Notes under the pieces: generated by a model
What the model was told of the DNA's origin: nothing
The model's database searches: none
The model's input: only the letters and a program-made list of their open reading frames with translations
In this document: positions 1 through 64,000 of the stretch, one piece after another
How the letters are laid out: the number at the start of each line of letters is the position of its first letter
How positions within the stretch are numbered: the stretch's first letter is position 1
Position numbers and translations under genes: made by a program
Source of the DNA: a virus
DNA: 64,000 nt
IMG/VR virus record: IMGVR_UViG_3300037587_000516
Span: 23,127-87,126 of that record
Strand: one strand, 5' to 3'

Positions 1-1503
1 CAAAGTCACCACGTAAAAATGCTACCAGAGATAATCAAACCTAGGAAGTCTAGAAAGTTTTTAGTATCTGATGATTTGATGGGATGGGCTGATGCAATTA
101 AAGCATTACTTAGATCGTATATGTGTGGAAAATCTATGCCTAGGTTTGACTTCTCGGACATAAGGCCAAAGGGGACACCACTAAAAACTGCCGGAGGGCT
201 TGCGCCAGGTCCAGTCCCGTTGTCATTGTGTCTAAACAAGATACAAGCAATACTAGATGAAAAGGAAGAGTTCTCGAAACTAACAACACTAGAGTGTCAT
301 GATATTATGTGCCACATAGCAGATAGCGTTATGAGCGCCGGGATTCGCAGATCTGCCACTATAAGTTTCTTTGACATGGACGATGATGATATGTTGACAT
401 GTAAGTATGGAAGTTGGTGGGAAACCAATCCCCAGAGAGGCAGAGCCAATAACAGTGTGGTTATTGTGAGACATAGAGTTAATAAGTCTGACTTTATGGG
501 ACTGTGGGAGAAAATAAAAGCAAGTGGAAGTGGTGAGCCTGGGATATATTTAACTAACAATAAGGACATTATGGCCAACCCATGTAATGAGTTGAGCTTA
601 AAAGCTAATCAAATGTGTAATCTAACCGAGATAAATCTTGGTAATATATCCGATCAACAAGATCTAAATAACAGAGCCAAGGCTGCGTCTTTCATAGGAA
701 CACTACAAGCATCTTACACTGATTTTCATTATTTGAGAGATGAGTGGAAAGAGGTGTCAGAAAAGGATTCTCTTATCGGAGTAGGGTGTACTGGGATAGC
801 ATCTGGCTGTTTTAAAGAACTAAGCCTAGTAGAAGCGGCTAAGTGTGTTAACGAAGAAAATGAACGGGTAGCGGGTGTTATTGGAATAAATAAAGCATCT
901 AGAACTAATTGCATTAAGCCCAGCGGGTCATCTAGTATTGTACTAGGGTGCTCTAGTGGAATACATGCATGGCACTCTAAGTATTACATAAGAAGGGTCC
1001 GAGTGGGAAAAGATGAGCCTATTTATGGTTATTTGGTACAAAATCACCCAGAACTATTAGAAGATGATATATTAGACGCTAAAAAAACTGCAATTATAAC
1101 TGTACCAGTGGAAGCCCCAGACGGATCAATAACCAGAGAAGAGTCTGCTATAGACTTATTGGAGAGGGTAAAGTTATTCCACAATGACTGGATTAGACCT
1201 GGACACAGAAAAGGAGATAACACTAATAACGTATCAGCAACTGTTAGTATTAAAGATGATGAATGGGATGATGTTGCAGAGTGGATGTGGAGTAACAGGA
1301 ACAGTTATAATGGGTTAAGTATTCTTCCCCATTCTGACCACACTTACACTCAGGCACCGTTTGAGGAGATCACTAAAGAGGAGTTTGAAGAGCTATCAAA
1401 ACACCTGACAGATATTGATTTATCTAATATAATAGAAGAAGAAGACGGCACAGATTTATCTGGGGAAATTGCGTGTAGTGGTGGCTCTTGTGAAATTAGA
1501 TAA
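1..1503 (+). CDS. nrdJ: Class II (adenosylcobalamin-dependent) ribonucleotide reductase, 5' end outside window
   Basis: Frame open from base 1 (QSHHVKMLP). Motifs NPCNE...CNLTE, CIKPSG, HAWHSKYYIRRVR and C-terminal GEIACSGGSCEI Cys pair typical of monomeric class II RNR. Confidence 0.9.
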   Translation, partial: QSHHVKMLPEIIKPRKSRKFLVSDDLMGWADAIKALLRSYMCGKSMPRFDFSDIRPKGTPLKTAGGLAPGPVPLSLCLNKIQAILDEKEEFSKLTTLECHDIMCHIADSVMSAGIRRSATISFFDMDDDDMLTCKYGSWWETNPQRGRANNSVVIVRHRVNKSDFMGLWEKIKASGSGEPGIYLTNNKDIMANPCNELSLKANQMCNLTEINLGNISDQQDLNNRAKAASFIGTLQASYTDFHYLRDEWKEVSEKDSLIGVGCTGIASGCFKELSLVEAAKCVNEENERVAGVIGINKASRTNCIKPSGSSSIVLGCSSGIHAWHSKYYIRRVRVGKDEPIYGYLVQNHPELLEDDILDAKKTAIITVPVEAPDGSITREESAIDLLERVKLFHNDWIRPGHRKGDNTNNVSATVSIKDDEWDDVAEWMWSNRNSYNGLSILPHSDHTYTQAPFEEITKEEFEELSKHLTDIDLSNIIEEEDGTDLSGEIACSGGSCEIR

Positions 1504-1507
1504 CTAT

Positions 1508-1990
1508 ATGGTAATACTTGGGACTAAAAAAGAGCGAATTCTAATAGACTGCGAAGATTTTGCTAAATATTCTGGTTATAACTGGAATTGTTATAGTGGA
1601 TATGCAAGTAGATTCACAAGAGATACTGAAACAAAAAAACTAATCAGACACCTAATGCATAGAGGTATAATGAACAACCCAAGCTCTAGTGTGGATCACA
1701 TAAACGGAAATGGACTAGACAACAGAAGGATTAATCTGAGAGTGTGCACAACACAACAAAATAGCTGCAACAGAAAAAGTGCGAAAGGGTCTTACTCTAG
1801 GTACCTTGGAGTAGCTTACCACAAGAGAGACAAAAGGTGGCAGGCACAGATACGCACAAACAAAAAGCGGATATACTTAGGATATTTTAAAACAGAAAAA
1901 GAAGCAGCAGATGCTTATGACACAGCTGCTGAAAAATATCATGGAGAGTTTGCAAGATTAAATAGAAACATTAAGGACGGTAACGAATGA
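1508..1990 (+). CDS. HNH-AP2 free-standing endonuclease
   Basis: VDHINGNGLDNRRINLR HNH motif followed by AP2 domain (YLGV...WQAQI...YLGYFKTEKEAADAYD). ATG 1508 preferred over 1469. Confidence 0.9.
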   Translation: MVILGTKKERILIDCEDFAKYSGYNWNCYSGYASRFTRDTETKKLIRHLMHRGIMNNPSSSVDHINGNGLDNRRINLRVCTTQQNSCNRKSAKGSYSRYLGVAYHKRDKRWQAQIRTNKKRIYLGYFKTEKEAADAYDTAAEKYHGEFARLNRNIKDGNE

Positions 1991-2010
1991 CTGAATATTA
2001 CAGAAATAAC

Positions 2011-2039
2011 TTGACATATCCCAAAACATAGGAGATAAT
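2011..2039 (+). promoter_or_regulatory. sigma70-type promoter
   Basis: TTGACA-17-GATAAT, with ATG 2046 six nt downstream. Confidence 0.7.
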
Positions 2040-2045
2040 ATTAAC

Positions 2046-2270
2046 ATGAATAAAACAGAAGAATTGCTAGACTTATTACTAACCGCGCCAAAATCACAAA
2101 TAGGCATAACCACATATACCAGACTCCAGCAAGTAAAAGAATCTGCCGAAGAAAAGAGAGCCGAAATGTTGGAAGAAGTGATCAAGGACAGCGAATTGTT
2201 TAATCAAGACTCTGAGTTTGCAGTGATGACAATGAAGATTTTATTGAAGTTAGCAAAGGACGATAAATAA
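2046..2270 (+). CDS. hypothetical protein
   Basis: 74 aa ORF directly after promoter, in + strand gene run. Confidence 0.65.
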   Translation: MNKTEELLDLLLTAPKSQIGITTYTRLQQVKESAEEKRAEMLEEVIKDSELFNQDSEFAVMTMKILLKLAKDDK

Positions 2271-2280
2271 GGAGACTTAA

Positions 2281-2541
2281 ATGATATACCAATTAACTAA
2301 AGTTAAAAAAACAGAGCCGCAGGAAGTTACCACTGAGTATGTAAAGGTGGGCCAGGTTATTAGAGGAACATTTCCAGAAAAGCCACAAGTAGGAAACGCT
2401 TTTCTTTTTATAGCAACGCGGTATAGCGAATCAGTGGCAACCAGTACTGTAATGGAAGTTGATTCCGATGTTGAGCCCGGCATAACTTACATAACTACTA
2501 GAAATAGTGTCTACAAGCTAGAAGAATCCAGTGACGCTTGA
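2281..2541 (+). CDS. hypothetical protein
   Basis: AGGAG SD; C-terminal ITTRNSVYKL motif common in small phage proteins. Confidence 0.7.
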   Translation: MIYQLTKVKKTEPQEVTTEYVKVGQVIRGTFPEKPQVGNAFLFIATRYSESVATSTVMEVDSDVEPGITYITTRNSVYKLEESSDA

Positions 2542-2839
2542 AACCTATAGAACATTAGAAGTTGGAGATGAAATTCACCTAACGCAGAAACATAGAAATT
2601 GGTTAGTTGAAAGCATGTTTGAAATGCATTCCGTTCGGGGCAACATCCTAAAAAGTGACACTAGTATTATCCAATGTGCAACAGAGGCAGCAGGTTTGTA
2701 TGAAAAAATTATAGTGATAGACTTATTATGTGATGTTGGGGGCGGAGATCCTAGAATGCGAGTAAGGTTTGAATATTCAGATGGAAGCAGTAGACACACA
2801 GTATTAGGGTATGATTCTGTTTACCAAAGGAGGCAGTAG
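2531..2839 (+). CDS. hypothetical protein
   Basis: Tightly packed ORF between neighbours. Confidence 0.6.
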   Translation: MTLETYRTLEVGDEIHLTQKHRNWLVESMFEMHSVRGNILKSDTSIIQCATEAAGLYEKIIVIDLLCDVGGGDPRMRVRFEYSDGSSRHTVLGYDSVYQRRQ

Positions 2840-4153
2840 GTGTTAGGGCAGCTTAATGAGATATTTATACAATTTAACGAGTTTGCCAAATCCAGCCCGG
2901 TCGTAGCCGGTATTGCTGGACTTTGGGGTGCCAGCGTAGTTACGTTTTTCCTCAGAGGCATACCTAGCCGAATCTTTGAGTTCATAAAGCGCCAAACTAC
3001 CACAACCCTAGTAGTAAACAATCACGATAACGTATACTATTCTTTTCTTAAGTGGTCAACGGAAAATAACCTGAACACTCTAGTTAGAAATCTCCACTTT
3101 GGTAACAATAAAGATGGATATGGGAAAGGCAGGATAACCATAGGATATGGTCAATCCTTTTTCTTTTTTGGCAGACACATATTTAGAATGTCCCGCAATA
3201 AAGAGGACGCGGCACAAACTAGAGAAGTCAAAGAGTCCATAACCGTCACGGTTTTGGGAAGAAACCATAAGATATTTGATCAACTGTTTACTAAGATACT
3301 AGAAATGGAAAAAAAGGACCGCGAGAAGAAAAAAGAGACGTTAGAAATAAACGTATGGAGACATGACTATTGGAGAACTGGTTGTACCACATATCTTAGA
3401 CCAATGTCAACTATAATACTAAACAAAGAAACCCGCAACAATATAACAGGTCACATTGATGAATTTCTGTCCGATAAAGACTGGTATATGAAGAATGGGA
3501 TTCCATATAGGACCGGCATTTTACTTTCGGGACCACCAGGGACCGGAAAAACGTCATTACTAAAAGGACTTTGTACTCACTACGGAAAAGACCTGTATTT
3601 GCTTCAATTAGATGGATTAACTGACAAATCGTTTTTAGACGCCCTGTCAAGCGTACCACCGGGTTCTGTGATTGCCATTGAGGACATAGACACCTGCCAT
3701 GCATCGAGCAGCAGAGTGACTCCTGTGGCCAAATCACCCGCTAGAGCAGAATTTGAAAGAGCAGTGGGAATAAACGAAGTTGAGGCAACCAAAGATGATT
3801 CAACTTCCTCCATGGGATTAACCCTGTCCGGACTTTTAAACGGCATTGACGGAGTTGCCAGCGGAGATGATAGAATACTAATTGCTACAACAAATCACCC
3901 CGAAAAGCTGGACCCGGCATTAATTAGAGACGGTAGATTTGATTTGAAAGTGGAAATTGGATATGTTTCAATGGAAATGCTCCACTCATTTTTTGAAAAG
4001 TTCTACCCAGATACTAAAATACCAAGTGATTACAAGATTAAAGCTGGTATAGCTCCTTGTGAAGTCCAAACGCTGATTTTCAAGAATCGGGATAACCCGG
4101 AAATAGTTTTGGAGAAACTGCTTGACAAGCCTGGCAAAACTGTGCAATACTAA
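2840..4153 (+). CDS. BCS1-like AAA+ ATPase with N-terminal membrane anchor
   Basis: Hydrophobic N-terminus, WY..NGIPYRTGILLSGPPGTGKTS Walker A, IAIEDID Walker B, LTLSGLLNGIDG, TTNHPEKLDPALIRDGRFD. Confidence 0.88.
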   Translation: MLGQLNEIFIQFNEFAKSSPVVAGIAGLWGASVVTFFLRGIPSRIFEFIKRQTTTTLVVNNHDNVYYSFLKWSTENNLNTLVRNLHFGNNKDGYGKGRITIGYGQSFFFFGRHIFRMSRNKEDAAQTREVKESITVTVLGRNHKIFDQLFTKILEMEKKDREKKKETLEINVWRHDYWRTGCTTYLRPMSTIILNKETRNNITGHIDEFLSDKDWYMKNGIPYRTGILLSGPPGTGKTSLLKGLCTHYGKDLYLLQLDGLTDKSFLDALSSVPPGSVIAIEDIDTCHASSSRVTPVAKSPARAEFERAVGINEVEATKDDSTSSMGLTLSGLLNGIDGVASGDDRILIATTNHPEKLDPALIRDGRFDLKVEIGYVSMEMLHSFFEKFYPDTKIPSDYKIKAGIAPCEVQTLIFKNRDNPEIVLEKLLDKPGKTVQY

Positions 4154-4170
4154 ATAAAAGGAGAGAGATT

Positions 4171-4284
4171 ATGACACCAGAAATAGCACTAATACTAAAG
4201 ATTGTAGGGATTGTGTGTTTTACACATAGCATGTATACGTTTGGTCTTTTTGATTATAGTATTAACAAGAAGGAAGAGTTATGA
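4171..4284 (+). CDS. small membrane protein (37 aa, not in ORF track)
   Basis: AAGGAG SD, MTPEIALILKIVGIVCF..., stop overlaps ATG 4281; TTGACA at 4122 upstream. Confidence 0.55.
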   Translation: MTPEIALILKIVGIVCFTHSMYTFGLFDYSINKKEEL

Positions 4285-4574
4285 GTTCATTAATGGCCGG
4301 AACACTTATGATAGCATTTGGCATAGTAATTATAGCCGCCGTTATAATACTGGATATAACAGGAAAGATAAATATAGGACCAAAATTAGCAGCGATTCCT
4401 CCGGAAGAAGTTCCGGAATGTTGGAGAGTTAAGAAGGTTGAGCATGTGTTTTATACTGACGACACAAATGAAATTTACATAATGGACGGAAGTTGGAGAG
4501 CAACTCAGCATTCGAGGTTAATTAGTGGCGAAGTTGAACAAATCGAAGGCTTAATATTTTTGGGCGAGCTGTGA
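4281..4574 (+). CDS. membrane-anchored hypothetical protein
   Basis: N-terminal TM helix; ends LIFLGEL; overlaps next start (GTGA). Confidence 0.65.
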   Translation: MSSLMAGTLMIAFGIVIIAAVIILDITGKINIGPKLAAIPPEEVPECWRVKKVEHVFYTDDTNEIYIMDGSWRATQHSRLISGEVEQIEGLIFLGEL

Positions 4575-4840
4575 AAACAATAATAAGAGATAATGTTTGG
4601 ACCAGACCAACTAAATTCACCGGAATAGTTGAATCTAAGAATGGAGATAAGGCTTGGTATTTGAATGGAGAATACCATAGAGTTGACGGACCTGCTCTTG
4701 AATGTGCTAATGGCACTGGGTATTGGTGGCTAAATGGCTCACATATATTAGAAACAGAGCATTCTAAAAGAACAGCTTATTTAAGAACTACTTTGGGTAA
4801 GTTGATATTTAATGAGCATTTTAAGTTGGAAGAGTCATGA
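4571..4840 (+). CDS. HRVDGPA-repeat family protein, copy 1/15 (MKTI-type, 1 unit)
   Basis: FTGIVE...WYLNGEYHRVDGPA...RTTLGKLIFNEHFKLEE. Confidence 0.9.
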   Translation: MKTIIRDNVWTRPTKFTGIVESKNGDKAWYLNGEYHRVDGPALECANGTGYWWLNGSHILETEHSKRTAYLRTTLGKLIFNEHFKLEES

Positions 4841-4980
4841 AAAAGTTAGTATTTGTATTCTTTGATAATTATATCGGCGACTTTGTTGAAATGACCCCAA
4901 CAGAGAAGAACTTGCATCAATTGTTTAGCACTAGAAACTCTAGTTTTTATTCGCATTTAACTTATTTGGGAGAGCTATGA
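4837..4980 (+). CDS. small protein (47 aa, not in ORF track)
   Basis: MKKLVFVFFDNYIGDFVE...HLTYLGEL; ATGA overlaps at both ends. Confidence 0.65.
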   Translation: MKKLVFVFFDNYIGDFVEMTPTEKNLHQLFSTRNSSFYSHLTYLGEL

Positions 4981-5246
4981 AAGTGTTTAAAGGGTGGTTT
5001 GGTGAAAAACCAGATAATTTCACAGGAATTGTCGAAGAGCCAGATGGAAGTAAGCGTTGGTGTTTAAATGGCCTACTTCATAAGGTTGACGGACATGCTG
5101 TTGAGTGGTACAACGGAAATAAGTTTTGGTGTTTGAATGGTAATTATATGACAGAAATAGAACACACTAAAAGAACAGCGTGGATAAAAACTACTTTGGG
5201 CAAATTGATATTTAATGAGCATTTTAAATTGGAGGACAAATGTTAG
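4977..5246 (+). CDS. HRVDGPA-repeat family protein, copy 2/15 (MKVFKGW-type, 1 unit)
   Basis: WCLNGLLHKVDGHA variant; KTTLGKLIFNEHFKLED. Confidence 0.9.
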   Translation: MKVFKGWFGEKPDNFTGIVEEPDGSKRWCLNGLLHKVDGHAVEWYNGNKFWCLNGNYMTEIEHTKRTAWIKTTLGKLIFNEHFKLEDKC

Positions 5247-5374
5247 GATTATTAATAGGCATTGTAATTGGGCTTGGCATAGCAGTTATTGTTGTCAAGT
5301 ACAAAAAAGAATTATTACCTATAAAAATTAAAAAGGACGAATCAAATGATAAAAGAAGGAATAGTTCTAAGTAA
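5240..5374 (+). CDS. small membrane protein (44 aa, not in ORF track)
   Basis: GGAGGA SD from upstream gene; MLGLLIGIVIGLGIAVIVVKYKK. Confidence 0.6.
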   Translation: MLGLLIGIVIGLGIAVIVVKYKKELLPIKIKKDESNDKRRNSSK

Positions 5375-6152
5375 GGGCGGAAAGTTATTTAAAACAGATT
5401 GGTTGTATAATGAAAAAACAGAAGAGGGCGAATTAGTTACTTTTGACGCAACTGATATAGCTCCCAGACTGTTATTTGAAACTGTCAGCTTTGACGATGA
5501 CGTAACTTTGCGGGACATATTTCGACTGCTGAATAGGCACATTGATATACTGGAGCCCCTTTTAGGAAACTGGTGTAGAGAGTTAACTGCCGAAGCGTTG
5601 TCTGGAATTGGACCGGCGTATTCTAACAAGTATGATGCCGAAGGAATTGAGTATTTAGAACTTACTCATTCGTTTGGGGAAAATACTTGGGACGGACACA
5701 CAGAAAGTTTTGGGAACATTTACCCTGATTTTGGCGGAAAGGGTTTCATGTTAAAAGAAGATGCTACTCATGGAGACCATACTGGACCAGAGGGCGTAAC
5801 TATTGGACATGAGGCGGGTAGTAGAATAAGTTGGGGACTGGAATTATCTTCTCCAAATACATTAATCAACATACCCATAAAACTAAACCCAAATACTGAA
5901 ATATACCATACGGATTTATCAGAAGAACGTACCATAAAGTCGGACAAGGTTGCTACGTTGAACAACTTGGGGTTTTCGTTAGGGCAGATTTTGTATGGGA
6001 TTGTGTGGGAGTTAACTTTTAATGGTCCGCCAGAAGTTAGAGACGACTTAAAAGCGGAGCTAACCGGCCAAGTAAAAGAAATTACTGGAGAGGTAGAAAA
6101 GCCAAAAGGGTCTCATTTATCAGTAGTTAGAAATGGTGAAGAAAAAACTTGA
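5346..6152 (+). CDS. hypothetical protein
   Basis: 268 aa ORF with AAGGA SD. Confidence 0.75.
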   Translation: MIKEGIVLSKGGKLFKTDWLYNEKTEEGELVTFDATDIAPRLLFETVSFDDDVTLRDIFRLLNRHIDILEPLLGNWCRELTAEALSGIGPAYSNKYDAEGIEYLELTHSFGENTWDGHTESFGNIYPDFGGKGFMLKEDATHGDHTGPEGVTIGHEAGSRISWGLELSSPNTLINIPIKLNPNTEIYHTDLSEERTIKSDKVATLNNLGFSLGQILYGIVWELTFNGPPEVRDDLKAELTGQVKEITGEVEKPKGSHLSVVRNGEEKT

Positions 6153-6177
6153 CATTGAACTTTGGTAGGAGTAGTAT
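6149..6177 (+). promoter_or_regulatory. sigma70-type promoter
   Basis: TTGACA-17-TAGTAT, ATG 6184 six nt downstream. Confidence 0.7.
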
Positions 6178-6183
6178 TAGGTT

Positions 6184-6519
6184 ATGAAGATATTTAAAGG
6201 GTGGTTTCGTGAAAGACCAAAAAACTTCACAGGAATAGTCGAAGATACAGGCGGCGATAAGTATTGGTATTTGAATGGTAAGTGGCATAGAGTTGACGGA
6301 CCTGCTTTTGAGTGTAAAGACGGCAGTAAGGTGTGGTATTTGAATGGGGAAAGGCATAGAGTTGACGGACCTGCTATTGAGTGGTCTGGTGGTGGTAAGT
6401 ATTGGTGTTTGAATGGTGAATATATGTCAGAAGAAGAGCATTATAAAAAGACAGCTTACCTTAGGACTACTTTGGGTAAGCTAATATTTAATGAGCATTT
6501 TAAATTGGAGGAAGGGTGA
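6184..6519 (+). CDS. HRVDGPA-repeat family protein, copy 3/15 (MKIFKGW-type, 2 units)
   Basis: Two 23-aa WYLNG..HRVDGPA units plus conserved tail. Confidence 0.9.
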   Translation: MKIFKGWFRERPKNFTGIVEDTGGDKYWYLNGKWHRVDGPAFECKDGSKVWYLNGERHRVDGPAIEWSGGGKYWCLNGEYMSEEEHYKKTAYLRTTLGKLIFNEHFKLEEG

Positions 6520-6743
6520 AAGAAAGAACTCAATTAGTATTAGCCGGTTATATTTTAGATGGTAAGTTTGATTTTTCTGTAGACCTTCCTTTTGTTAAAG
6601 TTGAACTAACTAGTTCGGAAATGAGAAAGTTAATTAACATGGAATATGGAATTAGATCTAAAAGATCTAGAATTATTAAAAAATACATGACTAGATTAAT
6701 TAATGTTTTCTGTATAGAAATTGTAAAGGATCTGATAAAATGA
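6516..6743 (+). CDS. hypothetical protein
   Basis: GTGA overlap with GGAGGA SD. Confidence 0.6.
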   Translation: MKERTQLVLAGYILDGKFDFSVDLPFVKVELTSSEMRKLINMEYGIRSKRSRIIKKYMTRLINVFCIEIVKDLIK

Positions 6744-7222
6744 AAAATCACATTATTACACTAATTGGCATACCAAATAGTGGGAAGACTACATTTGCTG
6801 ATAAACACTACCCGGACTATACTAGAATATCCTGGGATGATACGATGCTAGAGCTTTACCCAGCAGAAACGTATGGGGAGTCGTTTAAATTGGCAAAACC
6901 TTATTCTATGGACATTTTGGACATAACTCGCAAGAGGCTCTCAGAGGCCCTAGAGCGCAAGGAAAACATAGTCCTTGACCTGACCCATCTTAAGCGTAAA
7001 ATGCGCTCAGATCACCTGTCAGAGGTTCCTGAGAGCTATAAAAAGACCGCCGTGGTTTGTGTGGTTCCAGTTGGGGACATTTATGCTAGAAATGAGGCGC
7101 GGGTTAAGATTGGTAAGCACATAGATTTTAAGATACTAGAAGGTATGTTACGGCAGTATGAAGAGCCGACTAAAGAAGAGTTTGATGAGATAATCTTTAA
7201 TTGTAATTCAGGAGTAAACTAA
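6740..7222 (+). CDS. P-loop kinase (polynucleotide-kinase/AAA_33-like)
   Basis: LIGIPNSGKTT Walker A, ISWDD, NIVLDLTHL..R, RNEAR, EEPTKEEFD. Confidence 0.8.
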   Translation: MKNHIITLIGIPNSGKTTFADKHYPDYTRISWDDTMLELYPAETYGESFKLAKPYSMDILDITRKRLSEALERKENIVLDLTHLKRKMRSDHLSEVPESYKKTAVVCVVPVGDIYARNEARVKIGKHIDFKILEGMLRQYEEPTKEEFDEIIFNCNSGVN

Positions 7223-7584
7223 TGTTTGGGTTTAAAATTGTTCGGGAAGATGAGTATAATGAACTAGAAAAAGCAGCTACTCTTCACCAAAGAGTTTATA
7301 CGCTAGATAGGTGGTTTTCTGGATGGAAAGACCTAGATATTATATGGAACTACTTAACAGGAAAAGACAATACAAGCGACACATGGTCGTTGCGACAAAG
7401 TTATGCGGACAAAAGAAAAACAGGAATATATGGAACAACCCTTGAAGAGCAGAATTCGGAATTAATAAAAATACTAGAAATGGGATCAAATTTAGATAAC
7501 TATAATATTACTACGTTTGGTGAGCTTTGTGGCCCGGTTATGGAAATGAAAGAGGCACTACAAAAAGCAAAGGCAATGATATGA
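7222..7584 (+). CDS. hypothetical protein
   Basis: AGGAG SD, TAATG overlap. Confidence 0.7.
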   Translation: MFGFKIVREDEYNELEKAATLHQRVYTLDRWFSGWKDLDIIWNYLTGKDNTSDTWSLRQSYADKRKTGIYGTTLEEQNSELIKILEMGSNLDNYNITTFGELCGPVMEMKEALQKAKAMI

Positions 7585-7841
7585 AAAAGCCTAGAGAATT
7601 TACTATTATATATGATGGTATGAACGACCGACCAGTTGGTGCCGAGAATGGACGAAAACGGTCAACCGCAAGTGGCGGAGGTAGCATGGTCTGTATTCCG
7701 GTTATTGAAAAGTCTGCCTACAATAAGGTGATTAAAGCACTAAAATACTATAAAGAAATGGGAACTGCTGATGAGTTCTATTTTGGATGGGATGGCCATG
7801 AGGTTGCGGAAAAGGCGTTAAAAGAGTTGGGGGAAAAATAA
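7581..7841 (+). CDS. hypothetical protein
   Basis: ATGA overlap start at 7581 (MKKPREFTII). Confidence 0.65.
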   Translation: MKKPREFTIIYDGMNDRPVGAENGRKRSTASGGGSMVCIPVIEKSAYNKVIKALKYYKEMGTADEFYFGWDGHEVAEKALKELGEK

Positions 7842-7844
7842 AGC

Positions 7845-7873
7845 TTGACAAATCAGATAAAATGAGTTATATT
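7845..7873 (+). promoter_or_regulatory. sigma70-type promoter of recombination genes
   Basis: TTGACA-17-TATATT. Confidence 0.7.
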
Positions 7874-7892
7874 AAATAAAAGGAAACGTAAT

Positions 7893-9014
7893 ATGAGACT
7901 ATCACACAGCGCCATTCAAAAGTACTTAACGTGCGCCGCTCAATATGATGCCCACTATAATCTTAAGATCCGCTCTGAGAAGTTAGGAAGTCCTTTGTTG
8001 TTTGGAACTGCTGTGGATGAAGCCCAAGGCATTATGCTGCTTAGTAAGATGGATGATGCCGATTTAACGGACGAAGAACGGGCAACTATGGACAGAGATC
8101 CGTTTGACGTATTTGATTACCACTTAACAATGAAGGTAATTAAGCAAGATATTGGACCAGAGGATATAAGAACCTCTCCATATATTGAGTATTTTGGAAG
8201 TGATTTTGAGCCCGGGGTTCTTTTAGAAGAAGACTGGGTTAAATTAGAGCAGTTCATAAAAAATGCCGGGTACGAGGCAGATGATCCGGAAGAGTTGTTT
8301 ACAATACTAAAAGGTAAGATTAAAGAAGGAGACGCATCATTAACAGATCAGTGTTATTTTAACTATGCATCGTGGTTATCGTTGAGAAGAAAAGGGCACT
8401 TAATGCTTGAGTTGTACCGCGATAAGATCATGCCGTTGATTGACAGGGTTTATAGTATTCAAAGGAAGGTTGATTTGCCAAACGAAAATGGCGATGAGAT
8501 CATTGGGTATATTGATATTGAGGCATCTTTAGTTGGACATGAGGGTATTTTCACAATTGATAATAAAACTTCTGGGCCAAAGTATAAGCAGAGTGATATA
8601 AATGACAAGGGTCAATTAGTATTATACGATGAGTTTACCCAGAATGGTCAAGCTGCATATATAGTGCTACTGAAAAAGCCCAAGTTAATTAAACACAAAA
8701 CCTGCTTGTCTTGTGAGGGTACTACTACTAGATCAGTTAAAAAGTGCGCGGCAGAGGTAGAAGGAGTTCGTTGTAATGGCGAATTCTCCAATGAAATCGA
8801 GATAGAGCCCGAAATGCAGTATCAGATTTTAACTGGTGACATAGATGAAGAAAAAAAAGATTTGCTATTTGAACAGATTGATGATATACTAAGTAAAATT
8901 GAAGCGAAAGAGTTTCCTCAGAATAGAGATGCTTGTTTTCAGTTTGGAAAACCTTGCGCATATTTTAACTACTGTAGAAATGGTAGTATGGAAGGTTTGG
9001 GGAAAGTAAAATGA
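7893..9014 (+). CDS. PD-(D/E)XK Cas4/RecB-like exonuclease
   Basis: LSHSAIQKYLTC, GYIDI...IDNKTS, QLVLY, C-terminal C..FGKPC.YF.YC Fe-S-type cysteines. Confidence 0.82.
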   Translation: MRLSHSAIQKYLTCAAQYDAHYNLKIRSEKLGSPLLFGTAVDEAQGIMLLSKMDDADLTDEERATMDRDPFDVFDYHLTMKVIKQDIGPEDIRTSPYIEYFGSDFEPGVLLEEDWVKLEQFIKNAGYEADDPEELFTILKGKIKEGDASLTDQCYFNYASWLSLRRKGHLMLELYRDKIMPLIDRVYSIQRKVDLPNENGDEIIGYIDIEASLVGHEGIFTIDNKTSGPKYKQSDINDKGQLVLYDEFTQNGQAAYIVLLKKPKLIKHKTCLSCEGTTTRSVKKCAAEVEGVRCNGEFSNEIEIEPEMQYQILTGDIDEEKKDLLFEQIDDILSKIEAKEFPQNRDACFQFGKPCAYFNYCRNGSMEGLGKVK

Positions 9015-9355
9015 AGGTGTTTAAAGGGTGGTGTAAGGATAGACCACATAAATTCACGGGAATTGTTGAAACTCCAGGTGGCACTAAGTATTGGTATTTG
9101 AATGGTGAATTTCATAGAGTTGACGGACCTGCTATTGAATATTCTAAGGGTGGTAAGTCTTGGTATTTGAATGGAGAAAGACATAGAGTTGACGGGCCTG
9201 CTATTGATTGGACAGATGGAAGTAAGTCTTGGTTTTTGAATGGTGAGTATATGACAGAGGAAGAGCATGCTAAAAGAACAGCTTATCTTAGGACTACTCT
9301 TGGTAAGTTGATATTTAATGAGCATTTTAAACTGGAGGAAAACAGTGTCAACTAA
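9011..9355 (+). CDS. HRVDGPA-repeat family protein, copy 4/15 (MKVFKGW-type, 2 units)
   Basis: Two HRVDGPA units plus conserved tail; sits inside the recombination operon. Confidence 0.9.
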   Translation: MKVFKGWCKDRPHKFTGIVETPGGTKYWYLNGEFHRVDGPAIEYSKGGKSWYLNGERHRVDGPAIDWTDGSKSWFLNGEYMTEEEHAKRTAYLRTTLGKLIFNEHFKLEENSVN

Positions 9356-9644
9356 AGCAGAAGTAGAAAAAGAGAATAAAACATTGCGGGCTGAAATTCG
9401 TGAATTGCGTAAAGCCTCAAAAGAATCTAGCGCCTCATTAGAGGGGATGCCCTTTACTGGGATCGGAGTTGGATTAGATAGTGATGGAAAATTTAACCTT
9501 GTTCATATCAAGTTTGATCTTGAAAGTAAGTCCGCAGCAGTTGCAGAAACTTTGCGGGTAATGGATTACGCTCCGGAAACGGCAGGGTATGCAAAAACCG
9601 CATTAGTTGATGAAATAATTAGACTCAGTAAGGAGAGAAAGTAA
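9345..9644 (+). CDS. hypothetical coiled-coil protein
   Basis: GTG 9345 behind GGAGGA, in frame with track ORF 9318. Confidence 0.65.
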   Translation: MSTKAEVEKENKTLRAEIRELRKASKESSASLEGMPFTGIGVGLDSDGKFNLVHIKFDLESKSAAVAETLRVMDYAPETAGYAKTALVDEIIRLSKERK

Positions 9645-10381
9645 TGAGTAAAAAACAAACACCGGAAGAAATGATGGGCGAATTAACGCATGAGCAATTA
9701 GTAGAGCAGTTGAGCAACTCTTTGCAGGTTAACGAAAACATGAAAGCAAACCAACAGGGCTTGATTGACGAAAGTAAACAGCTTCGTAACCAGATAGATT
9801 CACTAAGTGCAGGAAAGTCTATTTACGGAAAGTTGTTGGCTGTTAAAAGAGACTTGGGGTATGTTGCGAAAGACCAAAAGAATTCGGGTCAGGGCTGGAT
9901 GTTTCGTGGAATAGATCAGTTTCTAAATGCAATAAAGCCTCTGTTAGATACTCATGGAGTTGGTATTTCAACTAAAGTGGTACAGAATGCAGAAGAATAT
10001 AAGCTAAACGAAAAGACTGGAAAGTATGCTAAGAATACTAGGCTTATTATGGAGTATATATTCTTTGCGGAAGATGGCTCAACAGTTAGCTGCCAAATGC
10101 CAGCAGAAGGTGTGGACCCCGGAGATAAGGGCACTAATAAGGCGCTATCAGCAGCATTGAAATACTGCCTAATCCAAACGTTCGCTGTTCCAACTAAAGA
10201 TACTGCGGAAGCTGATAGTGAGAATCCTACAAATGATAGCGGAAAGGTTTCGGGAAAAGCTACTGCCACAAAAACAGTTACTCCAACAGGTGAAAAAGCA
10301 GCGGCTGCCCCAGCAAAGAAGTCATTTAGAAGAAAATCTGTAGCTAAAACTCCGGAGGCATCTAGTGACATCGACCTCTAA
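9644..10381 (+). CDS. ERF-family ssDNA annealing protein
   Basis: KDQKN..QGWMFRGID, EGVDPGDKGTNKALSAALKYCL.QTFAVPT.D. Confidence 0.85.
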   Translation: MSKKQTPEEMMGELTHEQLVEQLSNSLQVNENMKANQQGLIDESKQLRNQIDSLSAGKSIYGKLLAVKRDLGYVAKDQKNSGQGWMFRGIDQFLNAIKPLLDTHGVGISTKVVQNAEEYKLNEKTGKYAKNTRLIMEYIFFAEDGSTVSCQMPAEGVDPGDKGTNKALSAALKYCLIQTFAVPTKDTAEADSENPTNDSGKVSGKATATKTVTPTGEKAAAAPAKKSFRRKSVAKTPEASSDIDL

Positions 10382-10742
10382 AGAAGTAGTGGACCAAGAT
10401 TTGGCCAAAGAAGAAAAGGCAGAAGAAGCTCCGGAAATCTCAACGTTGGACCAATTAAGCGGAGCATTTAACGCTAATCTTAATGAGAGCCTTAATTTAA
10501 TCGGCTCTATGTCCAAGAATGGATTGCAGAGAGTTATAAAAGTATTGCTGGCATACCCCTTGCTTCATGAAGACTTGGGGGTCACCATTGATAAAGAGCA
10601 AGAAGTTAGATTAGCTCAGCTAGGTGTTGACATTCAGCATATTAAGTTTAGTATGACAATGGAAAGCATGGGCATTGATACTAAAGAGTTAGCAAAAGAA
10701 GTAGATGAAAGTAAAGAAGTAACTAAACAGGAAAAGGAATAA
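10365..10742 (+). CDS. hypothetical protein
   Basis: GGAGG SD, operon position. Confidence 0.65.
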   Translation: MTSTSKEVVDQDLAKEEKAEEAPEISTLDQLSGAFNANLNESLNLIGSMSKNGLQRVIKVLLAYPLLHEDLGVTIDKEQEVRLAQLGVDIQHIKFSMTMESMGIDTKELAKEVDESKEVTKQEKE

Positions 10743-10744
10743 AC

Positions 10745-11080
10745 ATGGCAAAGAAGTATTCAAAAGTTGGAGCAATTAAGCTATCCAAAGGCGGCGAAGG
10801 AAAAGTATCCAAGCTCTATATTAACCTAAACGCAGACAAAGACAAAGAAGGAAAAGTTAATATAGCTAGTATCAAGGCTCTTCACGCTGCACTTGGTTCG
10901 TTGATTGACAACCCAAATGACGGAGACAATCAGTATGGGGTCAGTCTTATGATTGAAAAGCCTCAGGATTCACTGCGCCGCCTTAACGAGTTAGGGTATA
11001 TTGATGATGATAAACTAGAAGCTCGTATAGAAGGTGTTCCAGATTGGTTAAAGTATGAAATTACATTAGTTCACGAATAA
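10745..11080 (+). CDS. hypothetical protein (possibly ssDNA-binding)
   Basis: AAGGA SD; last gene of exonuclease-ERF operon; function inferred from position only. Confidence 0.6.
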   Translation: MAKKYSKVGAIKLSKGGEGKVSKLYINLNADKDKEGKVNIASIKALHAALGSLIDNPNDGDNQYGVSLMIEKPQDSLRRLNELGYIDDDKLEARIEGVPDWLKYEITLVHE

Positions 11081-11162
11081 AATTAAAGTGGTTGGATAAT
11101 CCACTAGTATCAACAGCATGTACTCTCAGCTAAAAAATATCCGCAAAATTCCTCCCTTTTGG

Positions 11163-11190
11163 GGTCCGGCAGAAATGTCGGGCCTTTTTT
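11163..11190 (+). terminator. intrinsic terminator
   Basis: GGTCCGGCA-GAAA-TGTCGGGCC followed by T6. Confidence 0.85.
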
Positions 11191-11203
11191 ATTGAGAAAA
11201 GGG

Positions 11204-11232
11204 TTGACTTAATGTCAGAAACCTAGTATGCT
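11204..11232 (+). promoter_or_regulatory. sigma70-type promoter of replication operon
   Basis: TTGACT-17-TATGCT, then GGAGGT SD. Confidence 0.7.
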
Positions 11233-11249
11233 TAAGAAACGGAGGTATC

Positions 11250-11447
11250 GTGGAAGTAACACAAAAACAAATCAACTTAATTAGAAGCGTAGCAATTGGT
11301 ATAATCAAAGAAATGCCGAGCCGATTAATTTGGGAAGATACTGAAAGAGAAGTAGACCCAACAGATAGAGCAGCGATTGCTTATATAGACGCAATTGGAA
11401 AAGTATTACATCTGGACTTTGAAATCAATACAAAAAGGAAGAAATAA
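11250..11447 (+). CDS. hypothetical protein
   Basis: GGAGGT SD with GTG start. Confidence 0.7.
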   Translation: MEVTQKQINLIRSVAIGIIKEMPSRLIWEDTEREVDPTDRAAIAYIDAIGKVLHLDFEINTKRKK

Positions 11448-11671
11448 TGTCAAATAGTATGTTGGAATCAAGCAAAGAGGCGAATCAGGAACGTAAACGG
11501 AAACGATTAGAAGAGATGGTTAAAGCTGTTGTTGCTGGAGCTGACAACACATCCGAAGCGGGTTGTTGGGAAATACTTAACACAGCTCAGTATTTAATAA
11601 GTATAATAGACGAAAAAATGGCAGCAGACATAAAAGCGGATGAAGAGAAATTTAAAGGTGGAGCAAAATGA
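11447..11671 (+). CDS. hypothetical protein
   Basis: TAATG overlap. Confidence 0.65.
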   Translation: MSNSMLESSKEANQERKRKRLEEMVKAVVAGADNTSEAGCWEILNTAQYLISIIDEKMAADIKADEEKFKGGAK

Positions 11672-12120
11672 AACTGACAATTGAATTAGTGCCAAAAACA
11701 TGTTGGTTTAGTAATGTTAGATCCCAAGTAACAAAAGCCGACTGGGAAATCCTAAAGAAAGAAACTTCAAAAAACGCAAAAAGAAAGTGCGAAATTTGTG
11801 CAGGGCGAGGACCAAAATGGCCAGTTGAGTGTCATGAAGTATGGAGTTATGACGACAAGAAAAAAATACAAAAGTTAGAAAGGTTGATTGCGTTATGCCC
11901 GTCGTGTCATGAAGTTAAACATATCGGGTTCGCAGGAACGCGAGGCAGGTCTTATATTGCAACCGAACATCTGGCTAATGTAAATGACATATCTGTAGAT
12001 GATGCGACTGATTACGTTCACGGTGCATTTGTTTTATGGAGAGACAGATCACAATACAATTGGGAGCTTGATATTTCATGGCTAGATAATCGCGGAATAG
12101 AGTATGGGGATAGATCATAA
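11668..12120 (+). CDS. HNH endonuclease-like protein
   Basis: LTIELVP..CWFSNVRS, CEIC, ECHEVW.YDD, LCPSCHEVKH.G. Confidence 0.85.
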   Translation: MKLTIELVPKTCWFSNVRSQVTKADWEILKKETSKNAKRKCEICAGRGPKWPVECHEVWSYDDKKKIQKLERLIALCPSCHEVKHIGFAGTRGRSYIATEHLANVNDISVDDATDYVHGAFVLWRDRSQYNWELDISWLDNRGIEYGDRS

Positions 12121-14142
12121 ATGACAAATAAGGAGAAACGAGTGTACCGAAGATTATGTAAAACACTAGATAACAAGGGGGAGTTAATCCCCGCCACTGA
12201 CGATGTTTATTCGCATATTAAAAACAAGAACGTAGACCATTATTTAAGCGTGTACAGCTATAATGAGAGCCAAAAGAAAACGTTCTATTCAAAAGTGGAA
12301 AAGTTAGTAGACGGGAAGATAATTGAAACCATAAACGGAGCCGCCGGAATTAGTGATGTGTTCACAAATCAATTCATACTAGACTTTGATATTGATAAGC
12401 TAGCCGGGACTTCATTAGAAGATATAAAAGTTGATACTATAGAAGCAATTAGAAGGTTAAAAGAGAGTGGTATTTCTGAAGAAGCAATTCAGCTGACCTT
12501 TTCTGGAAATAAGGGGTTCGGTATTACAGTTGACATTAATCAGGACTTAACCCCGGATGCACATAAGAAAATGGCCAAGAATCTAATGGGAGACCTATCG
12601 TCGTTCGATACCCGGGTCTACAACGCATCTCGCATACTAAGAGTCTCGTATACTAAACACCAGAGTAGCGGCTTGTTTAAAATGCCTATGGGGATTTCTG
12701 AGCTAGAAGAGTCAATTGAGACAATCCAAGAATGGGCTAAAGACGTTGATGCATCTGATACTATGACATACTCTAGAATAACACTGCCGATTAGTATTAT
12801 GAAGTTGGCGGAGATTAAGCCGGAGCGCAAGAAAGTTGAAGGGTTGACATTAGAAGCTGGGGTTTGTACCTTGGACTTCAATAAAAAGCCCAAGTTCTTG
12901 TCAGACTGGAAGTTTGCAATCTCTGAGGGATACTTTCCTCCGGGAGCAAGAAACTACGCCTTGTTGATACTAGCGGCAACTTATGCTGGGTGCGGGTTTA
13001 ATAAAGAAGCTACGTATAGACTACTAAAAGCAGCTGCGGAGCTTCAATCAGTTAAGTTTGGCGTAGATCGTTTCTCTGATGATGAAATTTGGAAGAACAT
13101 GGTTAGCGTTGTGTATGATCCTAGCTGGCAGGGTGGAACATTTGCGGAAGATAATTTCCCGGATGAACTGTCTGATTACCTTGAGTCAATTGGAGTAAAC
13201 CGCGCAGCGTCTGAGGATACCGAAGATCGAATGATCGAGAAACTTGGAGATGGGTTTGACTCGTTTGCCGCATATGCTAAAACGATAGAAGAGCATACGA
13301 TTAAGACCGGCATTCCTGAGTTAGACGAGAGGCTAAAAATGAGAGCGGGTCAGTTGATCTTCTTATTGGCACCTCCCTCAGTTGGGAAAACCAGCGCTTT
13401 GATAACTGTTCTCAACAACACCAGTAAGGACGGGATAACCTCATACTTCTCTAGTATGGATATGTATGTTCACGAGATATACAAGAAACTGATACAAAGA
13501 CATACTAAATTAACTGAGGATGAAGTATTTGATGTGTTTATTCGTGAGGACGAAGAGAAAATGGAGGAGTTTCGTAACATACTAAAAGAAGAGTATGGAA
13601 ACGTTAACCTTTGCTATAAGTCCGGCGAATCTGTTGGTGAGATGCGCAGATCTATTGAGCGCATTGAGAATCAAACCGGAAAGCGCATTGATCTAGTAGC
13701 AGTTGACTATTTGGAGCTAGTTTTGACAGAAGCTGGTGATCCAACGGCAGCTACAGCAGAGGCGGCTCAGAAACTGCGTGAGCTTGCGAATGAGGGGCGT
13801 GTTGTGATTTGCCTACTCCAACCCAATAAAAACAACTCGCATCCCACAGAGCCTATCACGTCGTTTAACGCAGCTAAAGGAAGTTCTAGTATAAGTCAAG
13901 CATGTACAGCATTTTTAACGTGCAATAGGCCCGGAATGGACTCAACTAACGATAACATTGATGATCACTTCTTTAGTATGAACTGCGTTAAGAACAGAAA
14001 CGGGAACCTATTTGCAATTAACATGGGTTGGGATGGTCCAACTCAGACATTTTATTCTCTGGATGATCAACAGAAAGAGAGATTAAAGAATTTGAGACAA
14101 CGGCAGCAAGAGAAAAAGGCTGTTGATGCGGGGAGTTTATAA
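12121..14142 (+). CDS. AEP primase-polymerase / DnaB-like SF4 helicase fusion
   Basis: N-terminal LDFD, FSGNKGF, D..VYNASRILRV..TKH; C-terminal TGIPELD, APPSVGKT Walker A, VAVDYLEL, KNRNG. Confidence 0.85.
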   Translation: MTNKEKRVYRRLCKTLDNKGELIPATDDVYSHIKNKNVDHYLSVYSYNESQKKTFYSKVEKLVDGKIIETINGAAGISDVFTNQFILDFDIDKLAGTSLEDIKVDTIEAIRRLKESGISEEAIQLTFSGNKGFGITVDINQDLTPDAHKKMAKNLMGDLSSFDTRVYNASRILRVSYTKHQSSGLFKMPMGISELEESIETIQEWAKDVDASDTMTYSRITLPISIMKLAEIKPERKKVEGLTLEAGVCTLDFNKKPKFLSDWKFAISEGYFPPGARNYALLILAATYAGCGFNKEATYRLLKAAAELQSVKFGVDRFSDDEIWKNMVSVVYDPSWQGGTFAEDNFPDELSDYLESIGVNRAASEDTEDRMIEKLGDGFDSFAAYAKTIEEHTIKTGIPELDERLKMRAGQLIFLLAPPSVGKTSALITVLNNTSKDGITSYFSSMDMYVHEIYKKLIQRHTKLTEDEVFDVFIREDEEKMEEFRNILKEEYGNVNLCYKSGESVGEMRRSIERIENQTGKRIDLVAVDYLELVLTEAGDPTAATAEAAQKLRELANEGRVVICLLQPNKNNSHPTEPITSFNAAKGSSSISQACTAFLTCNRPGMDSTNDNIDDHFFSMNCVKNRNGNLFAINMGWDGPTQTFYSLDDQQKERLKNLRQRQQEKKAVDAGSL

Positions 14143-15104
14143 TGAATATTTTAGTTAAAATGAAGTTCGGATCACATATGTATGGGACTAACGTTGCTAC
14201 TAGCGACACAGACTATAAAGCAATTTATATTCCGTCAGCAGATGACATACTTATGCAAAGAGCCCGAAAGGTTATTCATGAGAATACCAATAAAACCAAC
14301 ACCAAAAACAGCAATAAAGATGTAGATACTGAATATATTAGCATACAACGGTATATGGAATTACTATTGGAGGGTCAAACTATGGCATTGGATATGTTAT
14401 TTGCCCCGGACGATATGATTCTAGAAGGAGGGGATCGGAAACTTTGGGACTATATTCGCAATAATAAGAAGGAGTTTCTTCATTCTGGAGTGTTGTCTTT
14501 TGTGGGATACTGTAGAACCCAGGCAAATAAGTATGGGATTAAGGGCTCTAGAATGAGTGCAATTAAAGAAGCATTGGGATTATTTAATCTCGTCGTAAAC
14601 GGGACAAATAGGTTAGAAGATATTAATTATACAGACCTATTAGAAAATGATCATATTAAAATGGTTGATTGTAAAGGACCAAATAATAAAACAGAGCCAC
14701 ATCTTGAAATTTGTAATCGCAAATTTGGGATGAGAACAAAGGTTGAGAATATTATCTTTACGCTAGAAAAGATTTATGATGGGTATGGGCACAGAGCTAA
14801 GTTGGCAGAAAAGAATGAAGGAATTGACTGGAAGGCATTAATGCATGCGGTTAGAATTCAGTATCAAGCAAAAGAATTACTATCAACTGGACATATAACA
14901 TTTCCTAGACCAGAAAAGGATTTACTTTTAGATATTAGAAACGGCAAATTGGACTATAAAGTTGTTGCTCGAATTATTGAGGATGGTCTTGATGAATTAG
15001 AACAAATGGAGTCAAACCTACCTAAGAAACCTAATAAGGAGTTTGCTGATAAACTAGTTTGTGATGTCCATCATTCAGAGATTCAGAAGAGGGGGAGCTT
15101 ATGA
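14142..15104 (+). CDS. Pol-beta superfamily nucleotidyltransferase (T4 NrdC.11/RlaP-like)
   Basis: FGSHMYGT...SDTDYK, GYCRTQANKYG, DWKALMHAVR, FPRPE...IRNG. Confidence 0.85.
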   Translation: MNILVKMKFGSHMYGTNVATSDTDYKAIYIPSADDILMQRARKVIHENTNKTNTKNSNKDVDTEYISIQRYMELLLEGQTMALDMLFAPDDMILEGGDRKLWDYIRNNKKEFLHSGVLSFVGYCRTQANKYGIKGSRMSAIKEALGLFNLVVNGTNRLEDINYTDLLENDHIKMVDCKGPNNKTEPHLEICNRKFGMRTKVENIIFTLEKIYDGYGHRAKLAEKNEGIDWKALMHAVRIQYQAKELLSTGHITFPRPEKDLLLDIRNGKLDYKVVARIIEDGLDELEQMESNLPKKPNKEFADKLVCDVHHSEIQKRGSL

Positions 15105-15403
15105 GACTAGAAGAAATTGCGGCACACTATCAGAAGACAGGGGAGTTTTTGCCAGAAGGATTTGAATTTATGGTTGACTATTTCATTGAGAACATCCAAG
15201 GAATGCACGAAGAGTACATTTCAGAGTTTAATGAAGATAGCGTACCGTTTCAAGTTCATGTGCTACAGAGACTAAATGACTGGCAGATCGAAAGCGGGTT
15301 TGCTAGAGAATATACTCCAGAAGAAGTCGAAGAAATGATAGGAGATGATGATCTGGATATTAGTATAGGAGAGGAAGATGATAACGATCCGTGGATTAAT
15401 TAG
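15101..15403 (+). CDS. acidic hypothetical protein
   Basis: ATGA overlap, GGGAG SD. Confidence 0.65.
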   Translation: MRLEEIAAHYQKTGEFLPEGFEFMVDYFIENIQGMHEEYISEFNEDSVPFQVHVLQRLNDWQIESGFAREYTPEEVEEMIGDDDLDISIGEEDDNDPWIN

Positions 15404-15828
15404 TGCGGCGGCTCTTGTTTCGGTGGGGATGATGCTGAACGAGGTAATAACGTACTCAACTACACCAACCATAACAGAGCAGATACTGGTCCCATACAAA
15501 CAGGCGTTTATGGACATGGTAAAGCACACTGGTATGCACCTTGATCTTAACACAATCAAGTTTGAATCACTACCCAACAATACTATAGGAATCTGTAACC
15601 CATTGATGTTGGAGATTAAAATAGACCCCGTATACTGGAGCACAGCGGACGAGAAAGAGAGAATTGCCGTAACTTTTCATGAGTTCAACCACTGTATTTG
15701 TTTGGATCTTGTTCATGCTGAAGGTGAGTTTGAGGACTAGTATTATGAACACTGTATTGCCAGATAGTGCATGTTTGGGTGAGCATTGGGCAGAGTATAT
15801 GGCGGACTTGATAAAAAGGTGTGAATAA
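15378..15828 (+). pseudogene. Secreted metzincin-type metallopeptidase split by a frameshift near 15730-15740
   Basis: Signal/TM N-terminus and HEFNHCICLDLVH zinc motif; frame stops at 15740 but the +1 frame continues TSIMNTVLPDSACLGEHWAEYMADLIKRCE (Met-turn) to TAA at 15826-15828. Confidence 0.6.
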
Positions 15829-16094
15829 TGAAAACTATTAAAGTGAACAACTATTTTAATGTCCCAATTAAATTTACTGGTATTGCTGATTTTGACAGCG
15901 GCACTTTAGTTTGGTTTTTGGATGGAAGGAGACATAGAGTTGATGGACCTGCTGTTGAATATGCTGATGGCATTAAGGTTTGGTGGTTGAATGGTGAGTT
16001 TGTGTCAGAAGAAGAACATGCTAAAAGAACTGCTTATCTTAGGACTACTCTTGGTAAGTTGATATTCAATGAGCATTTTAAATTGGAGGAATAG
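15828..16094 (+). CDS. HRVDGPA-repeat family protein, copy 5/15 (MKTIK-type, 1 unit)
   Basis: Conserved unit and tail; TAG abuts polA ATG. Confidence 0.9.
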   Translation: MKTIKVNNYFNVPIKFTGIADFDSGTLVWFLDGRRHRVDGPAVEYADGIKVWWLNGEFVSEEEHAKRTAYLRTTLGKLIFNEHFKLEE

Positions 16095-18614
16095 ATGACC
16101 GATTATTATATAGATGACCAAGAAGCTGCTGATGATTTTCTGGCGTATATCAAAGAAGATGGTATTACGTTAAAGCCAGAGAAGTTCGCAAATAATAATA
16201 TGTATGCTATAGCCTCTGATGGAAATCGCTATATAATTGAACACAAGTTTGGTAAATTAATTAGCCCTTATATTAAAACTAAGCCCAGTGTATTAAAAGT
16301 GGGGGGCGGAAAAAATTCTGTGCAGCATTCCGTAAAAAAGGATTATAAAATAGCATTAACGAATAAAGATAGGGCTAGTATGGAGGCTCACATTAATGAG
16401 TTTGATGTGCATGCATTTGATGTAGAGACTACTGGGCTTAATGTTAGGAAAGAGACCGTTATAGGCTTTTCCGTTTGCGGAAAGGAAGGAACTTCGTTCT
16501 ATTACCCCCTATATCAGTGGCTAAACGACACTCTTGAGCCTATAGAAAGCAACCTAGAGAAGTGCAACCACTTTTTGATGTTACTAAAAGACAAAAAGCT
16601 AGTAACTTGGAACGGATCGTTTGATACTAGGATTACAAAGAATGATCTAGGAGTTGACTTAATTTCCTCCATATACGCCGACGGAATGCTGCTAAAACAC
16701 ACCCTACAAGAAGATGGGCCCTTCGGATTAAAAGCAACTGGGGTTGAAATACAAGAGCACATAGGACTTAACGTAGAAGAAGATGCAAATAAAGAGCAGA
16801 TAGCTCTGAAGGCTAATATAGAAAAGAACGGCGGGTCAACTACAAAGAAAAACTATCAGATGTTTATGGCTGATCTAGAAGTTCTTGGGATCTATGGGTG
16901 CGCAGATGCTGATTTGACTTTGAGAATATACCACTACTACTTAGAGAAGTTGCGGGAAGAGGGATTAGAGGAGTTCTTTTTTGAAGATGAAGTAATGCCG
17001 CTGTATAAAGAAGTCACTATTCCTATGGAAGAAAATGGGGTGGCTATAAACATGGAGTTGTTGCAGAATACTAAGGATGAGATAGAGGAGGATATATTAG
17101 CTTTGAGAGAGAACGTAATATCTTCTCTCATGGAGACGGAGTACTTTGCAGATTGGTTAACTGAGGTAGCAACCAAAAAGTTCCCAGCAAAACCTACTGG
17201 AAAATTTGTACAGGAAATAATACGCCAGCATGAATTAGACTTGCCGGAACTTGCTCCTCATGGACCCATTCCTATTAGAAAATACAGTATTGCTAAAAAG
17301 GGCGTAGAAAGTTTGCCGGACAGCCTAGCAAAAAGCTTTATACAAAGAAAAGAACTAGACTACTCATCTCTTAATTTGGTGGATATTTCCATAAAGTTGT
17401 GGAAGGAAAAAGAAGGGTCTCTTATAAACATATCGTCCAAGCCTCAACTGATGTCGTTAGTATTTGGTAAGATGGGAGTTAAGCCTCTTTCTAAGACTGA
17501 GAAAGGAACTCCTCAATTTAATGATACTATGGTTGAATACTTGGCGGATAACGGACATGAGTGGGCGTCTATTTTAAGAAACTACAATAGGCTAATTAAA
17601 ATACGCGGGGCTTATGTGGACAGGTTTTTGGACGGGCATGAGGACGGTAAGTTTTACTTTTCTTATAAGCAACATGGCACTATTAGTGGCAGGTATGGGT
17701 CTGATGCACAGCAGCTTCCTAGGCCTATGGAAGAAGGCCAGGATGCTGAGGTAGTATTAAAGTATGTGAATAGAATCCGCAAGTTTTTCATAAGCGGAGA
17801 AGATAGAATATTCATTGACTCAGATTACGAAAGTCTTGAGCCCCATGTATTTGCCCATGTTTCTGGAGATAAAGGGCTTATAGACATATTCAACAAAGGA
17901 CATGACTTCTATTCCACTATTGCAATTGCTACTGAGGAGTTAGAAGGAGTTAGTGCAGATAAAAGTGCGGACAATTATCTAGGGAAGGTTGATAAACAAA
18001 AGAGACAGACGGCTAAAGCATATGCTCTCGGGGTTCCATATGGAATGACCGGATTCGCTTTAGGAAAGACTTTGGACATAGACACTGAGGAGGCAGAAGT
18101 CCTCATAGACAACTACATGGAGTCGTACCCTCAGCTTAAAAGCTGGATGGATAAGTCTAAGAAACACGCTCAAGATTTTGGCTATATTTCCTCAGAGGCA
18201 GGTAGGATCAGGCATCTACCACAGGTAAAAGAGATATATGCAGTACACAAAGACAGGCTACTAAGCTTCAAGTACAGAGCTAGAGTATCTAAAAGATTCG
18301 GCAGAGAAGAAATTAAATCAAAGTACAGAGATTATAAGAACGGAGTAAACAACAGTAGGAACTTTCAAATACAGTCTTTATCCGCCAGCATAGTAAATAG
18401 AGCGGCCATAGCCATAAATAGGGAGTTCAAAGAAAGGGGTATAAATGGATACTGCTGTGCCCAAGTACACGATCAACTTATACTAGATGTACCAGAAAGC
18501 TCAAAAGACGTATGTAAGGAGATTGTTAGGGATATGATGGAGAACACTACTAAATTATCACTAAGCATAAAAGCTCCGCCAGAATTTGGTAGAAACTGGC
18601 AAGAAGCGCATTAA
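16095..18614 (+). CDS. polA: Family A DNA polymerase with 3'-5' exonuclease domain
   Basis: FDVETTGL (ExoI), WNGSFD, YGCADA; TISGRY, DSDYESLE (motif A), RQTAKAYALGVPYG (motif B), QVHDQ (motif C). Confidence 0.95.
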   Translation: MTDYYIDDQEAADDFLAYIKEDGITLKPEKFANNNMYAIASDGNRYIIEHKFGKLISPYIKTKPSVLKVGGGKNSVQHSVKKDYKIALTNKDRASMEAHINEFDVHAFDVETTGLNVRKETVIGFSVCGKEGTSFYYPLYQWLNDTLEPIESNLEKCNHFLMLLKDKKLVTWNGSFDTRITKNDLGVDLISSIYADGMLLKHTLQEDGPFGLKATGVEIQEHIGLNVEEDANKEQIALKANIEKNGGSTTKKNYQMFMADLEVLGIYGCADADLTLRIYHYYLEKLREEGLEEFFFEDEVMPLYKEVTIPMEENGVAINMELLQNTKDEIEEDILALRENVISSLMETEYFADWLTEVATKKFPAKPTGKFVQEIIRQHELDLPELAPHGPIPIRKYSIAKKGVESLPDSLAKSFIQRKELDYSSLNLVDISIKLWKEKEGSLINISSKPQLMSLVFGKMGVKPLSKTEKGTPQFNDTMVEYLADNGHEWASILRNYNRLIKIRGAYVDRFLDGHEDGKFYFSYKQHGTISGRYGSDAQQLPRPMEEGQDAEVVLKYVNRIRKFFISGEDRIFIDSDYESLEPHVFAHVSGDKGLIDIFNKGHDFYSTIAIATEELEGVSADKSADNYLGKVDKQKRQTAKAYALGVPYGMTGFALGKTLDIDTEEAEVLIDNYMESYPQLKSWMDKSKKHAQDFGYISSEAGRIRHLPQVKEIYAVHKDRLLSFKYRARVSKRFGREEIKSKYRDYKNGVNNSRNFQIQSLSASIVNRAAIAINREFKERGINGYCCAQVHDQLILDVPESSKDVCKEIVRDMMENTTKLSLSIKAPPEFGRNWQEAH

Positions 18615-18628
18615 TTTACACAAAAAGC

Positions 18629-18657
18629 TTTACAAAGGCGAATAGCTGTAGTACATT
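18629..18657 (+). promoter_or_regulatory. sigma70-type promoter ahead of three tandem repeat-family genes
   Basis: TTTACA-17-TACATT. Confidence 0.55.
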
Positions 18658-18675
18658 AGTATATGGGAGTTGGAT

Positions 18676-19014
18676 ATGAAAACAATAAAAGTGGACGACA
18701 ATTGGCATAAGCCAGATAAATTCACAGGAATTGCTGAATATCCTAATGGCGATGAGTATTGGTATTTGAATGGTAAATATCATAGAGTCGACGGACCTGC
18801 TATTGAATATGCTGGTGGTGGTAAGTATTGGTATTTGAATGGTAAAATGCATAGAGTTGGCGGACCTGCTGAGGAATGGTCAGATGGTAGTGAGTTTTGG
18901 TTTTTGAATGGTGAGATGCTAACAGAAGAAGAGCATGATAAAAGAACAGCCTATTTAAGAACTACATTAGGCAAACTAATATTCAATGAGCATTTTAAGT
19001 TGGAGGACTCGTGA
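18676..19014 (+). CDS. HRVDGPA-repeat family protein, copy 6/15 (MKTIK-type, 2 units)
   Basis: HRVDGPA and HRVGGPA units, conserved tail; GGGAG SD. Confidence 0.9.
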   Translation: MKTIKVDDNWHKPDKFTGIAEYPNGDEYWYLNGKYHRVDGPAIEYAGGGKYWYLNGKMHRVGGPAEEWSDGSEFWFLNGEMLTEEEHDKRTAYLRTTLGKLIFNEHFKLEDS

Positions 19015-19280
19015 GAGTATTTAAAGGGTGGTTTGGTGACGAACCAGATAATTTCACCGGAATTGTTGAGTCTGAGAATGGGGACAGGGCTTGGTGTTTG
19101 AATGGTGAATGTCATAGAGTTGACGGACCTGCTATTGAGTGGGGTGATAGTGGAAGTTGGTCGTGGTATTTGAATGGTGTGATGATAACAGAGGAAGAGC
19201 ACACTAAAAAGACAGCGGGGTATAGAACTACCTTGGGAAAATTGATTTTTAATGAGCATTTTAAATTGGAGGAGAAATGA
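19011..19280 (+). CDS. HRVDGPA-repeat family protein, copy 7/15 (MRVFKGW-type, 1 unit)
   Basis: Conserved unit and tail. Confidence 0.9.
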   Translation: MRVFKGWFGDEPDNFTGIVESENGDRAWCLNGECHRVDGPAIEWGDSGSWSWYLNGVMITEEEHTKKTAGYRTTLGKLIFNEHFKLEEK

Positions 19281-19630
19281 AGGTATTTAAAGGGTGGTTT
19301 GGAGATCAACCAGATAACTTTACTGGGATTGTTGAAACTCCGCGTGGTAATAAGTATTGGTATTTAAATGGTGAGAGACATAGAGTGGGTGGACCTGCTA
19401 GTGAATATCCTGGTGGCAGTAAGCGGTGGTATTTGAATGGACTAAGACATAGAGTTGACGGACCTGCTAGTGAATGGGCTGATGGCACTGAGATTTGGTA
19501 TTTGAATGATGTAGAAATGACAGAAGATGAGCACACTAAAAGGACCGCTTGCTATAGAACTACCTTGGGTAGATTAATACTAAAAAAAGAAGGGCATTTT
19601 AAACTACAAACTGAGGAGGAATCAGTATGA
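19277..19630 (+). CDS. HRVDGPA-repeat family protein, copy 8/15 (MKVFKGW-type, 2 units)
   Basis: Variant tail RTTLGRLILKKEGHFKL. Confidence 0.9.
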   Translation: MKVFKGWFGDQPDNFTGIVETPRGNKYWYLNGERHRVGGPASEYPGGSKRWYLNGLRHRVDGPASEWADGTEIWYLNDVEMTEDEHTKRTACYRTTLGRLILKKEGHFKLQTEEESV

Positions 19631-19812
19631 CAGAAGCGGAAATGGAAGAGGTATTGTATGATGAAGAGACTAGTAGTGTGGAGGAGTTTGAGATATATGA
19701 CTTGCGGGATAGGATAGCTGAGCTGGAGAATAAGATAGAATATGCCAAGTCTAATCTGCTGGAGCACATGGAAGAAGAAGCTATTGCGGAAATATTTGGC
19801 GAAAAAGATTGA
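19627..19812 (+). CDS. acidic hypothetical protein
   Basis: GAGGAGG SD, ATGA overlap. Confidence 0.65.
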   Translation: MTEAEMEEVLYDEETSSVEEFEIYDLRDRIAELENKIEYAKSNLLEHMEEEAIAEIFGEKD

Positions 19813-19837
19813 CAATAGTATGATAGTATGATAACAT
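19809..19837 (+). promoter_or_regulatory. sigma70-type promoter
   Basis: TTGACA-17-TAACAT with TG extension. Confidence 0.65.
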
Positions 19838-19843
19838 AGTATT

Positions 19844-20002
19844 AAGAATGGGCGTCACATACGTCACTACATTCTAGTTACGGAAAATCTTATACTAGCC
19901 TAATAGGGCTAGAATATTCTTTATGAGTTCAAACTAGAGCAACCTGATGGAATAGGGAAGCTCTGGAAACACGGGATTGGTTACCCTAAGTAACCATTTT
20001 TT
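19844..20002 (+). ncRNA. candidate small RNA or structured attenuating leader
   Basis: About 160 nt without a sizeable ORF between a promoter and a terminator-like hairpin; contains two further stem-loops. Confidence 0.45.
19978..20002 (+). terminator. intrinsic terminator-like hairpin upstream of ppa
   Basis: TGGTTAC-CCTAA-GTAACCA followed by T6. Confidence 0.65.
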
Positions 20003-20019
20003 AACCAAAGGAAAAACAA

Positions 20020-20448
20020 ATGTTAGTAACAATGAAAGTTGAAATTGTAGCTGGATCAAAAGAGAAGTGGGAAGTTGACAAAGGTACTGGTGAACTTAAA
20101 TTAGATAGGGTAATCGAAATCCCTTACCCTTACAACTATGGGTATATAAAAGGAACCTTGGCTGAAGATAACGACCAATTGGATGTGTTTTTAATAGGGA
20201 CATCCGATAAATTAATCCCGGGGTCTACTATTGAAGTTGAGGTTAGGAATATTATTGAGATGATTGATAATGACGAAGTTGATCATAAGATAATTGCAGC
20301 TTTGCCGAACACATTGATTAAGTTCCATGAAACTGATAAAGTTAAAAAGTTTCTTATGGATTATAAAACTGGGGTTGTTGTTGGTAGATGTTTGGGTCCA
20401 GCTGCGGCAGAAGAGTATGTTAAGTTTTGCAGAGAAAGGAATAAATAG
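20020..20448 (+). CDS. ppa: Family I inorganic pyrophosphatase
   Basis: EI..GS..KWE.DK..G.LKLDR, YPYNYGYI.GTLAEDNDQLDV, M.D.DE.DHKII. Confidence 0.88.
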   Translation: MLVTMKVEIVAGSKEKWEVDKGTGELKLDRVIEIPYPYNYGYIKGTLAEDNDQLDVFLIGTSDKLIPGSTIEVEVRNIIEMIDNDEVDHKIIAALPNTLIKFHETDKVKKFLMDYKTGVVVGRCLGPAAAEEYVKFCRERNK

Positions 20449-21701
20449 TGTCTTATAATGATGATAGTATTAAGTATTTGAAAGTATTGCGGGAAGAGAC
20501 TGGTCTCGATTGGGTCGAAATAACGGAGGCTTGGAATGAAAAGTTTGCGGACCAGTATGGAAGTAAAACACTTAATGCTTTGCGGAAAACTTACCGTAGA
20601 TACCAAGATGATGATATAACTGATGATGTGCTTATTAAGAATATGCAGACTGCGTTTACTGCTAAGAAAACTGCTAGTAAGCTGCGCAAAGAAAATAAGG
20701 CGTTAACTGAAGACTCAATTTCTTCAGAAGCGTTTTTGTCTGAGCTGTTAGATATCAACAAAAAAGCCCCAATCAAATACCACAAAAAGGTAAAACTAAT
20801 TAAATCGAAAAAGGTCGCAAGAACTATTGTGGCTCATGTTAGTGATACTCATATTGGATGTAACATACATAAGGATGAGCAGGGTGGAGCAAATGAATAC
20901 AATCCAACAATTGCGGCTAGAAGATTTGCTCTTTATTTTAAGACATTGGCTGAGTACAAGGTAGATCACAGAGACGAAACTGATTTAGTATTGGTGTTGA
21001 ATGGTGATATTTTTGCTGGGATAATTCACAACCAGGAATCAGTTGATCCCATGTCTACTCAATTTTCTAGCGCACTTAGGATATTTACCCAAGGCATTTC
21101 TTATTTAGCCCAGCACTTTAAAAACATCACTGTAGTATGTACTTCGGGTAACCATGATAGGTTTATAACGAAGACTGATAAAGGTAGACAGATGGATCAA
21201 AAATGGGATTCATTTACAACAATGCTGTATTCGTCACTACAACAAGGGTTTAGGGATTATAAGAGTATTGAGTTTATTATACCCGAAAGTCCATACGCTA
21301 GATTGTTAGTACAAGGCCATTGGTTGTTTATCACTCACGGCGACACGGTAATCAACTTAGGAAATCCTAGTAAGTCGATAAACGTAGAAGCTATTACAAA
21401 CCAAGTAAACAACTTTATAACAGGTAGCGGAGTTGATATTGATGTCCTTATGGTAGGGCATGTACACAAGGAACTATTCTTTACCTTAAACAACGGAGTT
21501 AGCCTAGCAATTAACGGAACGTTGTCAGGAAACGATAGTTTTTCACAAAGCATAGGTTACCTAGTAAACAGATCATGCCAGCAGTTTTTTGAAATGACCC
21601 CAGAGTTTAAGATGGGAGATATGAGATTTGTTGATTTAACAGCAGCTGACGACGATAAATCGTTAGAAAAGATTATTGAGCCGCTTAAGGGCAAGTTTTA
21701 A
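20448..21701 (+). CDS. Calcineurin-like metallophosphoesterase with N-terminal helical/HTH-like region
   Basis: SDTHIG, LNGDI, SGNHDR, THGD, GHVH motifs. Confidence 0.85.
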   Translation: MSYNDDSIKYLKVLREETGLDWVEITEAWNEKFADQYGSKTLNALRKTYRRYQDDDITDDVLIKNMQTAFTAKKTASKLRKENKALTEDSISSEAFLSELLDINKKAPIKYHKKVKLIKSKKVARTIVAHVSDTHIGCNIHKDEQGGANEYNPTIAARRFALYFKTLAEYKVDHRDETDLVLVLNGDIFAGIIHNQESVDPMSTQFSSALRIFTQGISYLAQHFKNITVVCTSGNHDRFITKTDKGRQMDQKWDSFTTMLYSSLQQGFRDYKSIEFIIPESPYARLLVQGHWLFITHGDTVINLGNPSKSINVEAITNQVNNFITGSGVDIDVLMVGHVHKELFFTLNNGVSLAINGTLSGNDSFSQSIGYLVNRSCQQFFEMTPEFKMGDMRFVDLTAADDDKSLEKIIEPLKGKF

Positions 21702-22319
21702 ATGTTGGTTGACGGAGGTACTAAAACATGTAGCGAATGTAGAATGACGAAATGCATTTCTCTGTTTCACAGAAATAGGTCTAAAAAGGATGGGCGTAGC
21801 AGACTCTGTGCGGAATGTAAAACACAAATAGCAAGAAAATGGGCAGCTGCCAATAAAGAAAAGAAGGCTAAACACAACAAGAAGTACGCGGCTAAAAACA
21901 AAGAAAAGATCGCCGCATACAAAGTAAAATACTACGAAGAAAACAAAGACAAAATAAACGCATACAGAAAGAACAGAAAGGAAACCAACACACAATTCCG
22001 ACTAGAGTGCGCGCTGCGCATTAGAATCAACAAAGTAATAAACAGAGGATACAAAGTTGGATCAGCAGTGGACGACCTAGGATGCACTTCAACAGAGTTG
22101 AAGGCATACCTTGAGTCCAAGTTTGAAGCCGGGATGAGTTGGGAGAACTGGTCCCAGTATGGATGGCACATTGATCACATCAAGCCGCTGTCCAGCTTTA
22201 ACCTAGAGGACCGCGAAGAGTTTTTAGAAGCATGTAACTATACTAACCTACAACCACTATGGGCGGAAGATAATTTGAAAAAAGGAAGTAAGTTGGAGGC
22301 AAACAATGGGAATTCGTGA
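21702..22319 (+). CDS. HNH-type free-standing endonuclease
   Basis: N-terminal CxxC...CxxC, Lys-rich linker, MSWENW..WHIDHIKPLSSF...NYTNLQPLWAEDNLKKG. Confidence 0.85.
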   Translation: MLVDGGTKTCSECRMTKCISLFHRNRSKKDGRSRLCAECKTQIARKWAAANKEKKAKHNKKYAAKNKEKIAAYKVKYYEENKDKINAYRKNRKETNTQFRLECALRIRINKVINRGYKVGSAVDDLGCTSTELKAYLESKFEAGMSWENWSQYGWHIDHIKPLSSFNLEDREEFLEACNYTNLQPLWAEDNLKKGSKLEANNGNS

Positions 22320-22845
22320 TGACGAAATCAACAGACTAAAGAAATACGCCGAGGGACTCGGCATTAAAATCACCCTTGTCCCATTCTACAGAGGTTCCGG
22401 CGGCGGCGAATGGGACATGAGCAGCAGAGAGATAACCATATATACTAGAGACGACTGGTCCAAAACGGACTACATACTAACTATACTACACGAATTAGGA
22501 CACCACCTAGACTGGGTATACAACGACAAAAAGGACAGCGCCATATCATACAAAGCATACGCGATGCTAAACCAAGGACACATGTATGGTCCTAGGTTGG
22601 ATATGTCACAGAAGTATAGGGATGTGTTGTTGGCCGAGGAAGAAGCCGGGGTTTACTACATGGACATACTGCACAAAGAGCTTGATTTAAAAATACCGCT
22701 ATGGAAAGTTAAAATGCAACAAGAGCTGGACTTGTATGATTATGTGTGTCTTAGTAAAGAGGGCCGATTTTCTACTACAAAAGAATACCGAGCCCACAGG
22801 AAAACGATAAAAGCGCACTATAAAAAAACGTATGGAGATGTATGA
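22306..22845 (+). CDS. HExxH zinc metallopeptidase-like protein (ImmA/IrrE-like)
   Basis: TILHELGHH plus downstream EEEA glutamate. Confidence 0.7.
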   Translation: MGIRDDEINRLKKYAEGLGIKITLVPFYRGSGGGEWDMSSREITIYTRDDWSKTDYILTILHELGHHLDWVYNDKKDSAISYKAYAMLNQGHMYGPRLDMSQKYRDVLLAEEEAGVYYMDILHKELDLKIPLWKVKMQQELDLYDYVCLSKEGRFSTTKEYRAHRKTIKAHYKKTYGDV

Positions 22846-23063
22846 AAAAATCTGATATGATTAAAGAGCTAGCAGGTTGGTTTGAAGTCGAATTTAACGA
22901 AAACCCACAGGATTCTATAGTATCAGCTAAGCGAATGTTAGAGTTTGTAGAGCATCTTGGAATGGTATCAGAAGAGTGGCTCGAAGAAAGCATTAAGAAA
23001 AATCTTGAGAACTTTGGTGTAGAAATTCATAACGAAATATATGGGGAGCCGGAGGAAAAATGA
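22842..23063 (+). CDS. hypothetical protein
   Basis: GGAG SD, ATGA overlaps. Confidence 0.65.
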   Translation: MKKSDMIKELAGWFEVEFNENPQDSIVSAKRMLEFVEHLGMVSEEWLEESIKKNLENFGVEIHNEIYGEPEEK

Positions 23064-23344
23064 AAACAATAAAGCTAGAGTCAGTTTGGAGTGGGCCAGA
23101 TAATTACACCGGAATTGTTGAAAATCCATATGGTGATAAGGTTTGGTTTTTGAATGGTCTAAGACATAGAGTTGATGGACCTGCTTGTGTGTGGGATGAT
23201 GGAGATGAGTGGTGGTATTTGACTGATGAGTATATGACAGAGGAAGAGCACAGTAAAAGAACTGCTTACTTAAGAACCACACTAGGCAGACTTATACTAA
23301 AAGAACACTTTACATTAGGAGATGAAAATGCAAGTAAAGATTAA
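23060..23344 (+). CDS. HRVDGPA-repeat family protein, copy 9/15 (MKTIK-type, 1 unit)
   Basis: Variant tail RTTLGRLILKEHFTL. Confidence 0.9.
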   Translation: MKTIKLESVWSGPDNYTGIVENPYGDKVWFLNGLRHRVDGPACVWDDGDEWWYLTDEYMTEEEHSKRTAYLRTTLGRLILKEHFTLGDENASKD

Positions 23345-23750
23345 GCGTCTGCACCCAGACGCGAAAATACCCCAAAAAGCCCACCAAGGGGATGCTGGAT
23401 TTGATCTAGTAGCTGTCACAAAAGAACTAACCCCACAAGGTTATATTGAAATGAAAACCGGCCTTGGCTTCGAGATCCCTCCGGGCCACATGGGGTTGCT
23501 GTTTCCAAGGTCTAGTATATCAAATACTAAAATGACCTTGACCAATTCTGTCGGTGTACTTGATGAGAATTTTAGAGGAGATGTTAGCTTTAGATTTAAG
23601 CCCGCAACTTCTGGAAAAGGTGGGTATGAAATAGGAGACAAAATAGGCCAACTAGTAATCATGCCTTATCCTAGTATTGAGTTAGTTGAAGTTGATGAGC
23701 TAGATGAAACTGATCGTGGAACTGGTTCCTATGGGTCGTCTGGAAAATGA
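23328..23750 (+). CDS. dut: trimeric dUTPase
   Basis: AGFDL, PRSS, NSVGVLDENFRG, GDKIGQL, RGTGSYGSSG. Confidence 0.95.
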   Translation: MQVKIKRLHPDAKIPQKAHQGDAGFDLVAVTKELTPQGYIEMKTGLGFEIPPGHMGLLFPRSSISNTKMTLTNSVGVLDENFRGDVSFRFKPATSGKGGYEIGDKIGQLVIMPYPSIELVEVDELDETDRGTGSYGSSGK

Positions 23751-24016
23751 AAACAATTAAAGTAAAGTATTGGCTTGATAGACCTTGTAATTTCACGGGG
23801 ATTGTTGAATGTTATAATGGAGATAATATTTGGCTTTTGAATGGTAAAAGGCACAGAGTAGACGGACCTGCTAGTGAATGTGCCGGTGGTGATAAGTATT
23901 GGTTTTTGAATGGTGTTCGTATGACAGAAGAAGAGCATTATAAAAGGACAGCGTGGACTAGGACTACATTAGGTAAATTGATATTCAATGAGCATTTCAC
24001 ATTAGACGGAGAGTAG
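23747..24016 (+). CDS. HRVDGPA-repeat family protein, copy 10/15 (MKTIK-type, 1 unit)
   Basis: TAWTRTTLGKLIFNEHFTL tail. Confidence 0.9.
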   Translation: MKTIKVKYWLDRPCNFTGIVECYNGDNIWLLNGKRHRVDGPASECAGGDKYWFLNGVRMTEEEHYKRTAWTRTTLGKLIFNEHFTLDGE

Positions 24017-24220
24017 ATGGACTGTGTAAACATAAAGCCAATATTAGCAGCAATAAAATACCTGTGCGACAAAAGTCCACATTTATATTACAGCTCCCAA
24101 AGAGACGGGATCGTTAATTTGTATCAGTGGTATGATCCTTATTGCCAAGGATTAAAACAGTGGAATAAATCTTTAACTATAAACATGTACACAAATCAAA
24201 TGGACGGGAGATTAGATTGA
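24017..24220 (+). CDS. hypothetical protein
   Basis: GGAG SD, abuts upstream stop. Confidence 0.55.
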   Translation: MDCVNIKPILAAIKYLCDKSPHLYYSSQRDGIVNLYQWYDPYCQGLKQWNKSLTINMYTNQMDGRLD

Positions 24221-24468
24221 AGGGAAAATCCAAAGTTCCAGAAAAAGCAACCACAGACAAGCTACGTTACTATAAAGGCGTTGTCAAAGAACTTACAAAA
24301 GAATTGCGGAATCTAAAGGATAGGGTCGGTGATTTGGAAACACAGATGTCTAAGATATACACAAACCCGAAAAAGTATACTAAAACTAAAGCTAGTATAG
24401 ATGAAAGAGAGCGGGAATTGCTTTTGAAAAAATATAACCCGGATTATAAAAAGGATGGAGAGAAATGA
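24217..24468 (+). CDS. basic coiled-coil hypothetical protein
   Basis: Packed ORF with overlaps on both sides. Confidence 0.6.
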   Translation: MKGKSKVPEKATTDKLRYYKGVVKELTKELRNLKDRVGDLETQMSKIYTNPKKYTKTKASIDERERELLLKKYNPDYKKDGEK

Positions 24469-24731
24469 AGGTGTTTAAAGGGTGGACTTGGAATATGCCA
24501 AATAATTTCACTGGCATTGTTGAAAACAATAGTGGTAATAAGCATTGGTATTTGAATGGTGAGAAGCATAGAGTTGACGGACCTGCTATTGAATATGTTG
24601 GCGGAGTTAAGGCCTGGTTTTTGAATGGTGAGCGTGTGACAGAGGAAGAGCATTATAAAAAGACAGCTTATCTTAGGACTACTCTTGGTAAGTTGATATT
24701 TAATGAGCATTTTAAACTGGAGGAAGCGTGA
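24465..24731 (+). CDS. HRVDGPA-repeat family protein, copy 11/15 (MKVFKGW-type, 1 unit)
   Basis: Conserved unit and tail. Confidence 0.9.
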   Translation: MKVFKGWTWNMPNNFTGIVENNSGNKHWYLNGEKHRVDGPAIEYVGGVKAWFLNGERVTEEEHYKKTAYLRTTLGKLIFNEHFKLEEA

Positions 24732-25171
24732 AAGACGAAGAGCTTAATCCAAAATTAAAGTCGTTTGTGGTGAATTTGCTTCGTGCCGGAACGTTTAAAT
24801 GGAAGGCAAGAAATACGGCAAAGAAGAGATACAAAGCCCAGAATGGTTTCTTTAAGAACGGCAACCCTAAGTATGGATATTACTGTGCTAAGTGCAAGGA
24901 CGTATTTAAGTCCGGAGAAGTTCAAATGGACCACCTCCACGCTGTTGTTAGCCCACTTCATGGATTTGTTGGGCTAAATACCTACGCTAATCGTATGTAT
25001 TGTGACGAATGGGGGTATATATGCTTGTGTCCAGGGTGCCACAGTACCAAGACAAAAATTGAATTAGAGTTTCGCACAGCATTTCGGGCACTTAGAGCAG
25101 CTGGAGCATCAGATCCAGAGCTAGAAGCAGAATATTACAGATTTTTAAAAGAATATGAAGAAAAGACTTGA
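24728..25171 (+). CDS. HNH-family nuclease
   Basis: YYCAKC, VQMDH, LCPGCH..KT. Confidence 0.8.
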   Translation: MKDEELNPKLKSFVVNLLRAGTFKWKARNTAKKRYKAQNGFFKNGNPKYGYYCAKCKDVFKSGEVQMDHLHAVVSPLHGFVGLNTYANRMYCDEWGYICLCPGCHSTKTKIELEFRTAFRALRAAGASDPELEAEYYRFLKEYEEKT

Positions 25172-25196
25172 CAATAACAACAAACTATAGTATGAT
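25168..25196 (+). promoter_or_regulatory. sigma70-type promoter
   Basis: TTGACA-17-TATGAT. Confidence 0.75.
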
Positions 25197-25223
25197 TAAA
25201 TAATCAATGAAAGGAAAAAAGAT

Positions 25224-25586
25224 ATGTCAGGAGTAGGAAATTCGGGAGAAAGGAATGAAGCAATTGCTAGTGGAGTAATTGCCGCAGATGTTGCAACCGC
25301 AAGTGATGCAATTCAACTTCAACCCCAAGCCCACAATAAGTTTTTAGTAATGCAGGTTTCATCAAGAACCGACGGAACATTTATCCCTAAAGTTCAACAT
25401 TCTGTTGATGGATCAGTATGGGAAGATTTAGTGGCTGGAACAGGACTAAGTGCAAACGGAATGGAAAGTATTCCGTTTCCGATTACTGGTAATTTGCCAT
25501 ATGTTCGTGCGGTAGTTACGTCATCAGTAACAACAACTGGAGCAACAATCGCGGCTTTCTTTGTTCACGCTAACCCAATTAGATAA
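25224..25586 (+). CDS. hypothetical beta-rich protein
   Basis: AAGGA SD; KVQHSVDGSVWEDL and YVRAVVT motifs suggest a beta-sandwich. Confidence 0.7.
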   Translation: MSGVGNSGERNEAIASGVIAADVATASDAIQLQPQAHNKFLVMQVSSRTDGTFIPKVQHSVDGSVWEDLVAGTGLSANGMESIPFPITGNLPYVRAVVTSSVTTTGATIAAFFVHANPIR

Positions 25587-25598
25587 TCAGGAGAATTA

Positions 25599-26420
25599 AT
25601 GAAAATACTATTATTTTTACTAGCGTTTATTCCGGGAATGGCGTTAGCCACCGGACCAGAACTAATTACACTAACTGCTGAAAATACAATATCGCTTAGG
25701 GACTCAGTAAATTGGTCTAGTATATCACAACTACAATACCAACTATTACAAAAAGCGGCTAGGCTAGACGATGACGAGCCAATTTATTTAGTATTAGACA
25801 CACCAGGCGGATCTGTTTCTGCCGGTGAAATGTTTATTGAAACACTAAAAGGAGTAAAACAACCAGTCCACACTATAGTTATATTTGCAGCATCAATGGG
25901 ATTTCAGATTACCCAATCAACTGACTTCCGTCACATTCTATCAAGCGGCACATTAATGTCACATAGAGCAACCGTTGGTATTAACGGACAAATAGATGGT
26001 GAATTAGAATCTAGGTTGTCCTATTATAAAAAAGCAGTTGGTGAAATGGAAGTTAGATCGGCTAAGCGTGTTGGGATGAGCATTGTTGATTACAAAGCCA
26101 AGATTTTAAATGAATGGTGGGAAGTAGGAAAAAATGCTGTTACAAACAAGATGGCAGACAGCGTAGTTGCTGTTAAGTGCAGTGATGATTTGGTTAAGCG
26201 GGTGGTTTCTAGGAGAATTAAGTCTCTCTTTGGCAGTCGTCTTGTTATGTTTTCTGCTTGCCCATTAATCACAACTCCAATTGCTAAAGCAAAACGAAGT
26301 CACAATAACAAACTCAATAATACCAACAATGCCCAAATGGACCTATACATGGATCGGCTGTTTTTTAATAAGCGCAGCTTTTTGAATAATTACATTAATA
26401 CCGGAATGTTTAATCAGTAA
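25599..26420 (+). CDS. ClpP/crotonase-fold serine protease with predicted signal peptide
   Basis: MKILLFLLAFIPGMALA signal; IYLVLDTPGGSV, FAASMG (Ser), LMSH (His). Confidence 0.8.
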   Translation: MKILLFLLAFIPGMALATGPELITLTAENTISLRDSVNWSSISQLQYQLLQKAARLDDDEPIYLVLDTPGGSVSAGEMFIETLKGVKQPVHTIVIFAASMGFQITQSTDFRHILSSGTLMSHRATVGINGQIDGELESRLSYYKKAVGEMEVRSAKRVGMSIVDYKAKILNEWWEVGKNAVTNKMADSVVAVKCSDDLVKRVVSRRIKSLFGSRLVMFSACPLITTPIAKAKRSHNNKLNNTNNAQMDLYMDRLFFNKRSFLNNYINTGMFNQ

Positions 26421-26680
26421 TGGAAGTGTTTAAAGGGTGGCTTGTAGATAGACCAGATAAATTCACTGGGATTGTCGAAAGACCAGATGGTGATAAGTTT
26501 TGGTGTTTGAATGGTGGGTGGCATAGAGTGGATGGACCTGCTATTGAATGGTTCGATGGTGCTACGTATTGGTTTTTGAATGGTGTGTATATGACAGAAG
26601 AAGAGCATTATAAAAGAACAGCTTATCTTAGAACTACATTAGGTAAGCTAATATTTAAGGAACAATCGAAATTAATATGA
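26420..26680 (+). CDS. HRVDGPA-repeat family protein, copy 12/15 (MEVFKGW-type, 1 unit)
   Basis: Shortened tail RTTLGKLIFKEQSKLI. Confidence 0.9.
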   Translation: MEVFKGWLVDRPDKFTGIVERPDGDKFWCLNGGWHRVDGPAIEWFDGATYWFLNGVYMTEEEHYKRTAYLRTTLGKLIFKEQSKLI

Positions 26681-27087
26681 GCATCAAAGACTTAACAACA
26701 GAAGAATTATTAGAATCAGTAGGCAAAGCAAAGCCTACTGTTTTTAATTTTTCAAACGAGAATAAGAGTATTCGGGATTTTATCCAGGATCTTGGGATTG
26801 CTGACGGCAAGACTAGAGTTCCGGGACATCGTTTATATTACGAATACAGAAAGCTCTGGAGACCTACCGGAGTTAAGATCACTAAGATAGACTTCCTAAG
26901 AAGGTTCAATAGATATTTTAAAGTACAAAGAACAAAATCAACTAGATACTATATGCTTAAACGAGGTATATTCAGTTTAGATAAGGACATCATAGACAAT
27001 GCCAAAAAGTTCGACGAAAGATACGAAAATAAAATCAGAAAAAAAAGAGAGCAGAAGATCAAAGGAAAAGTTCCCAGCACTGAATAA
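26677..27087 (+). CDS. basic hypothetical protein (possible DNA-binding)
   Basis: ATGA overlap; Lys/Arg-rich. Confidence 0.65.
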   Translation: MSIKDLTTEELLESVGKAKPTVFNFSNENKSIRDFIQDLGIADGKTRVPGHRLYYEYRKLWRPTGVKITKIDFLRRFNRYFKVQRTKSTRYYMLKRGIFSLDKDIIDNAKKFDERYENKIRKKREQKIKGKVPSTE

Positions 27088-27610
27088 GCGATATAATTTA
27101 CGAATGCGTTTAGACTACATAGAGCCCGATTATGTAAATGGAGTACAGGATGAAAAGGGCAATTTAGTTATCCCGCCTTTAGATGAGGAAGCTAAGAGGT
27201 TCTTAAATCGCTATTACGAAGAAGTAATCAATGCCAATTTTCTACATGATAAAGAACTAAAAGCAATCCATAATAAAATGAAGCCGCTTAAAAAGAAGAT
27301 GCAGCTAACTTTGGATGAAGAATCCGAACTTGATTATTTACAATTTCAGTATTTTGAAAGGGCGGATGAGGTATTACTATACGCAGATGAGGAAGATCAG
27401 CGAAAGGTGTATGGAGAAAACAATGCTCGGAATCGTTGTATTTACAACCGCAGTAAGGCAGCAGGAATGCTTGATGGCATAAACGTTTCAACATTCAATG
27501 AAGAAAGCGAGACTAATACTGTGTGTCCAGAAAGTGGAGAGAAGCTTGCAATAGACAAACAAGAACACCAGCGTAAGTATATACTAAGAAAGAAGTCCAA
27601 GAAACTTTAG
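26999..27610 (+). CDS. hypothetical protein, last + strand gene before virion module
   Basis: 203 aa; YGENNARNRC motif; converges on the - strand block. Confidence 0.7.
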   Translation: MPKSSTKDTKIKSEKKESRRSKEKFPALNKRYNLRMRLDYIEPDYVNGVQDEKGNLVIPPLDEEAKRFLNRYYEEVINANFLHDKELKAIHNKMKPLKKKMQLTLDEESELDYLQFQYFERADEVLLYADEEDQRKVYGENNARNRCIYNRSKAAGMLDGINVSTFNEESETNTVCPESGEKLAIDKQEHQRKYILRKKSKKL

Positions 27611-27922
27611 TATTGATACAATCTTGTCACTAAAAAAATACCCGCCGCCTCCAAGAGTACTGAGTGCTGTGGTCCATTTTGCTCCACCTATAACATAGGC
27701 CTTTAATCTGGCTTTGAATTCCTCTTCTTTTTCCAGGGCTTCTATTCGTGTTCTATTCTGAACAACACCTTCAATGTGATTAGCTAAGTCTTCAGTGTTC
27801 TTCTTAACATCAGATCCCAAATCGTGTAGCATCGTAGAGTGTTCATACAAGACCTCTGTGGTCTTTTTCTGATCCTCACGAACTTCTTTGAGCAAATCAA
27901 TTACTAGTTTATTATCTGACAT
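27584..27922 (-). CDS. coiled-coil protein with C-terminal hydrophobic segment (possible holin/lysis protein)
   Basis: GGAG SD; last gene of late block. Confidence 0.6.
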   Translation of the reverse strand: MSDNKLVIDLLKEVREDQKKTTEVLYEHSTMLHDLGSDVKKNTEDLANHIEGVVQNRTRIEALEKEEEFKARLKAYVIGGAKWTTALSTLGGGGYFFSDKIVSILKFLGLLS

Positions 27923-27934
27923 TATGTTCTCCGT

Positions 27935-30205
27935 TTATTTCACTTCATCTTTAGTTAAACTGTCAACCATTTCCCGAAAGGCGGGTTGTTGATATAACCC
28001 AAATAAAATTGCTTGTCTTGATCGCTCCGATGCGTTTGCTGCTTTCTTAAGAGGCTCAAGGAATATTTTGTTAGCAGCTGATTCTCCACTTTGTATTTGG
28101 CTAACTACGCTATTAATTGTCTCAGGGGATGCCTCTATAATATCTAGAGACTTATCTGCCATACTAACCTTAGAAGGAGCTTTACTAACTGACTTTGCAA
28201 CTGCCTTAGCGCCTCGTACAGGGGCACCAGCAACAACGCCAATTGCATTACTCACCTTGTTTACTAAACTCGATGCAGTACCTACTAGGGCTCTAAACGA
28301 AGCACTCTCAGGAACGTGTTCCATCGGCTGGGATAGCTGATGTAATCGCCTAAGTTCCATAATTTCAGTATTTATAGAGTTAGCAAGTTCGGGGTCAACC
28401 TTTCTCAACTGCTTCATAATAACACTCTTGTCGGACAGTGGGTTATTATCACTGGTCCCAGAGATGAACGTAGCCAACTTTTGTTGGTTACCTATCTTAT
28501 CGGTTTCAAGTTTCGCCATTTTCCTAAGCTTCAAATGCTCACTAACATTTAGTAGTGAAGTAAGCTTCTTATTTACAGCATCAAGTGGTTGTTTGATCTC
28601 TTTAGCCGCGCCAGATAATTTGTCTTTTATTGCTACTGATGCTTGAGTTGCTGCTTCTGTAACTTCAGCTGGTAGATTATCCTTTTTAGCTATTGATGAG
28701 TATCGCTTTAGTAATCCCTGTAGCCTAGCTGCTTGCTCGGTGGAGAGACTCTCTGCGTTTAATGACGAAGGAACATCTGTTACAATTGCCTTAATCTGAC
28801 CACTAGTTAAATCTTGTGATGATAACACTTCACGACCAGATCCCGGATCAATAGTTCTTTGTATCTTACTTGGGTTTGGTCTAACGACAGGAGCCGCTGC
28901 TATTTTCTCGCCAGTCTTTCTAAATGCAGCACCAACACCCGGTGCTATTGTTGGGATGCCTTCTACAATCCCCTCAGCTACTTCTTCTGGCACTTCACTT
29001 GCTTTAACCGCGTTTACAATTGCTTGCTTTTGAAGCTTGTGTTGGGCTTCAGCTGCGGGATCTCTTAATCCTGATTTAATCAAATCCTTCTCAAGACGAT
29101 CCATTGCCTTTTTTGTTGCAACTCCATCGCCTAAGTAATCATCAAGTACATTTAGAAACTTAGCAGCATCAGCTTGTTCTGTCTTACTATCAATAGACGA
29201 AACCAATCTCCTTGCTTTTTCCAAATCATCCCTAGTGTTTATTTTAATACCAGCTTCATCTATCTTCTGAAGTATTGCTTTTTTGCCAGAACCAAGTGAC
29301 ATTAGTTTTGTGTTTAGCTCTTTGGCAAATTTGCCAGCAGCCGTTGCAATTTTCTGATTAGTTACATCGTTGTCCAGAGTAATACCTTTAACTCCAAATG
29401 AGAAACTATCAAGTGCATTTTGAATTCCGGGTACTTTTAATATAACACCCTTAACTACCTGACCTACTCCTGTTATACCGGCTCCCATTGCAGCACCTAA
29501 AGTTCCACCAACAACAGCTTCTTTAATAGTACCAGCAACATCACCTTCAAGTAAACTAGCATCGCCCATTGCTACACTAGAAATAGCCCCAAATTTAAGA
29601 CCTTCTCTTGATGCCAGCGCAACGGATTTAGCACGTTGTGCATCTCTAAGTATTTTGTATCTACGAAAGTCATCTAATTTCTTAGCTTTTTGTGCAAGCT
29701 TGCCTGTTTTAGTAATATCAGCGACACCCTTCATGCTAGGGAGCACTTTAGCAACAGTTGCCCCAACTTTGCCCATCTTTGCTATTGCTGCGCCAGGGAT
29801 TGGAGTGGCTACTCCACCAACCAACTCCGCTGCTATAAATGCACCGGGATGAGCTTCTTGTGCTACACCTTCGCGCTCTCTTTGTCCAGCACGACCTTCT
29901 TTGTATGCTTTAAGCAGCTCTTCGCCAGACAACGTTGGACCTTCACCTGACAAACTTATATCTGTTATTGGTCCACCAACCCCAGTAAGCCCCACAAGTC
30001 GTCCACCAGCCTCAAAAGCTCCCGCCAATTGACCACTAGCACCCAATGTAATTCCCCGTGTCGCCCCTTGCAAGACGCTCTCCGCCACCTCTACCGCTGG
30101 CTCTGGAGAAGCGGCTAGTTCTTCGGGCGTAAACTCAGTATCATCAAACAGAGCCTCGTCATATACTGTATCTTCAAATAATGAATCGTCTAATTTATCT
30201 GCCAT
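27935..30205 (-). CDS. putative internal virion/DNA ejection protein
   Basis: 756 aa Ala/Gly-rich, GITLGA and AQEAHPGAFIAAELVGG motifs; position at end of podovirus-type tail module. Confidence 0.65.
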   Translation of the reverse strand: MADKLDDSLFEDTVYDEALFDDTEFTPEELAASPEPAVEVAESVLQGATRGITLGASGQLAGAFEAGGRLVGLTGVGGPITDISLSGEGPTLSGEELLKAYKEGRAGQREREGVAQEAHPGAFIAAELVGGVATPIPGAAIAKMGKVGATVAKVLPSMKGVADITKTGKLAQKAKKLDDFRRYKILRDAQRAKSVALASREGLKFGAISSVAMGDASLLEGDVAGTIKEAVVGGTLGAAMGAGITGVGQVVKGVILKVPGIQNALDSFSFGVKGITLDNDVTNQKIATAAGKFAKELNTKLMSLGSGKKAILQKIDEAGIKINTRDDLEKARRLVSSIDSKTEQADAAKFLNVLDDYLGDGVATKKAMDRLEKDLIKSGLRDPAAEAQHKLQKQAIVNAVKASEVPEEVAEGIVEGIPTIAPGVGAAFRKTGEKIAAAPVVRPNPSKIQRTIDPGSGREVLSSQDLTSGQIKAIVTDVPSSLNAESLSTEQAARLQGLLKRYSSIAKKDNLPAEVTEAATQASVAIKDKLSGAAKEIKQPLDAVNKKLTSLLNVSEHLKLRKMAKLETDKIGNQQKLATFISGTSDNNPLSDKSVIMKQLRKVDPELANSINTEIMELRRLHQLSQPMEHVPESASFRALVGTASSLVNKVSNAIGVVAGAPVRGAKAVAKSVSKAPSKVSMADKSLDIIEASPETINSVVSQIQSGESAANKIFLEPLKKAANASERSRQAILFGLYQQPAFREMVDSLTKDEVK

Positions 30206-30212
30206 AATTATC

Positions 30213-32156
30213 CTATTTTACCAGTTGGTATTTACCTTTGGTTGCATTCCATTTATACTTTTTTCCATCTTTTTCAACTTCATCGCCATATGGGGCAGCT
30301 TTTTGTTGTGGTGCTTCTGGAGCATCCATTGTTGATTGAAAAAGGTCTCTCAAATCTTCATTAATGGCAACCCCTTCCTTGTCTTTACGGGTGAAGATTG
30401 GCTGTAATGTGGTATACATTTTACGTTGTGTACCAGTTAGGTTCTCTTTCCAGTAATCACGCTGGCCTATTAACTGCTCTTCAAAGTGTTGTATAAATTC
30501 TTTGTTTAAGTATGTTTCTGGAGATCCCATTAAATACTGCTTTATTGAATTCGCATCTCCAGCAATGGTACTTGGAATTAATCCGTGAATAGCATCTCTG
30601 GTAGCTTGGTTTCCGCCTTGTAATGTAGACGCCATAACCGTAGCTAATTCTTCCGCAATCTGCTCAGAAGGTACAAACTTACCTTTTCTAATACTTTCAA
30701 TTACTCGTAGTCCATCTCTAGACAATGTTTCTCTTAGTAGAGACTTTGCGTACACTGATCTAGCACCTTTAAGTCCAGCAAGCTTTTCTGATATATCCCT
30801 AACTGCCTTTTCATCCTTCATTCGAACACCAGCTTGGTGTCTAGCATCCGTTTCTTTTCGCTTCGCTTTACTTTCTTCAATTCTAGTACGGGCTAATTCT
30901 TTTGCTGATGCTGCTTGCGCTAGTTTAAACTCAGTTGGGTTTCTATTAACTAGAAGATGCCCACGAGATTCAACATCATGCTCCGCCCAAGTATCAGGAA
31001 CCTTTATACCAAACGCAGATTCTAAATTTGCCCTAGCTCGAACAGATGCTCCATCATCCGCATCCATTGAATACTTACTTGCCTTCTTTTGTTTGCCTTG
31101 TAGTTGTTTCAGTAAACTAAGCTTACCTTTTAGTGCTTGTACATCTGGACCAGGAGCCATCTCATCAAGAGTCGGAGCTTTATATGTTTGAGCAGGTGCT
31201 CTAACTTCAGCACCTAGTGCAGCAGAGGCTCCACCAGCAGCGTATTGAGCGCCAAACTTAGATAACCCTTCTACAACCTTTAGCAACACCTGTTTCTTTT
31301 TTGCTTCATTTCTGCTTTGTGATGCGTCTTTGTATTCATTTAGTATGTCTTGGTACTCTTTTTGGACATCAATGTTATCCATCTGTTTTATTGTTTTGTA
31401 TGATTGAAGGTCTTGCTCATTGGCATTTACTTCAGTTAATATATCTTTATCTATATCGTCTAAGATACCATCATCCTGCTCTTCAACTGGAGCAATTGGT
31501 TGCTCAATTGGCTGTGCTGCTGGGGCAACTGTCTGAGGCGGCTCCCTATCAAAAGGACCAAACTCATCATTGTCATCGACGAATCCATCAACTAACCCGC
31601 CTTCTTGAAATGATGGTTGTGCAGTTGGTTGAAGAGATGATACTTCTACCGGTTGTGTAGGTTGAACAATTGGTTGCTCAACAGGAGCTTCAATAGGCTG
31701 TTCTAAAGGCTGTATTCTAGACTTTACGTTCTTCAAATAAGCATCCACAGTAGGCAAAGTCTCTTCCTTACCTAATAGTTCTCTATTTATTGTTTTAGTA
31801 ACGCCTTGATTGTGTGCTTTAATTGCCATGTCATTTAATTGATCAGGAGTTAATTGGATACCGTTCTTTTTGGCTACCCTTCTAATTCGTTGTTTGTTAT
31901 CAACATACAACGCCGCCCCTGCTAGTTTATTAAAATCAGGATTCTCTAGTAGTTTAGGAAGGTCTTTCTTTTTAACATTCTTTCCTTCCCATTTTTTAGG
32001 AAGTAATCCTTGTTTATACAATCCCCTTGCTGTTTCTTTTTGGATCTGCATAAGACCAATAGATTCCCCAGCATCTCCTATAACAGTTGGTCTGCCACTG
32101 GATTCTTGTTGAACTATGGACTGCATTAATCTAGGATCAATATTATCATTTGCCAT
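30213..32156 (-). CDS. internal virion protein with N-terminal lytic transglycosylase domain
   Basis: IVQQESSG...IGLMQI...TA, AIKAHNQG, T.AYL.NV (SLT motifs). Confidence 0.8.
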   Translation of the reverse strand: MANDNIDPRLMQSIVQQESSGRPTVIGDAGESIGLMQIQKETARGLYKQGLLPKKWEGKNVKKKDLPKLLENPDFNKLAGAALYVDNKQRIRRVAKKNGIQLTPDQLNDMAIKAHNQGVTKTINRELLGKEETLPTVDAYLKNVKSRIQPLEQPIEAPVEQPIVQPTQPVEVSSLQPTAQPSFQEGGLVDGFVDDNDEFGPFDREPPQTVAPAAQPIEQPIAPVEEQDDGILDDIDKDILTEVNANEQDLQSYKTIKQMDNIDVQKEYQDILNEYKDASQSRNEAKKKQVLLKVVEGLSKFGAQYAAGGASAALGAEVRAPAQTYKAPTLDEMAPGPDVQALKGKLSLLKQLQGKQKKASKYSMDADDGASVRARANLESAFGIKVPDTWAEHDVESRGHLLVNRNPTEFKLAQAASAKELARTRIEESKAKRKETDARHQAGVRMKDEKAVRDISEKLAGLKGARSVYAKSLLRETLSRDGLRVIESIRKGKFVPSEQIAEELATVMASTLQGGNQATRDAIHGLIPSTIAGDANSIKQYLMGSPETYLNKEFIQHFEEQLIGQRDYWKENLTGTQRKMYTTLQPIFTRKDKEGVAINEDLRDLFQSTMDAPEAPQQKAAPYGDEVEKDGKKYKWNATKGKYQLVK

Positions 32157-33760
32157 TATTTTTTCTCACCGGTTCCCATTAAAACTTCTAGCGCTTTTAT
32201 TCTTGCGTTAGTGTCTTTCTGTGCTTGCTTCATTTGCTCGCCCTGCTCACTCATTTTTTTATGCTCGTCAACCAATCCTCTAGCCAATGGCTCTTTTTTG
32301 TTAGGAACTCCGCCGTCTGCGAACGTTAAATTCTCCATAGACTGAGCTTGGTCAGCAATTCCAACTCTAACTTCTTCCGGGGCTCTTTCTCCAGGACCGC
32401 CGTAACCTTCTGCATCTAAATCAGGAAGCATAGCTGGCTCAACTATATCCTCATCCCCAAGTCCGGATAGATCTCTGTATCCCTTTAGTAACTCCATTAA
32501 TCTCTGTTGTTGCTCAATGTTTAATACCATCTCACCAGAATTAACTTTTGCATCAACTCTGTCACCTTCAAAATCATCACCAGGAACAACGTCACCTTCT
32601 AGATACCTATCTTCGTCAGGAACTGGAACTCCTCCGCCAGCGTATCCGTCTACAGCTCCGCCGTGCTCGTAACCCTCTACCGTTCCACCATCTTCATATC
32701 CAGCAACTCCACCATCTTCTGCATTAAACTCACCAATCTTGCTGTAGTCAGTAGGAGCGGGGGGCTTGTACGCCTCTGGTTGCTTAGTAGCTTTGCTACT
32801 GCCTCCACCAAATGCACCTATTAATGTACCAGCAGCGCCAGTCATTGCAGCACCCTGTTGGATTCTACCAGCAGCAGCAGCTTGTCCGGCTTCTAATGTT
32901 CTAGCAGCAGCAGTATCTTGTGCTTGTGCTGTACCAGTAATTGCAGACGCAATTGACTTTTCTTTTGCCATGCGGTTTTGTAGATCTTGCTGAATCAATG
33001 CTTGGTTATGAATTTCTTGTTGTTGTGAAGCAGCGGCTCTTTGTTGTTCAATTTGCTGCTGACTACTTAAATTAGCTCCTTCAATCTGAGCCCGCTGTGC
33101 GGCGTTAAATCTAGCAATTGCATCAGCAGATTGTGCGGTTTGAGCTTGTTCGCCAAATTCCTGACCTCTAATACTACCGGCCATTCCAGCACCTTGTGTA
33201 ATCGCCTGTAAAGCCCTCTGTTGGGCTTGTCCTGACAACTGAGCCTGTGCCATAGCTCTTCGCTCAGCTCCTGCCTGTGAGGAGCTTAGGCGCTGTGCTA
33301 GCTCCATACCACTACCACCAACACCACGTTCAGCCATACTCTGTAAGATAGACTTATCCCTAGCCTGCGCTTCTCCAGCAACACTACGTTGCATCATCAT
33401 TTGTTGTGCTTTTTCTGCATCAGTTAACCCTGCCTCAGTAAACTGCTGCATGGATTCTAATGCTCCCATCTGAGCATCTTTTAGTCGGGGGTCTGCCGTA
33501 ATACCTTCCATTGCCGAGGGTCCAAGGTCCCTAATCTCTTGAAGACCAACTAATTCGGGAGATTCTAGTACGATCTTTTGTGCTTCAATCGTTGGTATCC
33601 CAACCGCCTCAAGTCTACGAATCGCCTCTTCTCTAGACGCCATTGCACTTGCGCTTTGTTGCTCTGAAAGAGCAGAAGCGTCAGCGGCATCACCACGAGC
33701 CCTACGCCCTTGTTCGACCTGATTTACTAATGCTGCACCTGCAACAACTGCCGTAGCCAT
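32156..33760 (-). CDS. putative ejection/pilot protein
   Basis: Ala/Gln-rich helical; tandem Y.xGG.V repeats; DRVDAKVNSGEMVLN motif. Confidence 0.65.
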   Translation of the reverse strand: MATAVVAGAALVNQVEQGRRARGDAADASALSEQQSASAMASREEAIRRLEAVGIPTIEAQKIVLESPELVGLQEIRDLGPSAMEGITADPRLKDAQMGALESMQQFTEAGLTDAEKAQQMMMQRSVAGEAQARDKSILQSMAERGVGGSGMELAQRLSSSQAGAERRAMAQAQLSGQAQQRALQAITQGAGMAGSIRGQEFGEQAQTAQSADAIARFNAAQRAQIEGANLSSQQQIEQQRAAASQQQEIHNQALIQQDLQNRMAKEKSIASAITGTAQAQDTAAARTLEAGQAAAAGRIQQGAAMTGAAGTLIGAFGGGSSKATKQPEAYKPPAPTDYSKIGEFNAEDGGVAGYEDGGTVEGYEHGGAVDGYAGGGVPVPDEDRYLEGDVVPGDDFEGDRVDAKVNSGEMVLNIEQQQRLMELLKGYRDLSGLGDEDIVEPAMLPDLDAEGYGGPGERAPEEVRVGIADQAQSMENLTFADGGVPNKKEPLARGLVDEHKKMSEQGEQMKQAQKDTNARIKALEVLMGTGEKK

Positions 33761-33761
33761 A

Positions 33762-34097
33762 CTACTCTCCTATTTCTTTCTTTAAATAAATAATATCTTT
33801 ATCACAATACAATAATGAAAATCCAAGTGATAATTGAAACTTCATTGAAGAGGTTGCTGTTGATAATGCGGGAATAATCGATCCCTTAATATAAGTACAT
33901 CCCTCAGCTTTTGCCATATCCGTAGCAATTTTGTCATAATCAGTAGCAACGTTTTGCCGACGAAATTCTTTTTTAACGAATACCTCTTGTACATAAAACT
34001 CAGCTCCTGTTATTTGGTATATAAAGAACCCCTTTTCATCTTCATGAATTTTGCGATTCGTTAATTCTTCTAAATATAAACCATAACTAGATTTCAT
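33762..34097 (-). CDS. GNAT-like acetyltransferase-fold protein
   Basis: FYVQEVFVKKEFRRQNVA motif; located between nozzle and ejection genes as in T7-like gp13. Confidence 0.65.
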   Translation of the reverse strand: MKSSYGLYLEELTNRKIHEDEKGFFIYQITGAEFYVQEVFVKKEFRRQNVATDYDKIATDMAKAEGCTYIKGSIIPALSTATSSMKFQLSLGFSLLYCDKDIIYLKKEIGE

Positions 34098-34100
34098 ATA

Positions 34101-35801
34101 CTACCTTCCATAATTCCGTAAACTGGAAAGATATGCTTGTCTTTGTTGTTCCTTTTGTGCTGATTCTTCTGGAGTTAAACCTACTTGCTTAATGTGTTCT
34201 CCCGTTTGAAAATCAGTAGAACCTATGTTATATCTCTGCCTAATGTCTTGGTATTGTTGGGCTTCGTCAGTAAACCCACCTCCCACTTTCTTGGATATCC
34301 AATCTTGTTTTATTTTAGCTATTTCCTGTGGAGTAAAAGTTTCACCAGCAGCTTGTCGTCTTTCTATGGACAGGTTAGCAGTTCTTTCTGCGTTCTCTAC
34401 CATACTTCTAGTACTCATGGCTTGTTGTGGAGTTAATCCAGACATAAGGTTTTGAAGTTCAGTTTCATAATCCTGCCGCTTTTGTTCAACGCCTGCTTGA
34501 AAATCACCAGCTTGTGTAAACAATTGTTGACCGCCAGCTTGTAGATTTTGATCAACACCACCGCCCAATTGAGTTAATGCATTTAGCTGTGCGGCTTGCT
34601 CTGCGGTTCTAAAAGAACCTTCGCCCAACTGGTTAAATCTAATATAGTCAGCAATATTCTCTCCATATAATTCACCAGTCATACCAGACATGCCTAACGT
34701 TTTGAACTGTTCTGGAGTTAATTGCTGACCACTTGCTACTGCGGATTGTAATGCAGCTTGTTGTTGTTGTGCAGTTGATAAACCAGCAGCAACGTCTTCC
34801 TGAACTCCAGCACGCCTTGCTGCAACAGCCTCCGTTGCCTGTGTTGCAATGTCTCCACGTTGCGCAGCTTGTTGTGCAAGCCTTGTTTGAACATCAGTTC
34901 CTAATGTACCAACCTGAGTACCAAGACCACTAGCCGCTTCCCTTGCTGATCTAACGCCACTGGCTCGCTGGGCAGCATCTCCACCAAGTAACAGTGTATC
35001 AAGTGCTTTTTGTCCACCAGTATATCTAGAACTCTGTTTTCCAACGGTTCTTTCTAGCTCCTCTTCACGACCAGCTGCCGTTCCAAATCCCTTTGCTCTA
35101 CGTTCTAATTCACTTGCTTGTGCCCGTTGCCGTGATAGCTCCGGGGCAATTATTTGTTGACCACCAGTTCCAGTTCTTAATCTATTAAATCTCTCAATGT
35201 CAGATTCTCCAGCACCACCAGCACCAGCTTGAGCAACAGTTTGTTGAACAAATGGCTGTGCAGCTTCTAATCTAGCCTGTTCTTGAGTAATTTGTGAACC
35301 AGCTCCTAATGCTGTTTCTCGTTGACCCGCAACATCTTGTCTTAGCGCTTGTGTCTCTTTACCAAATCCACCGGTTATTTGCTGTGATAATTGCTCTGTT
35401 TTTGGCACATTTGCTTCGATATACTGCTTTGGGTTAACAAACGACCCACTACCAGCCGGAGCATCAGATGACTCTGGTTGTGCTCCCGGTACAGTTGCGC
35501 CCGCCGGAGCCTGTCCACCAATAGCCGCACTTTGGGTTGACGCTGAAACTTCATCCTCATCGTCCTCTTCACTCACTACACCGCCAGTTACAAACTTCTG
35601 GGGTTCCCGTGAGTTAGTCCTACGCTCAGCTAACTGCTTGATACTACGTTGATAAGGGTACACAGGGGCCTGCTGTGGGGCAGGTTGTGCTGGTTGTTTT
35701 GACAGGTCGATGGACTCTCCAATAGGAGGCTGTTCCAACGGTTTCATTAGACTTTTCTTCTTTTTGTCTGTATCAGACTCAATTGCCATTAAATTCTCCA
35801 A
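34101..35801 (-). CDS. putative internal virion protein
   Basis: Gln/Ala/Gly-rich 566 aa; GSGSFVN..QYIEAN and YTGGQKALD.LLL motifs; start uncertain. Confidence 0.6.
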   Translation of the reverse strand: MENLMAIESDTDKKKKSLMKPLEQPPIGESIDLSKQPAQPAPQQAPVYPYQRSIKQLAERRTNSREPQKFVTGGVVSEEDDEDEVSASTQSAAIGGQAPAGATVPGAQPESSDAPAGSGSFVNPKQYIEANVPKTEQLSQQITGGFGKETQALRQDVAGQRETALGAGSQITQEQARLEAAQPFVQQTVAQAGAGGAGESDIERFNRLRTGTGGQQIIAPELSRQRAQASELERRAKGFGTAAGREEELERTVGKQSSRYTGGQKALDTLLLGGDAAQRASGVRSAREAASGLGTQVGTLGTDVQTRLAQQAAQRGDIATQATEAVAARRAGVQEDVAAGLSTAQQQQAALQSAVASGQQLTPEQFKTLGMSGMTGELYGENIADYIRFNQLGEGSFRTAEQAAQLNALTQLGGGVDQNLQAGGQQLFTQAGDFQAGVEQKRQDYETELQNLMSGLTPQQAMSTRSMVENAERTANLSIERRQAAGETFTPQEIAKIKQDWISKKVGGGFTDEAQQYQDIRQRYNIGSTDFQTGEHIKQVGLTPEESAQKEQQRQAYLSSLRNYGR

Positions 35802-35830
35802 ATATGGGCGGCTTATTAAAAAACAAACCT

Positions 35831-35845
35831 CTTATATAGTTGTTA
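35831..35845 (-). promoter_or_regulatory. TAACAACT motif (candidate late promoter)
   Basis: TAACAACTATATAAG; one of 7 similar minus-strand sites. Confidence 0.65.
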
Positions 35846-36253
35846 ATTACCTATAATCATCACTGTAAAATCGTACTTATTATCAGCCTGTAACCCGCTA
35901 ATATTGTTTACCTTTACCACAAGTTTAGACCTTGTTGCTGAAATAAAGGGCGTAGACGTAGGAAACAGGCTCCCGTCGGTCCTATTTACTGCTGAAATGA
36001 CAATAAACCCAGCAACATTGGTCTGTGTAACCTTAAACAGATTATTACCAACTGGGGTCCCGGAAGAATCAACAGTCATACTAAATGTCGTAACCTCTTG
36101 ATTTAAGTTATCAAAATCAATATTTCCATTCATTGTACCAACAACTTGGTCCATAAATCTATTAAGGGTAAACGCCAGTTTGTCGATGACATCGTGGTAT
36201 TTCTTAGGATAATCCTCTTTTAGTATACGCCTTATGTTATCTAACTGTGGCAT
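35843..36253 (-). CDS. virion-associated hypothetical protein
   Basis: TAATG overlap with nozzle gene; NGNIDFDNL motif. Confidence 0.7.
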   Translation of the reverse strand: MPQLDNIRRILKEDYPKKYHDVIDKLAFTLNRFMDQVVGTMNGNIDFDNLNQEVTTFSMTVDSSGTPVGNNLFKVTQTNVAGFIVISAVNRTDGSLFPTSTPFISATRSKLVVKVNNISGLQADNKYDFTVMIIGN

Positions 36254-39200
36254 TAAATACCCCTGTATGCTCTAGTTGAGTACGCCCTTGGCTCAAGTGA
36301 AATCCCCAAAATACTGAAAATCTCTCTGGCATTTATATGCGTAAATTTAACGGAAATATATCGACATCGTTGCTTTTGTCTTGGAATTAGGGTCCTAAAA
36401 GGAACGTCAGTCCCTTCTCCACCCCAGGCAGATTCTCCCCAAGGAAAGCTTCCCCAAAAACCAACGCCTCTACCATTAAACTTTAGATCGCCGAAATCCT
36501 TACTGAGGTCGGTTGAGAAGGACAGAGTTGCTGAGACGAAGTTATTTTGATCTAGGACCAAGGTTCCTTCAGCAACTTGCTTAAGAGACTCTGGGCTACC
36601 AAAATGCTGTGGCGCATATTCTACAGTAGACTTAATACCAATAAAATCAGTAATAGGTCCAAATAGAAAGGGCATTGCATATTCAAGAGTTAGAACAGCT
36701 GCTGTAGCATCTATACTATTTATCACTGCTTCAAATAATGTGCCCTCTGATATTGTTTGATAATCAAAAAACCCAGTACCGGCTGAAAGATTTAACTCAC
36801 CAATAAAAGTATTGTAATCATCTCCAATTTGTGTAAACGTAACTCCTGTTGGAACAGAGTAACTTGTTGTAGCATCGTCAGTGTTAACCTTCGTTACCAG
36901 CGCTAATAACTGCGCAGCAGAATCGGCACCAACCGTAAGTTCTAATGTTGATTCATAATCAATATCGTCCAATAAAACATCAGTATCTAGTTTTCTAAGT
37001 AGTCGATTAAACTTAGCCAACGTGACCTGCTGAAGTTGAGTAATAACATCACCAGGATTCATATTAAGGGAGGTTGCTACTCGTATCTCAACAGAGTCGG
37101 CAGGAACTGTTTGGACAATGATCGTTGCAACAAAATCATCATCAGCATGATCGGTTCTATCATTCAGTTTACGTTCTTTGCGAACAAACGATGTTCCGCC
37201 AGCGGATATATACAGCTTATCGTCAGCTGGATTAACAACCGCATTTGTTGCATCTAGGCCAGTCCACCTAACCCACCCGCTATTAAACGTATTGTATCTA
37301 TAGACTTGAGTTCCGAATGTGTCTGGTTCTGCTGATGGCATCCATAATAAGTATGATCTATCAGTTTCATACCCAACCCCAAATGCTGCGGTTCTAACAT
37401 TAAATTGATTTCCGGATACCCCAAAGATCTTATCTTCAATCCGTCTTGAAATAACACCAACGCCAGTATCAGCAACAGTGGCAACGCCCTGTGTTGACAG
37501 CATGTATATTTGGTTATTTAAGTTAGCAGCGCTATCTGGTGCTATAATACTAACTGAATCATCTAATAGTCTCACCGAAAAATTGGGAGCTATAGTTCCT
37601 GTTAATATGAAAACCCCATCTGTTTTCAATATAAATAGATTATCACGAAGAGCAATGATTCTTTCGATTGGCTCATCTTTTCCACCAACGTCAATAAAGT
37701 TAACTATAGGAACTGCTTCTGGTCGTCCGTTTTTTGAAAAGTATACTCTATTAGGACTAACTTCGTTATCAGCAGTTTGTCGTATTTCAAATACTCGCCC
37801 TGTTGATGTTGCATCAAATGTTTCGGCAATATCAAATTCCGTAACGGATTGAATGTTAGTAATTTCGTATTTACCAAATGCTGCATTTGTTGTGTTATAA
37901 ATAAAAACTTCATTACCAACCACATATCCATGACTCAACGTTGTTGTAACTCTAATGGTCCCAACTGCCGGTTCCGACATTGACGCAACAACAATAGCCT
38001 GATCCATAATTGGATTAAATTGATTTGTTATACTAGCAGTATCGTCCTGTAGCCCAATATAGAACTCTGTATCAGACAATGCCTTGCCCTCAAGTAGAAT
38101 CAGCCCAGGAAGATCGTCTTCGCTTGATAAATAACTGGCGTTAACAATCCCGTTAGTATCTGCGTTTATTATTCTAACCAAAGATCGAGCAGACTCATCA
38201 ATAGACTGTGCGATGGATACTAGACTAGATAGTAAAACGTCACCACCAGCAGCAGTATCCGCCGTTTCTCCAGTACCTTGGGTAATAGAACCAATTGCCC
38301 ATGCTCCACCAAGTGAGTTTACTGTAGCATCATCTGCTTTTCCGTTTTTACTGGCGACTATTGTTACTGAGCCAGTATTGTCTGTTACAGCAAAATCTAA
38401 AGAAAAGGTTGCATTTCCAGTAAGTATTGATTCAACTTGAGCCGATGTTCCAGCAGCAGTATCAGCCACTCCGGAAATATCAACTCGAATGCCAATTCGC
38501 CCAACAATTGCGGGATCTGTATCAGAACCAGTTGTGTCCATCCAGACATAGTATTTTCTTTCGTTAGTTGCTGAGTTCAATAGTATATGTCCAGCAGCAG
38601 TTGTATTTGTTCTGGAATCACATGTTATTGGCGTAGTCTCAATTGACCCAACAAAGGTATATTCTCGATCAACAGTTGCGTTTCCAATTACAAATTTAGA
38701 AACTCCACTAGTTAATGCCGAAACGCCAAGTAATGTAAATTGTTGTCTATAAATTGTTTGTGTGTTTGCATAGAATGTTGAGCCACGAAAGTTAGCAATG
38801 TCGTTTGCCAATGGCGGCTTATCATTCGCCTGTAGAATACCATCACCACTAACGGGGTTTGTATATAAAAGAACTCCGGACTCTCTAAAGCTATCTGGCA
38901 ATTCATCTGTAATGGAAATAGTCCCGGCTGAAATCTCGGCGGAAGTAAGGTTCGACTCGAATACAAGATTCATTTCATCACCGGGCGCAATATTATCTAG
39001 ATCGCCGATTACTGAAACAGTACTAAGCCCTGTTCTATATACTTGGTAGAAAAAGTCAGTAGTATTTGCACTGTCCGGGATGATATAAGTAAGATCAACG
39101 TTTGCTTCTAAAGTTTCGTCGGTGTTTACAACAACCAACCGTAAGCTTGGAGCACCAAGAAGTAAGTTATTATTTTCATCTCGCTTGCCCCAAACAATTC

Positions 39201-39714
39201 TATAAGCAACTCCGCTAAGTGCGGGCAAAAATGCACCGATAGAGTAACTAACGACTCCCGAAATATCTAATGCTTTCGGCATACCGGCATCAACAATAAA
39301 CCCTGCTGTAGTTGTAAAGTTTGTAGCTCCTCCAGTTAATGTTCCGCCTATCTTTTTAATTCCGTCACTACTTGTAAAATACAAATTACTATTTGCTTCT
39401 ACATACTTAATGCGAATGTCAGACTCAACCTCGGTAAAGCTGCCGGAAAATGCAGTAAACACTCCAGTTCGGGCATCGTCTTCAAATTCTAATGTTGTTC
39501 CGTAGTGGCGAAGAATTCTGTCTTTGTATGTAAGCAGTGATTTTATTTGAACATCGCCAGATGTTGTGTTTCCATACTCGGACATTCCTCGTCTTGGTTG
39601 CACAGTATCGCGTCTGTCAATAACTATATTGTCAGCAACTTTTAGTGCTCCTTCTGAGAGCCCCAATTCGTTATGGTATGTTTCAAGGCCTCTAGCTTTG
39701 AGAAGGGAGCTCAC
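36253..39714 (-). CDS. tail nozzle / DNA-stabilisation protein (P22 gp10 / T7 gp12-like)
   Basis: 1153 aa beta-rich; NRVYFSK..RPEAVP, WGSFPWGESAWGG near C-terminus; follows adaptor gene. Confidence 0.72.
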   Translation of the reverse strand: MSSLLKARGLETYHNELGLSEGALKVADNIVIDRRDTVQPRRGMSEYGNTTSGDVQIKSLLTYKDRILRHYGTTLEFEDDARTGVFTAFSGSFTEVESDIRIKYVEANSNLYFTSSDGIKKIGGTLTGGATNFTTTAGFIVDAGMPKALDISGVVSYSIGAFLPALSGVAYRIVWGKRDENNNLLLGAPSLRLVVVNTDETLEANVDLTYIIPDSANTTDFFYQVYRTGLSTVSVIGDLDNIAPGDEMNLVFESNLTSAEISAGTISITDELPDSFRESGVLLYTNPVSGDGILQANDKPPLANDIANFRGSTFYANTQTIYRQQFTLLGVSALTSGVSKFVIGNATVDREYTFVGSIETTPITCDSRTNTTAAGHILLNSATNERKYYVWMDTTGSDTDPAIVGRIGIRVDISGVADTAAGTSAQVESILTGNATFSLDFAVTDNTGSVTIVASKNGKADDATVNSLGGAWAIGSITQGTGETADTAAGGDVLLSSLVSIAQSIDESARSLVRIINADTNGIVNASYLSSEDDLPGLILLEGKALSDTEFYIGLQDDTASITNQFNPIMDQAIVVASMSEPAVGTIRVTTTLSHGYVVGNEVFIYNTTNAAFGKYEITNIQSVTEFDIAETFDATSTGRVFEIRQTADNEVSPNRVYFSKNGRPEAVPIVNFIDVGGKDEPIERIIALRDNLFILKTDGVFILTGTIAPNFSVRLLDDSVSIIAPDSAANLNNQIYMLSTQGVATVADTGVGVISRRIEDKIFGVSGNQFNVRTAAFGVGYETDRSYLLWMPSAEPDTFGTQVYRYNTFNSGWVRWTGLDATNAVVNPADDKLYISAGGTSFVRKERKLNDRTDHADDDFVATIIVQTVPADSVEIRVATSLNMNPGDVITQLQQVTLAKFNRLLRKLDTDVLLDDIDYESTLELTVGADSAAQLLALVTKVNTDDATTSYSVPTGVTFTQIGDDYNTFIGELNLSAGTGFFDYQTISEGTLFEAVINSIDATAAVLTLEYAMPFLFGPITDFIGIKSTVEYAPQHFGSPESLKQVAEGTLVLDQNNFVSATLSFSTDLSKDFGDLKFNGRGVGFWGSFPWGESAWGGEGTDVPFRTLIPRQKQRCRYISVKFTHINAREIFSILGISLEPRAYSTRAYRGI

Positions 39715-40415
39715 TATAAATCTCCTTTATAATACGAAAAAGTATAACCACCAGCAGTTTTGCGTTTTCCAAGCACCACTTTGTTTATTGATCTAGAATC
39801 TATGTTTAATATCTCACCGGCATCTTTTTGTGAGGGAAATATTCTATTTAATTCATTACAAATAATGGGCTTTTTCATAGCATTTGCTCTTTTTATTTTT
39901 TCTTTCTTTGTTTGTATTCGACCGCGATTTGCATCACCAATCTTCTTTTTTCTTTCTTCAGAACACGGAACTCCTTGAAAATGATGCCCGTTTTCCTTCA
40001 TGCGCAACTTTGTGCGAATACTAATCTGTAGTCTTGCTTCTGGGTTTTCTTTATAATATTCTTTTAGTTTATCAGAAATCCTTTTTCTACTTTCATCCGA
40101 TACTGAAGCTAGCGTGGTTCCGTCACCGCCATCTAAGTGGTTGTTTAGCTTACAGTTCTTTTTGCGAAAATACCTAATCCAATAAGCCTCTTGCTTAACT
40201 CCCTGTTCTACAGTTCCACACGTTTCTATAATTTTCATAATAGGCCTCATGTCATTATTTCTTAGATGTAGAACCCAGTTTGTGTTTCTAGTCCTAGATC
40301 TTTTTAAATGATACATATTTATGTGCTCTTTGTACCGACGCTTGGGATTACAAGAAAAACCAACATATCGCAACTTACCGTCCCTAGGATCAAATAGTCC
40401 ATAAACAAAATACAT
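39714..40415 (-). CDS. GIY-YIG homing endonuclease with NUMOD-type DNA-binding tail
   Basis: FVYGL.DPRD..LRYVG, R..EH, E.YWI, LNN..GGDG, SEERKKKIG, KPIIC......FPS..A, RKTAGGY.F. Confidence 0.88.
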   Translation of the reverse strand: MYFVYGLFDPRDGKLRYVGFSCNPKRRYKEHINMYHLKRSRTRNTNWVLHLRNNDMRPIMKIIETCGTVEQGVKQEAYWIRYFRKKNCKLNNHLDGGDGTTLASVSDESRKRISDKLKEYYKENPEARLQISIRTKLRMKENGHHFQGVPCSEERKKKIGDANRGRIQTKKEKIKRANAMKKPIICNELNRIFPSQKDAGEILNIDSRSINKVVLGKRKTAGGYTFSYYKGDL

Positions 40416-41405
40416 TTAGAGCCCTCTTCTTCTATAGAGTTTGTTACTAAGCGATGACTTAAGTATACTATGACGGTTGGAAATCTTGACCGCGGCTCCT
40501 TCGACACGGTTATCTATAAGTGACCCTGCATTATATTCCATTTTCTCTAGCTCTTTTGAAGCATTCTGCATTCCCTCAGTATCACCAAGCGCTTCTAACA
40601 TCTTGACCGCAACTCTTTGTGCAAGTATCGGATGCAATTCAGCTGGCAATTGGGGAACGATAGTCTCTTCTTCTTTTAGTATCATGTCCCCAACAGCAAA
40701 TGTTAATGCCTTCGGAGTTATACTAAATAGATCTATTGTAAGTAGCTGGTCGTTGTCAAAAGTAACAGTCTTTGCTACGGAATCAGTGCCGGTTGCTGTT
40801 CGATCAAAGCCCAATATTTTATTTGGAGATCTTCCTTGTATGAAGTCAAAGACCGTTGTAACATTAAAATGCTGTGGGAAGTCATTTACTGTAAATACCG
40901 TTTGAGTTGCACCGACTGCGATATTAGTAATTGTCCCCGCCCGCTTATCATCAACTAAGTTGTTTGGTCGAAGATAGTAGGACATTCTCAAGGAGCCGTT
41001 TGAGATCTGGTTCTGCATAATAACAACGTCATCATTTTCTAAATAGAAAGTTAGAAATTGGTTATTAGTATAGTTGCCTTGATACTCTGGTCGATCCTCT
41101 AGGCTAACTCTAGTCATTTCATACTGAGTCCCCGCGTTATCAATAAACTGAACATCCCGAAGTTTATTGCCTACTGATCTATATGGTATTTTATATCTGA
41201 TTTGATCGGCTGCTAATGAAATATCTTCATCAATAACATAATGCTCTTCATGGAACCTAAGGACCATTGGTAGTATGTGTATAGCCAGTTCTTCGTTCAT
41301 GATGTCGATAATATCTTCATCAGTGAACGTTGACTGATCTCTTGGTATCATACCACGACGTAGTGACGTCTTTATTAATGCTTCGGTTGTTAGTACTTTA
41401 CTCAT
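40416..41405 (-). CDS. head-tail adaptor / tail tubular protein A-like
   Basis: 329 aa with helical termini (VPQLPAELH..LAQRVAVK.LEALGD); position upstream of nozzle. Confidence 0.65.
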   Translation of the reverse strand: MSKVLTTEALIKTSLRRGMIPRDQSTFTDEDIIDIMNEELAIHILPMVLRFHEEHYVIDEDISLAADQIRYKIPYRSVGNKLRDVQFIDNAGTQYEMTRVSLEDRPEYQGNYTNNQFLTFYLENDDVVIMQNQISNGSLRMSYYLRPNNLVDDKRAGTITNIAVGATQTVFTVNDFPQHFNVTTVFDFIQGRSPNKILGFDRTATGTDSVAKTVTFDNDQLLTIDLFSITPKALTFAVGDMILKEEETIVPQLPAELHPILAQRVAVKMLEALGDTEGMQNASKELEKMEYNAGSLIDNRVEGAAVKISNRHSILKSSLSNKLYRRRGL

Positions 41406-41415
41406 TTAATCCTTC

Positions 41416-41661
41416 TTACATGTGCTTTTTAATATAGTCGCGAAGAGCATCTGCATCCATAGAATCCAAATCCATATCGTGATCATAATGATCTTCGTCC
41501 ATTTTTGAATCAAGAACTTCTTCTGCTTTTTCTAATCCGGCACGCAGACCTTTTTCGTCTTTAGCGATAATGGTCGCCTTTACTGGAGCGTCACCCATTG
41601 ATCCTATCATTTTTCTAAACTTTTGTAGAGCTTCTCTTTTTGCCTTTACTTCTTTTTTCAT
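41416..41661 (-). CDS. hypothetical protein
   Basis: GGAG SD; D.KGL..GLEKAEE motif. Confidence 0.65.
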   Translation of the reverse strand: MKKEVKAKREALQKFRKMIGSMGDAPVKATIIAKDEKGLRAGLEKAEEVLDSKMDEDHYDHDMDLDSMDADALRDYIKKHM

Positions 41662-41684
41662 TTATTTCTCCGTGTTATTTTATA

Positions 41685-41924
41685 TTAGGCAGTGTCGCCA
41701 GTTTTCCATGTGCCATTATCCATTTCAACTCTAGCGGCGGTAGCGTCCAATACTGTATATCTGAGCTTATATAGTGCCATAGGTATACTTTCAACGTTAA
41801 ATGACAACATAACATATAATGTGTCGATTGTAGTTGCTACACTAAACGGATTACATGTGCCAGAAACAGTTAATATCTCTTGCGTTAAATCAGTAACCGC
41901 TATTTTAAAGTAACATTTAACCAT
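41685..41924 (-). CDS. hypothetical protein
   Basis: ATG 41924 with GAGG SD overlapping end of upstream gene. Confidence 0.55.
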   Translation of the reverse strand: MVKCYFKIAVTDLTQEILTVSGTCNPFSVATTIDTLYVMLSFNVESIPMALYKLRYTVLDATAARVEMDNGTWKTGDTA

Positions 41925-43626
41925 TTGGCACCTCAGTTTCAATATCACCTGCGGTCATATTTGTCATTGTTCCTTGTATCCCACCCTCAACATCCTCAAG
42001 TATGGGGAATACATCATTGAGGCCATCTCCCATTCTATTCCAATATTTTAAATTTGTTGTTATTGGACTAACCCCTTGGTCTTGTAAATCAATAGGAAAC
42101 CCTGCATTATACATAGAAGATATTTCTCCGGATGTTAATAATACATTATGCAAAGATACCTCATCCACATTTCCCGGACCAAACGTATTACCCCCACCAG
42201 TACGACCACCAATTCCCATATTAACAGCAGTTGATGTATCAGTAAGTAAGGCATCGTTTTGTACATCAAGACCAATAACCACTACACCATCTGTATATAT
42301 AGTTACACCAGAAGCAAGTCCTGATCCATTATAGGTAAATGACATCATATGCCAGAATCCATCATCAAACTCCGGCAATGCGGGGGCTCTAACTCTAATT
42401 CGATCACTTACGCCCCCAGTTCCCTTAAGTTCTACTGTCATTCTGTTATTTGCTAGATACACTCGCCATCCAGGATTAGTGCCGCCTTGTTTTTCAAAAA
42501 ACGTTACTCCGGTCGGAGCGCTGGCAGATGTTTTACACCAAAACACCCAACTAGCTGCTTCTGTTCTGAAATCAAAGCTTTGTGTAACATCATGATCAAC
42601 ATCAATGAATTCATTAACTCCACCAAACTGTACAGAAAACGTATTTAAAAATGGAGGGTCTGGGAATAGTGCTTCTTTATTGTCCCAAATTTGATCATAA
42701 GTAATAACATCATTGGCGTATTGTTTAAGGACTAGGTTTCCAGAAATAGTTGTTCTGGAGATTTGCCATACAGCAGAACTTGTTGCCGCATCTAAATCGT
42801 GTGTTTTTCCCTCAAATGTAGATGCTCCAAGTGTTTGCGTTAATGTGTAGTATGTAGGATCTTCTGCTTGTTTTATATTTAATAGTGTATCAGGACCAAT
42901 TAATGTACTTGCTTGAAAATTAGTACCGTCTCCCGGTCTAATTGAATCTCTAGAGTGGGTTAGATTGCGGATATTCTTAACCGGCTCATCTACTATATTC
43001 TCACCACTATCTGTGATAATTGTTAGTATATTACCATCTGCATCATAGGTAATCCGGGCTGTATCTACAATGTCCGTAGCACCCTGTGTAACGGTAGTTA
43101 CGGCAAATCCAGTATCAACGTCAGAAGAGTCCGTTGTGGCTCCTCTAAGCACTGCTGTGACGGTTAATGTTGTTCCTAATACCTCAGGCACCAAGTCAAC
43201 AGAACCCGTTACATGGGCTAATATGGCGTTATTTGTTGCTAATACAATAACAGCCGCCGGATCGTTAGGAAGTATGGCAGTTTCTATGTACCTAATAATA
43301 CCAGTATCAGATGGAGCCGGGGTTCCTGATCCAACGTTATACCATATTATGTATTGTAAGGAGTCTTTGCCCGCGAATATATTAAAACTTGTTGCATCTA
43401 AAGAACTAGAAACATCATCGATAGCAACAACCTTAGTGACTTCACATTCGCTATCATATAAGTATTGGATTGTATCAACAGATCCGTCAACATTGTATGT
43501 ATAAGTAGTGGAGTTATAGTCAACATTAATCGCATCTACCCGATGCGAATTAGATTCTGGCTGATACGCAGTTCGGTGCTGTTGAACCGCGTCAAGTTGT
43601 GATTTGTCTATCTTCTCAGTACTCAC
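41917..43626 (-). CDS. tail/receptor-binding protein with C-terminal LamG (ConA-like) domain
   Basis: DDGFWHM.SFTY, IYTDG, GNVDEVSL.N..LTS.EI..MYN.G, YWNRMGD. Confidence 0.75.
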   Translation of the reverse strand: MSTEKIDKSQLDAVQQHRTAYQPESNSHRVDAINVDYNSTTYTYNVDGSVDTIQYLYDSECEVTKVVAIDDVSSSLDATSFNIFAGKDSLQYIIWYNVGSGTPAPSDTGIIRYIETAILPNDPAAVIVLATNNAILAHVTGSVDLVPEVLGTTLTVTAVLRGATTDSSDVDTGFAVTTVTQGATDIVDTARITYDADGNILTIITDSGENIVDEPVKNIRNLTHSRDSIRPGDGTNFQASTLIGPDTLLNIKQAEDPTYYTLTQTLGASTFEGKTHDLDAATSSAVWQISRTTISGNLVLKQYANDVITYDQIWDNKEALFPDPPFLNTFSVQFGGVNEFIDVDHDVTQSFDFRTEAASWVFWCKTSASAPTGVTFFEKQGGTNPGWRVYLANNRMTVELKGTGGVSDRIRVRAPALPEFDDGFWHMMSFTYNGSGLASGVTIYTDGVVVIGLDVQNDALLTDTSTAVNMGIGGRTGGGNTFGPGNVDEVSLHNVLLTSGEISSMYNAGFPIDLQDQGVSPITTNLKYWNRMGDGLNDVFPILEDVEGGIQGTMTNMTAGDIETEVPNG

Positions 43627-43634
43627 TTAGTTTC

Positions 43635-43793
43635 CTATTTGTCTTCTTTTTTTGTTAATCCGGCTTTTAACTTCTTAGCTAACTCCACTACAATTTGTAG
43701 TAACGAGTTAGATTTAAGCTTAGGGCTGAGCGCCATCGCTTCTGATACAGCCAATAGTGCTGCTAAAATGATTACTATACTTTCGCTATCCAT
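43635..43793 (-). CDS. small membrane protein (52 aa, not in ORF track), possible holin
   Basis: MDSESIVIILAALLAVSEAMALSPKLKSNSLLQIVV..., a motif seen in small phage membrane proteins; AGGA SD. Confidence 0.6.
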   Translation of the reverse strand: MDSESIVIILAALLAVSEAMALSPKLKSNSLLQIVVELAKKLKAGLTKKEDK

Positions 43794-43802
43794 ATATTTT
43801 TC

Positions 43803-44207
43803 CTATTCTGGTTTTGGGTATTTTAATTTAACTTCTGCCCGCGTTGCTTTAACCGCGTCTAACTTCGCGGGCCTACCTTCTTTATCTTCTATAAGCGCTT
43901 CGATTACATCAAGCTCACTGGGGTATTCTGCCCGGCGTTTTTCTTTGTATTCAACTGCCAGGTCTGCAACATACTTAGCGTGTCTAAGGTTGTCTTTAAG
44001 TTCTTGCTTAGCTAGTGAGACAACCGCGTGTTGGCCAGATACTTGTCCAGTATCTGGGTCGACAGTATCAACTACTTTTAGTATATCAATGTCTGTTATT
44101 TCTTTCCCGTCAACGACCGGCACAGGGCAAATTGTCCCTGCGGCAGATGTTCTGTCTTCTGTTTTGAGTATAGTTGGGTCGTTTAAGTCTTTTAATACAT
44201 AATACAT
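43803..44207 (-). CDS. tail fibre assembly/chaperone-like protein
   Basis: YKEKRRAEYPS...VKLKYPKP motif directly after tail fibre. Confidence 0.7.
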   Translation of the reverse strand: MYYVLKDLNDPTILKTEDRTSAAGTICPVPVVDGKEITDIDILKVVDTVDPDTGQVSGQHAVVSLAKQELKDNLRHAKYVADLAVEYKEKRRAEYPSELDVIEALIEDKEGRPAKLDAVKATRAEVKLKYPKPE

Positions 44208-47200
44208 TATTGTATTCTCCTTGCTGAGATTTTGTACGACACAAATAAGTTAGTTGTGCTAGTTTCCGCAAATGCTTTTAGATAATAGGTTTCGGTAGAC
44301 GTTACTACTATTCCCCGTCTGTCCACAAACAAGCTATCTCTGTCGCCTGATGTAGTGCCTTTTTCAGTAAACACATATTCTATCCCTTCACTACCAGCAG
44401 ACACATTTCCTGCAACATTATTTATCCCAATAAGAACACCTCCTGTTGTAGTTGCTCCGTTGCTCCTATATACAGCTTGTGATGTTATATCCCACGTGCC
44501 GGGGGACAATTCTATAGACGTTAAATCTCCCCAAAAGGACGCTGCTGTGGTGTAAGTTTGAGAAGTTGCACTAGCTTCAATCAATTCTGATGTGCCGAAG
44601 ACACTGAACACAGAGAAGTCTGGGCGGTATGCAATACTAAATTTTGATCCTGTTGTTGAAGATGTATAGGAAGGTGAGGCACCAGTACTTAGGCCTTGAA
44701 CTTCAACAATGTCACCCCGAGTAACGGATAACATTCCACTTATTTCAGGTACTAGTCTAGTAGTAGCGCCGGTGCTACTAATTGATCCTATTACAGACTC
44801 TCCGGTAGTTGTATTTAAGATTCTAATACCTACCGTTCTAGACGTTGCTGATGTAAATGAAATCTCAATGAATGCATTCACATCTATTTCACCGGTACGG
44901 GCAGCAACCCATTGGCCGGTAGACTCATTGTATAAACTAAACTTATCAGTTACACTTGAAAACTTTGTAACGTTAAACGTACCTGAAATAGTTCCGGTAG
45001 GTGCTTGAACAGACTCGGTTTTGGTGAAAATTGTTTGGATTCCAAACTCACTTGTTGAAAGTGATGCGGTTGGTTCCCAACCGTCTATTGGTACTCTAAA
45101 CCTTACAGAAACCGTAGAACCAACATTACCAAAAGACCCATATGCAGACCCTGTAGTTCCAACAAATTGAGGTGCCCCAACATCATCAGCTACAATTAAC
45201 CCAAAATTAGTTGAGTCTAGCGCCACTGCATGACCTGTTGCTGCCCCGTTTGCTGTATCACTAGAGCTAGCAGCACCTTCCATTATTTCTCTAGTACCGT
45301 TAGTACCAACCCACTGTTTTACTGTATTTATCGCTAAGCCCGGCGGTAATGAAAATTGATAACGTCCAGAACCCGCTGTACCTGCTGTTGTTTGCTGATA
45401 CGTGTATGCAACAACTAAAAATTCACCATCACGCCATATGTAGGCAAGGTTTGTAAAAACTGTACCTAATGTTGGGTTGGTTGTTGACCCTGTAATAACC
45501 GGGACGTATGTACCCAAAAAAGCACTAATATGACCCGGCACTACTTCATCTGGACCAATTTTCATTGAGTCTATTGTGATTTTTGACGCTACACTAGGCG
45601 CTGATAAAACTTTCATTCTTAACGCATATGTGTTTGCATCATCATCTAATTGCACCCGACTATGAAATTTTACCTTGCCTGAACTAGATAGTATCTTACC
45701 GTCTAATTCATCAATTAACGGAATGTCAGCAGCGGTCGCATCCAATCGCCTTAAAACAAATTGAACATCATTAGTAGTAAAATTAGCATCTGTGAAATAT
45801 TCAAAACTAATAGGCAGAATTTTAGAACCCTCAACATCAATAGCATCAACATCGTCCATTGAAAAATCAACAAAGTCAGCAGTTGTTGCACCAGTTCCGA
45901 TTGTTAGCTTTAGGGATTGCGTTCCTCGAAGAGGATCTGTAGTTTCTAATGCTTTTGTTATGTTTCCCGTAACCGTTACATCAGCAGAATCAACTTCAAA
46001 GTCAGTATTCTTTATATAGTTAATTCCGCCTTGGCCTCCGCCGCCGCCTTCTCCAGGAACCCAGTTTGAGCCGTCCCACGTTAGGACTTCGGCAACGTTA
46101 GGAGCAGCAGTTGTTGTATCAATGTCAGATAAATCATCGGCTCCAATTGTAATAGTGTTTGCTACTGCTGTGATTGTTTTATTTGTTAGTGTTACGGCTG
46201 CTGCATTCTTAGTGACATCACTAGTATTGTCTACATTTCCTAGCCCAACATCGCCTTTTACAATTCCTGTGGGAGAGTTAACTACTGGTGCAGTTAGTGT
46301 CTTGTTTGTTAGAGTTGCGACCGCAGCATCTTTTGTTGCGTCGCTGGTATTATCAACATTACCAAGCCCAACGTCACCCTTTACTATGCCAGTTGGGGTG
46401 TTGATTACAGGACTTGTTAATGTCTTATTTGTAAATGTTTGTGTTGATGAAACATCGGCAACTTCTTTTTCTGCTGCAAGTGCTCCAATTTTAAACTTAG
46501 AAGCAAGGACATCTTCGTATACTAAAGACCCATCGGTTCCAGTTCGTTCAACGGTAAGTCCGGCACCCTCAGATGAGGCATCGTTTCCAGTATCGTTTAA
46601 TGTGATGTTCTTATCGGTGACGTCCATATTAGTTGTGTTAATGGTCGTAGTAGTTCCGTTAACCGTAAGGTCGCCAGTAACTATTAAGTCCCCGCCCATT
46701 GTTAGATCATTGACTCCAGTAATGTCGTCTAGATCACTAACTGTAATACCAGAATCCTGAATGTCAGTAGTTCCGTCAGCCTTCATTAGTCGGTTATCAG
46801 TAAGTCCGGTTACAGTAACAGCAGCATCAAGTTGAGTTTGGATTGCAGAAGTAACCCCATTGAGATGGCCAAATTCTGTATTACTGACTGAGGCATCGTG
46901 AATCTTCGCGGCATCAATAGCAGCGGCGGCCTTTATGTCAGCGTTTTCAATGTTTGTAATTGAGTTGCCGGTTCCGTCAGCATCGAATGTCTTATTAGTC
47001 AACGTATCTGTTGTTGCCTTGCCTACTAATGTATCAGTAGCATTGGGAATTGTTACAACCCGATTGGCGGTCTGTGATGATGTAACTGTTGTTTTTGTGC
47101 CGGTTGTCCCAGCAGCATTGAAATCAATCTCAAGTGTTGCATCAGCAGCATCTTGGATTGAGAATGCATCATCCTGCGCGGCAATGGTATTAGTATCACC

Positions 47201-47623
47201 TATAGTTTTATTTGTTAGAGTATCAGTTGTTGCTTTACCTACTAGCGTATCGGTTGCGTCCGGCACTGTTATTACTCTGTTTGCTGTTTGTGAGCTGGTT
47301 ATAGTGGTCTTAGTGCCAGTTGTACCCGCCGCATCAAAGTCTATTTCAAGGGTCGCGTCTGCGGCGTCTTGAATCGAGAATGCGTCATCTTGAGCCGCTA
47401 TTGTATTAGTATCGCCAATTGTTTTGTTTGTGAGAGTCTGTGTTTGTGTGTTAGTTACTACCTCTCTATCAGCGGCTTCAACGTGTGTTTTAATCTTATC
47501 GTCAAACACCCACAAACTTCCCTCAATCGAATCAGTTGGATCAGCAACTTGTGGATTAGGCCCGCTGTCAAATGGTGAAATGACAATTCCCTTATTAACT
47601 CGTTTAAAATCGTTATCTGACAT
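44207..47623 (-). CDS. tail fibre protein
   Basis: TLTNKT repeats, KGDVGLGNVDNTSD twice, GDLTVNGTTTT, VLTWDGSNWVP-Gly hinge. Confidence 0.85.
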   Translation of the reverse strand: MSDNDFKRVNKGIVISPFDSGPNPQVADPTDSIEGSLWVFDDKIKTHVEAADREVVTNTQTQTLTNKTIGDTNTIAAQDDAFSIQDAADATLEIDFDAAGTTGTKTTITSSQTANRVITVPDATDTLVGKATTDTLTNKTIGDTNTIAAQDDAFSIQDAADATLEIDFNAAGTTGTKTTVTSSQTANRVVTIPNATDTLVGKATTDTLTNKTFDADGTGNSITNIENADIKAAAAIDAAKIHDASVSNTEFGHLNGVTSAIQTQLDAAVTVTGLTDNRLMKADGTTDIQDSGITVSDLDDITGVNDLTMGGDLIVTGDLTVNGTTTTINTTNMDVTDKNITLNDTGNDASSEGAGLTVERTGTDGSLVYEDVLASKFKIGALAAEKEVADVSSTQTFTNKTLTSPVINTPTGIVKGDVGLGNVDNTSDATKDAAVATLTNKTLTAPVVNSPTGIVKGDVGLGNVDNTSDVTKNAAAVTLTNKTITAVANTITIGADDLSDIDTTTAAPNVAEVLTWDGSNWVPGEGGGGGQGGINYIKNTDFEVDSADVTVTGNITKALETTDPLRGTQSLKLTIGTGATTADFVDFSMDDVDAIDVEGSKILPISFEYFTDANFTTNDVQFVLRRLDATAADIPLIDELDGKILSSSGKVKFHSRVQLDDDANTYALRMKVLSAPSVASKITIDSMKIGPDEVVPGHISAFLGTYVPVITGSTTNPTLGTVFTNLAYIWRDGEFLVVAYTYQQTTAGTAGSGRYQFSLPPGLAINTVKQWVGTNGTREIMEGAASSSDTANGAATGHAVALDSTNFGLIVADDVGAPQFVGTTGSAYGSFGNVGSTVSVRFRVPIDGWEPTASLSTSEFGIQTIFTKTESVQAPTGTISGTFNVTKFSSVTDKFSLYNESTGQWVAARTGEIDVNAFIEISFTSATSRTVGIRILNTTTGESVIGSISSTGATTRLVPEISGMLSVTRGDIVEVQGLSTGASPSYTSSTTGSKFSIAYRPDFSVFSVFGTSELIEASATSQTYTTAASFWGDLTSIELSPGTWDITSQAVYRSNGATTTGGVLIGINNVAGNVSAGSEGIEYVFTEKGTTSGDRDSLFVDRRGIVVTSTETYYLKAFAETSTTNLFVSYKISARRIQ

Positions 47624-47633
47624 TATTTACCCT

Positions 47634-48089
47634 TTATTGCGCTTTTGTTTTGGCTGAATATTGTATAGTTCCGCCACCCAGTATTGCATCTGAGAAATAC
47701 TGAACCTGTCCGGCAGAATTGATCTCAAAGTCCATTCCTGCGTCTCCTGTGTTCTCGAAGCTGAATTCCCATGAGCTACCGTTCCATGCACCAGTCATTG
47801 TGCCAGCCATCACTGTAGAGCCTCTGAGGACGTTAAAATCGACCACAAATGATCGTACTAGGGATGTTGAGAACTTTAGTATTGAGGCCCCGACTCCTAT
47901 GTCAACTGCTGTGCTTTGGTTATCTAAGATCGTAGCAGATGTCAATGAAATGTCATTTGGCCCAGATAATGTACCTAGCAGGTCTGTGACTGCTTCGGCC
48001 CAATCTGTGCTCTCTTCGCCCCATCCAGCGGCTGTGCCTTGTACTGGGTATAAGAAGGTTGTTGAACCAATTGTTAAACTTTTACTCAT
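47634..48089 (-). CDS. virion structural protein
   Basis: ATG 48089 (MSKSLTIG) behind GAGG SD and TAACAACT motif. Confidence 0.7.
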   Translation of the reverse strand: MSKSLTIGSTTFLYPVQGTAAGWGEESTDWAEAVTDLLGTLSGPNDISLTSATILDNQSTAVDIGVGASILKFSTSLVRSFVVDFNVLRGSTVMAGTMTGAWNGSSWEFSFENTGDAGMDFEINSAGQVQYFSDAILGGGTIQYSAKTKAQ

Positions 48090-48106
48090 AATATCCTCTG
48101 ATTGCC

Positions 48107-48121
48107 TATATTTAGTTGTTA
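48107..48121 (-). promoter_or_regulatory. TAACAACT motif (candidate late promoter)
   Basis: TAACAACTAAATATA just downstream of the capsid terminator. Confidence 0.7.
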
Positions 48122-48155
48122 AATCGCATAAATTACATTCATGCATAAAACACAT

Positions 48156-48188
48156 AAAAAAAGGGAAGGAACCTAATCCTTCCCCTTT
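48156..48188 (-). terminator. intrinsic terminator after major capsid gene
   Basis: AGGGGAAGGA-TTAGGT-TCCTTCCCTT then T tract. Confidence 0.85.
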
Positions 48189-48215
48189 ATACTCTCGGTT
48201 ACGTGGTCCTAGCTA

Positions 48216-49463
48216 TTAGGCTACGGGCACGCTGAGGTCATCTATGACCGAATTCCGTCCAGGAGCAGTACAAAACAACGCCTGATCAGTATAAGCACGA
48301 AGCTCATATCCGTTAGAATCGTTAAGTAGTCTGAAGAACTCGCCTTCAAAGCCAGGTTGCTTGAACGTGATGTCAGATGATCCGACTCTCATGAATTCGT
48401 CCATGCAGAGAACATAGGCACTACCCGCCTTAACGTAGATAGAAGAAACTATCTTGATTGCTCCATTTTGAGAATAGAACATGATTTCTTTGTGACCAGC
48501 GGTCGCTTTAGAATCAGAATAAGAACTGTCATACATACGCTTAGCATCTTGCTCAGCCAAAAGAACGTCGAACTGAAGTGGGTTAATTAAAACCATAACT
48601 TCTTGGTCGCCAAGTCCTTTTTCAACTAAACGAGTGATTGCTCGTGTAATTACCGCAAAACTAAGAGCACGAGGTGTTCCGCCGTTTGCTGACACGTTAC
48701 CCTGCCATAGGTTGAAAGAAGAAGCAGAAATGTTAAATAGAGTTCCAGTATTACGGATGATGCTATCAACTCCGTCAAACTCATTACCATTTGCGCCCTT
48801 GTAGAAGATTACATCTCCGTCTAGAACAACACCATCAGCACCAACTGTCAAAGTGATTGATCTGTCGTCGAAACTTACAGAAGCAATCTCAAGGTTAGCA
48901 ACACGTAGAGATGTAAGATCTGATTGGTAGATATCAACTAACATAGTTTCAGCACCAGACCAGATACCAGGAGCCCAAGTAGCGTCAGTAATGTCAATTA
49001 TCTCGTCACCAGAAACGTTTCCGTCAACAGTTCCGTTTCCACGCTTTCCATAAAGCAATTGAACTTCCATTCGTCTAGCAATCGAACGCAACATGTTAGC
49101 AACAAGGTGCTTAGTTGCCTTCTCAAAAGAGGCGTTAGAGTTCAATGATCTAGAAGCGGCACCAACAGAAAGAACAGAACGAAGGATCATTTCAAATCCC
49201 TGTACTTGTGCATCTTTCATTTGACCGGCAATAGAGCTATTCAACGCAAAAGCGTCGCCATTTGGTCCACCATAAGTGATACCGTGCTCTAAACCAAGTA
49301 CAACTGGTTGATGGTAAAGATTACCCAGTGCTTTGGATTCCTTATTAAAAGGGATCATGTTATAAAGTTTTACTCCGTCAGGAATAAGATTTTCGATTTT
49401 ATCCGCATAGACTTCTTTGAACATTCCGTTCAGTGTGTCTATCGTATTTGCAGTTTGACTCAT
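48216..49463 (-). CDS. major capsid protein
   Basis: 415 aa; L.GMFKEVY start, C.APGRN end typical of this capsid class; downstream of scaffold and followed by terminator. Confidence 0.8.
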   Translation of the reverse strand: MSQTANTIDTLNGMFKEVYADKIENLIPDGVKLYNMIPFNKESKALGNLYHQPVVLGLEHGITYGGPNGDAFALNSSIAGQMKDAQVQGFEMILRSVLSVGAASRSLNSNASFEKATKHLVANMLRSIARRMEVQLLYGKRGNGTVDGNVSGDEIIDITDATWAPGIWSGAETMLVDIYQSDLTSLRVANLEIASVSFDDRSITLTVGADGVVLDGDVIFYKGANGNEFDGVDSIIRNTGTLFNISASSFNLWQGNVSANGGTPRALSFAVITRAITRLVEKGLGDQEVMVLINPLQFDVLLAEQDAKRMYDSSYSDSKATAGHKEIMFYSQNGAIKIVSSIYVKAGSAYVLCMDEFMRVGSSDITFKQPGFEGEFFRLLNDSNGYELRAYTDQALFCTAPGRNSVIDDLSVPVA

Positions 49464-49476
49464 TTAGAATCTCCTA

Positions 49477-49890
49477 TTAAAAGTCTTTAGCTTTTATTGG
49501 TAAACAGATTGCGACTTGTGCGCCAGTGATTGAATCTGTGGTTAAGTTCAGTGCAGCAGCTGCGGCGATGTTTACATCGACAGTTACTACTCGTGACCCT
49601 GCTGTTCCGCTTATAACTGCGTCTTTAATCCAAATATCGGACTCTTCTGCGGTTGCGACAACTCCAAGTGCCATGAATGTGATACCAGCTCCCCGATCTG
49701 AATCTAAAGCTACATCAGCAGCTGCTTCAAAACCTGAAAGTACGAATCCTGTAGCAGTTCCTACTACGGTTAGTCCCGGTATATCGATAGTGGAATCAGT
49801 TGCTCCATCTAATGTTACTAAAGCAGTTGTTTGGTACGTGCTTAGCTCTCTATCGTGTAATTGGGGACTTTTTACGACAACTTCTGCCAT
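49477..49890 (-). CDS. putative head decoration/structural protein
   Basis: Ala/Thr/Val-rich, co-transcribed upstream of capsid gene, AGGAG SD. Confidence 0.6.
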   Translation of the reverse strand: MAEVVVKSPQLHDRELSTYQTTALVTLDGATDSTIDIPGLTVVGTATGFVLSGFEAAADVALDSDRGAGITFMALGVVATAEESDIWIKDAVISGTAGSRVVTVDVNIAAAAALNLTTDSITGAQVAICLPIKAKDF

Positions 49891-50027
49891 AATTATTTCT
49901 CCTGTGATTAGTTAAAAATATAAAATACATTATACATCTACTACTTTTCCACAGTGCTGGTATCTCTAAATCCTAGAAGGGTATTAGAGAGCCATATTGC
50001 TTACTGACCAATAAATAGAATAATCTC

Positions 50028-50042
50028 TATATTTAGTTGTTA
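50028..50042 (-). promoter_or_regulatory. TAACAACT motif (candidate late promoter of capsid operon)
   Basis: TAACAACTAAATATA, identical to 48107 and 61634 sites. Confidence 0.7.
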
Positions 50043-50071
50043 AAACTACTTGACAAATTATAAAAAATGTG

Positions 50072-51043
50072 CTATTTAATACCATTCTTCATAAAATCTC
50101 GTAAACTTTGCTTCTTTGTTGGGGCCATAACTTCTTCCTTTTTGCCAGTATCTCTTACCTTATTCAGGTTAGCAGGCATCTTGCTAAGTCGTTGTTTTCT
50201 AAGGCGATCTGTGATTTGCTTGCCCATAAACTCTTCTAAAAACTTATCTGGCATTTGCTCCATAAACTCTCTCATTTCAGAGTGAATTTCTTTTTCAACA
50301 GTTGGCATAACATCCTTAGCTGTGGCGTTTTCAAACCCATTATCAATGGCAAACATCAGTGCATCAGCAACTCTTTTCATTACATACGGAGCCTTTGGAA
50401 GCTGAGATGTTGATGATATTGCCTCAGTAATTTCAACCTTTAGGTCACTTTCTGCCTGTTTTTGTAGTACTTGGAAGTCAGATGTTTGTTTATCTTCGTC
50501 CTGTTTCTTGAGTTTGGCCCGAAGTGCTTCAAGTTCACGACTCTGATCTTCTCTCTCGATTTGCTCTGGGCTCTTCTGAAGCTGCTCTATCTGCTGTTGG
50601 ATTCTGGCCTCAGCCATCTCATCTGGGTCCATGCCCATCTCAGCCATAACTCCCCATGGATCATCCACAAGTCTCTGTGCTTCGCTGTTGAACAACTTCT
50701 CCATTTCTGCGGACTTGTGCATAGCACTTTGTCCAGCCTCAGCCATTTGAAGTCTTCGTATAATATCAGCTTCGTTGCTAAAATCTAGCTCAACATCCTT
50801 ATCTTCGCCGTTTACTTTGATTTTGTATGTTCTTATTAGGCTTTTGATTTCTGCATCAGATGCACCAGCCTCAACAGCCTCTTCAATTACCTCAGCAACT
50901 TCGTCTATTTGGTCGGCACTTAATTCGCCGCCCTCTCCACCAGCAGCTTCTACAACTACTGCCTCTACATCACCAGAGCCAATCTCTGTTGATACTTCTT
51001 CACTTGATACTTCAGCCGCAGCTGATCCGTCTTCTGTAGACAT
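50072..51043 (-). CDS. capsid scaffolding protein
   Basis: Acidic helical protein with YKIKVNGE motif between portal and capsid. Confidence 0.75.
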   Translation of the reverse strand: MSTEDGSAAAEVSSEEVSTEIGSGDVEAVVVEAAGGEGGELSADQIDEVAEVIEEAVEAGASDAEIKSLIRTYKIKVNGEDKDVELDFSNEADIIRRLQMAEAGQSAMHKSAEMEKLFNSEAQRLVDDPWGVMAEMGMDPDEMAEARIQQQIEQLQKSPEQIEREDQSRELEALRAKLKKQDEDKQTSDFQVLQKQAESDLKVEITEAISSTSQLPKAPYVMKRVADALMFAIDNGFENATAKDVMPTVEKEIHSEMREFMEQMPDKFLEEFMGKQITDRLRKQRLSKMPANLNKVRDTGKKEEVMAPTKKQSLRDFMKNGIK

Positions 51044-51056
51044 TTTATTCTCCTGT

Positions 51057-51110
51057 CGTCCGTCTTATGATGGGACGTTAGTTAACCGCCTGATTATTCA
51101 GGTAGGTTTA
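51057..51110 (-). repeat. twin-hairpin RNA element copy A (upstream of scaffold SD)
   Basis: TAAACCTACCTGA-ATAA-TCAGGCGGTTAACTAA-CGTCCCATC-ATAA-GACGGACG then AGGAG. Confidence 0.75.
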
Positions 51111-51428
51111 AGGTCTTGCAAAATACGATAATTCAGCCTGTTCGTCTTTACTAATCGTATCTATATTATTAATAATTTTTTGTAATTGAAGCAGTCGTTG
51201 TTTGTATACATCAACCTTATCATTCAGTCTTGTAATAGTTTGTTCTTGGTTTGCGTTCTTATTTTTTAGTAAAAACAGTTCGGCAGAGTTTTCTTGTTTA
51301 AAAGTATCTAATCTCATCCGCAACGCTATTGATAATGATGCAACAAAATCATCAACATCATTCAACTCTTCTTCTTTCTGGGAAGTTTGTTTTTCAAACT
51401 CTTTTATTGTTATCTTTTCGTCTTTCAT
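51108..51428 (-). CDS. coiled-coil hypothetical protein
   Basis: GAGG SD. Confidence 0.65.
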   Translation of the reverse strand: MKDEKITIKEFEKQTSQKEEELNDVDDFVASLSIALRMRLDTFKQENSAELFLLKNKNANQEQTITRLNDKVDVYKQRLLQLQKIINNIDTISKDEQAELSYFARP

Positions 51429-51439
51429 TTATTTCCTCG

Positions 51440-51491
51440 TATCCGTCTTATGATAGGATATTAGTTAACCATCCATTATTGGGTAGGTTTA
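51440..51491 (-). repeat. twin-hairpin RNA element copy B
   Basis: TAAACCTACCCA-ATAA-TGGATGGTTAACTAA-TATCCTATC-ATAA-GACGGATA then GAGG. Confidence 0.75.
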
Positions 51492-51499
51492 TTAAATGT

Positions 51500-51694
51500 T
51501 TATTTACCTTTTCTTAATTTCTTTAGTGCATCATACCTTGCATTCTCTGCTAATTGTTCTTTAGTGGGACCACATGCAACCCCACCATCCTTAAATACGT
51601 GTCGATTTGGAGTTCCCTTTGTGCCGGTTCCGCCAACAGCTTCTCCTCCACCAATAGTTCCACCATATCTATATTTATCCTTTTTAGATGACAT
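51500..51694 (-). CDS. small Gly-rich basic protein
   Basis: TAATG overlap; YRYGGTI and FKDGGV motifs. Confidence 0.6.
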   Translation of the reverse strand: MSSKKDKYRYGGTIGGGEAVGGTGTKGTPNRHVFKDGGVACGPTKEQLAENARYDALKKLRKGK

Positions 51695-52005
51695 TAGACC
51701 CCCTTCTTATAGCTACAGTTAACGCCAGTAACCCTGTTAGAATTATCCCGGATCTCTTTACTAAAAGAAACCCCGAGTTTCTCTAACCTCGTCTTAACGT
51801 GTCGTTTTAGTACGTGAATGTTATTAACTCCTTCACCACCAGTATACTTTCTACCACTATTAAGATTCTTAATTGTGTATTCACAAGCAACAGTGTCTAA
51901 TTGTATTTGGTACTTTGCATCCGTGGATTCGCTCTTAATATCACGAACCGACTGCATAATTCCATCATTCTTTGTTTTCTGATACCGTATTCTTGACTTA
52001 GCCAC
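51694..52005 (-). CDS. basic hypothetical protein
   Basis: GTG 52005 (MAKSRIRYQKT) with GGGAG SD right after the portal stop. Confidence 0.65.
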   Translation of the reverse strand: MAKSRIRYQKTKNDGIMQSVRDIKSESTDAKYQIQLDTVACEYTIKNLNSGRKYTGGEGVNNIHVLKRHVKTRLEKLGVSFSKEIRDNSNRVTGVNCSYKKGV

Positions 52006-52006
52006 A

Positions 52007-54091
52007 TTAAACTCCCGTTTCCGTTGCTGACGTTGGTTTTCCATCTGGCGACTGAGCTGGCTGTGGTTGGCTAGGGAGAATCGCACCTTGTGTTTGCGAC
52101 ATACCTGCCTCCGGCGTTGGAGCCGACGGTACACTACCGGGACCGGCAGGACCAGCAGCATCAGGAGCAGCGTTCTCAGGGCTTATCGCAGACCCAGCAG
52201 GAGGTCCTAATGGTTGTTGACCAAGCATTGCTAGTAAGTTAGGATCAGTTTCTTGAAGTAACTTAATATGTTCTTGTATGTGCCCCAATACTCTTTCCGA
52301 AAGAACCTCATCCAATCTCAACTGGGGATCGGCTAGTACGTTACTATGTTCTTTAATGTGTAACGAGTGATTATCAGTTGCAATTGCTACCACCTTGGTT
52401 TTTCCGTCAGCAAGACTTTCGTTTTCCGACTTAATTAGTTCAACCTGACCACTAATCCCTTCGGTTAGTGACTCTAATCTACCAGTCTCCATAACTGAAA
52501 TATACTGCTCTGGAGACAGCTTGTCGCCATACATCTGTAACATTTGCTCAGCCATTTGAACTTTACCGGCAGTAGTATTAGATAAGGCGTTCCCCGCAGA
52601 AACAATAACTCTATTTACCGTGTCAAGATCGTCACCAGTAAACTCTCTCATTTCTGATCGGTTGTTCTGCCCAGCAATTGCCGCAATTCTTGGAACAGAC
52701 CCAAAATCTTTTAGCATATTAATTAAGCCGGTTCCGACATCTTCAATTAGTTGTATGTATTGTTGTTGAAGTCCCGACATAAATTCCAATGCTTGGGACT
52801 GAACTAGAGCTAATGCTGTACCAGACTTTAAGCTGGCTTCTGGATTACCACGAGCAACTGAGTTAACTCCTGAGATAGTCTCCATTACTTGCTCTAGTTG
52901 TTTCATGAAGTTAAATATTTCAGCAGGAGTTTGTGTAAGGTTTAGTGGCTCTGGCTTACCCGCTTGAGCATTTCCTTCAATTACATTCAATCCACCACCA
53001 AGTTGATTAACGTTTATGTCAACTCCGCGAGGAACCCAAATGTTTTGAACACCAAATGCATTTTGATTTGTAAGTGCTGTTGAATATAAGCTATTTACCG
53101 CATCTTGTATTGGAAGAATGTCGAACATATTAGTATAGCCATATGCCGTTCCTAAGATATCAGATGGCGTAATTCTATAGACAGGAAGATCTCTATAAGG
53201 CATTGGGGAATCCGACAATACTATATCATCATCTAGATACAAAAGATATCTTCCGTTAGGCATGGACTCTGATCGTTTGTGGTAGAATTCGTAGACAGGT
53301 ATATCTACTGTTTTATCGTAACTTGAGCCAACTAGTTTAAATTTGGACATATCGCTCTTTGTACTTAGCCCTTTTATCTCTTTAGCAAGTTCTGGGTATT
53401 TTGCTGCTACGTCAAATTTATTTTTCCAGCTTCTTGTAATTACCCAATCGAGTTCTTTCGCATCTTCTTTTGTGCTGTCAAATACAACATCAAAGACACT
53501 TAGGTTAGTGAACTTAACGTCACCTTCTCTTATTTCTGTATTAGTTTCCTCGTTGTAATCATAGACTTCACCTGCCATAGAGTTCCACTCCATTTTGATG
53601 AATCCTGATCCCATTGCAATTGCTTGCTCTGTTGCATTACGAAAATACTTCTCTAACTTCTTTTCGCGCATGTAATAATCAAGAAGTCCGTTAGCTAGTC
53701 TTGTTTGTACTAAAGACTTATAGTCTGAATTTGTAGACCTAGCACTAAAGCTAGGCCTATTGGCTGTGACCATAACCAAAATATGTTCTGCTATGTTTCT
53801 GAAGTGATTAATTGGCAAATGTGTTAATTCGCCCTGCTCACCTCCAAAGGTTATTGAATGTCCGCCGCCAATGTCGTCAAAATATGCGCCATAGTATGCC
53901 AACCAGCAACGTTTTACTTTGTCGAGATAGTTATTATTTGTTAGCGTTTGAAACCAATCGTCAGCTCGCCTTCGCAAAACTGCAACCGCTTCATCCGCAG
54001 GTTTTTGTGCAAAATATTCGTTTTCAAAGCCGACTTCATTATTAGTGCTTGCACTAGATGAAGATCCACCCCGTCCGCCTGCATATGTCAT
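52007..54091 (-). CDS. portal protein (podovirus-type)
   Basis: 694 aa after terminase; LPINHFRN, ISGVNSVARG, SGTAL motifs, Pro/Gln-rich tail. Confidence 0.85.
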   Translation of the reverse strand: MTYAGGRGGSSSSASTNNEVGFENEYFAQKPADEAVAVLRRRADDWFQTLTNNNYLDKVKRCWLAYYGAYFDDIGGGHSITFGGEQGELTHLPINHFRNIAEHILVMVTANRPSFSARSTNSDYKSLVQTRLANGLLDYYMREKKLEKYFRNATEQAIAMGSGFIKMEWNSMAGEVYDYNEETNTEIREGDVKFTNLSVFDVVFDSTKEDAKELDWVITRSWKNKFDVAAKYPELAKEIKGLSTKSDMSKFKLVGSSYDKTVDIPVYEFYHKRSESMPNGRYLLYLDDDIVLSDSPMPYRDLPVYRITPSDILGTAYGYTNMFDILPIQDAVNSLYSTALTNQNAFGVQNIWVPRGVDINVNQLGGGLNVIEGNAQAGKPEPLNLTQTPAEIFNFMKQLEQVMETISGVNSVARGNPEASLKSGTALALVQSQALEFMSGLQQQYIQLIEDVGTGLINMLKDFGSVPRIAAIAGQNNRSEMREFTGDDLDTVNRVIVSAGNALSNTTAGKVQMAEQMLQMYGDKLSPEQYISVMETGRLESLTEGISGQVELIKSENESLADGKTKVVAIATDNHSLHIKEHSNVLADPQLRLDEVLSERVLGHIQEHIKLLQETDPNLLAMLGQQPLGPPAGSAISPENAAPDAAGPAGPGSVPSAPTPEAGMSQTQGAILPSQPQPAQSPDGKPTSATETGV

Positions 54092-54102
54092 ATTACTACC
54101 TC

Positions 54103-54117
54103 TGTATTAAGTTGTTA
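54103..54117 (-). promoter_or_regulatory. TAACAACT motif (candidate late promoter) before portal
   Basis: TAACAACTTAATACA, overlapping terminase TAA stop. Confidence 0.65.
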
Positions 54118-55566
54118 ATTCTTTATATTTAAAATTTTCTTTACAACGGATGCTAGTCCGCCGCCATCTTCTTGGGCCAATTGTGATTGAAAGATATTAT
54201 CTCCCATTGCCATACCCCAGTTCTTTGGGTATGGGTTTTTAGACCTCACTAAGTTTCTGACTAAATAAATCAGGGCATCAAGGGCGTCTGCATGCCCTCC
54301 CTCAACTTTAAAGTCAGGAGTGTCTGGTAATCTAGTAAATGCTTTGTGGTTTTTATCCCACATGCAATTCTCTATATGGTATATAAGATGGACACATTTT
54401 GGATTTATTATAATTTGTTTATTTCCAACCATCATTCTCACTTGGTTTATCTGAGCCTCTTTATTGTCTTTTGCGGTTGCAATAAAAGTAAGGTTGTGTG
54501 ACACTATCAAATCGTTCATCATTATCAAATTATTATCCATAACCCTCATATAAGTAGGTTTTGCTTCATTTGTAACTTTATCATAAAAATTAAGAAGCTC
54601 TTTTTCTCTAATACCATTAGCAACTGCTTCAGTCGTCATGCCGCTTAACACTAATTCATCTTCAATTACTAAAGTGGCTTTCGCAAAGTCCCAATACGCA
54701 AATAGATAAACAGTTAAATCTTTAAACCCAACATCACCAGAAGTATATGTGTCAAAGAATCTTGGCCTCTCCCACTCTCTAACTATAGCCTCTTTGTTTT
54801 TTCCAAACTCAGGAATAACAACAGCATCATCATCGTTTACAATCTCACACATATACTCACGTTTAAATTGCGGATCATCGAACCCAGATGGGAATCGAGC
54901 AGCAATTTGCTCAATCTTAGCATCAGACATAGATGGGTTATCATATATAGTTAGCTTTAGTAGAGTCCCGGCAGCTTCTGCTGGCCTTACGAACTTTAGT
55001 ATGAAGTCATGCTGGGATGTTTTAGATGGCGTTGAGATAAGAATCACCTTGCCGTCAGTTGTATCAGTAGTTGGAGCCAGTATTGAGTTCACCACATATT
55101 CTAAGTGATCACAGAAACCAGCTTCGTCAACGATACAAAGATCCGCGCTTCCTCCTCGTAAGGCTTCGTGCGACCCATTATCTGTTCCAGCAAATTGAAT
55201 TTGAGATCCGTTTGGAAAAACGTACATCTTATCATTCTCTTTAAACTCTGGTTGCATGTCTGGAGGACAGTCTGCAATTATTGTTTTCATATTCGGCAGC
55301 ACAATTGTCTTCACCATCTTTAATCGAGGACAAATGTACTTTACAATTGCATCAGGCTTAGTCATACAAAGCTCTACCGCCTGAACTAAAAGCTCATAAG
55401 ACTTTCCTTGTCGTCGAGAAGCCAGTATTGTAATAATGTCCCGGCCATCTTTGTATATGAAGTCCCGGATTAGTTTCTGGTTATCCCGTCGTTTATAATC
55501 AAGAGCACCACGACGCCATAATTCTCGTATGGCCTGTTTGCGTTCAATGTCAACCTTTGCTCCCAT
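54115..55566 (-). CDS. terL: terminase large subunit
   Basis: ASRRQGKS Walker A, LRGGSADLCIVDEAG Walker B, ISTP, FKREYMC, SGDVG and HADALDAL nuclease motifs. Confidence 0.92.
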   Translation of the reverse strand: MGAKVDIERKQAIRELWRRGALDYKRRDNQKLIRDFIYKDGRDIITILASRRQGKSYELLVQAVELCMTKPDAIVKYICPRLKMVKTIVLPNMKTIIADCPPDMQPEFKENDKMYVFPNGSQIQFAGTDNGSHEALRGGSADLCIVDEAGFCDHLEYVVNSILAPTTDTTDGKVILISTPSKTSQHDFILKFVRPAEAAGTLLKLTIYDNPSMSDAKIEQIAARFPSGFDDPQFKREYMCEIVNDDDAVVIPEFGKNKEAIVREWERPRFFDTYTSGDVGFKDLTVYLFAYWDFAKATLVIEDELVLSGMTTEAVANGIREKELLNFYDKVTNEAKPTYMRVMDNNLIMMNDLIVSHNLTFIATAKDNKEAQINQVRMMVGNKQIIINPKCVHLIYHIENCMWDKNHKAFTRLPDTPDFKVEGGHADALDALIYLVRNLVRSKNPYPKNWGMAMGDNIFQSQLAQEDGGGLASVVKKILNIKN

Positions 55567-55568
55567 TC

Positions 55569-55934
55569 TTACCCTTTAACCAATTTCTCTAGATCTTTAT
55601 CGGACAGCTTCTTAGTTTTATTCTGTGCACCAACTCGAATATTCTCTCCACGGGCTAATTTAAGATTCTTATGTAGAACGTCTAGGTTCTTTACCTCGTC
55701 GTTGGACAATTCTCGACCATCTGAGGCTTGTCTAAGTCTATTTATCTGGGTTACGCATATACTTTCCTCGTCACTAACCATACTGGGATCAGCACCTTCG
55801 TCAATCTCTTTTAATAGTATCTGGTATTTAGTTAGTTGGTTTGTAAGTTTCTGGACTTCGTTCCGAAGGGCTTTTATCTCCAGCTCCTTCTCCATGTCTA
55901 GTATTTTACCTTCCCCATTTGAATTCATCACCAC
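55569..55934 (-). CDS. helical protein, candidate terminase small subunit
   Basis: Immediately upstream of terL; assignment by position only. Confidence 0.5.
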   Translation of the reverse strand: MVMNSNGEGKILDMEKELEIKALRNEVQKLTNQLTKYQILLKEIDEGADPSMVSDEESICVTQINRLRQASDGRELSNDEVKNLDVLHKNLKLARGENIRVGAQNKTKKLSDKDLEKLVKG

Positions 55935-56253
55935 TCCCAGTTTTTTTGTTTGTCATAGCAAGGTTCAAAGTTGATACCTTGGTTTCAAAGTCTACCATCC
56001 TAGCAACTTGAAGCTTGTCCAGAGCTTCTATCTTAGAAACCATCTCTTCTTGGAGTTTAACAAACTTGTCAGATACTTCTTGACTAAAGTCAGGTTTCTT
56101 GATATGATCTAGATACAGCTTAAAACCAAACAATACGGAGATGGCAACAATTGCAACTGCGTCAAATATAGAGGCGGGTTGGACAAGAGTCTTCCCAATA
56201 CTCAAAATCAATAGTAAAAACGGCAGATTGTTTTGTTTTAGCATATTTTTCAC
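55906..56253 (-). CDS. two-TM membrane protein with coiled-coil tail
   Basis: Two hydrophobic segments; GGAG SD; first gene of late block. Confidence 0.6.
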   Translation of the reverse strand: MKNMLKQNNLPFLLLILSIGKTLVQPASIFDAVAIVAISVLFGFKLYLDHIKKPDFSQEVSDKFVKLQEEMVSKIEALDKLQVARMVDFETKVSTLNLAMTNKKTGSGDEFKWGR

Positions 56254-56283
56254 TTGCTTTTCTCCGGGGTGTGTGTTATGATA

Positions 56284-56298
56284 TATACTAAGTTGTTA
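56284..56298 (-). promoter_or_regulatory. TAACAACT motif (candidate late promoter) at head of virion module
   Basis: TAACAACTTAGTATA. Confidence 0.65.
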
Positions 56299-56316
56299 AA
56301 AACAGCAAGGAATCGT

Positions 56317-56577
56317 ATGAAAACAGAAGAACTTAATGAACTGCTCTATAATATACTGAATGTACAGGACAAAATAGAATTGCAAAATATAGTCCTTGGG
56401 CTAGAGAGCAAATTCATGAACGATGAGCTAAGTGATGAAGGTGCTGTTTCGATTCAAATGGCAACAAGTATAAAAAGTAACGAATTCGCCATTTTGGAGG
56501 TTTTGGATATGCTTAGTGAAATTGCCTTAGCGTCAGCTGGTGGAATAGAAGTCCCAGATAACGATAAGTTGCATTAG
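56317..56577 (+). CDS. hypothetical protein
   Basis: ATG 56317 (MKTEELNELL) with AAGGA SD. Confidence 0.6.
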   Translation: MKTEELNELLYNILNVQDKIELQNIVLGLESKFMNDELSDEGAVSIQMATSIKSNEFAILEVLDMLSEIALASAGGIEVPDNDKLH

Positions 56578-56862
56578 ATGAAAATATATAAAGGCGATCT
56601 TTTTGATAGACCAGACAACTTCACCGGAATTGTGATAACTTCACACAATAATGAGATTTGGTTTTTAAATGGTGAAGCACATAGAGTTGATGGACCTGCT
56701 TTTGTGGGACCACATGGAACGTATTGGTGTTTGTTTGGCTACACTGTAACGGAAGAAGAGCACAACAGAAGAACAGCGTGGACTAGAACAACGATAGGAA
56801 AACTGATCCTGAGCCAGCCCCATTTTGGGCTAGATTCTGAGGATGAGGGTGTAGCAAAATAA
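56578..56862 (+). CDS. HRVDGPA-repeat family protein, copy 13/15 (most divergent)
   Basis: MKIYKGD..RPDNFTGIV, HRVDGPA, RTTIGKLILSQPHF. Confidence 0.88.
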   Translation: MKIYKGDLFDRPDNFTGIVITSHNNEIWFLNGEAHRVDGPAFVGPHGTYWCLFGYTVTEEEHNRRTAWTRTTIGKLILSQPHFGLDSEDEGVAK

Positions 56863-56865
56863 AGC

Positions 56866-56894
56866 TTGACATTTCAGCTCGATTCTGCTATAGT
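56866..56894 (+). promoter_or_regulatory. sigma70-type promoter
   Basis: TTGACA-17-TATAGT with TG extension. Confidence 0.75.
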
Positions 56895-56987
56895 ATAGGA
56901 TGACAGATGAGCTTGTTCAACTGTAGAAAAATTAGTGACGGATGTCTAGCGAAGTCGGATACCCATGTGTCACCTGAGGAGAAACGT

Positions 56988-57380
56988 ATGAGTGTGTTTT
57001 CGTGGATAGGAGATCTGTTCGGCCCAATTTCAGAACTGGTAGACGAAGTTTATTTTTCCGGGGAAGAAGAAGCCCAAGCCAAAGCTAAGATGGCCGAGAT
57101 AAAGAGCAAGATGGCCCAGATCGAAGCCCAGGTCGCAACAAAGACGCTAGAATTTCAATCTGAGCTGGTTAAGGCAAATACTAAAATAGCCACAGCAGAG
57201 CAGGAGCATGGGAATTGGCTGAGCAAATCGTGGAGGCCAGTGTGCTCTTTGGGCAGCTTTACAATGCTGATGTTGATGGGAATCGGGTATATTCCCTTTA
57301 ATGAGTACTTGTCAGTAATGTTTGGATCGTTTCTTGGAATTCATGGCGGCGGTCGATCATACGAAAAGACGAAGAAATAG
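56988..57380 (+). CDS. 3TM-holin-like protein
   Basis: LVDE...S.EE, AE...NWLSKSWRP, TM helices, GGRSYEK. Confidence 0.75.
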   Translation: MSVFSWIGDLFGPISELVDEVYFSGEEEAQAKAKMAEIKSKMAQIEAQVATKTLEFQSELVKANTKIATAEQEHGNWLSKSWRPVCSLGSFTMLMLMGIGYIPFNEYLSVMFGSFLGIHGGGRSYEKTKK

Positions 57381-57404
57381 ACTAATATATAGAAAGGAAC
57401 TAGA

Positions 57405-57602
57405 ATGAGCAAAATAAAGAAAATACAAGAACTTAGGGTATTAAGTGCCCCGTGGGAAAACAACAAGATACTTTTGGACAAGCTTAACGAGGTCATTGAC
57501 GCCCTAAACTCCATATCTGAGCCGGAAGTAAAGAAAGCGCCGGTAGCAACAAAGCCGAAAAAGCCAAAGAAAGAGAAGCCCGTAGTCTCTAAAGAGGAGT
57601 AA
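57405..57602 (+). CDS. hypothetical protein
   Basis: AAGGA SD; DKLNEVIDALN motif. Confidence 0.65.
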   Translation: MSKIKKIQELRVLSAPWENNKILLDKLNEVIDALNSISEPEVKKAPVATKPKKPKKEKPVVSKEE

Positions 57603-57725
57603 GTGTATGAACCTATCCGGCCTGTTAGCCCAAGATCCAAGCTGGGCAAGCCCAGAGATGGTTATTCTGTTTGCTGTATTAATAGTTATGTGCGTAGTTA
57701 CCTCAGGAAAAGGGAGGAGAAAAGG

Positions 57726-57995
57726 ATGAAAACAATAAAGCTAGGTGACTATTGGGATAGGCCGGATAATTTTACAGGGATTGTTGAAGACCGATACGAC
57801 AATAAGTATTGGTGTTTGAATGGCAAAAGACATAGAGTTGACGGACCTGCAATTGAATGGTCAGATGGAGATAAGGAATGGTTTATGAATGGTGAGCAGA
57901 TAACAGAGGAAGATCATGCTAAAAGAACAGCGTGGACCAAAACTACGCTAGGTAAGTTGATATTCAATGAGCATTTTAAATTGGAGAGCACATGA
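57726..57995 (+). CDS. HRVDGPA-repeat family protein, copy 14/15 (MKTIK-type, 1 unit)
   Basis: ATG 57726 with GGAGGAG SD, in frame with upstream GTG 57603. Confidence 0.88.
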   Translation: MKTIKLGDYWDRPDNFTGIVEDRYDNKYWCLNGKRHRVDGPAIEWSDGDKEWFMNGEQITEEDHAKRTAWTKTTLGKLIFNEHFKLEST

Positions 57996-58258
57996 AAAAA
58001 GCATTAATTATCGCAGGGTTAGTCATTGGGCTAGCATTTGGTGTAGTTGGGGTATCAAAGGCCATCGGTGTAGTATCCCAGGTTACTACAGTAATAACAC
58101 AAGTTGCGGTAATCACCGAAGCAATGGACAGGCAGAAGGCCAAGCTCGCTAAGTTTGAGAAAACGGTAGGCGACCTGACAAAGAAGATAGATAAGCTGAA
58201 GGAAATCAAAATCCCCAGCCCACCAAAAGCACCAAAGCTTCCGAGTATCAGCATATGA
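57992..58258 (+). CDS. membrane-anchored coiled-coil protein
   Basis: N-terminal TM, Pro-rich tail; near lysis-type genes. Confidence 0.65.
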   Translation: MKKALIIAGLVIGLAFGVVGVSKAIGVVSQVTTVITQVAVITEAMDRQKAKLAKFEKTVGDLTKKIDKLKEIKIPSPPKAPKLPSISI

Positions 58259-58602
58259 AGTACGTCATATTTGCATTTGTACTAATATATAGTATAGAAG
58301 TGTTTCCTGACCGGACCCCGATTGACCAGATACTGAGAACCATCGAAACGTCAACCGGGTGCAAAATGATAGTCACATCAGGATTTCGCACAAAGGCTCA
58401 TAATACTAGAGTAGGCGGAGCTAAGAACAGTTTTCATCTATATGGAAGAGCATTGGATATTGTGCCTAAGGACAAAAAGTGTATTAGTATTAAGAAGTTG
58501 GGCAAGATTGCTTGTAAGATTACCTCTGTAATAACATACAAGTACCATGCCCATATCGACAACAGAGCCAAGCCGCTCTGTATCTTGGGCAGGTATAAAT
58601 GA
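58255..58602 (+). CDS. Peptidase M15 (D-Ala-D-Ala carboxypeptidase-like), candidate endolysin
   Basis: VTSGFRT..HN..VGGA.NSFHL.GRALD...HAHID; hydrophobic N-terminus. Confidence 0.85.
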   Translation: MKYVIFAFVLIYSIEVFPDRTPIDQILRTIETSTGCKMIVTSGFRTKAHNTRVGGAKNSFHLYGRALDIVPKDKKCISIKKLGKIACKITSVITYKYHAHIDNRAKPLCILGRYK

Positions 58603-58871
58603 AAACAATAAAACTAAGCACAACCGAAAAAACTCCGGATAATTTCACAGGAATTATAGAAGAGCCAGATGGTAATAAGTATTGGTTTTTAAATGGTAAG
58701 GAACATAGGGTTGACGGACCTGCTGTTGAATTTGCTGATGGTACTATTAAGAAGTGGTATTTGAATGGTATGAAAGTGACAGAAAAAGAGCATATTAAAA
58801 GAACAGCTTATTTAAGAACTACTTTGGGCAAATTGATATTCAATGAGCATTTTAAATTGGAGGACACATGA
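58599..58871 (+). CDS. HRVDGPA-repeat family protein, copy 15/15 (MKTIK-type, 1 unit)
   Basis: Conserved unit and tail. Confidence 0.9.
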   Translation: MKTIKLSTTEKTPDNFTGIIEEPDGNKYWFLNGKEHRVDGPAVEFADGTIKKWYLNGMKVTEKEHIKRTAYLRTTLGKLIFNEHFKLEDT

Positions 58872-59422
58872 TAAGGTATGTATTCTGTAAAGATAGGATA
58901 GCGTATAGTGTTTTTATTAACACTCTACTTACTAGAGGAGTTGACGTCGTTGACTACATGTACGCTTCTAGGTCTGATTTTGTTCACGGAATGTTGGTTG
59001 GTGCTTATAAGGTTGTAATCCTTGGGTCATTTGCATCCAATCCTGATTTTGAAGAGATTAAGGAGCTGTTAAGGTCTGAAGGATATACTGGCGGATTTCC
59101 AGGAACTCCTCGATTTGGACGTGGGGGAGTTCTTCCTCCTGGTATAACTGGTCACGACACCGTACAAATCGTATATACTAATATCGGGGACTTTGTGTCC
59201 AGAGAGCAACCAGATTACACAACAATAGGAGTGGACCCTTCTTTTAGATTTACCGCCCCAACCTCAGGAACGTACACGTCTCACACAATAACAGTCCCTG
59301 GCGGCACTAATAACACGACTATTGATATCCCAGATAGCTTGGTGCCAGACGAATATTCGTCTGGTATTCATCAGCAGCTGTATCAAGAGCTGCTTGACCT
59401 ACAAGGAGAAGACGATGTTTGA
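58868..59422 (+). CDS. hypothetical protein
   Basis: GGAGGA SD from upstream repeat gene. Confidence 0.6.
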   Translation: MIRYVFCKDRIAYSVFINTLLTRGVDVVDYMYASRSDFVHGMLVGAYKVVILGSFASNPDFEEIKELLRSEGYTGGFPGTPRFGRGGVLPPGITGHDTVQIVYTNIGDFVSREQPDYTTIGVDPSFRFTAPTSGTYTSHTITVPGGTNNTTIDIPDSLVPDEYSSGIHQQLYQELLDLQGEDDV

Positions 59423-59645
59423 GTTAATTGGCAAAGGTGTGGTATTTATAGGCACATCTATATATAGTATGGTTTTATCGTTTTTAATTTGGCAATTGTC
59501 GATTGCAAGAATTGCGCGTGCAAAAATCCTACAGTTTCCTATTGAGTCGGACGAATCTTCAGAAGATACTCTTCATAGATATATCAAGTTCTTCCAGAAA
59601 AAGCAACTGCCTACCAAGAAAAACACACCTGGGAGAGTGTCATGA
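59415..59645 (+). CDS. membrane hypothetical protein
   Basis: ATG 59415 with AAGGAG SD; TM segment. Confidence 0.6.
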   Translation: MFELIGKGVVFIGTSIYSMVLSFLIWQLSIARIARAKILQFPIESDESSEDTLHRYIKFFQKKQLPTKKNTPGRVS

Positions 59646-59845
59646 TGGGACGCAACTGCTCCGAGGTTAAATTAACAGGAGAAATTAAATACAGAAGTGG
59701 GTGGTTTGGCAAAGTAATTCTTCAAGTAGAGATTGTTGTAGAGAGTCAGGATGAATATTCTCTAGCTACTCATGAATATAACGATTGGCGGGATGCGAGA
59801 ATTGAAGACATGTCTTTTATAATCAAATTTAACAACAATATGTAG
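59642..59845 (+). CDS. hypothetical protein
   Basis: R.GWFGK.ILQVE...WRDA..ED motif common in small phage proteins. Confidence 0.7.
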   Translation: MMGRNCSEVKLTGEIKYRSGWFGKVILQVEIVVESQDEYSLATHEYNDWRDARIEDMSFIIKFNNNM

Positions 59846-60219
59846 AGTGTATAAATTAATTGGACACAGAAGTTACATATGTTCGTTAGTATTTAGACAT
59901 AAAGAACAACACCTCGATATGCAGTATTCTGTTGTCTATTCATCCCAAAGAACGGAGAGGTTCCATTCTGGGCTCAAATTCACCAATTATTATAAGATCC
60001 CGGCCTAGTATCGGCACACAGATGCTCCAAAATCGTTCGAGGATTGGATCTAAGGGCTTTTTAGGCAAAATGTGACCCTATGTATGGCTTGTGGTGTAAA
60101 ACTCGTACACGGCGGCCTGGGCAGTGCGCCCAAACCTCATAAAATTAAAATGTAGTGGATTTTTGAGCATAAAAATACAACGGTGTATTAATTAGCCCGG
60201 CATTATGTTGGTATATTTA

Positions 60220-60471
60220 CTAGTATTTCTTGTAACCAGCATCTCTAATTGCTTGACGGCGAGCTTTTGTTTGTTTTTTGCGATCTTCAGCGTCAGGATC
60301 ACTAGCTAGATCTCGCTTACTCATCGCTTTTTGCATTTCTGCAAGCTTAGAGTGGGTCTTTTCTTGGCGCTCTTTTTTAGTTCCCTTTAAGTATTCATGA
60401 TCTACTGGCTTTTTTTTCTTTTCTTCTTCAATGTAAGTCCCTCTTAATTTGGACCATTTTACTTTGGGCAT
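60220..60471 (-). CDS. basic hypothetical protein
   Basis: MPKVKW start with AAGGA SD, downstream of TAACAACT motif. Confidence 0.6.
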   Translation of the reverse strand: MPKVKWSKLRGTYIEEEKKKKPVDHEYLKGTKKERQEKTHSKLAEMQKAMSKRDLASDPDAEDRKKQTKARRQAIRDAGYKKY

Positions 60472-60534
60472 CTCATATCCTTTTAAAAATCTATATATTA
60501 TCACTTCGTCAAGGCATTGGTTGTTGTTCAGCCT

Positions 60535-60549
60535 TATATATAGTTGTTA
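60535..60549 (-). promoter_or_regulatory. TAACAACT motif (candidate late promoter)
   Basis: TAACAACTATATATA. Confidence 0.6.
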
Positions 60550-60673
60550 GAAGTATCGTAGTATTAGGGCAAACGAAGAGCATTGCAGATCCTCTCAAAC
60601 TCTTTTAGCTCTTCTGGCGTCATGTCTTCTGGTCGTTTTACCTGTGATTTCGTGGGCTTATCTGAGTTTTCGC

Positions 60674-60928
60674 TCACTTCTGGTCTTCTCTCAGCGTTAC
60701 ATTTCCATATACTGGGCAGTATTCTTTGTGTAGGTTGTTATTGCTATCAGCAATTTGCCCACCACATTCACACCTTGGCCCAACCTCAGGCTTTGATATT
60801 GCTAGCTCATATCCAATCCACGCATCTAATGTGTCGTTGGTCCCGGCAGGAAGGGGACTTGGCTTTGCTGTCTCTTTTGGTAGAAGAGTTCCTCCCCAAA
60901 AGTCAGCTAAATCTATGTCATCACTCAT
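60674..60928 (-). CDS. hypothetical protein with CECG...H...CP zinc-finger-like motif
   Basis: GGAG SD; RCECGG...HKEYCP. Confidence 0.65.
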   Translation of the reverse strand: MSDDIDLADFWGGTLLPKETAKPSPLPAGTNDTLDAWIGYELAISKPEVGPRCECGGQIADSNNNLHKEYCPVYGNVTLREDQK

Positions 60929-61017
60929 TTAATCTCCATTCCACGTTGTGTTCCGGTTAGTCGGATTTACTTCGTAATCCTCCCAATGCCGACTAATCGT
61001 ATACATTGGACCCGCGA

Positions 61018-61167
61018 CTATTTTTTAACCCTTCGCGCCTTTACTTTACGCTTCCTTGTGATATTTCTATCATGAATGACATCTTGTAGTGCATCAATTA
61101 GTATATCCGGAGAAAGGGGAGCCCGCGCCAATTGTTCCTCTTTTGATAATTTGGGTTTTTTCTTCAT
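61018..61167 (-). CDS. small basic protein (49 aa, not in ORF track)
   Basis: AGGAG SD behind minus-strand promoter. Confidence 0.5.
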   Translation of the reverse strand: MKKKPKLSKEEQLARAPLSPDILIDALQDVIHDRNITRKRKVKARRVKK

Positions 61168-61189
61168 ACTATTCTCCTAAGTTGCCTTT

Positions 61190-61250
61190 AGAATAGCACA
61201 TCCCAAGCATAAAGTCAAGTCTTGACAAATACTAAATAGTATGTTAGTAT
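61190..61250. promoter_or_regulatory. back-to-back divergent sigma70-type promoters
   Basis: Minus: TTGACT-17-TATTCT (61218-61190). Plus: TTGACA-17-TAGTAT (61222-61250). Confidence 0.7.
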
Positions 61251-61256
61251 AGTGGT

Positions 61257-61505
61257 ATGAATGAATTTGAATATAAAGGCAAGACCGTTAGACAGATGTA
61301 CGACTCAACTACAGAGAGATACTCATATATATGCGATGGTAAGTTGCTAAAAACGATACGTGAATTGGAAATCCACATACAACCCAGCTACTTAGCGCAA
61401 TCTAATAAGAAGAAGCCCGCGAAGAGCGGTAAGAAAAAACAGGGGATGCCGGATAAGGGCAATCCCCAGGAACCTTTTCTACGCTTGGTAGATAGGCAAA
61501 AATAG
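61257..61505 (+). CDS. hypothetical protein, probably leaderless
   Basis: ATG six nt after -10 box, no SD. Confidence 0.6.
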   Translation: MNEFEYKGKTVRQMYDSTTERYSYICDGKLLKTIRELEIHIQPSYLAQSNKKKPAKSGKKKQGMPDKGNPQEPFLRLVDRQK

Positions 61506-61632
61506 AGGTCTCTAGCGTTTTATACCTGCTATAACCTCTCCGAGTTACGCCCATGCCCTGAACATAACCAGTGTGGTAACCGAAATCACCATGGGGGCCG
61601 GGCATCAGCATATTCCCAAAAGTTATTCGGAT
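61496..61632 (-). ncRNA. candidate structured small RNA
   Basis: Begins right after a TAACAACT motif; folds into a long irregular hairpin with UUCG apical loop, then a second hairpin and U5. Confidence 0.55.
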
Positions 61633-61633
61633 G

Positions 61634-61648
61634 TATATTTAGTTGTTA
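61634..61648 (-). promoter_or_regulatory. TAACAACT motif (candidate late promoter)
   Basis: TAACAACTAAATATA. Confidence 0.65.
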
Positions 61649-61773
61649 GAACAGAACATTGTTGCGAATACTGCACATAGTGCAAATACAAAGACCTCTC
61701 CAGGAGCTACCGCAGCGCATATAGCAACCGCCCCCCAAATCCCAAACACCGCTATTCCTGATCCTATTGTCAT
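61639..61773 (-). CDS. small hydrophobic protein (44 aa, not in ORF track)
   Basis: GGAGGT SD; MTIGSGIAVFGIWGAVAICA... Confidence 0.55.
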   Translation of the reverse strand: MTIGSGIAVFGIWGAVAICAAVAPGEVFVFALCAVFATMFCSNN

Positions 61774-61968
61774 CTATTTACCTCCAAGTAGTTGTTTTTT
61801 ATTAAGAATACAGTGAGGTAATAACATAGCTCTAGGAAACGTGGTCCTAGTCGTGCACTTTACATAATACTGCTGGCATTCTAAAATGCCCTTATCTGGT
61901 GCTTTGCTGTATGCACTTACCCCAGGACTTGCACATAACATTGCTATTGCTAATACTAGTTCTGACAT
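61774..61968 (-). CDS. small Cys-containing secreted-type protein
   Basis: LAIAMLC...CQQYYVKC; abuts neighbours. Confidence 0.6.
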   Translation of the reverse strand: MSELVLAIAMLCASPGVSAYSKAPDKGILECQQYYVKCTTRTTFPRAMLLPHCILNKKQLLGGK

Positions 61969-62163
61969 CTATTCCTTCTTTCCGCATGTCGCGTGATAAT
62001 CTAAGCTATTGTTTTTAGTGAACTTCTTAAGATGCCACTGCTTGCCATACAGCGTTGTGCATCTCTTAGAGGCCTGTGAGCACATCTTTAGATCTAGCAC
62101 GACCCACGGCATGGAGGACAGGTTAATTAGTATGGCGGCTGCACAGCTGATCATTTTGGACAC
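61969..62163 (-). CDS. small Cys-containing protein
   Basis: GGAG SD; A.KRC...Y....LKKF.K.....YHATCG. Confidence 0.6.
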   Translation of the reverse strand: MSKMISCAAAILINLSSMPWVVLDLKMCSQASKRCTTLYGKQWHLKKFTKNNSLDYHATCGKKE

Positions 62164-62495
62164 TCCATTTCTTTTTTTAGGTTCATTCTATTGTGAATTT
62201 CCGCCACATAATCGAATCGGGTCCACCCATAACATTGTAATGAATTCACGCAGTTATCCTTATCAAACACATCGCAGACTACTGAAATTGTGCATTTTTC
62301 TAATCCTCTCTCATTTCCTTTTTTCCATGTGTGAATGTGACCAGCCCAATGCCTAAAGCATTTGTTTAGGTATTTCTCAGCAGCGGGTCTCGAGGCTTGA
62401 ACTTTTTGTTCTAGTATTTTATTGTCCGCCAGTATGTCCTCAGCACTTGGAGAGCACCCAACCAGCAATAATGACAGTAATATTAAATACTTCAT
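62151..62495 (-). CDS. putative lipoprotein
   Basis: MKYLILLSLLLVGC lipobox; AAGGAG SD. Confidence 0.7.
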   Translation of the reverse strand: MKYLILLSLLLVGCSPSAEDILADNKILEQKVQASRPAAEKYLNKCFRHWAGHIHTWKKGNERGLEKCTISVVCDVFDKDNCVNSLQCYGWTRFDYVAEIHNRMNLKKEMECPK

Positions 62496-62517
62496 ATAAT
62501 CTCCTTTGTATATAACC

Positions 62518-62601
62518 ACACTACCATACTAGTGTATTAAAAGCAAGGGCTATTTAAAAAAATATATGGGGCTTGACATTTTAATAAGGCTGTGCTACAG
62601 T
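62518..62601. promoter_or_regulatory. divergent sigma70-type promoters
   Basis: Minus: TTGCTT-17-TAGTGT (62546-62518). Plus: TTGACA-17-TACAGT (62573-62601). Confidence 0.65.
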
Positions 62602-62621
62602 ATTAGTATAAGGAGTAAGTT

Positions 62622-62816
62622 ATGAAAAAGATAATATTGTTTTCCCAGACCTACTGTGTTGAATCATTGAATGACCTTCAGCGCGATATAGTTGAGTCGT
62701 TAGACCCAAGATTCAACGATACAGTGAATTATCTGCCAGAAGGTGAGCACGGGCTCATTCCCGGCACATTTAAAGTAACGATGGAATGGACTCCTGACGA
62801 AGATGGGGATAACTAG
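62622..62816 (+). CDS. hypothetical protein
   Basis: TAAGGAG SD. Confidence 0.7.
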   Translation: MKKIILFSQTYCVESLNDLQRDIVESLDPRFNDTVNYLPEGEHGLIPGTFKVTMEWTPDEDGDN

Positions 62817-63101
62817 ATGAAAATACTAATGATTTTAATATTGGGCACACTATTAACAGGCTGCGACCCTTATGTTGATAAGTATGGAATAACAGGTGAG
62901 GTTACGGTTAGTGGATTTAATTCTAAAGAAGGCGCAGTAATATCAGTTAGGAGCAAGGCTTTGGTAATATGTAAAAGAAATGGATATACGTCTATCAGAG
63001 AACTTAGTATTGTTACTGTAGGTAATAGCAGTCCAAAGTTTGGCGCGATCTTTATAGGAGAGTGTTATGGGAAAGTGAAGGGTAAAGATGAGAATAATTA
63101 A
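62817..63101 (+). CDS. putative lipoprotein
   Basis: MKILMILILGTLLTGC lipobox. Confidence 0.7.
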   Translation: MKILMILILGTLLTGCDPYVDKYGITGEVTVSGFNSKEGAVISVRSKALVICKRNGYTSIRELSIVTVGNSSPKFGAIFIGECYGKVKGKDENN

Positions 63102-63303
63102 AGGGTTAGCCGGAATGTTTATTGGGGTGTGTATATCAATCATCATGCCATTCATATTGGCATATACTTGCTATAAGCAAGATAAATGGCCCACAGACGA
63201 AGCATATGTTGAAGAAGCTGGTGGTATTTGTAGAGAACCATTAGCCCCGCCTATGCTAACGGAGGAAGACATGGTACTACTTGAAGAGGATGAGGATATT
63301 TAG
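63088..63303 (+). CDS. membrane hypothetical protein
   Basis: N-terminal TM, acidic tail. Confidence 0.6.
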   Translation: MRIIKGLAGMFIGVCISIIMPFILAYTCYKQDKWPTDEAYVEEAGGICREPLAPPMLTEEDMVLLEEDEDI

Positions 63304-63750
63304 ATGAAACCCTGGTATAGCCAACCTGTTACAGATGAGGACGTCAAAGAAGCCAGGGGCTTCCTAGCCGTATTTGGGGCCAGGCTGCACATCAGACCAG
63401 TTTCGGGTGGAGGCGAAGTCAACGTAGATACTAGGCTAATTACAATATCCCCACTAGAAAAGAAATACATCTCCTCGTTCTGGAGCCTCATTCTACACGA
63501 GCTACAGCACATACTGTGCTTCCAGGCCGGGCTATATAAGAACTTCCATAATTATAAGGAACACCTCACTGCCGCTGAGACGCGCAGGTTCAGGCGCATT
63601 GCGCTTAAGGCAGAACTATTTGTGGATAAACGTGCGGAATTAATGATGATTGACTACTTCCCTGGTGTGCCGTATTGCGGCGTATATAGAAATGCTGGGG
63701 AAATAAAGTGGTTCCGTGAGAACTATTTGGATAAATACTATAAAGGATAA
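63304..63750 (+). CDS. HExxH metallopeptidase-like protein
   Basis: LILHELQH...AELFVDKRA. Confidence 0.65.
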   Translation: MKPWYSQPVTDEDVKEARGFLAVFGARLHIRPVSGGGEVNVDTRLITISPLEKKYISSFWSLILHELQHILCFQAGLYKNFHNYKEHLTAAETRRFRRIALKAELFVDKRAELMMIDYFPGVPYCGVYRNAGEIKWFRENYLDKYYKG

Positions 63751-63754
63751 GTGT

Positions 63755-63934
63755 ATGAAAATACTAGAGAATGTAACGACAGTGCTACTTGCCATATTGT
63801 CTGTGGCTTTAATTATGGGAGTCCTTTTTGGTCCTCTGCTAGTGACTCTTTATTTGGGGGATTCAGCCCCTGACTGGCTTGTTCTAGTATCGCTTGGTTG
63901 GGCATTTGTTTTGTCTGGGGCGGTGATGACATGA
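63755..63934 (+). CDS. two-TM membrane protein
   Basis: ATG 63755 with AAGGA SD; hydrophobic. Confidence 0.6.
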   Translation: MKILENVTTVLLAILSVALIMGVLFGPLLVTLYLGDSAPDWLVLVSLGWAFVLSGAVMT

Positions 63935-64000
63935 AATTACGGTGGTATGTAGAAGAAGAATGGAGAGTAACGGGAGATATTAATTGGGATGGGGAGACTT

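Follow-up and report, generated by a model that had tools for sequence, protein, structure and literature searches.

In polymorphic toxin systems, YwqK/MORN_2 proteins serve as antitoxins (immunity proteins) and presumably act by binding a protein. Poxvirus ankyrin/PRANC proteins join a variable repeat to a constant adaptor tail. MORN repeats, as described by Sajko et al. (2020, PMC7725318), are 23-residue units of a beta-hairpin plus loop that stack into an elongated sheet; the same account presents them as protein-protein interaction modules dimerising through their C-termini in TbMORN1 and apicomplexan MORN1, and gives their signature as a GxG start, G10, YEGEW at positions 13-17 and LxY at 5-7. 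In large eukaryotic viruses, Shukla et al. (2018, PMC5753266) describe multigene repeat-protein families of the ankyrin, MORN, F-box and BTB types.

We analysed a family of small repeat proteins in a 64-kb window (the whole stretch of DNA under study, 64,000 nucleotides), which is the terminal 64 kb of a complete phage genome of 87,126 bp from marine sediment. A sequence-only reading of this window had listed fifteen paralogues on the + strand, and all 15 ORFs were confirmed at the starts that it gave. Fifteen is the count for the window; in the whole genome there are 26. An HMM built from the 15 window copies and searched against the six-frame translation of the complete genome recovered 26 family ORFs, all at E <= 1.6e-25, of which 11 lie in the first 23 kb, outside the window. 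The next-best match had E = 0.97, placing the family far beyond chance. All 26 copies are open frames on the + strand, dispersed among core genes over ~59 kb of the + strand block, and together they make up 8.9% of the genome (7,776 nt). The window copies, each of 86-117 aa, contribute 4,362 nt (6.8% of the window), close to the earlier estimate of about 4.4 kb and 7%. The same whole-genome search found no copy inside the - strand virion block (27.9-55.6 kb), as had been claimed; the 'early/middle' assignment made alongside is suggested by position, and three copies (56578, 57726 and 58599) adjoin a Peptidase_M15_3 gene.

The alignment displays the layout first read from the window: an N-cap ending FTGI, which occurs in two types among the 26 copies, the 23-aa unit W.LNG..HRVDGPA.E...G.K., a half unit and a tail. 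Eleven window genes carry one full unit and four carry two, exactly as counted before. The one-unit copies at 4571..4840 and 4977..5246 have the N-caps MKTI and MKVFKGW, respectively, and full tails; the tail is also full in the two-unit copies at 6184..6519 and 9011..9355. Another one-unit copy (15828..16094) stands immediately upstream of polA (start 16095). Three further copies are chained through GTGA/ATGA overlaps, namely 18676..19014 (two units), 19011..19280 (one unit) and 19277..19630 (two units, with the variant tail end GRLILKKEGHFKLQ...). The one-unit copy at 23060..23344 also has a variant tail end and overlaps the start of a gene identified by eye as a putative dUTPase (23322..23750); one-unit copies follow at 23747..24016, 24465..24731, which was the copy used for folding, and 26420..26680, where the tail end is altered to FKEQSKLI. 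The remaining one-unit copies lie at 56578..56862, with the most divergent tail in the window, at 57726..57995, whose ATG falls within a longer GTG-started frame from 57603, and at 58599..58871, after the Peptidase_M15_3 gene (58255..58602).

The AF2 model of copy 24465 (pLDDT 89.2, pTM 0.74) places strands at residues 2-5, 17-20, 26-30, 33-34, 42-43, 49-53 and 56-58, and helices at 60-66, 68-71 and 73-82; the repeat is thereby predicted to be a 23-residue MORN-like beta-hairpin. Its fixed frame consists of W, L, an N-G turn, H-R, D-G-P-A, E, G and K. The positions between these residues had been said to vary freely, which is true of the hypervariable offsets -1, +6, +17, +20 and +22 but not of +1 and +16, which are restricted to Y/F/W/C/H. 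Aromatic residues fill 34% of the 368 variable cells vs 7.9% of positions in the proteome, an excess that is possibly inflated, since the aromatic or Cys offsets +1 and +16 may be structural, as is the aromatic ladder in MORN. Variable and fixed residues alternate along the predicted strands, in both the model and the alignment, and it is from this alternation that we infer that the variable residues would share one face of the sheet.

Selection was assessed with the Nei-Gojobori method by comparing 23 copies two at a time (253 pairs), with variable-site classes set beforehand from the arrays of other phages. Frame sites gave a dN of 0.043. At variable sites dN was 0.91 vs a repeat-region dS of 0.59 (ratio 1.56), with pN exceeding pS in 83% of the 253 pairs. 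Synonymous diversity in the repeat region is itself lowered, to 0.42 of expectation, and its dS is much below the tail dS of 1.33; with tail dS as the reference, the ratio at variable sites becomes 0.68. The dN/dS check proposed with the first reading therefore gives values on either side of 1 and does not prove positive or diversifying selection; a looser constraint on exposed residues would also account for the variable-site ratio. The copies are nonetheless maintained proteins: strong purifying selection on frame and tail, with synonymous sites near saturation, marks them as old and not as junk. Diversity-generating retroelement targets were ruled out, since the reverse transcriptase profile PF00078 found nothing in the complete genome of 87,126 bp but did give matches in control genomes; the diversification is thus not driven by such an element.

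The same proteins recur widely in other phages. At least 565 of at least 594 candidate stretches in IMG/VR were confirmed as family, and 42 of the 78 loci fetched have two or more family ORFs (up to 22 in some). In each IMG/VR array inspected, the N-cap and the C-tail are constant and peculiar to that array, and the present genome likewise combines several paralogues with constant, array-specific caps (26 copies, one tail). As in other phage HRxDGPA arrays, W, LNG, HR, DGPA, E, G and K are fixed and offsets -1, +6, +16, +17, +20 and +22 are hypervariable. The 33 units here and 611 units from the 78 IMG/VR loci have the same entropy profile; in this comparison H, R and parts of D-G-P-A were set by the search pattern, which left E+15, G+19, K+21 and every variable offset free. 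Viral members make up 93-100% of the Atlas clusters of a homologue, and a BFVD fold search returned 19 matches at E <= 1e-3, all viral. The HRxDGPA-repeat family is huge, almost purely viral, unstudied and partly captured by DUF6745.

We tentatively favour, at somewhat below an even chance, an explanation in which the 26 copies form a set of intracellular binders with a shared tail module, produced by lineage-specific expansion of this very large family of viral 23-residue hairpin-repeat proteins. Each protein would be a short single beta-sheet made of an N-cap strand, one or two hairpin units, a half unit and a C-terminal helix, one side carrying the fixed frame and the alternating positions carrying aromatic-rich, fast-changing residues. 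As products of non-virion + strand genes, the proteins would act inside the host, each presenting a different face to targets that are probably host proteins, for example those involved in defence or takeover. They may evolve by duplicating, by gaining or losing units and by recombining with one another. The binder library put forward in the sequence-only reading is thus partly supported, by the maintenance of the proteins, the aromatic-rich variable sites, their dN above the local dS, the strand alternation and the conservation of the tail.

The constant tail proved less uniform than first described: it is present in 24 of the 26 copies, and the other two have unrelated C-termini. In copy 24465 it comprises residues 59-88 (24639..24728, + strand), with a C-cap helix TEEEH.K. 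followed by TAYLRTTLGKLIFNEHFKLEE, which contains TTLGKLIFNE. Tail residues 59-79 have a dN of 0.16 and a dN/dS of 0.12 over the 253 pairs, and codon heterozygosity at residues 67-79 comes close to what neutrality predicts, indicating that the tail is kept by protein-level selection and not by recent copying. The tail is also rare. A tail profile searched against 1.84 billion proteins returned eight matches, all with the same N-cap and repeat layout, and outside this genome the tail is represented by four singletons; it occurred neither on any other fold nor in longer proteins among those 1.84 billion, and it was not found in IMG/VR. At E <= 10, Pfam models matched neither of two 38-aa tail pieces, and the tail profile had no match below E 0.28 among PDB sequences, on which grounds an F-box/PRANC-type adaptor was rejected.

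Under the explanation that we favour, the stretch of 19 residues that follows the C-cap helix (TA.LRTTLGKLIFNEHFKLE) would be a selected protein module, most likely a shared interaction peptide serving one common partner or pairing between copies. It is less likely, though a serious alternative, that each protein works on its own as a binder or inhibitor, with no common partner, the whole tail being a structural C-cap packed against the fixed sheet face. The first tail helix, TEEEH., indeed belongs to a C-cap (residues 60-71) common to the wider family, recurring as TEEE[H/F/W] after the half unit in unrelated arrays and metagenome homologues, and part of the tail is therefore structural. Residues 61-70 of the model have a mean pLDDT of 92, H63 is invariant in 26/26 copies, and the confinement of the tail to this fold (8/8 matches) is expected of an integral structural element too. 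Other results speak against this alternative. Consecutive residues 71-85 have pN values of 0.05-0.28 irrespective of helical phase, and 72-85 are thus conserved on all helical faces, whereas exposed residues of the family otherwise vary strongly. Over the last 18 residues pLDDT declines to 77 and then 53, the last 6-8 being of low confidence; two natural copies have exchanged the tail for other sequence with the repeat part intact; and in mutual-information tests, which had low power, tail residues 69/70 did not covary with the sheet.

A more specific role for the tail is suggested by its core decapeptide, TTLGKLIFNE. It occurs unaltered in 13 of the 24 copies that have the tail, and many bacteria have the identical sequence as a conserved motif of RNA polymerase, in domain 3 of the beta' subunit. 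On the strength of this sequence match, the tail could be a molecular mimic of beta' that routes all two dozen binding faces to whatever this beta' segment contacts in the transcription machinery of the host, or that competes with beta' for that contact. We regard this as very doubtful; if true, the family would amount to an adaptor library that the phage directs at host RNA polymerase.

The gene junctions bear on whether the proteins matter at all. The start lies at the stop of the upstream ORF in 21 of 26 copies, and the next start falls within +/-12 nt of the copy in 20 of 26. A Shine-Dalgarno-like GGAG(G) for the next gene is located in the last tail codons, as at 16085..16090 (+), where GGAGGA in the final tail codons (L-E-E) lies 4 nt before the polA ATG; GAG is used in 12/14 cases vs a genome share of 0.42 (p = 0.001), and the constancy of the tail end may thus be partly a nucleotide-level effect. 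Furthermore, the identities of N-cap, repeats and tail are almost uncorrelated between copies (Spearman 0.08-0.39), and exact tracts join distant copies, one of 69 bp shared by copy 6184 and genome copy 19132 and one of 63 bp shared by copies 9011 and 24465. These features could be produced by selfish or near-neutral cassettes that spread by recombination between conserved ends and are tolerated through their own start overlap and downstream ribosome-binding site, the protein doing little. The scatter of copies between core genes would also suit such cassettes, as would the lack of family ORFs in three loci of phages with 45-48% identical PolA and the absence of the nearest named phage from the tblastn matches. 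We nevertheless consider this explanation improbable. A frame dN of 0.04 and the low tail dN/dS, with near-saturated synonymous sites, argue against it, as do 26/26 open frames; nucleotide identity in the repeats is at most 82% for any pair of copies, which leaves no recent duplicate among them; profile searches found no nuclease or recombinase domain in the 86-117-aa copies; and tight start/stop overlaps are the rule for other genes of this genome, hence not specific to a family cassette. That the copies are translated spacers which couple translation of their neighbours, or RNA-level signals, with irrelevant peptides, would fit the overlaps, the GGAGG in tail codons and the reduced repeat-region synonymous diversity, but is highly unlikely given strong amino-acid conservation at tail residues 67-79, where synonymous sites change freely, a confident predicted fold and the occurrence of this protein family on hundreds of further viral contigs.

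The copies examined were not assigned to known anti-phage defence systems or named phage protein families. PADLOC gave 0 matches for five copies, PHROGs 0 families for seven of eight (the eighth had one 9-residue match, E 0.0064), and NCBIfam chance-level rows only. In the uncharacterised Pfam family DUF6745 (PF20530), positions ~61-107 of the 206-position profile match the phage repeats, with the remainder uncovered. The best window copy scores 15.6 bits, below the 27-bit gathering cut-off, and one sister-array protein (L059) barely exceeds it at 27.2 bits; precomputed DUF6745 annotation is present on 7 of 78 metagenome homologues and on 10-38% of members of related Atlas clusters. The literature searched does not mention DUF6745 or PF20530.

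The description of the repeats as 'MORN-variant/YwqK-like' does not survive at the level of Pfam models, as neither MORN (PF02493) nor MORN_2 (PF07661) matched at E <= 1 in any of the ten copies scanned, and the best MORN_2 result in a sister array was E 0.15 (12.8 vs 29.6 bits at the cut-off). Fold comparison yielded a BFVD match to a giant-virus 'MORN repeat-containing protein' (E 2.4e-4) and, with Foldseek against the PDB, weak matches to TbMORN1 and junctophilin-2 (E 3-5). The phage proteins share with YwqK/MORN_2 immunity proteins a small hairpin-repeat build and putative protein binding, and differ in having neither a MORN_2 match in the window copies nor a paired toxin gene. They resemble the MORN proteins described in PMC7725318 in their 23-residue period and aromatics at fixed offsets, and may also do so in a predicted hairpin-plus-loop unit that would stack into one elongated sheet. 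They do not, however, follow the signature as given there, of which only the first G and the 5-7 aromatic/aliphatic pair are matchable; the frame is instead W.LNG..HR.DGPA.E...G.K with a two-residue N-G turn, and the proteins comprise just one or two units with caps, followed by a helical tail.

As in the eukaryotic-virus repeat families portrayed in PMC5753266, one genome has many paralogues, which have expanded in a lineage-specific way and presumably act on the host; unlike those families, the setting is an 87-kb phage, and the proteins are below 120 aa, without F-box/PRANC/BTB and with no ubiquitin system to recruit. The parallel with ankyrin/F-box adaptors drawn earlier is accordingly reduced to analogy. 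The likeness of 'variable repeat plus constant adaptor tail' to poxvirus proteins is likewise an analogy, not a tested homology. Close counterparts are the IMG/VR arrays L018, L036, L059, L009, L015 and L034, which have in common with this family the HRxDGPA unit, the hypervariable offsets and the TEEE[F/H] C-cap, and several HRxDGPA arrays also have an FTGI-type N-cap. Most of those arrays are in tandem, each gene having 2-8 units, whereas in this phage the genes are dispersed, hold one or two units and carry a tail of their own.

The sequence-only reading had counted 15 paralogues of a HRVDGPA-repeat protein in the window. All 15 ORFs were recovered on the + strand, each beginning where it had been placed, and when translated and aligned they share one layout, in which an N-cap ending P..FTGI is followed by the unit W.LNG..HRVDGPA.E...G.K., a half unit and a tail. 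The unit counts were confirmed as well, with one full unit in 11 of the 15 and two in the other four (copies 6184, 9011, 18676 and 19277, named by their start positions), as was the estimated extent of about 4.4 kb or 7% of the window, the ORFs summing to 4,362 nt (6.8%). The paralogues are therefore real, but 15 proved too low a total. The window covers the last 64 kb of a single record of 87,126 bp, classed in IMG/VR as complete with direct terminal repeats. An HMM made from the 15 copies and run on a six-frame translation of this whole genome returned 26 ORFs at E ≤ 1.6e-25, with the next match at E = 0.97, so that 11 further copies lie in the 23 kb preceding the window. The 26 copies all lie on the + strand and together sum to 7,776 nt, or 8.9% of the genome. 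One unit is present in 19 copies and two in seven (33 full units and 26 half units in all), and the N-cap is of two types, MKVFKGW and MKTIK[VL]. The tail, which had been called constant, is present in 24 of the 26 copies, but the other two carry unrelated C-termini. In these two tail-less copies, which lie before the window at genome positions 4468-4932 and 6417-6812, N-cap and repeats are retained; the divergent ends, of ~85 and ~40 residues, are possibly frameshifts or fusions.

The + strand block encodes a PD-(D/E)XK nuclease, an ERF recombinase, a DnaB-like helicase, a RlaP-like nucleotidyltransferase and a Peptidase_M15_3 protein. Also on the + strand are a BCS1-like AAA ATPase (2840-4153; Pfam BCS1_N 4.5e-17, AAA 4.7e-18), an unusual gene at this phage size, a family A DNA polymerase (polA, start 16095) and a Clp-protease-like protein (25599-26420; Pfam CLP_protease 1.8e-14). 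The last of these has a hydrophobic N-terminal segment and stands outside the head module, with copy 26420 directly after it. Terminase, portal, major head protein and other virion proteins occupy a - strand block at 27.9-55.6 kb, which is free of copies, as had been claimed. By eye, four + strand ORFs (1469-1990, 11668-12120, 21702-22319 and 24728-25171) have the look of HNH-type homing endonucleases; for the fourth, which directly follows copy 24465, the scan gave a weak DUF5816 row only. Among named phages, Flavobacterium phage vB_FspM_immuto has the closest PolA (47.7% identity); it is absent from the family's tblastn matches. Nothing in the phage collection matched a 6.5-kb megablast query, and none of the three loci found for phages with 45-48% PolA identity has family ORFs. 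Relatives at this level of identity are too distant for the cassette insertions to be dated. The stretch is present in one DNA run, a marine sediment metagenome that may be its source, and no RNA run carrying it was listed.

An AF2 model of copy 24465, made with an alignment of 41 rows (pLDDT 89.2, pTM 0.74), has strands at residues 2-5, 17-20, 26-30, 49-53 and 56-58, short bridges at 33-34 and 42-43, and helices at 60-66, 68-71 and 73-82; block pLDDT is 92 at residues 61-70, 77 at 71-80 and 53 at 81-88. Fixed residues (W, L; H, R; E) and variable residues (unit offsets -1, +1; +6; +14, +16) alternate within the strands, an arrangement that would put the two sets on opposite sheet faces. We infer from the model that the variable residues share one face, opposite the fixed frame. 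W, Y and F together fill 34% of variable cells against 7.9% in the phage's long ORFs, and Cys 3.8% against 1.0%, in agreement with the claim that variation often runs to W, Y, C or F. The accompanying statement that these positions vary freely was too broad: offsets +1 and +16 accept only aromatic residues, Cys or His, possibly for structural reasons.

With the same model, Foldseek matched nothing in the PDB at E ≤ 1e-3; TbMORN1 and junctophilin-2 appear among the PDB rows at E 3-5. BFVD gave 19 matches at E ≤ 1e-3, mostly small uncharacterised proteins of uncultured phages; the others include a Harvfovirus 'MORN repeat-containing protein' and Agrobacterium phage Atu_ph07 proteins, and Celeribacter phage P12053L falls just above the line at E 1.6e-3. 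The Pfam MORN models do not match the 10 family copies scanned, and the repeats differ from MORN in lacking its structure-based signature (GxG, G10, YEGEW, LxY) as set out in PMC7725318. By the tests run on sequence and model, the repeat appears MORN-like in period and architecture but not MORN.

To assess selection, Nei-Gojobori counts were made column by column for pairs of copies and then pooled over 253 pairs from 23 copies, with the site classes taken from other phages' arrays so that circularity is avoided. The per-site comparison that the sequence-only reading had proposed finds frame and tail under purifying selection: frame residues have pN near 0 with pS of 0.2-1.4, dN at fixed frame sites is 0.043, and tail residues 59-79 have a dN of 0.16 against a dS of 1.33 (ratio 0.12). 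The variable sites give a less settled answer. Their dN of 0.91 exceeds the repeat region's dS of 0.59 (ratio 1.56), with pN greater than pS in 83% of the 253 pairs, but the ratio is 0.68 when the tail's dS is used. Because dS differs in this way between adjacent regions, diversifying selection at the variable sites is suggested, not proven. The difference is about two-fold across all copies, between residues 21-58 and the adjoining 59-79 (copy 24465 numbering). In the repeats, codon heterozygosity reaches 0.42 of what neutrality predicts (examples are Leu TTG in 21-23 of 25 and Pro CCT in 25 of 25); at tail residues 67-79 it is near expectation. The lower repeat dS could come from gene conversion restricted to the repeats or from nucleotide-level constraint on the frame codons.

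No pair of copies exceeds 82% nucleotide identity in the repeats, and the copies are therefore old; every one is intact, and we regard it as firm that protein-level selection maintains both frame and tail. It is also evident that the copies recombine with each other, since N-cap, repeat and tail identities are nearly uncorrelated (Spearman 0.08-0.39) and exact tracts of 69 bp and 63 bp are common to copies many kilobases apart. Selfish cassettes that spread within the genome, their protein being of little account, would explain this mosaicism and the dispersal of the copies, but not the strength of the selection on the protein. Targeted mutagenesis of the DGR type is ruled out, as the complete genome has no reverse transcriptase.

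The first helix of the tail, TEEEH.K., is a C-cap common to many arrays and written [LM][TS]EEE[FHW], and the 19 residues after it are specific to this phage. A profile made from 15 tails and searched against 1.84 billion representative proteins found eight at E ≤ 1e-3, four from this genome and four outside singletons on short Logan or ENA contigs. The N-cap and repeat layout is common to all eight, and no longer protein with the tail was found. The tail is absent from all 78 IMG/VR loci fetched, and none of the 58 matches from a pattern scan of IMG/VR was confirmed as a relative. Tail residues 71-85 are conserved on every face. Its rarity, its tie to one fold, the strong selection on it and its conservation all round make the tail easier to explain as a bound peptide than as a helix packed on one side, though it may also be a structural cap. 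In a test of low power, no covariation between tail and sheet was seen beyond linkage within N-cap types. The tail may dock on a partner, as the sequence-only reading had supposed, mediate pairing between copies, or serve as a fold cap only.

A more specific role for a bound peptide is raised by the best PDB sequence match of the tail profile, residues 578-588 of the RNA polymerase beta' chain 8i23_D, where ETTLGRLIFNE stands against RTTLGKLIFNE in the tail at E = 0.28, not significant by HMMER. The back-translated pattern TT[L/F]G.[L/F]IFNE, scanned over bacterial genomes, matches at least 120 stretches, and every one listed has the motif in a single common context, with TTLGRLIFNE in 87 and the exact TTLGKLIFNE in 26 of the 120 matches listed. 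The motif lies inside RNA_pol_Rpb1_3 (beta' domain 3) in all three loci checked, and 13 of the 24 copies with a tail carry the exact decapeptide. About 2e-3 exact 10-mer matches (K/R allowed) would be expected by chance at any of the tail's 27 windows, as estimated from background residue frequencies and a PDB-sized set of ~4.7e7 residues at an assumed average chain length, a figure that compositional and helical bias may lift tenfold. We take mimicry of the beta' sequence by the tail as a lead, though an improbable one. A transmembrane or strongly amphipathic membrane helix is rejected on a hydrophobic moment of ≤0.39 and a mean hydrophobicity of ≤0.26 in 11-residue windows. A resemblance to helix-turn-helix proteins is unsupported: two 38-aa tail pieces have no Pfam match at E ≤ 10, and the PDB sequence search returned no HTH chain.

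The copies are closely joined to their neighbours. In 21 of 26 the start codon lies at the upstream ORF's stop, mostly as ATGA or GTGA, and 20 have a further start codon no more than 12 nt from their own stop. The final tail codons, K-L-E-E, read TTGGAGGA and so place a Shine-Dalgarno-like GGAGG a few bases ahead of the next start, as at 16085-16090 ahead of polA at 16095. At that Glu 12 of 14 copies have GAG, a codon with a genome share of 0.42 (p = 0.001); the choice of GAG or GAA at the K-L-E codon has no significant association with a coupled downstream gene (Fisher p = 0.14). Other genes of this genome also overlap tightly as a rule, and the overlaps are thus not specific to the cassette. 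Two + strand ORFs, at 4837 (47 aa) and 5240 (44 aa), adjoin the stops of copies 4571 and 4977, through an ATGA-type overlap or a start 6 nt before; their early residues are hydrophobic and they may be small membrane peptides. Opposite every family gene runs an antisense open frame of 60-118 aa that contains a repeated motif of its own (- strand; 6127-6357, 8969-9325, 18616-18852, 18951-19259 and 24444-24710), most likely a by-product of repeat codon make-up and no gene.

Beyond this genome, a search of 5.8 billion proteins gave whole-query matches to this contig only, apart from an identical protein on one contig of 10,253 bp; the remaining matches have N-cap and repeats in common, and their tails differ. 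At least 565 of at least 594 candidate stretches in IMG/VR encode a relative. Among the 78 loci fetched, 42 have two or more family ORFs and 21 four or more. The largest arrays hold 22 in 20 kb (loci L018 and L029), 12 (L015) and 11 (L036). In the six arrays inspected, the paralogues of one phage have a constant N-cap and C-tail, different between phages, with one to eight units per gene. The unit entropy profile is the same in the 33 units here and in 611 units of other loci, and Atlas clusters around one homologue are 93-100% viral, unnamed or DUF6745. On the 204-kb contig of L018, 22 tandem family genes in 11 kb (6378-17166) all end in a constant module of ~50 residues, ...GKYDLYWLKFLTE.GIEEFPIIPGME..., far larger than the tail in the window. 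Two other loci (L036:115-7031 and L034:498-13181, with 11 and eight paralogues) have the constant tail LT[LM]DEIA..[FL]G[VI].VSKLKIKK, which looks helix-turn-helix-like, its sole support being Rv2175c_wHTH at E 0.17.

Our best reading is that the copies are a diversified set of putative small intracellular binders, which combine a MORN-like hairpin scaffold with a common tail kept by selection. The family itself is widespread. Distinctive here are the density of copies in a complete mid-sized genome, the minimal one-unit architecture, the dispersed insertion between core genes and the rare, strongly conserved tail. Arrays of the scaffold occur in hundreds of other viral contigs, yet we found no paper on it in the literature searched. 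If the proteins are binders, they would represent a natural and very small (<90 aa) recognition scaffold whose variable positions have already been mapped by evolution, of use in finding host targets, including the defence systems of uncultured bacteria, and perhaps as a scaffold for engineering. The tail peptide, strongly selected and common to 24 proteins, is usable as bait. Single small phage proteins that disarm or redirect host proteins are known; large diversified families on one binding scaffold are, to our knowledge, known mainly from giant viruses and poxviruses. In the complete, mid-sized phage genome described here, 26 maintained copies of a single minimal scaffold take up 8.9% of the DNA.

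Follow-up and report, generated by a model that had tools for sequence, protein, structure and literature searches.

The window analysed here, a stretch of 64,000 nucleotides from the IMG/VR virus record IMGVR_UViG_3300037587_000516, carries a run of head genes on its minus strand. Read along that strand, the coiled-coil-like orphan gene ORF106 (51108..51428) is followed by ORF323 (50072..51043), a putative scaffolding protein gene, and then by ORF137 (49477-49890) and the major head protein gene (48216-49463), which together span 48216..49890 (phrog_14242, E 1.8e-17). A strong terminator-like hairpin (48159-48188) stands after the capsid gene. The initial annotation had spoken of a scaffold gene; ORF323 does lie between portal and capsid, but its name comes from that position alone, with no Pfam, PHROG or PDB family detected. 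It has 67 metagenomic homologues, and its N-terminus is strongly acidic, also in the alignment consensus. ORF106 belongs to no Pfam or PHROG family, and tblastn found no homologue of it in 69 related loci (L003-L071). The phage polymerase is of family A. No tRNA or tmRNA was found. The only sequencing run listed as carrying the sequence in full is a DNA run of a marine sediment metagenome, possibly its source, and no RNA run is listed.

Two copies of an element of about 52 nt are found on the minus strand directly 5' of the ribosome-binding sites of ORF106 and the putative scaffold gene, as had been proposed. Copy A (51440-51491) ends 11 nt before the ORF106 ATG (51428), and copy B (51057-51110) ends 13 nt before the ORF323 ATG (51043). 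The copies share 90% identity over a 29-nt core. A degenerate 29-mer spanning both matches twice in the window, against 0.00 expected from 100 shuffles, and in the whole 87,126-bp genome it matches two places, both on the minus strand. The short words GGTTAACTAA, TAAACCTACC and ATCATAAGACGGA show no enrichment in the window beyond the two copies, and a scan for sigma-70 promoters and terminators gave counts around the modules at the level of shuffles. The initial annotation was also right that AUAA loops and GGUUAACUAA are common to both copies and that differences between them preserve pairing (CGUCC/GGACG versus UAUCC/GGAUA; CCUGA/UCAGG versus CCA/UGG). ViennaRNA predicts an identical two-hairpin fold for the two copies. 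That of copy B is strong (-15.9 kcal/mol, z -4.05, with 0 of 200 shuffles as good), while copy A alone folds weakly (-8.2 kcal/mol, z -1.16, 26 of 200 shuffles as good).

Copy A begins with the type II hairpin A1 (51467..51489; AACC UA CC CAAUAAU GG AU GGUU), which scores 19.3 bits (E 0.026) with R2, one of the two covariance models used below. The linker AACUAA (51461..51466), which with the preceding UU reads UUAACUAA, connects it to the type I hairpin A2 (51440..51460; UAUCC UA UC AUAA GA C GGAUA). The SD GAGGA (51434-51438) and the ATG (51426-51428) of ORF106 complete this leader (51426..51438). Copy B is built in the same order: the type I hairpin B1 (51084..51108; AACC UA CCUGA AUAA UCAGG C GGUU; R2 16.9 bits), which starts on the final base of the ORF106 stop codon, a linker AACUAA (51078..51083), the type I hairpin B2 (51057..51077; CGUCC CA UC AUAA GA C GGACG), and the SD AGGAG (51050-51054) with the ATG (51041-51043) of ORF323 (51041..51054). 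All of these features are on the minus strand. Hairpins A2 and B2 score 26.9 and 25.2 bits with the other model, R1, of which they are seed sequences; with R2 they reach 13.8 and 12.9 bits.

The GGUU that the initial annotation had treated as part of a joiner pairs with the upstream AACC, and hairpin 1 thus has an outer helix that had been missed. All four hairpins of copies A and B are in fact one motif, whose common architecture had also gone unseen. It consists of an outer stem of 4-7 bp, the nucleotides UA, an inner stem of 2-5 pairs that begins with YC and ends with GR, a C (or AU) opposite the UA, and the other strand of the outer stem. The internal loop reads as a bulged U beside an A.C mismatch. 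Its UA/C nucleotides and the flanking YC/GR pairs are the most conserved feature of the motif, and the hairpin loops vary in sequence and in length (3-8 nt). The AUAA loops reported earlier are therefore present but are not what is conserved: the SD-proximal loops include GAAA, GCAA, UUCG and AAAA, so that the loop of hairpin 2 behaves as a set of interchangeable stable tetraloops while the UA/C internal loop is retained.

A fifth copy, which the initial annotation did not report, lies in the leader of the ORF137-capsid operon. This type II hairpin, referred to below as the third-site hairpin (49963..49990, minus strand; UCUCUAA UA CC CUUCUA GG AU UUAGAGA, then UACCA), has a predicted fold of -10.7 kcal/mol (z -2.40). 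A hairpin occupies the homologous position, after the scaffold gene, in about 30 related loci; the motif is accordingly not restricted to the scaffold gene. Its distance to the next start is large, 73 nt from the ORF137 ATG here and from tens of nt to more than 100 nt in relatives. A late-promoter-like motif, UUAACAACUAAAUAUAG (50027..50043, minus strand), is found downstream of the scaffold stop, and another promoter-like motif is present at 48122, after the post-capsid terminator. Across 61 loci, TAACAACT occurs 80 times on the sense strand versus 8 times on the antisense strand. The promoter-like motif precedes the third-site hairpin in 28 of the 61, with the hairpin 30-100 nt downstream of it. 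Only 5 of the 61 have one within 200 nt upstream of the scaffold module; the TAACAACT motif begins 76-82 nt before the scaffold ATG in four loci, and in L043, L061 and L069 a promoter-like motif was seen by eye directly before hairpin 1. No phage RNA polymerase or sigma factor for TAACAACT was recognized among the 20 large ORFs tested, which cover part of the genome.

Relatives of this phage were reached through protein searches, the exact degenerate module pattern being too strict: it had no match in IMG/VR. In a GenBank phage collection, the 2.2-kb region gave no nucleotide match in either near or distant mode; in protein mode, the scaffold had no match and the capsid only remote ones, the best 27.6% identical, which indicates that there is no cultured relative. 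The closest relative, L003, has a capsid 78% identical to that of this phage and carries this module too, all of its helices being altered by compensatory changes (GAUC/GAUC, CCCA/UGGG, UUUCC/GGAAA and CC-UUCG-GG). Among the relatives, the usual layout runs from an upstream stop codon through hairpin 1, often with a CAAUAA-like loop, a short A/U-rich linker, often UAACUAA, and hairpin 2 to the SD and the scaffold AUG. In predicted folds, the SD is unpaired apart from a 2-bp CU/AG extension. The duplication is peculiar to this phage, being seen in 1 of the 61 genomes examined, and brackets the orphan ORF106; with the scaffold module duplicated, the inserted gene has a copy of its own.

A strict motif scan was run over 60 non-identical metagenomic scaffold loci (383,703 nt). 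The gene strand gave 99 matches and the opposite strand 29, compared with 26 on both strands together in reversed-sequence controls. Sixty of the strict matches, from 47 of the 60 loci, fall within 110 nt upstream of the scaffold ATG, a zone that makes up 1.7% of the sequence. To avoid circularity, cores were next picked without regard to the outer stem, and the flanking pairs were then counted. All four flanking pairs could form at 62 of 78 cores in the scaffold-upstream zone, with 33 different 5' 4-mers, and at none in slid controls; the corresponding figures were 1 of 32 cores within the scaffold CDS and 8 of 194 for upstream genes. As MAFFT alignments of whole modules and of all hairpins were structurally inconsistent, gap-free length classes and Infernal alignments were used instead. 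The gap-free hairpin alignments show 3-5 pair types at each outer pair, although their rows were pre-selected for pairing and the percentage paired in them is high by construction. Covariation scores were 1.00, 0.91 and 1.02 versus 0.20-0.25 in shuffles, none of 500 being as high.

The covariance models lead to the same picture. The 19-nt model R1 is too poor in information for hairpin 1, and its 41 matches at E<=10 include opposite-strand ones that look like chance; counts were therefore taken from R2. Over 467,808 nt, R2 gave 38 matches at E<=10, of which 37 are on the gene strand and 36 in the scaffold-upstream zone. The alignment of these matches is 96.5% paired versus 68.7% when shuffled, with a covariation score of 0.772 versus 0.206, and RNAalifold recovers the same structure. 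Positions relative to the genes are also kept. In 27 of 47 loci, 2-17 nt separate the end of the last strict hairpin from the ATG; in the other 20 the distance is 34-50 nt, and a degenerate second stem-loop, judged by eye, fills the gap. The upstream stop is within 17 nt of hairpin 1 in 36 of the 47 loci, and at -3 to +2 nt in 17. The word TAACT reaches 6.79 per kb in the zone from -70 to -1, versus a background of 1.51 (4.5-fold), and is clustered at -45 to -35; it is present in 22 of 61 loci. Words of the UUAACU type were also noticed by eye before the SD of the next gene in L003, in L016 and in the window (49905-49915).

The initial annotation had named a lack of covariation in homologues among the outcomes that would refute it; instead, the hairpins were found at the same place with many compensatory changes. 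Such changes at a kept position lend good support to a structured, strand-specific RNA signal beside the ribosome-binding site, and their excess over controls across homologues is the general mark of a predicted conserved structured RNA. What these comparisons show is a conserved, strand-specific RNA hairpin motif, present as a tandem pair in each of the two copies and carried on the head-gene messages of a clade of uncultured marine phages.

This hairpin is a previously uncatalogued RNA family. At gathering thresholds, Rfam 15 had no match in the window or in L003, and in 11 further related loci the only strong matches were group I introns located elsewhere. RF03012 (Mu-gpT-DE) is the only Rfam family with any match to the element, 21.8 bits for copy B (gathering threshold 49; E 0.012-0.019). 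Copy B aligns to the ends of the model, CCUGA and ACGACAGGAGAAUAAAAUG, including the SD and AUG, and shares its phage head-gene context; the middle 28 model positions, however, are unmatched, copy A has no match, and the family is absent among the eight matches at E<=5 in the 11 related loci. Membership in RF03012 was rejected, the match being sub-threshold and regarded as a chance resemblance of the ribosome-binding region. Searches of the literature, supplements aside, on Mu-gpT-DE, on P22 scaffold autoregulation and on structured leader RNAs of phage capsid and scaffold genes turned up no account of the motif.

Several known systems offer points of comparison. According to PMC3014915, the gene 43 operator of T4 and RB69 comprises a hairpin about 40 nt upstream of the AUG, with a UAAC-containing loop, and sequence reaching the ribosome-binding site; a phage protein binds it and represses translation. 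Similarly, hairpin 1 here ends 34-50 nt before the AUG, often with a CAAUAAC-type loop, and hairpin 2 reaches the SD. The present element nevertheless belongs to another sequence family, shows no homology to that operator, has two hairpins each with a UA/C internal loop, and precedes a scaffold-position gene rather than a polymerase gene, in a phage whose own polymerase is of family A. The position of a hairpin in autogenous translational operators of the T4 gp43/gp32 type is matched by the window copies, with their ends 11 and 13 nt before the ATG. For P22, the N-terminus of the scaffolding protein gp8 is described as 'implicated in translational autoregulation' (bioRxiv 10.1101/2022.12.13.520362). 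In both cases the level of a known or putative scaffold protein would be adjusted post-transcriptionally; ORF323, however, resembles no named scaffold family at a detectable level.

The module most likely controls the amount of head protein made. Our best reading, put forward tentatively and at somewhat less than an even chance, is a putative protein-bound operator next to the SD. It is suggested by the closeness of the last strict hairpin to the ATG and by the retention of the UA/C loop while the hairpin loops vary. The invariant asymmetric internal loop, set in freely varying stems, would be the recognition surface for a protein; candidates range from head proteins, free scaffold for instance, to other factors of the phage or its host. 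A protein bound both at hairpin 2, directly beside the SD, and at hairpin 1, some 35-50 nt before the AUG, would hinder or modulate binding of the 30S subunit and so set the output of scaffold and ORF106, and by way of the third copy the capsid operon would come under the same control. Some observations speak against an operator. The acidic N-terminus of the scaffold does not look like an RNA-binding surface, and the one conserved neighbour tested as a candidate binder, an ORF103/ORF155-like protein, was found in only 14 of 60 loci and yielded nothing informative in the protein atlas. The SD is not sequestered beyond the short CU/AG extension, and the third-site hairpin is too far from a start for steric occlusion, so that one operator mechanism cannot account for every site.

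The same features could also mark a module for mRNA processing and stability, a reading we regard as somewhat unlikely. An endoribonuclease, either a host enzyme of the RNase E/Y type or a phage enzyme, would cut the A/U-rich linker or 5' of hairpin 1; the upstream mRNA would then be capped at its 3' end by hairpin 1, the scaffold mRNA would be shielded at its 5' end by hairpin 2, and the abundant head-gene messages would decay independently of neighbouring ones. The intercistronic position agrees with this, as the module fills the gap with the upstream stop so often close to hairpin 1 (36 of 47 loci), and so do the single-stranded, A/U-rich linker with stems on both sides, the hairpins on both sides of the scaffold gene, and, in some loci, the promoter-like motif before hairpin 1, where a primary transcript would begin with the hairpin. 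Hairpins that protect an RNA end have no need of a conserved internal loop, yet in this motif nothing is better conserved than the UA/C loop, and the third-site hairpin, 30-100 nt past the promoter-like motif, is not at a 5' end. A T7-type RNase III site is an extended, irregular helix, about two turns in length and interrupted by an internal loop; the hairpins here, with 4-7 outer and 2-5 inner pairs, have stems of 6-12 bp in all, too short for a classical substrate of that enzyme. T4 gene 32 mRNA provides a precedent for RNase E processing alongside translational control (PMC3014915). A further arrangement, and an unlikely one in our view, would be a passive translation enhancer or insulator without a specific binder, in which the hairpins act as clamps that keep the linker UUAACUAA and the SD single-stranded and so give high, context-independent translation of very abundant head proteins. 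PMC9590205 describes the epsilon element of T7 gene 10, an A/U-rich word, UUAACUUUAA, upstream of a strong capsid-gene SD, which the linker resembles; TAACT is enriched at the linker position here (-45 to -35), UUAACU-type words stand just before the SD of the next gene in several leaders, judged by eye, and the SD is left unpaired in all folds. However, no more than 22-25 of 61 loci have the linker word, while the conserved hairpins that frame it are found in at least 47 of 60, and a passive clamp leaves the invariant bulged U, the A.C mismatch, the CC/GG pairs and the SD-distant third-site hairpin unexplained. Moreover, the epsilon effect is one described for E. coli, which may not be the host here.

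Two further readings move away from translation altogether. HK022 putL and putR and the lambda nut sites are small hairpin modules that occur more than once per genome, with copies that differ by compensatory changes; they lie downstream of early promoters and act on RNA polymerase. By analogy, nascent hairpins, with or without a phage factor, might let RNA polymerase read through terminators of the late operon. We consider this quite improbable, even though the two-hairpin architecture with two matched copies per genome recalls putL/putR, 28 of 61 loci have a promoter-like motif ahead of the third-site hairpin, and a strong terminator-like hairpin stands after the capsid gene. A lambda nut site combines a boxA consensus with a 5-bp stem carrying a GNRA-like pentaloop, downstream of an early promoter. 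The loops here are variable and generally not of the GNRA-pentaloop type, and a promoter-like motif is near (within 200 nt upstream of) only 5 of 61 scaffold modules. The modules abut ribosome-binding sites, a tight and conserved arrangement that would be meaningless for antitermination, and with the promoter-like motif at 48122 located after the terminator, read-through is not obviously needed. Most improbable in our estimation is an element acting at the DNA level, such as cruciforms, single-stranded DNA hairpins or recombination hot spots bordering a mobile gene cassette, comparable to the promoter-stem-loop cassettes of T4-type phages. Near-identical modules bracketing the orphan ORF106 are the footprint expected of insertion by repeat recombination. 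Against this, the motif is asymmetric and tied to the gene strand (37 of 38 R2 matches; 99 versus 29 strict matches), always lies in untranslated mRNA beside ribosome-binding sites, and is part of a single-copy module at a fixed position in 60 of the 61 genomes examined. In the outer stems of the third-site hairpins, single non-Watson-Crick pairs are G.U 10 times and A.C 2-3 times, which fits a sense-strand RNA, albeit with small counts from related rows.

Within the favoured operator reading, a more specific version would make the hairpin the element by which a head-assembly protein, most attractively unassembled scaffold, represses the scaffold message and, through the third copy, controls the capsid operon; this version seems rather doubtful. 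We know of no RNA operator defined for P22 scaffold autoregulation, though the phenomenon has been known for decades. If the specific version were true, the motif would be the first sequence-defined RNA target for scaffold autoregulation and a common code across a clade of marine phages, and the duplication before ORF106 would represent a newly acquired gene wired into the circuit.

Few cis-regulatory RNAs of double-stranded DNA phages are known, and the motif extends this set by an uncatalogued family; it may also serve as a portable insulator or operator part. At this locus, moreover, an orphan gene has gained its own copy of a regulatory leader that already existed. Phage heads need fixed proportions of scaffold and coat protein, and even for model phages little is understood of how this ratio is controlled post-transcriptionally. 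The motif, which recurs in the capsid leader and is carried by dozens of uncultured marine phages, provides a synthesizable RNA target for which no culturing is needed.

Two copies of a twin-hairpin module lie among the head genes of this phage, known from an IMG/VR virus record of 87,126 bp that carries direct terminal repeats (window, bases 23127–87126) and is found at full length, among public runs, only in a marine sediment metagenome. All genes surrounding the modules are on the minus strand. The large terminase (54115–55566) and portal (52007–54091) genes are followed by a small ORF listed with 155 aa (51694–52161), which overlaps the portal gene, and by ORF64 (51500–51694). Copy A (51440–51491) separates ORF64 from the orphan gene ORF106 (51108–51428), and copy B (51057–51110) separates ORF106 from ORF323 (50072–51043); ORF137 (49477–49890) and the major head protein gene (48216–49463, phrog_14242) complete the series. 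ORF323 owes its label of putative scaffold solely to lying between the portal and capsid genes. It has no family match in Pfam, PHROG or PDB, and none of its 67 homologues in a large protein collection is named.

On the minus strand, copy A reads AACC UA CC CAAUAAU GG AU GGUU / AACUAA / UAUCC UA UC AUAA GA C GGAUA / CGAGGAAAUAA AUG, and copy B reads AACC UA CCUGA AUAA UCAGG C GGUU / AACUAA / CGUCC CA UC AUAA GA C GGACG / ACAGGAGAAUAAA AUG. All the sequence features listed in the initial annotation, which had described paired hairpins with AUAA loops, were found there. It had overlooked the pairing of GGUU with the upstream AACC, which gives hairpin 1 (the upstream hairpin) an outer helix enclosing the AUAA hairpin. 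A single plan is common to all four hairpins: an outer stem of 4–7 bp, UA (rarely CA), an inner stem starting YC, a loop of 3–8 nt, an inner stem ending GR, C, and the outer stem. In a second form, UA CCC ... GG AU, the first inner pair becomes C.A in the Infernal alignment and the 3' C is replaced by U, so that both forms can be read as a bulged U beside a single A.C mismatch and a single A-U or C-G pair. Since the loops of the Shine-Dalgarno (SD)-proximal hairpin are interchangeable (AUAA, AAAA, GAAA, GCAA, UUCG, GAUA) and those of hairpin 1 are mostly CAAUAA-like, the conserved feature, judged from sequence, is the internal loop and not the AUAA loops.

The copies share 90% identity over a 29-nt core, and a degenerate 29-mer matches them exclusively (expected 0.00 from 100 shuffles), with two places in total in the whole genome. 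In ViennaRNA predictions the copies adopt the same two-hairpin fold. Copy B clearly beats its shuffles (z −4.05), whereas copy A alone is not better than its own (z −1.16; 26 of 200 equally stable), so the case is not carried by thermodynamics alone. Of 61 genomes compared, that of the window phage alone carries the module twice, and neither ORF106 nor ORF64 has a homologue in the 69 stored related loci. Most simply, ORF106 would have arrived along with leader copies, or via recombination between them, which would give the new gene the same control region, and the copies would later have diverged through the compensatory changes spotted in the initial annotation.

Nucleotide searches found no relative among cultured phages, and the capsid protein yielded one IMG/VR relative, L003, at 78% identity. 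Just upstream of its true scaffold start (SD AAGGAG), this locus carries GAUC UA CCCA AUUA UGGG C GAUC / UAACUAU / UUCC UA CC UUCG GG C GGAA, the same architecture as in the window with a compensatory change in every helix. An alignment of 37 ORF323 homologues (A1) was used to retrieve 68 IMG/VR loci, scaffold starts were located by tblastn with a Shine-Dalgarno check, and the 100 nt upstream were inspected; most have a single hairpin or a pair built to this plan. A strict motif scan with obligatory outer-stem pairing over 60 non-identical loci (383,703 nt) returned 99 matches on the gene strand and 29 on the opposite strand, against 26 on both strands of reversed-sequence controls. Sixty matches, in 47 of the 60 loci, fall within 110 nt 5' of the scaffold ATG, a zone comprising 1.7% of the sequence. 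Because the scan itself requires pairing, it was repeated as a non-circular test on 61 genomes, window included, taking cores whose definition leaves out the outer stem. In the upstream zone, 62 of 78 cores had all four flanking pairs, with 33 different 4-mers (slid controls, 0), compared with 1/32 in the scaffold coding sequence and 8/194 in upstream genes.

In gap-free length classes, where rows were pre-selected for pairing and the high percentage paired is therefore by construction, covariation scores were 1.00, 0.91 and 1.02 against 0.20–0.25 in shuffles (0/500 as high), and the outer pairs comprise 3–5 pair types each. A covariance model built from ten hairpins (R2) was searched against 467,808 nt, made up of the whole genome (window and remainder) and 59 loci. 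Of its 38 matches at E ≤ 10, 37 are on the gene strand, with 36 of these in the zone upstream of the scaffold and one behind a scaffold gene; the remaining match is antisense and weak. Covariation in homologues had been proposed as a check in the initial annotation; compensatory pairing is indeed kept, with 96.5% of cells paired in the alignment of R2 matches against 68.7% when shuffled and a covariation score of 0.772 against 0.206, and RNAalifold returns the same structure. In the whole records of five relatives (80–86 kb), R2 at E ≤ 1 found seven matches, four of them scaffold-upstream, one elsewhere (E 0.0016) and two weak. The motif is thus mostly restricted to the head module. The match elsewhere (20.7 bits) is at G004:C1:66311–66333, far from the head module in the record behind locus L047.

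The module occupies the whole intercistronic gap. Hairpin 1 begins within 17 nt of the upstream stop codon in 36/47 loci and at −3 to +2 nt in 17/47; in the window, hairpin B1 opens with the final A of the ORF106 stop codon. Between the end of the last strict hairpin and the ATG there are 2–17 nt in 27/47 loci, so that this hairpin abuts the Shine-Dalgarno sequence, and 34–50 nt in the other 20, where a degenerate second stem-loop can be seen by eye in between. The linker is frequently UAACUAA or UAACUUA, and TAACT occurs at 6.79 per kb from −70 to −1 against a background of 1.51 per kb, clustering at −45 to −35 (22/61 loci). It resembles the epsilon word of T7 gene 10, UUAACUUUAA, as given in an excerpt of PMC9590205. 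For the listed ORF at 51694–52161, the true start is probably the GTG at 52005, with a product of 103 aa (ORF103), since homology in 14 relatives starts at residue 53, at this GTG, which is preceded by GGGAG. Homologues of ORF103 occur in 14/60 loci, and in 11 of these 14 they end 33–75 nt before the scaffold ATG, directly 5' of the module.

A further hairpin copy stands at a third site, in the capsid leader. The strict scan revealed a second cluster of about 30 loci with one hairpin 1070–1350 nt after the scaffold ATG, in the spacer that separates the scaffold gene from its downstream neighbour. Its window counterpart, UCUCUAA UA CC CUUCUA GG AU UUAGAGA (49963–49990, minus strand; z −2.40), lies 73 nt 5' of the ORF137 ATG, and in many relatives a single-stranded AUACCAA-like word is seen by eye on the 3' side of the hairpin. 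Upstream of it is a promoter-like motif, (T/C)TAACAACT(A/T)(A/T)ATATAG, with seven minus-strand occurrences in the window (61649, 60550, 56299, 54118, 50043, 48122 and 35846), always preceding late genes, and two elsewhere in the genome. Over 61 loci, TAACAACT is found 80 times on the sense and 8 times on the antisense strand; it directly follows the scaffold gene in 28/61, and in only 5/61 does it stand 200 nt or less ahead of the scaffold ATG. The motif probably serves as the clade's late promoter and has the look of those used by single-subunit polymerases; 20 ORFs tested yielded neither a phage RNA polymerase nor a sigma factor. Adjoining the motif at 61649 on its downstream side is a hairpin of similar plan with another 3' bulge, UAUA CA UCCGA AUAACUU UUGGG AA UAUG (61609–61637, minus). 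Downstream of the capsid gene, a strong terminator-like hairpin (12 pairs and a T run; 48159–48188, minus) is immediately followed by a TTAACAACTAA motif (48112–48122, minus), which makes a later start, near 48090, probable for the ORF listed as 47634–48155. Two relatives have group I intron matches (gathering score 50) 3' of the scaffold gene, in the region of the capsid gene: L007:4505–4754 (97.3 bits, above) and L034:4417–4657 (43.6 bits, below). The capsid reading frame of L005 and L045, too, is apparently broken shortly after its start.

The observation made in the initial annotation is confirmed and its interpretation partly supported. A conserved, covarying, strand-specific hairpin module adjoins the ribosome-binding site of ORF106 and that of ORF323; its functional role is a matter of interpretation. 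A protein-bound operator, with the internal loop as the recognition site, is a plausible if tentative reading, because the internal loop is invariant and asymmetric, the stems are free and the loops interchangeable, as in protein recognition sites. The position relative to the start also matches that of the T4 gene 43 operator, as described in an excerpt of PMC3014915. Against an operator, no candidate binder emerged among the proteins considered, the putative scaffold has an acidic N-terminus, and at the third site the distance to a start codon is too great for steric repression. The hairpins flanking the scaffold gene on both sides, the intercistronic position and the A/U-rich single-stranded linker between stems would all be accounted for by a processing or stability module, a rather unlikely alternative that leaves the conserved internal loop unexplained.

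That loop, along with the third site, is equally unaccounted for if the module were a passive enhancer or insulator, which we consider improbable even though the epsilon-like linker and the free Shine-Dalgarno would fit it. An antitermination role fits poorly and is very unlikely. A role at the DNA level, also a poor fit, has the slimmest chance; this is an asymmetric motif that keeps strictly to the gene strand and in every case lies in untranslated mRNA. Where an outer stem of the third site is Watson-Crick but for one pair, that pair is G.U in 10 cases and A.C in 2–3, an excess that favours sense-strand RNA, in a small set of related rows. The stems of the scaffold site are nearly pure Watson-Crick, so the comparison is uninformative there.

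Rfam 15 contains no family at threshold for the module (window, L003 and 11 related loci). The sole match, of copy B to RF03012 (Mu-gpT-DE; 21.8 bits against a gathering score of 49), runs through the model ends, mainly the ribosome-binding region; as it did not recur in the 11 related loci, membership was rejected. A literature search (supplements lay outside it) found no description of the motif. On sequence grounds, it is a real, uncatalogued cis-acting RNA of the head-gene messages in an uncultured marine phage clade: its kind, the hairpins and operators of phage mRNA leaders, is already known, and what is new is this motif.
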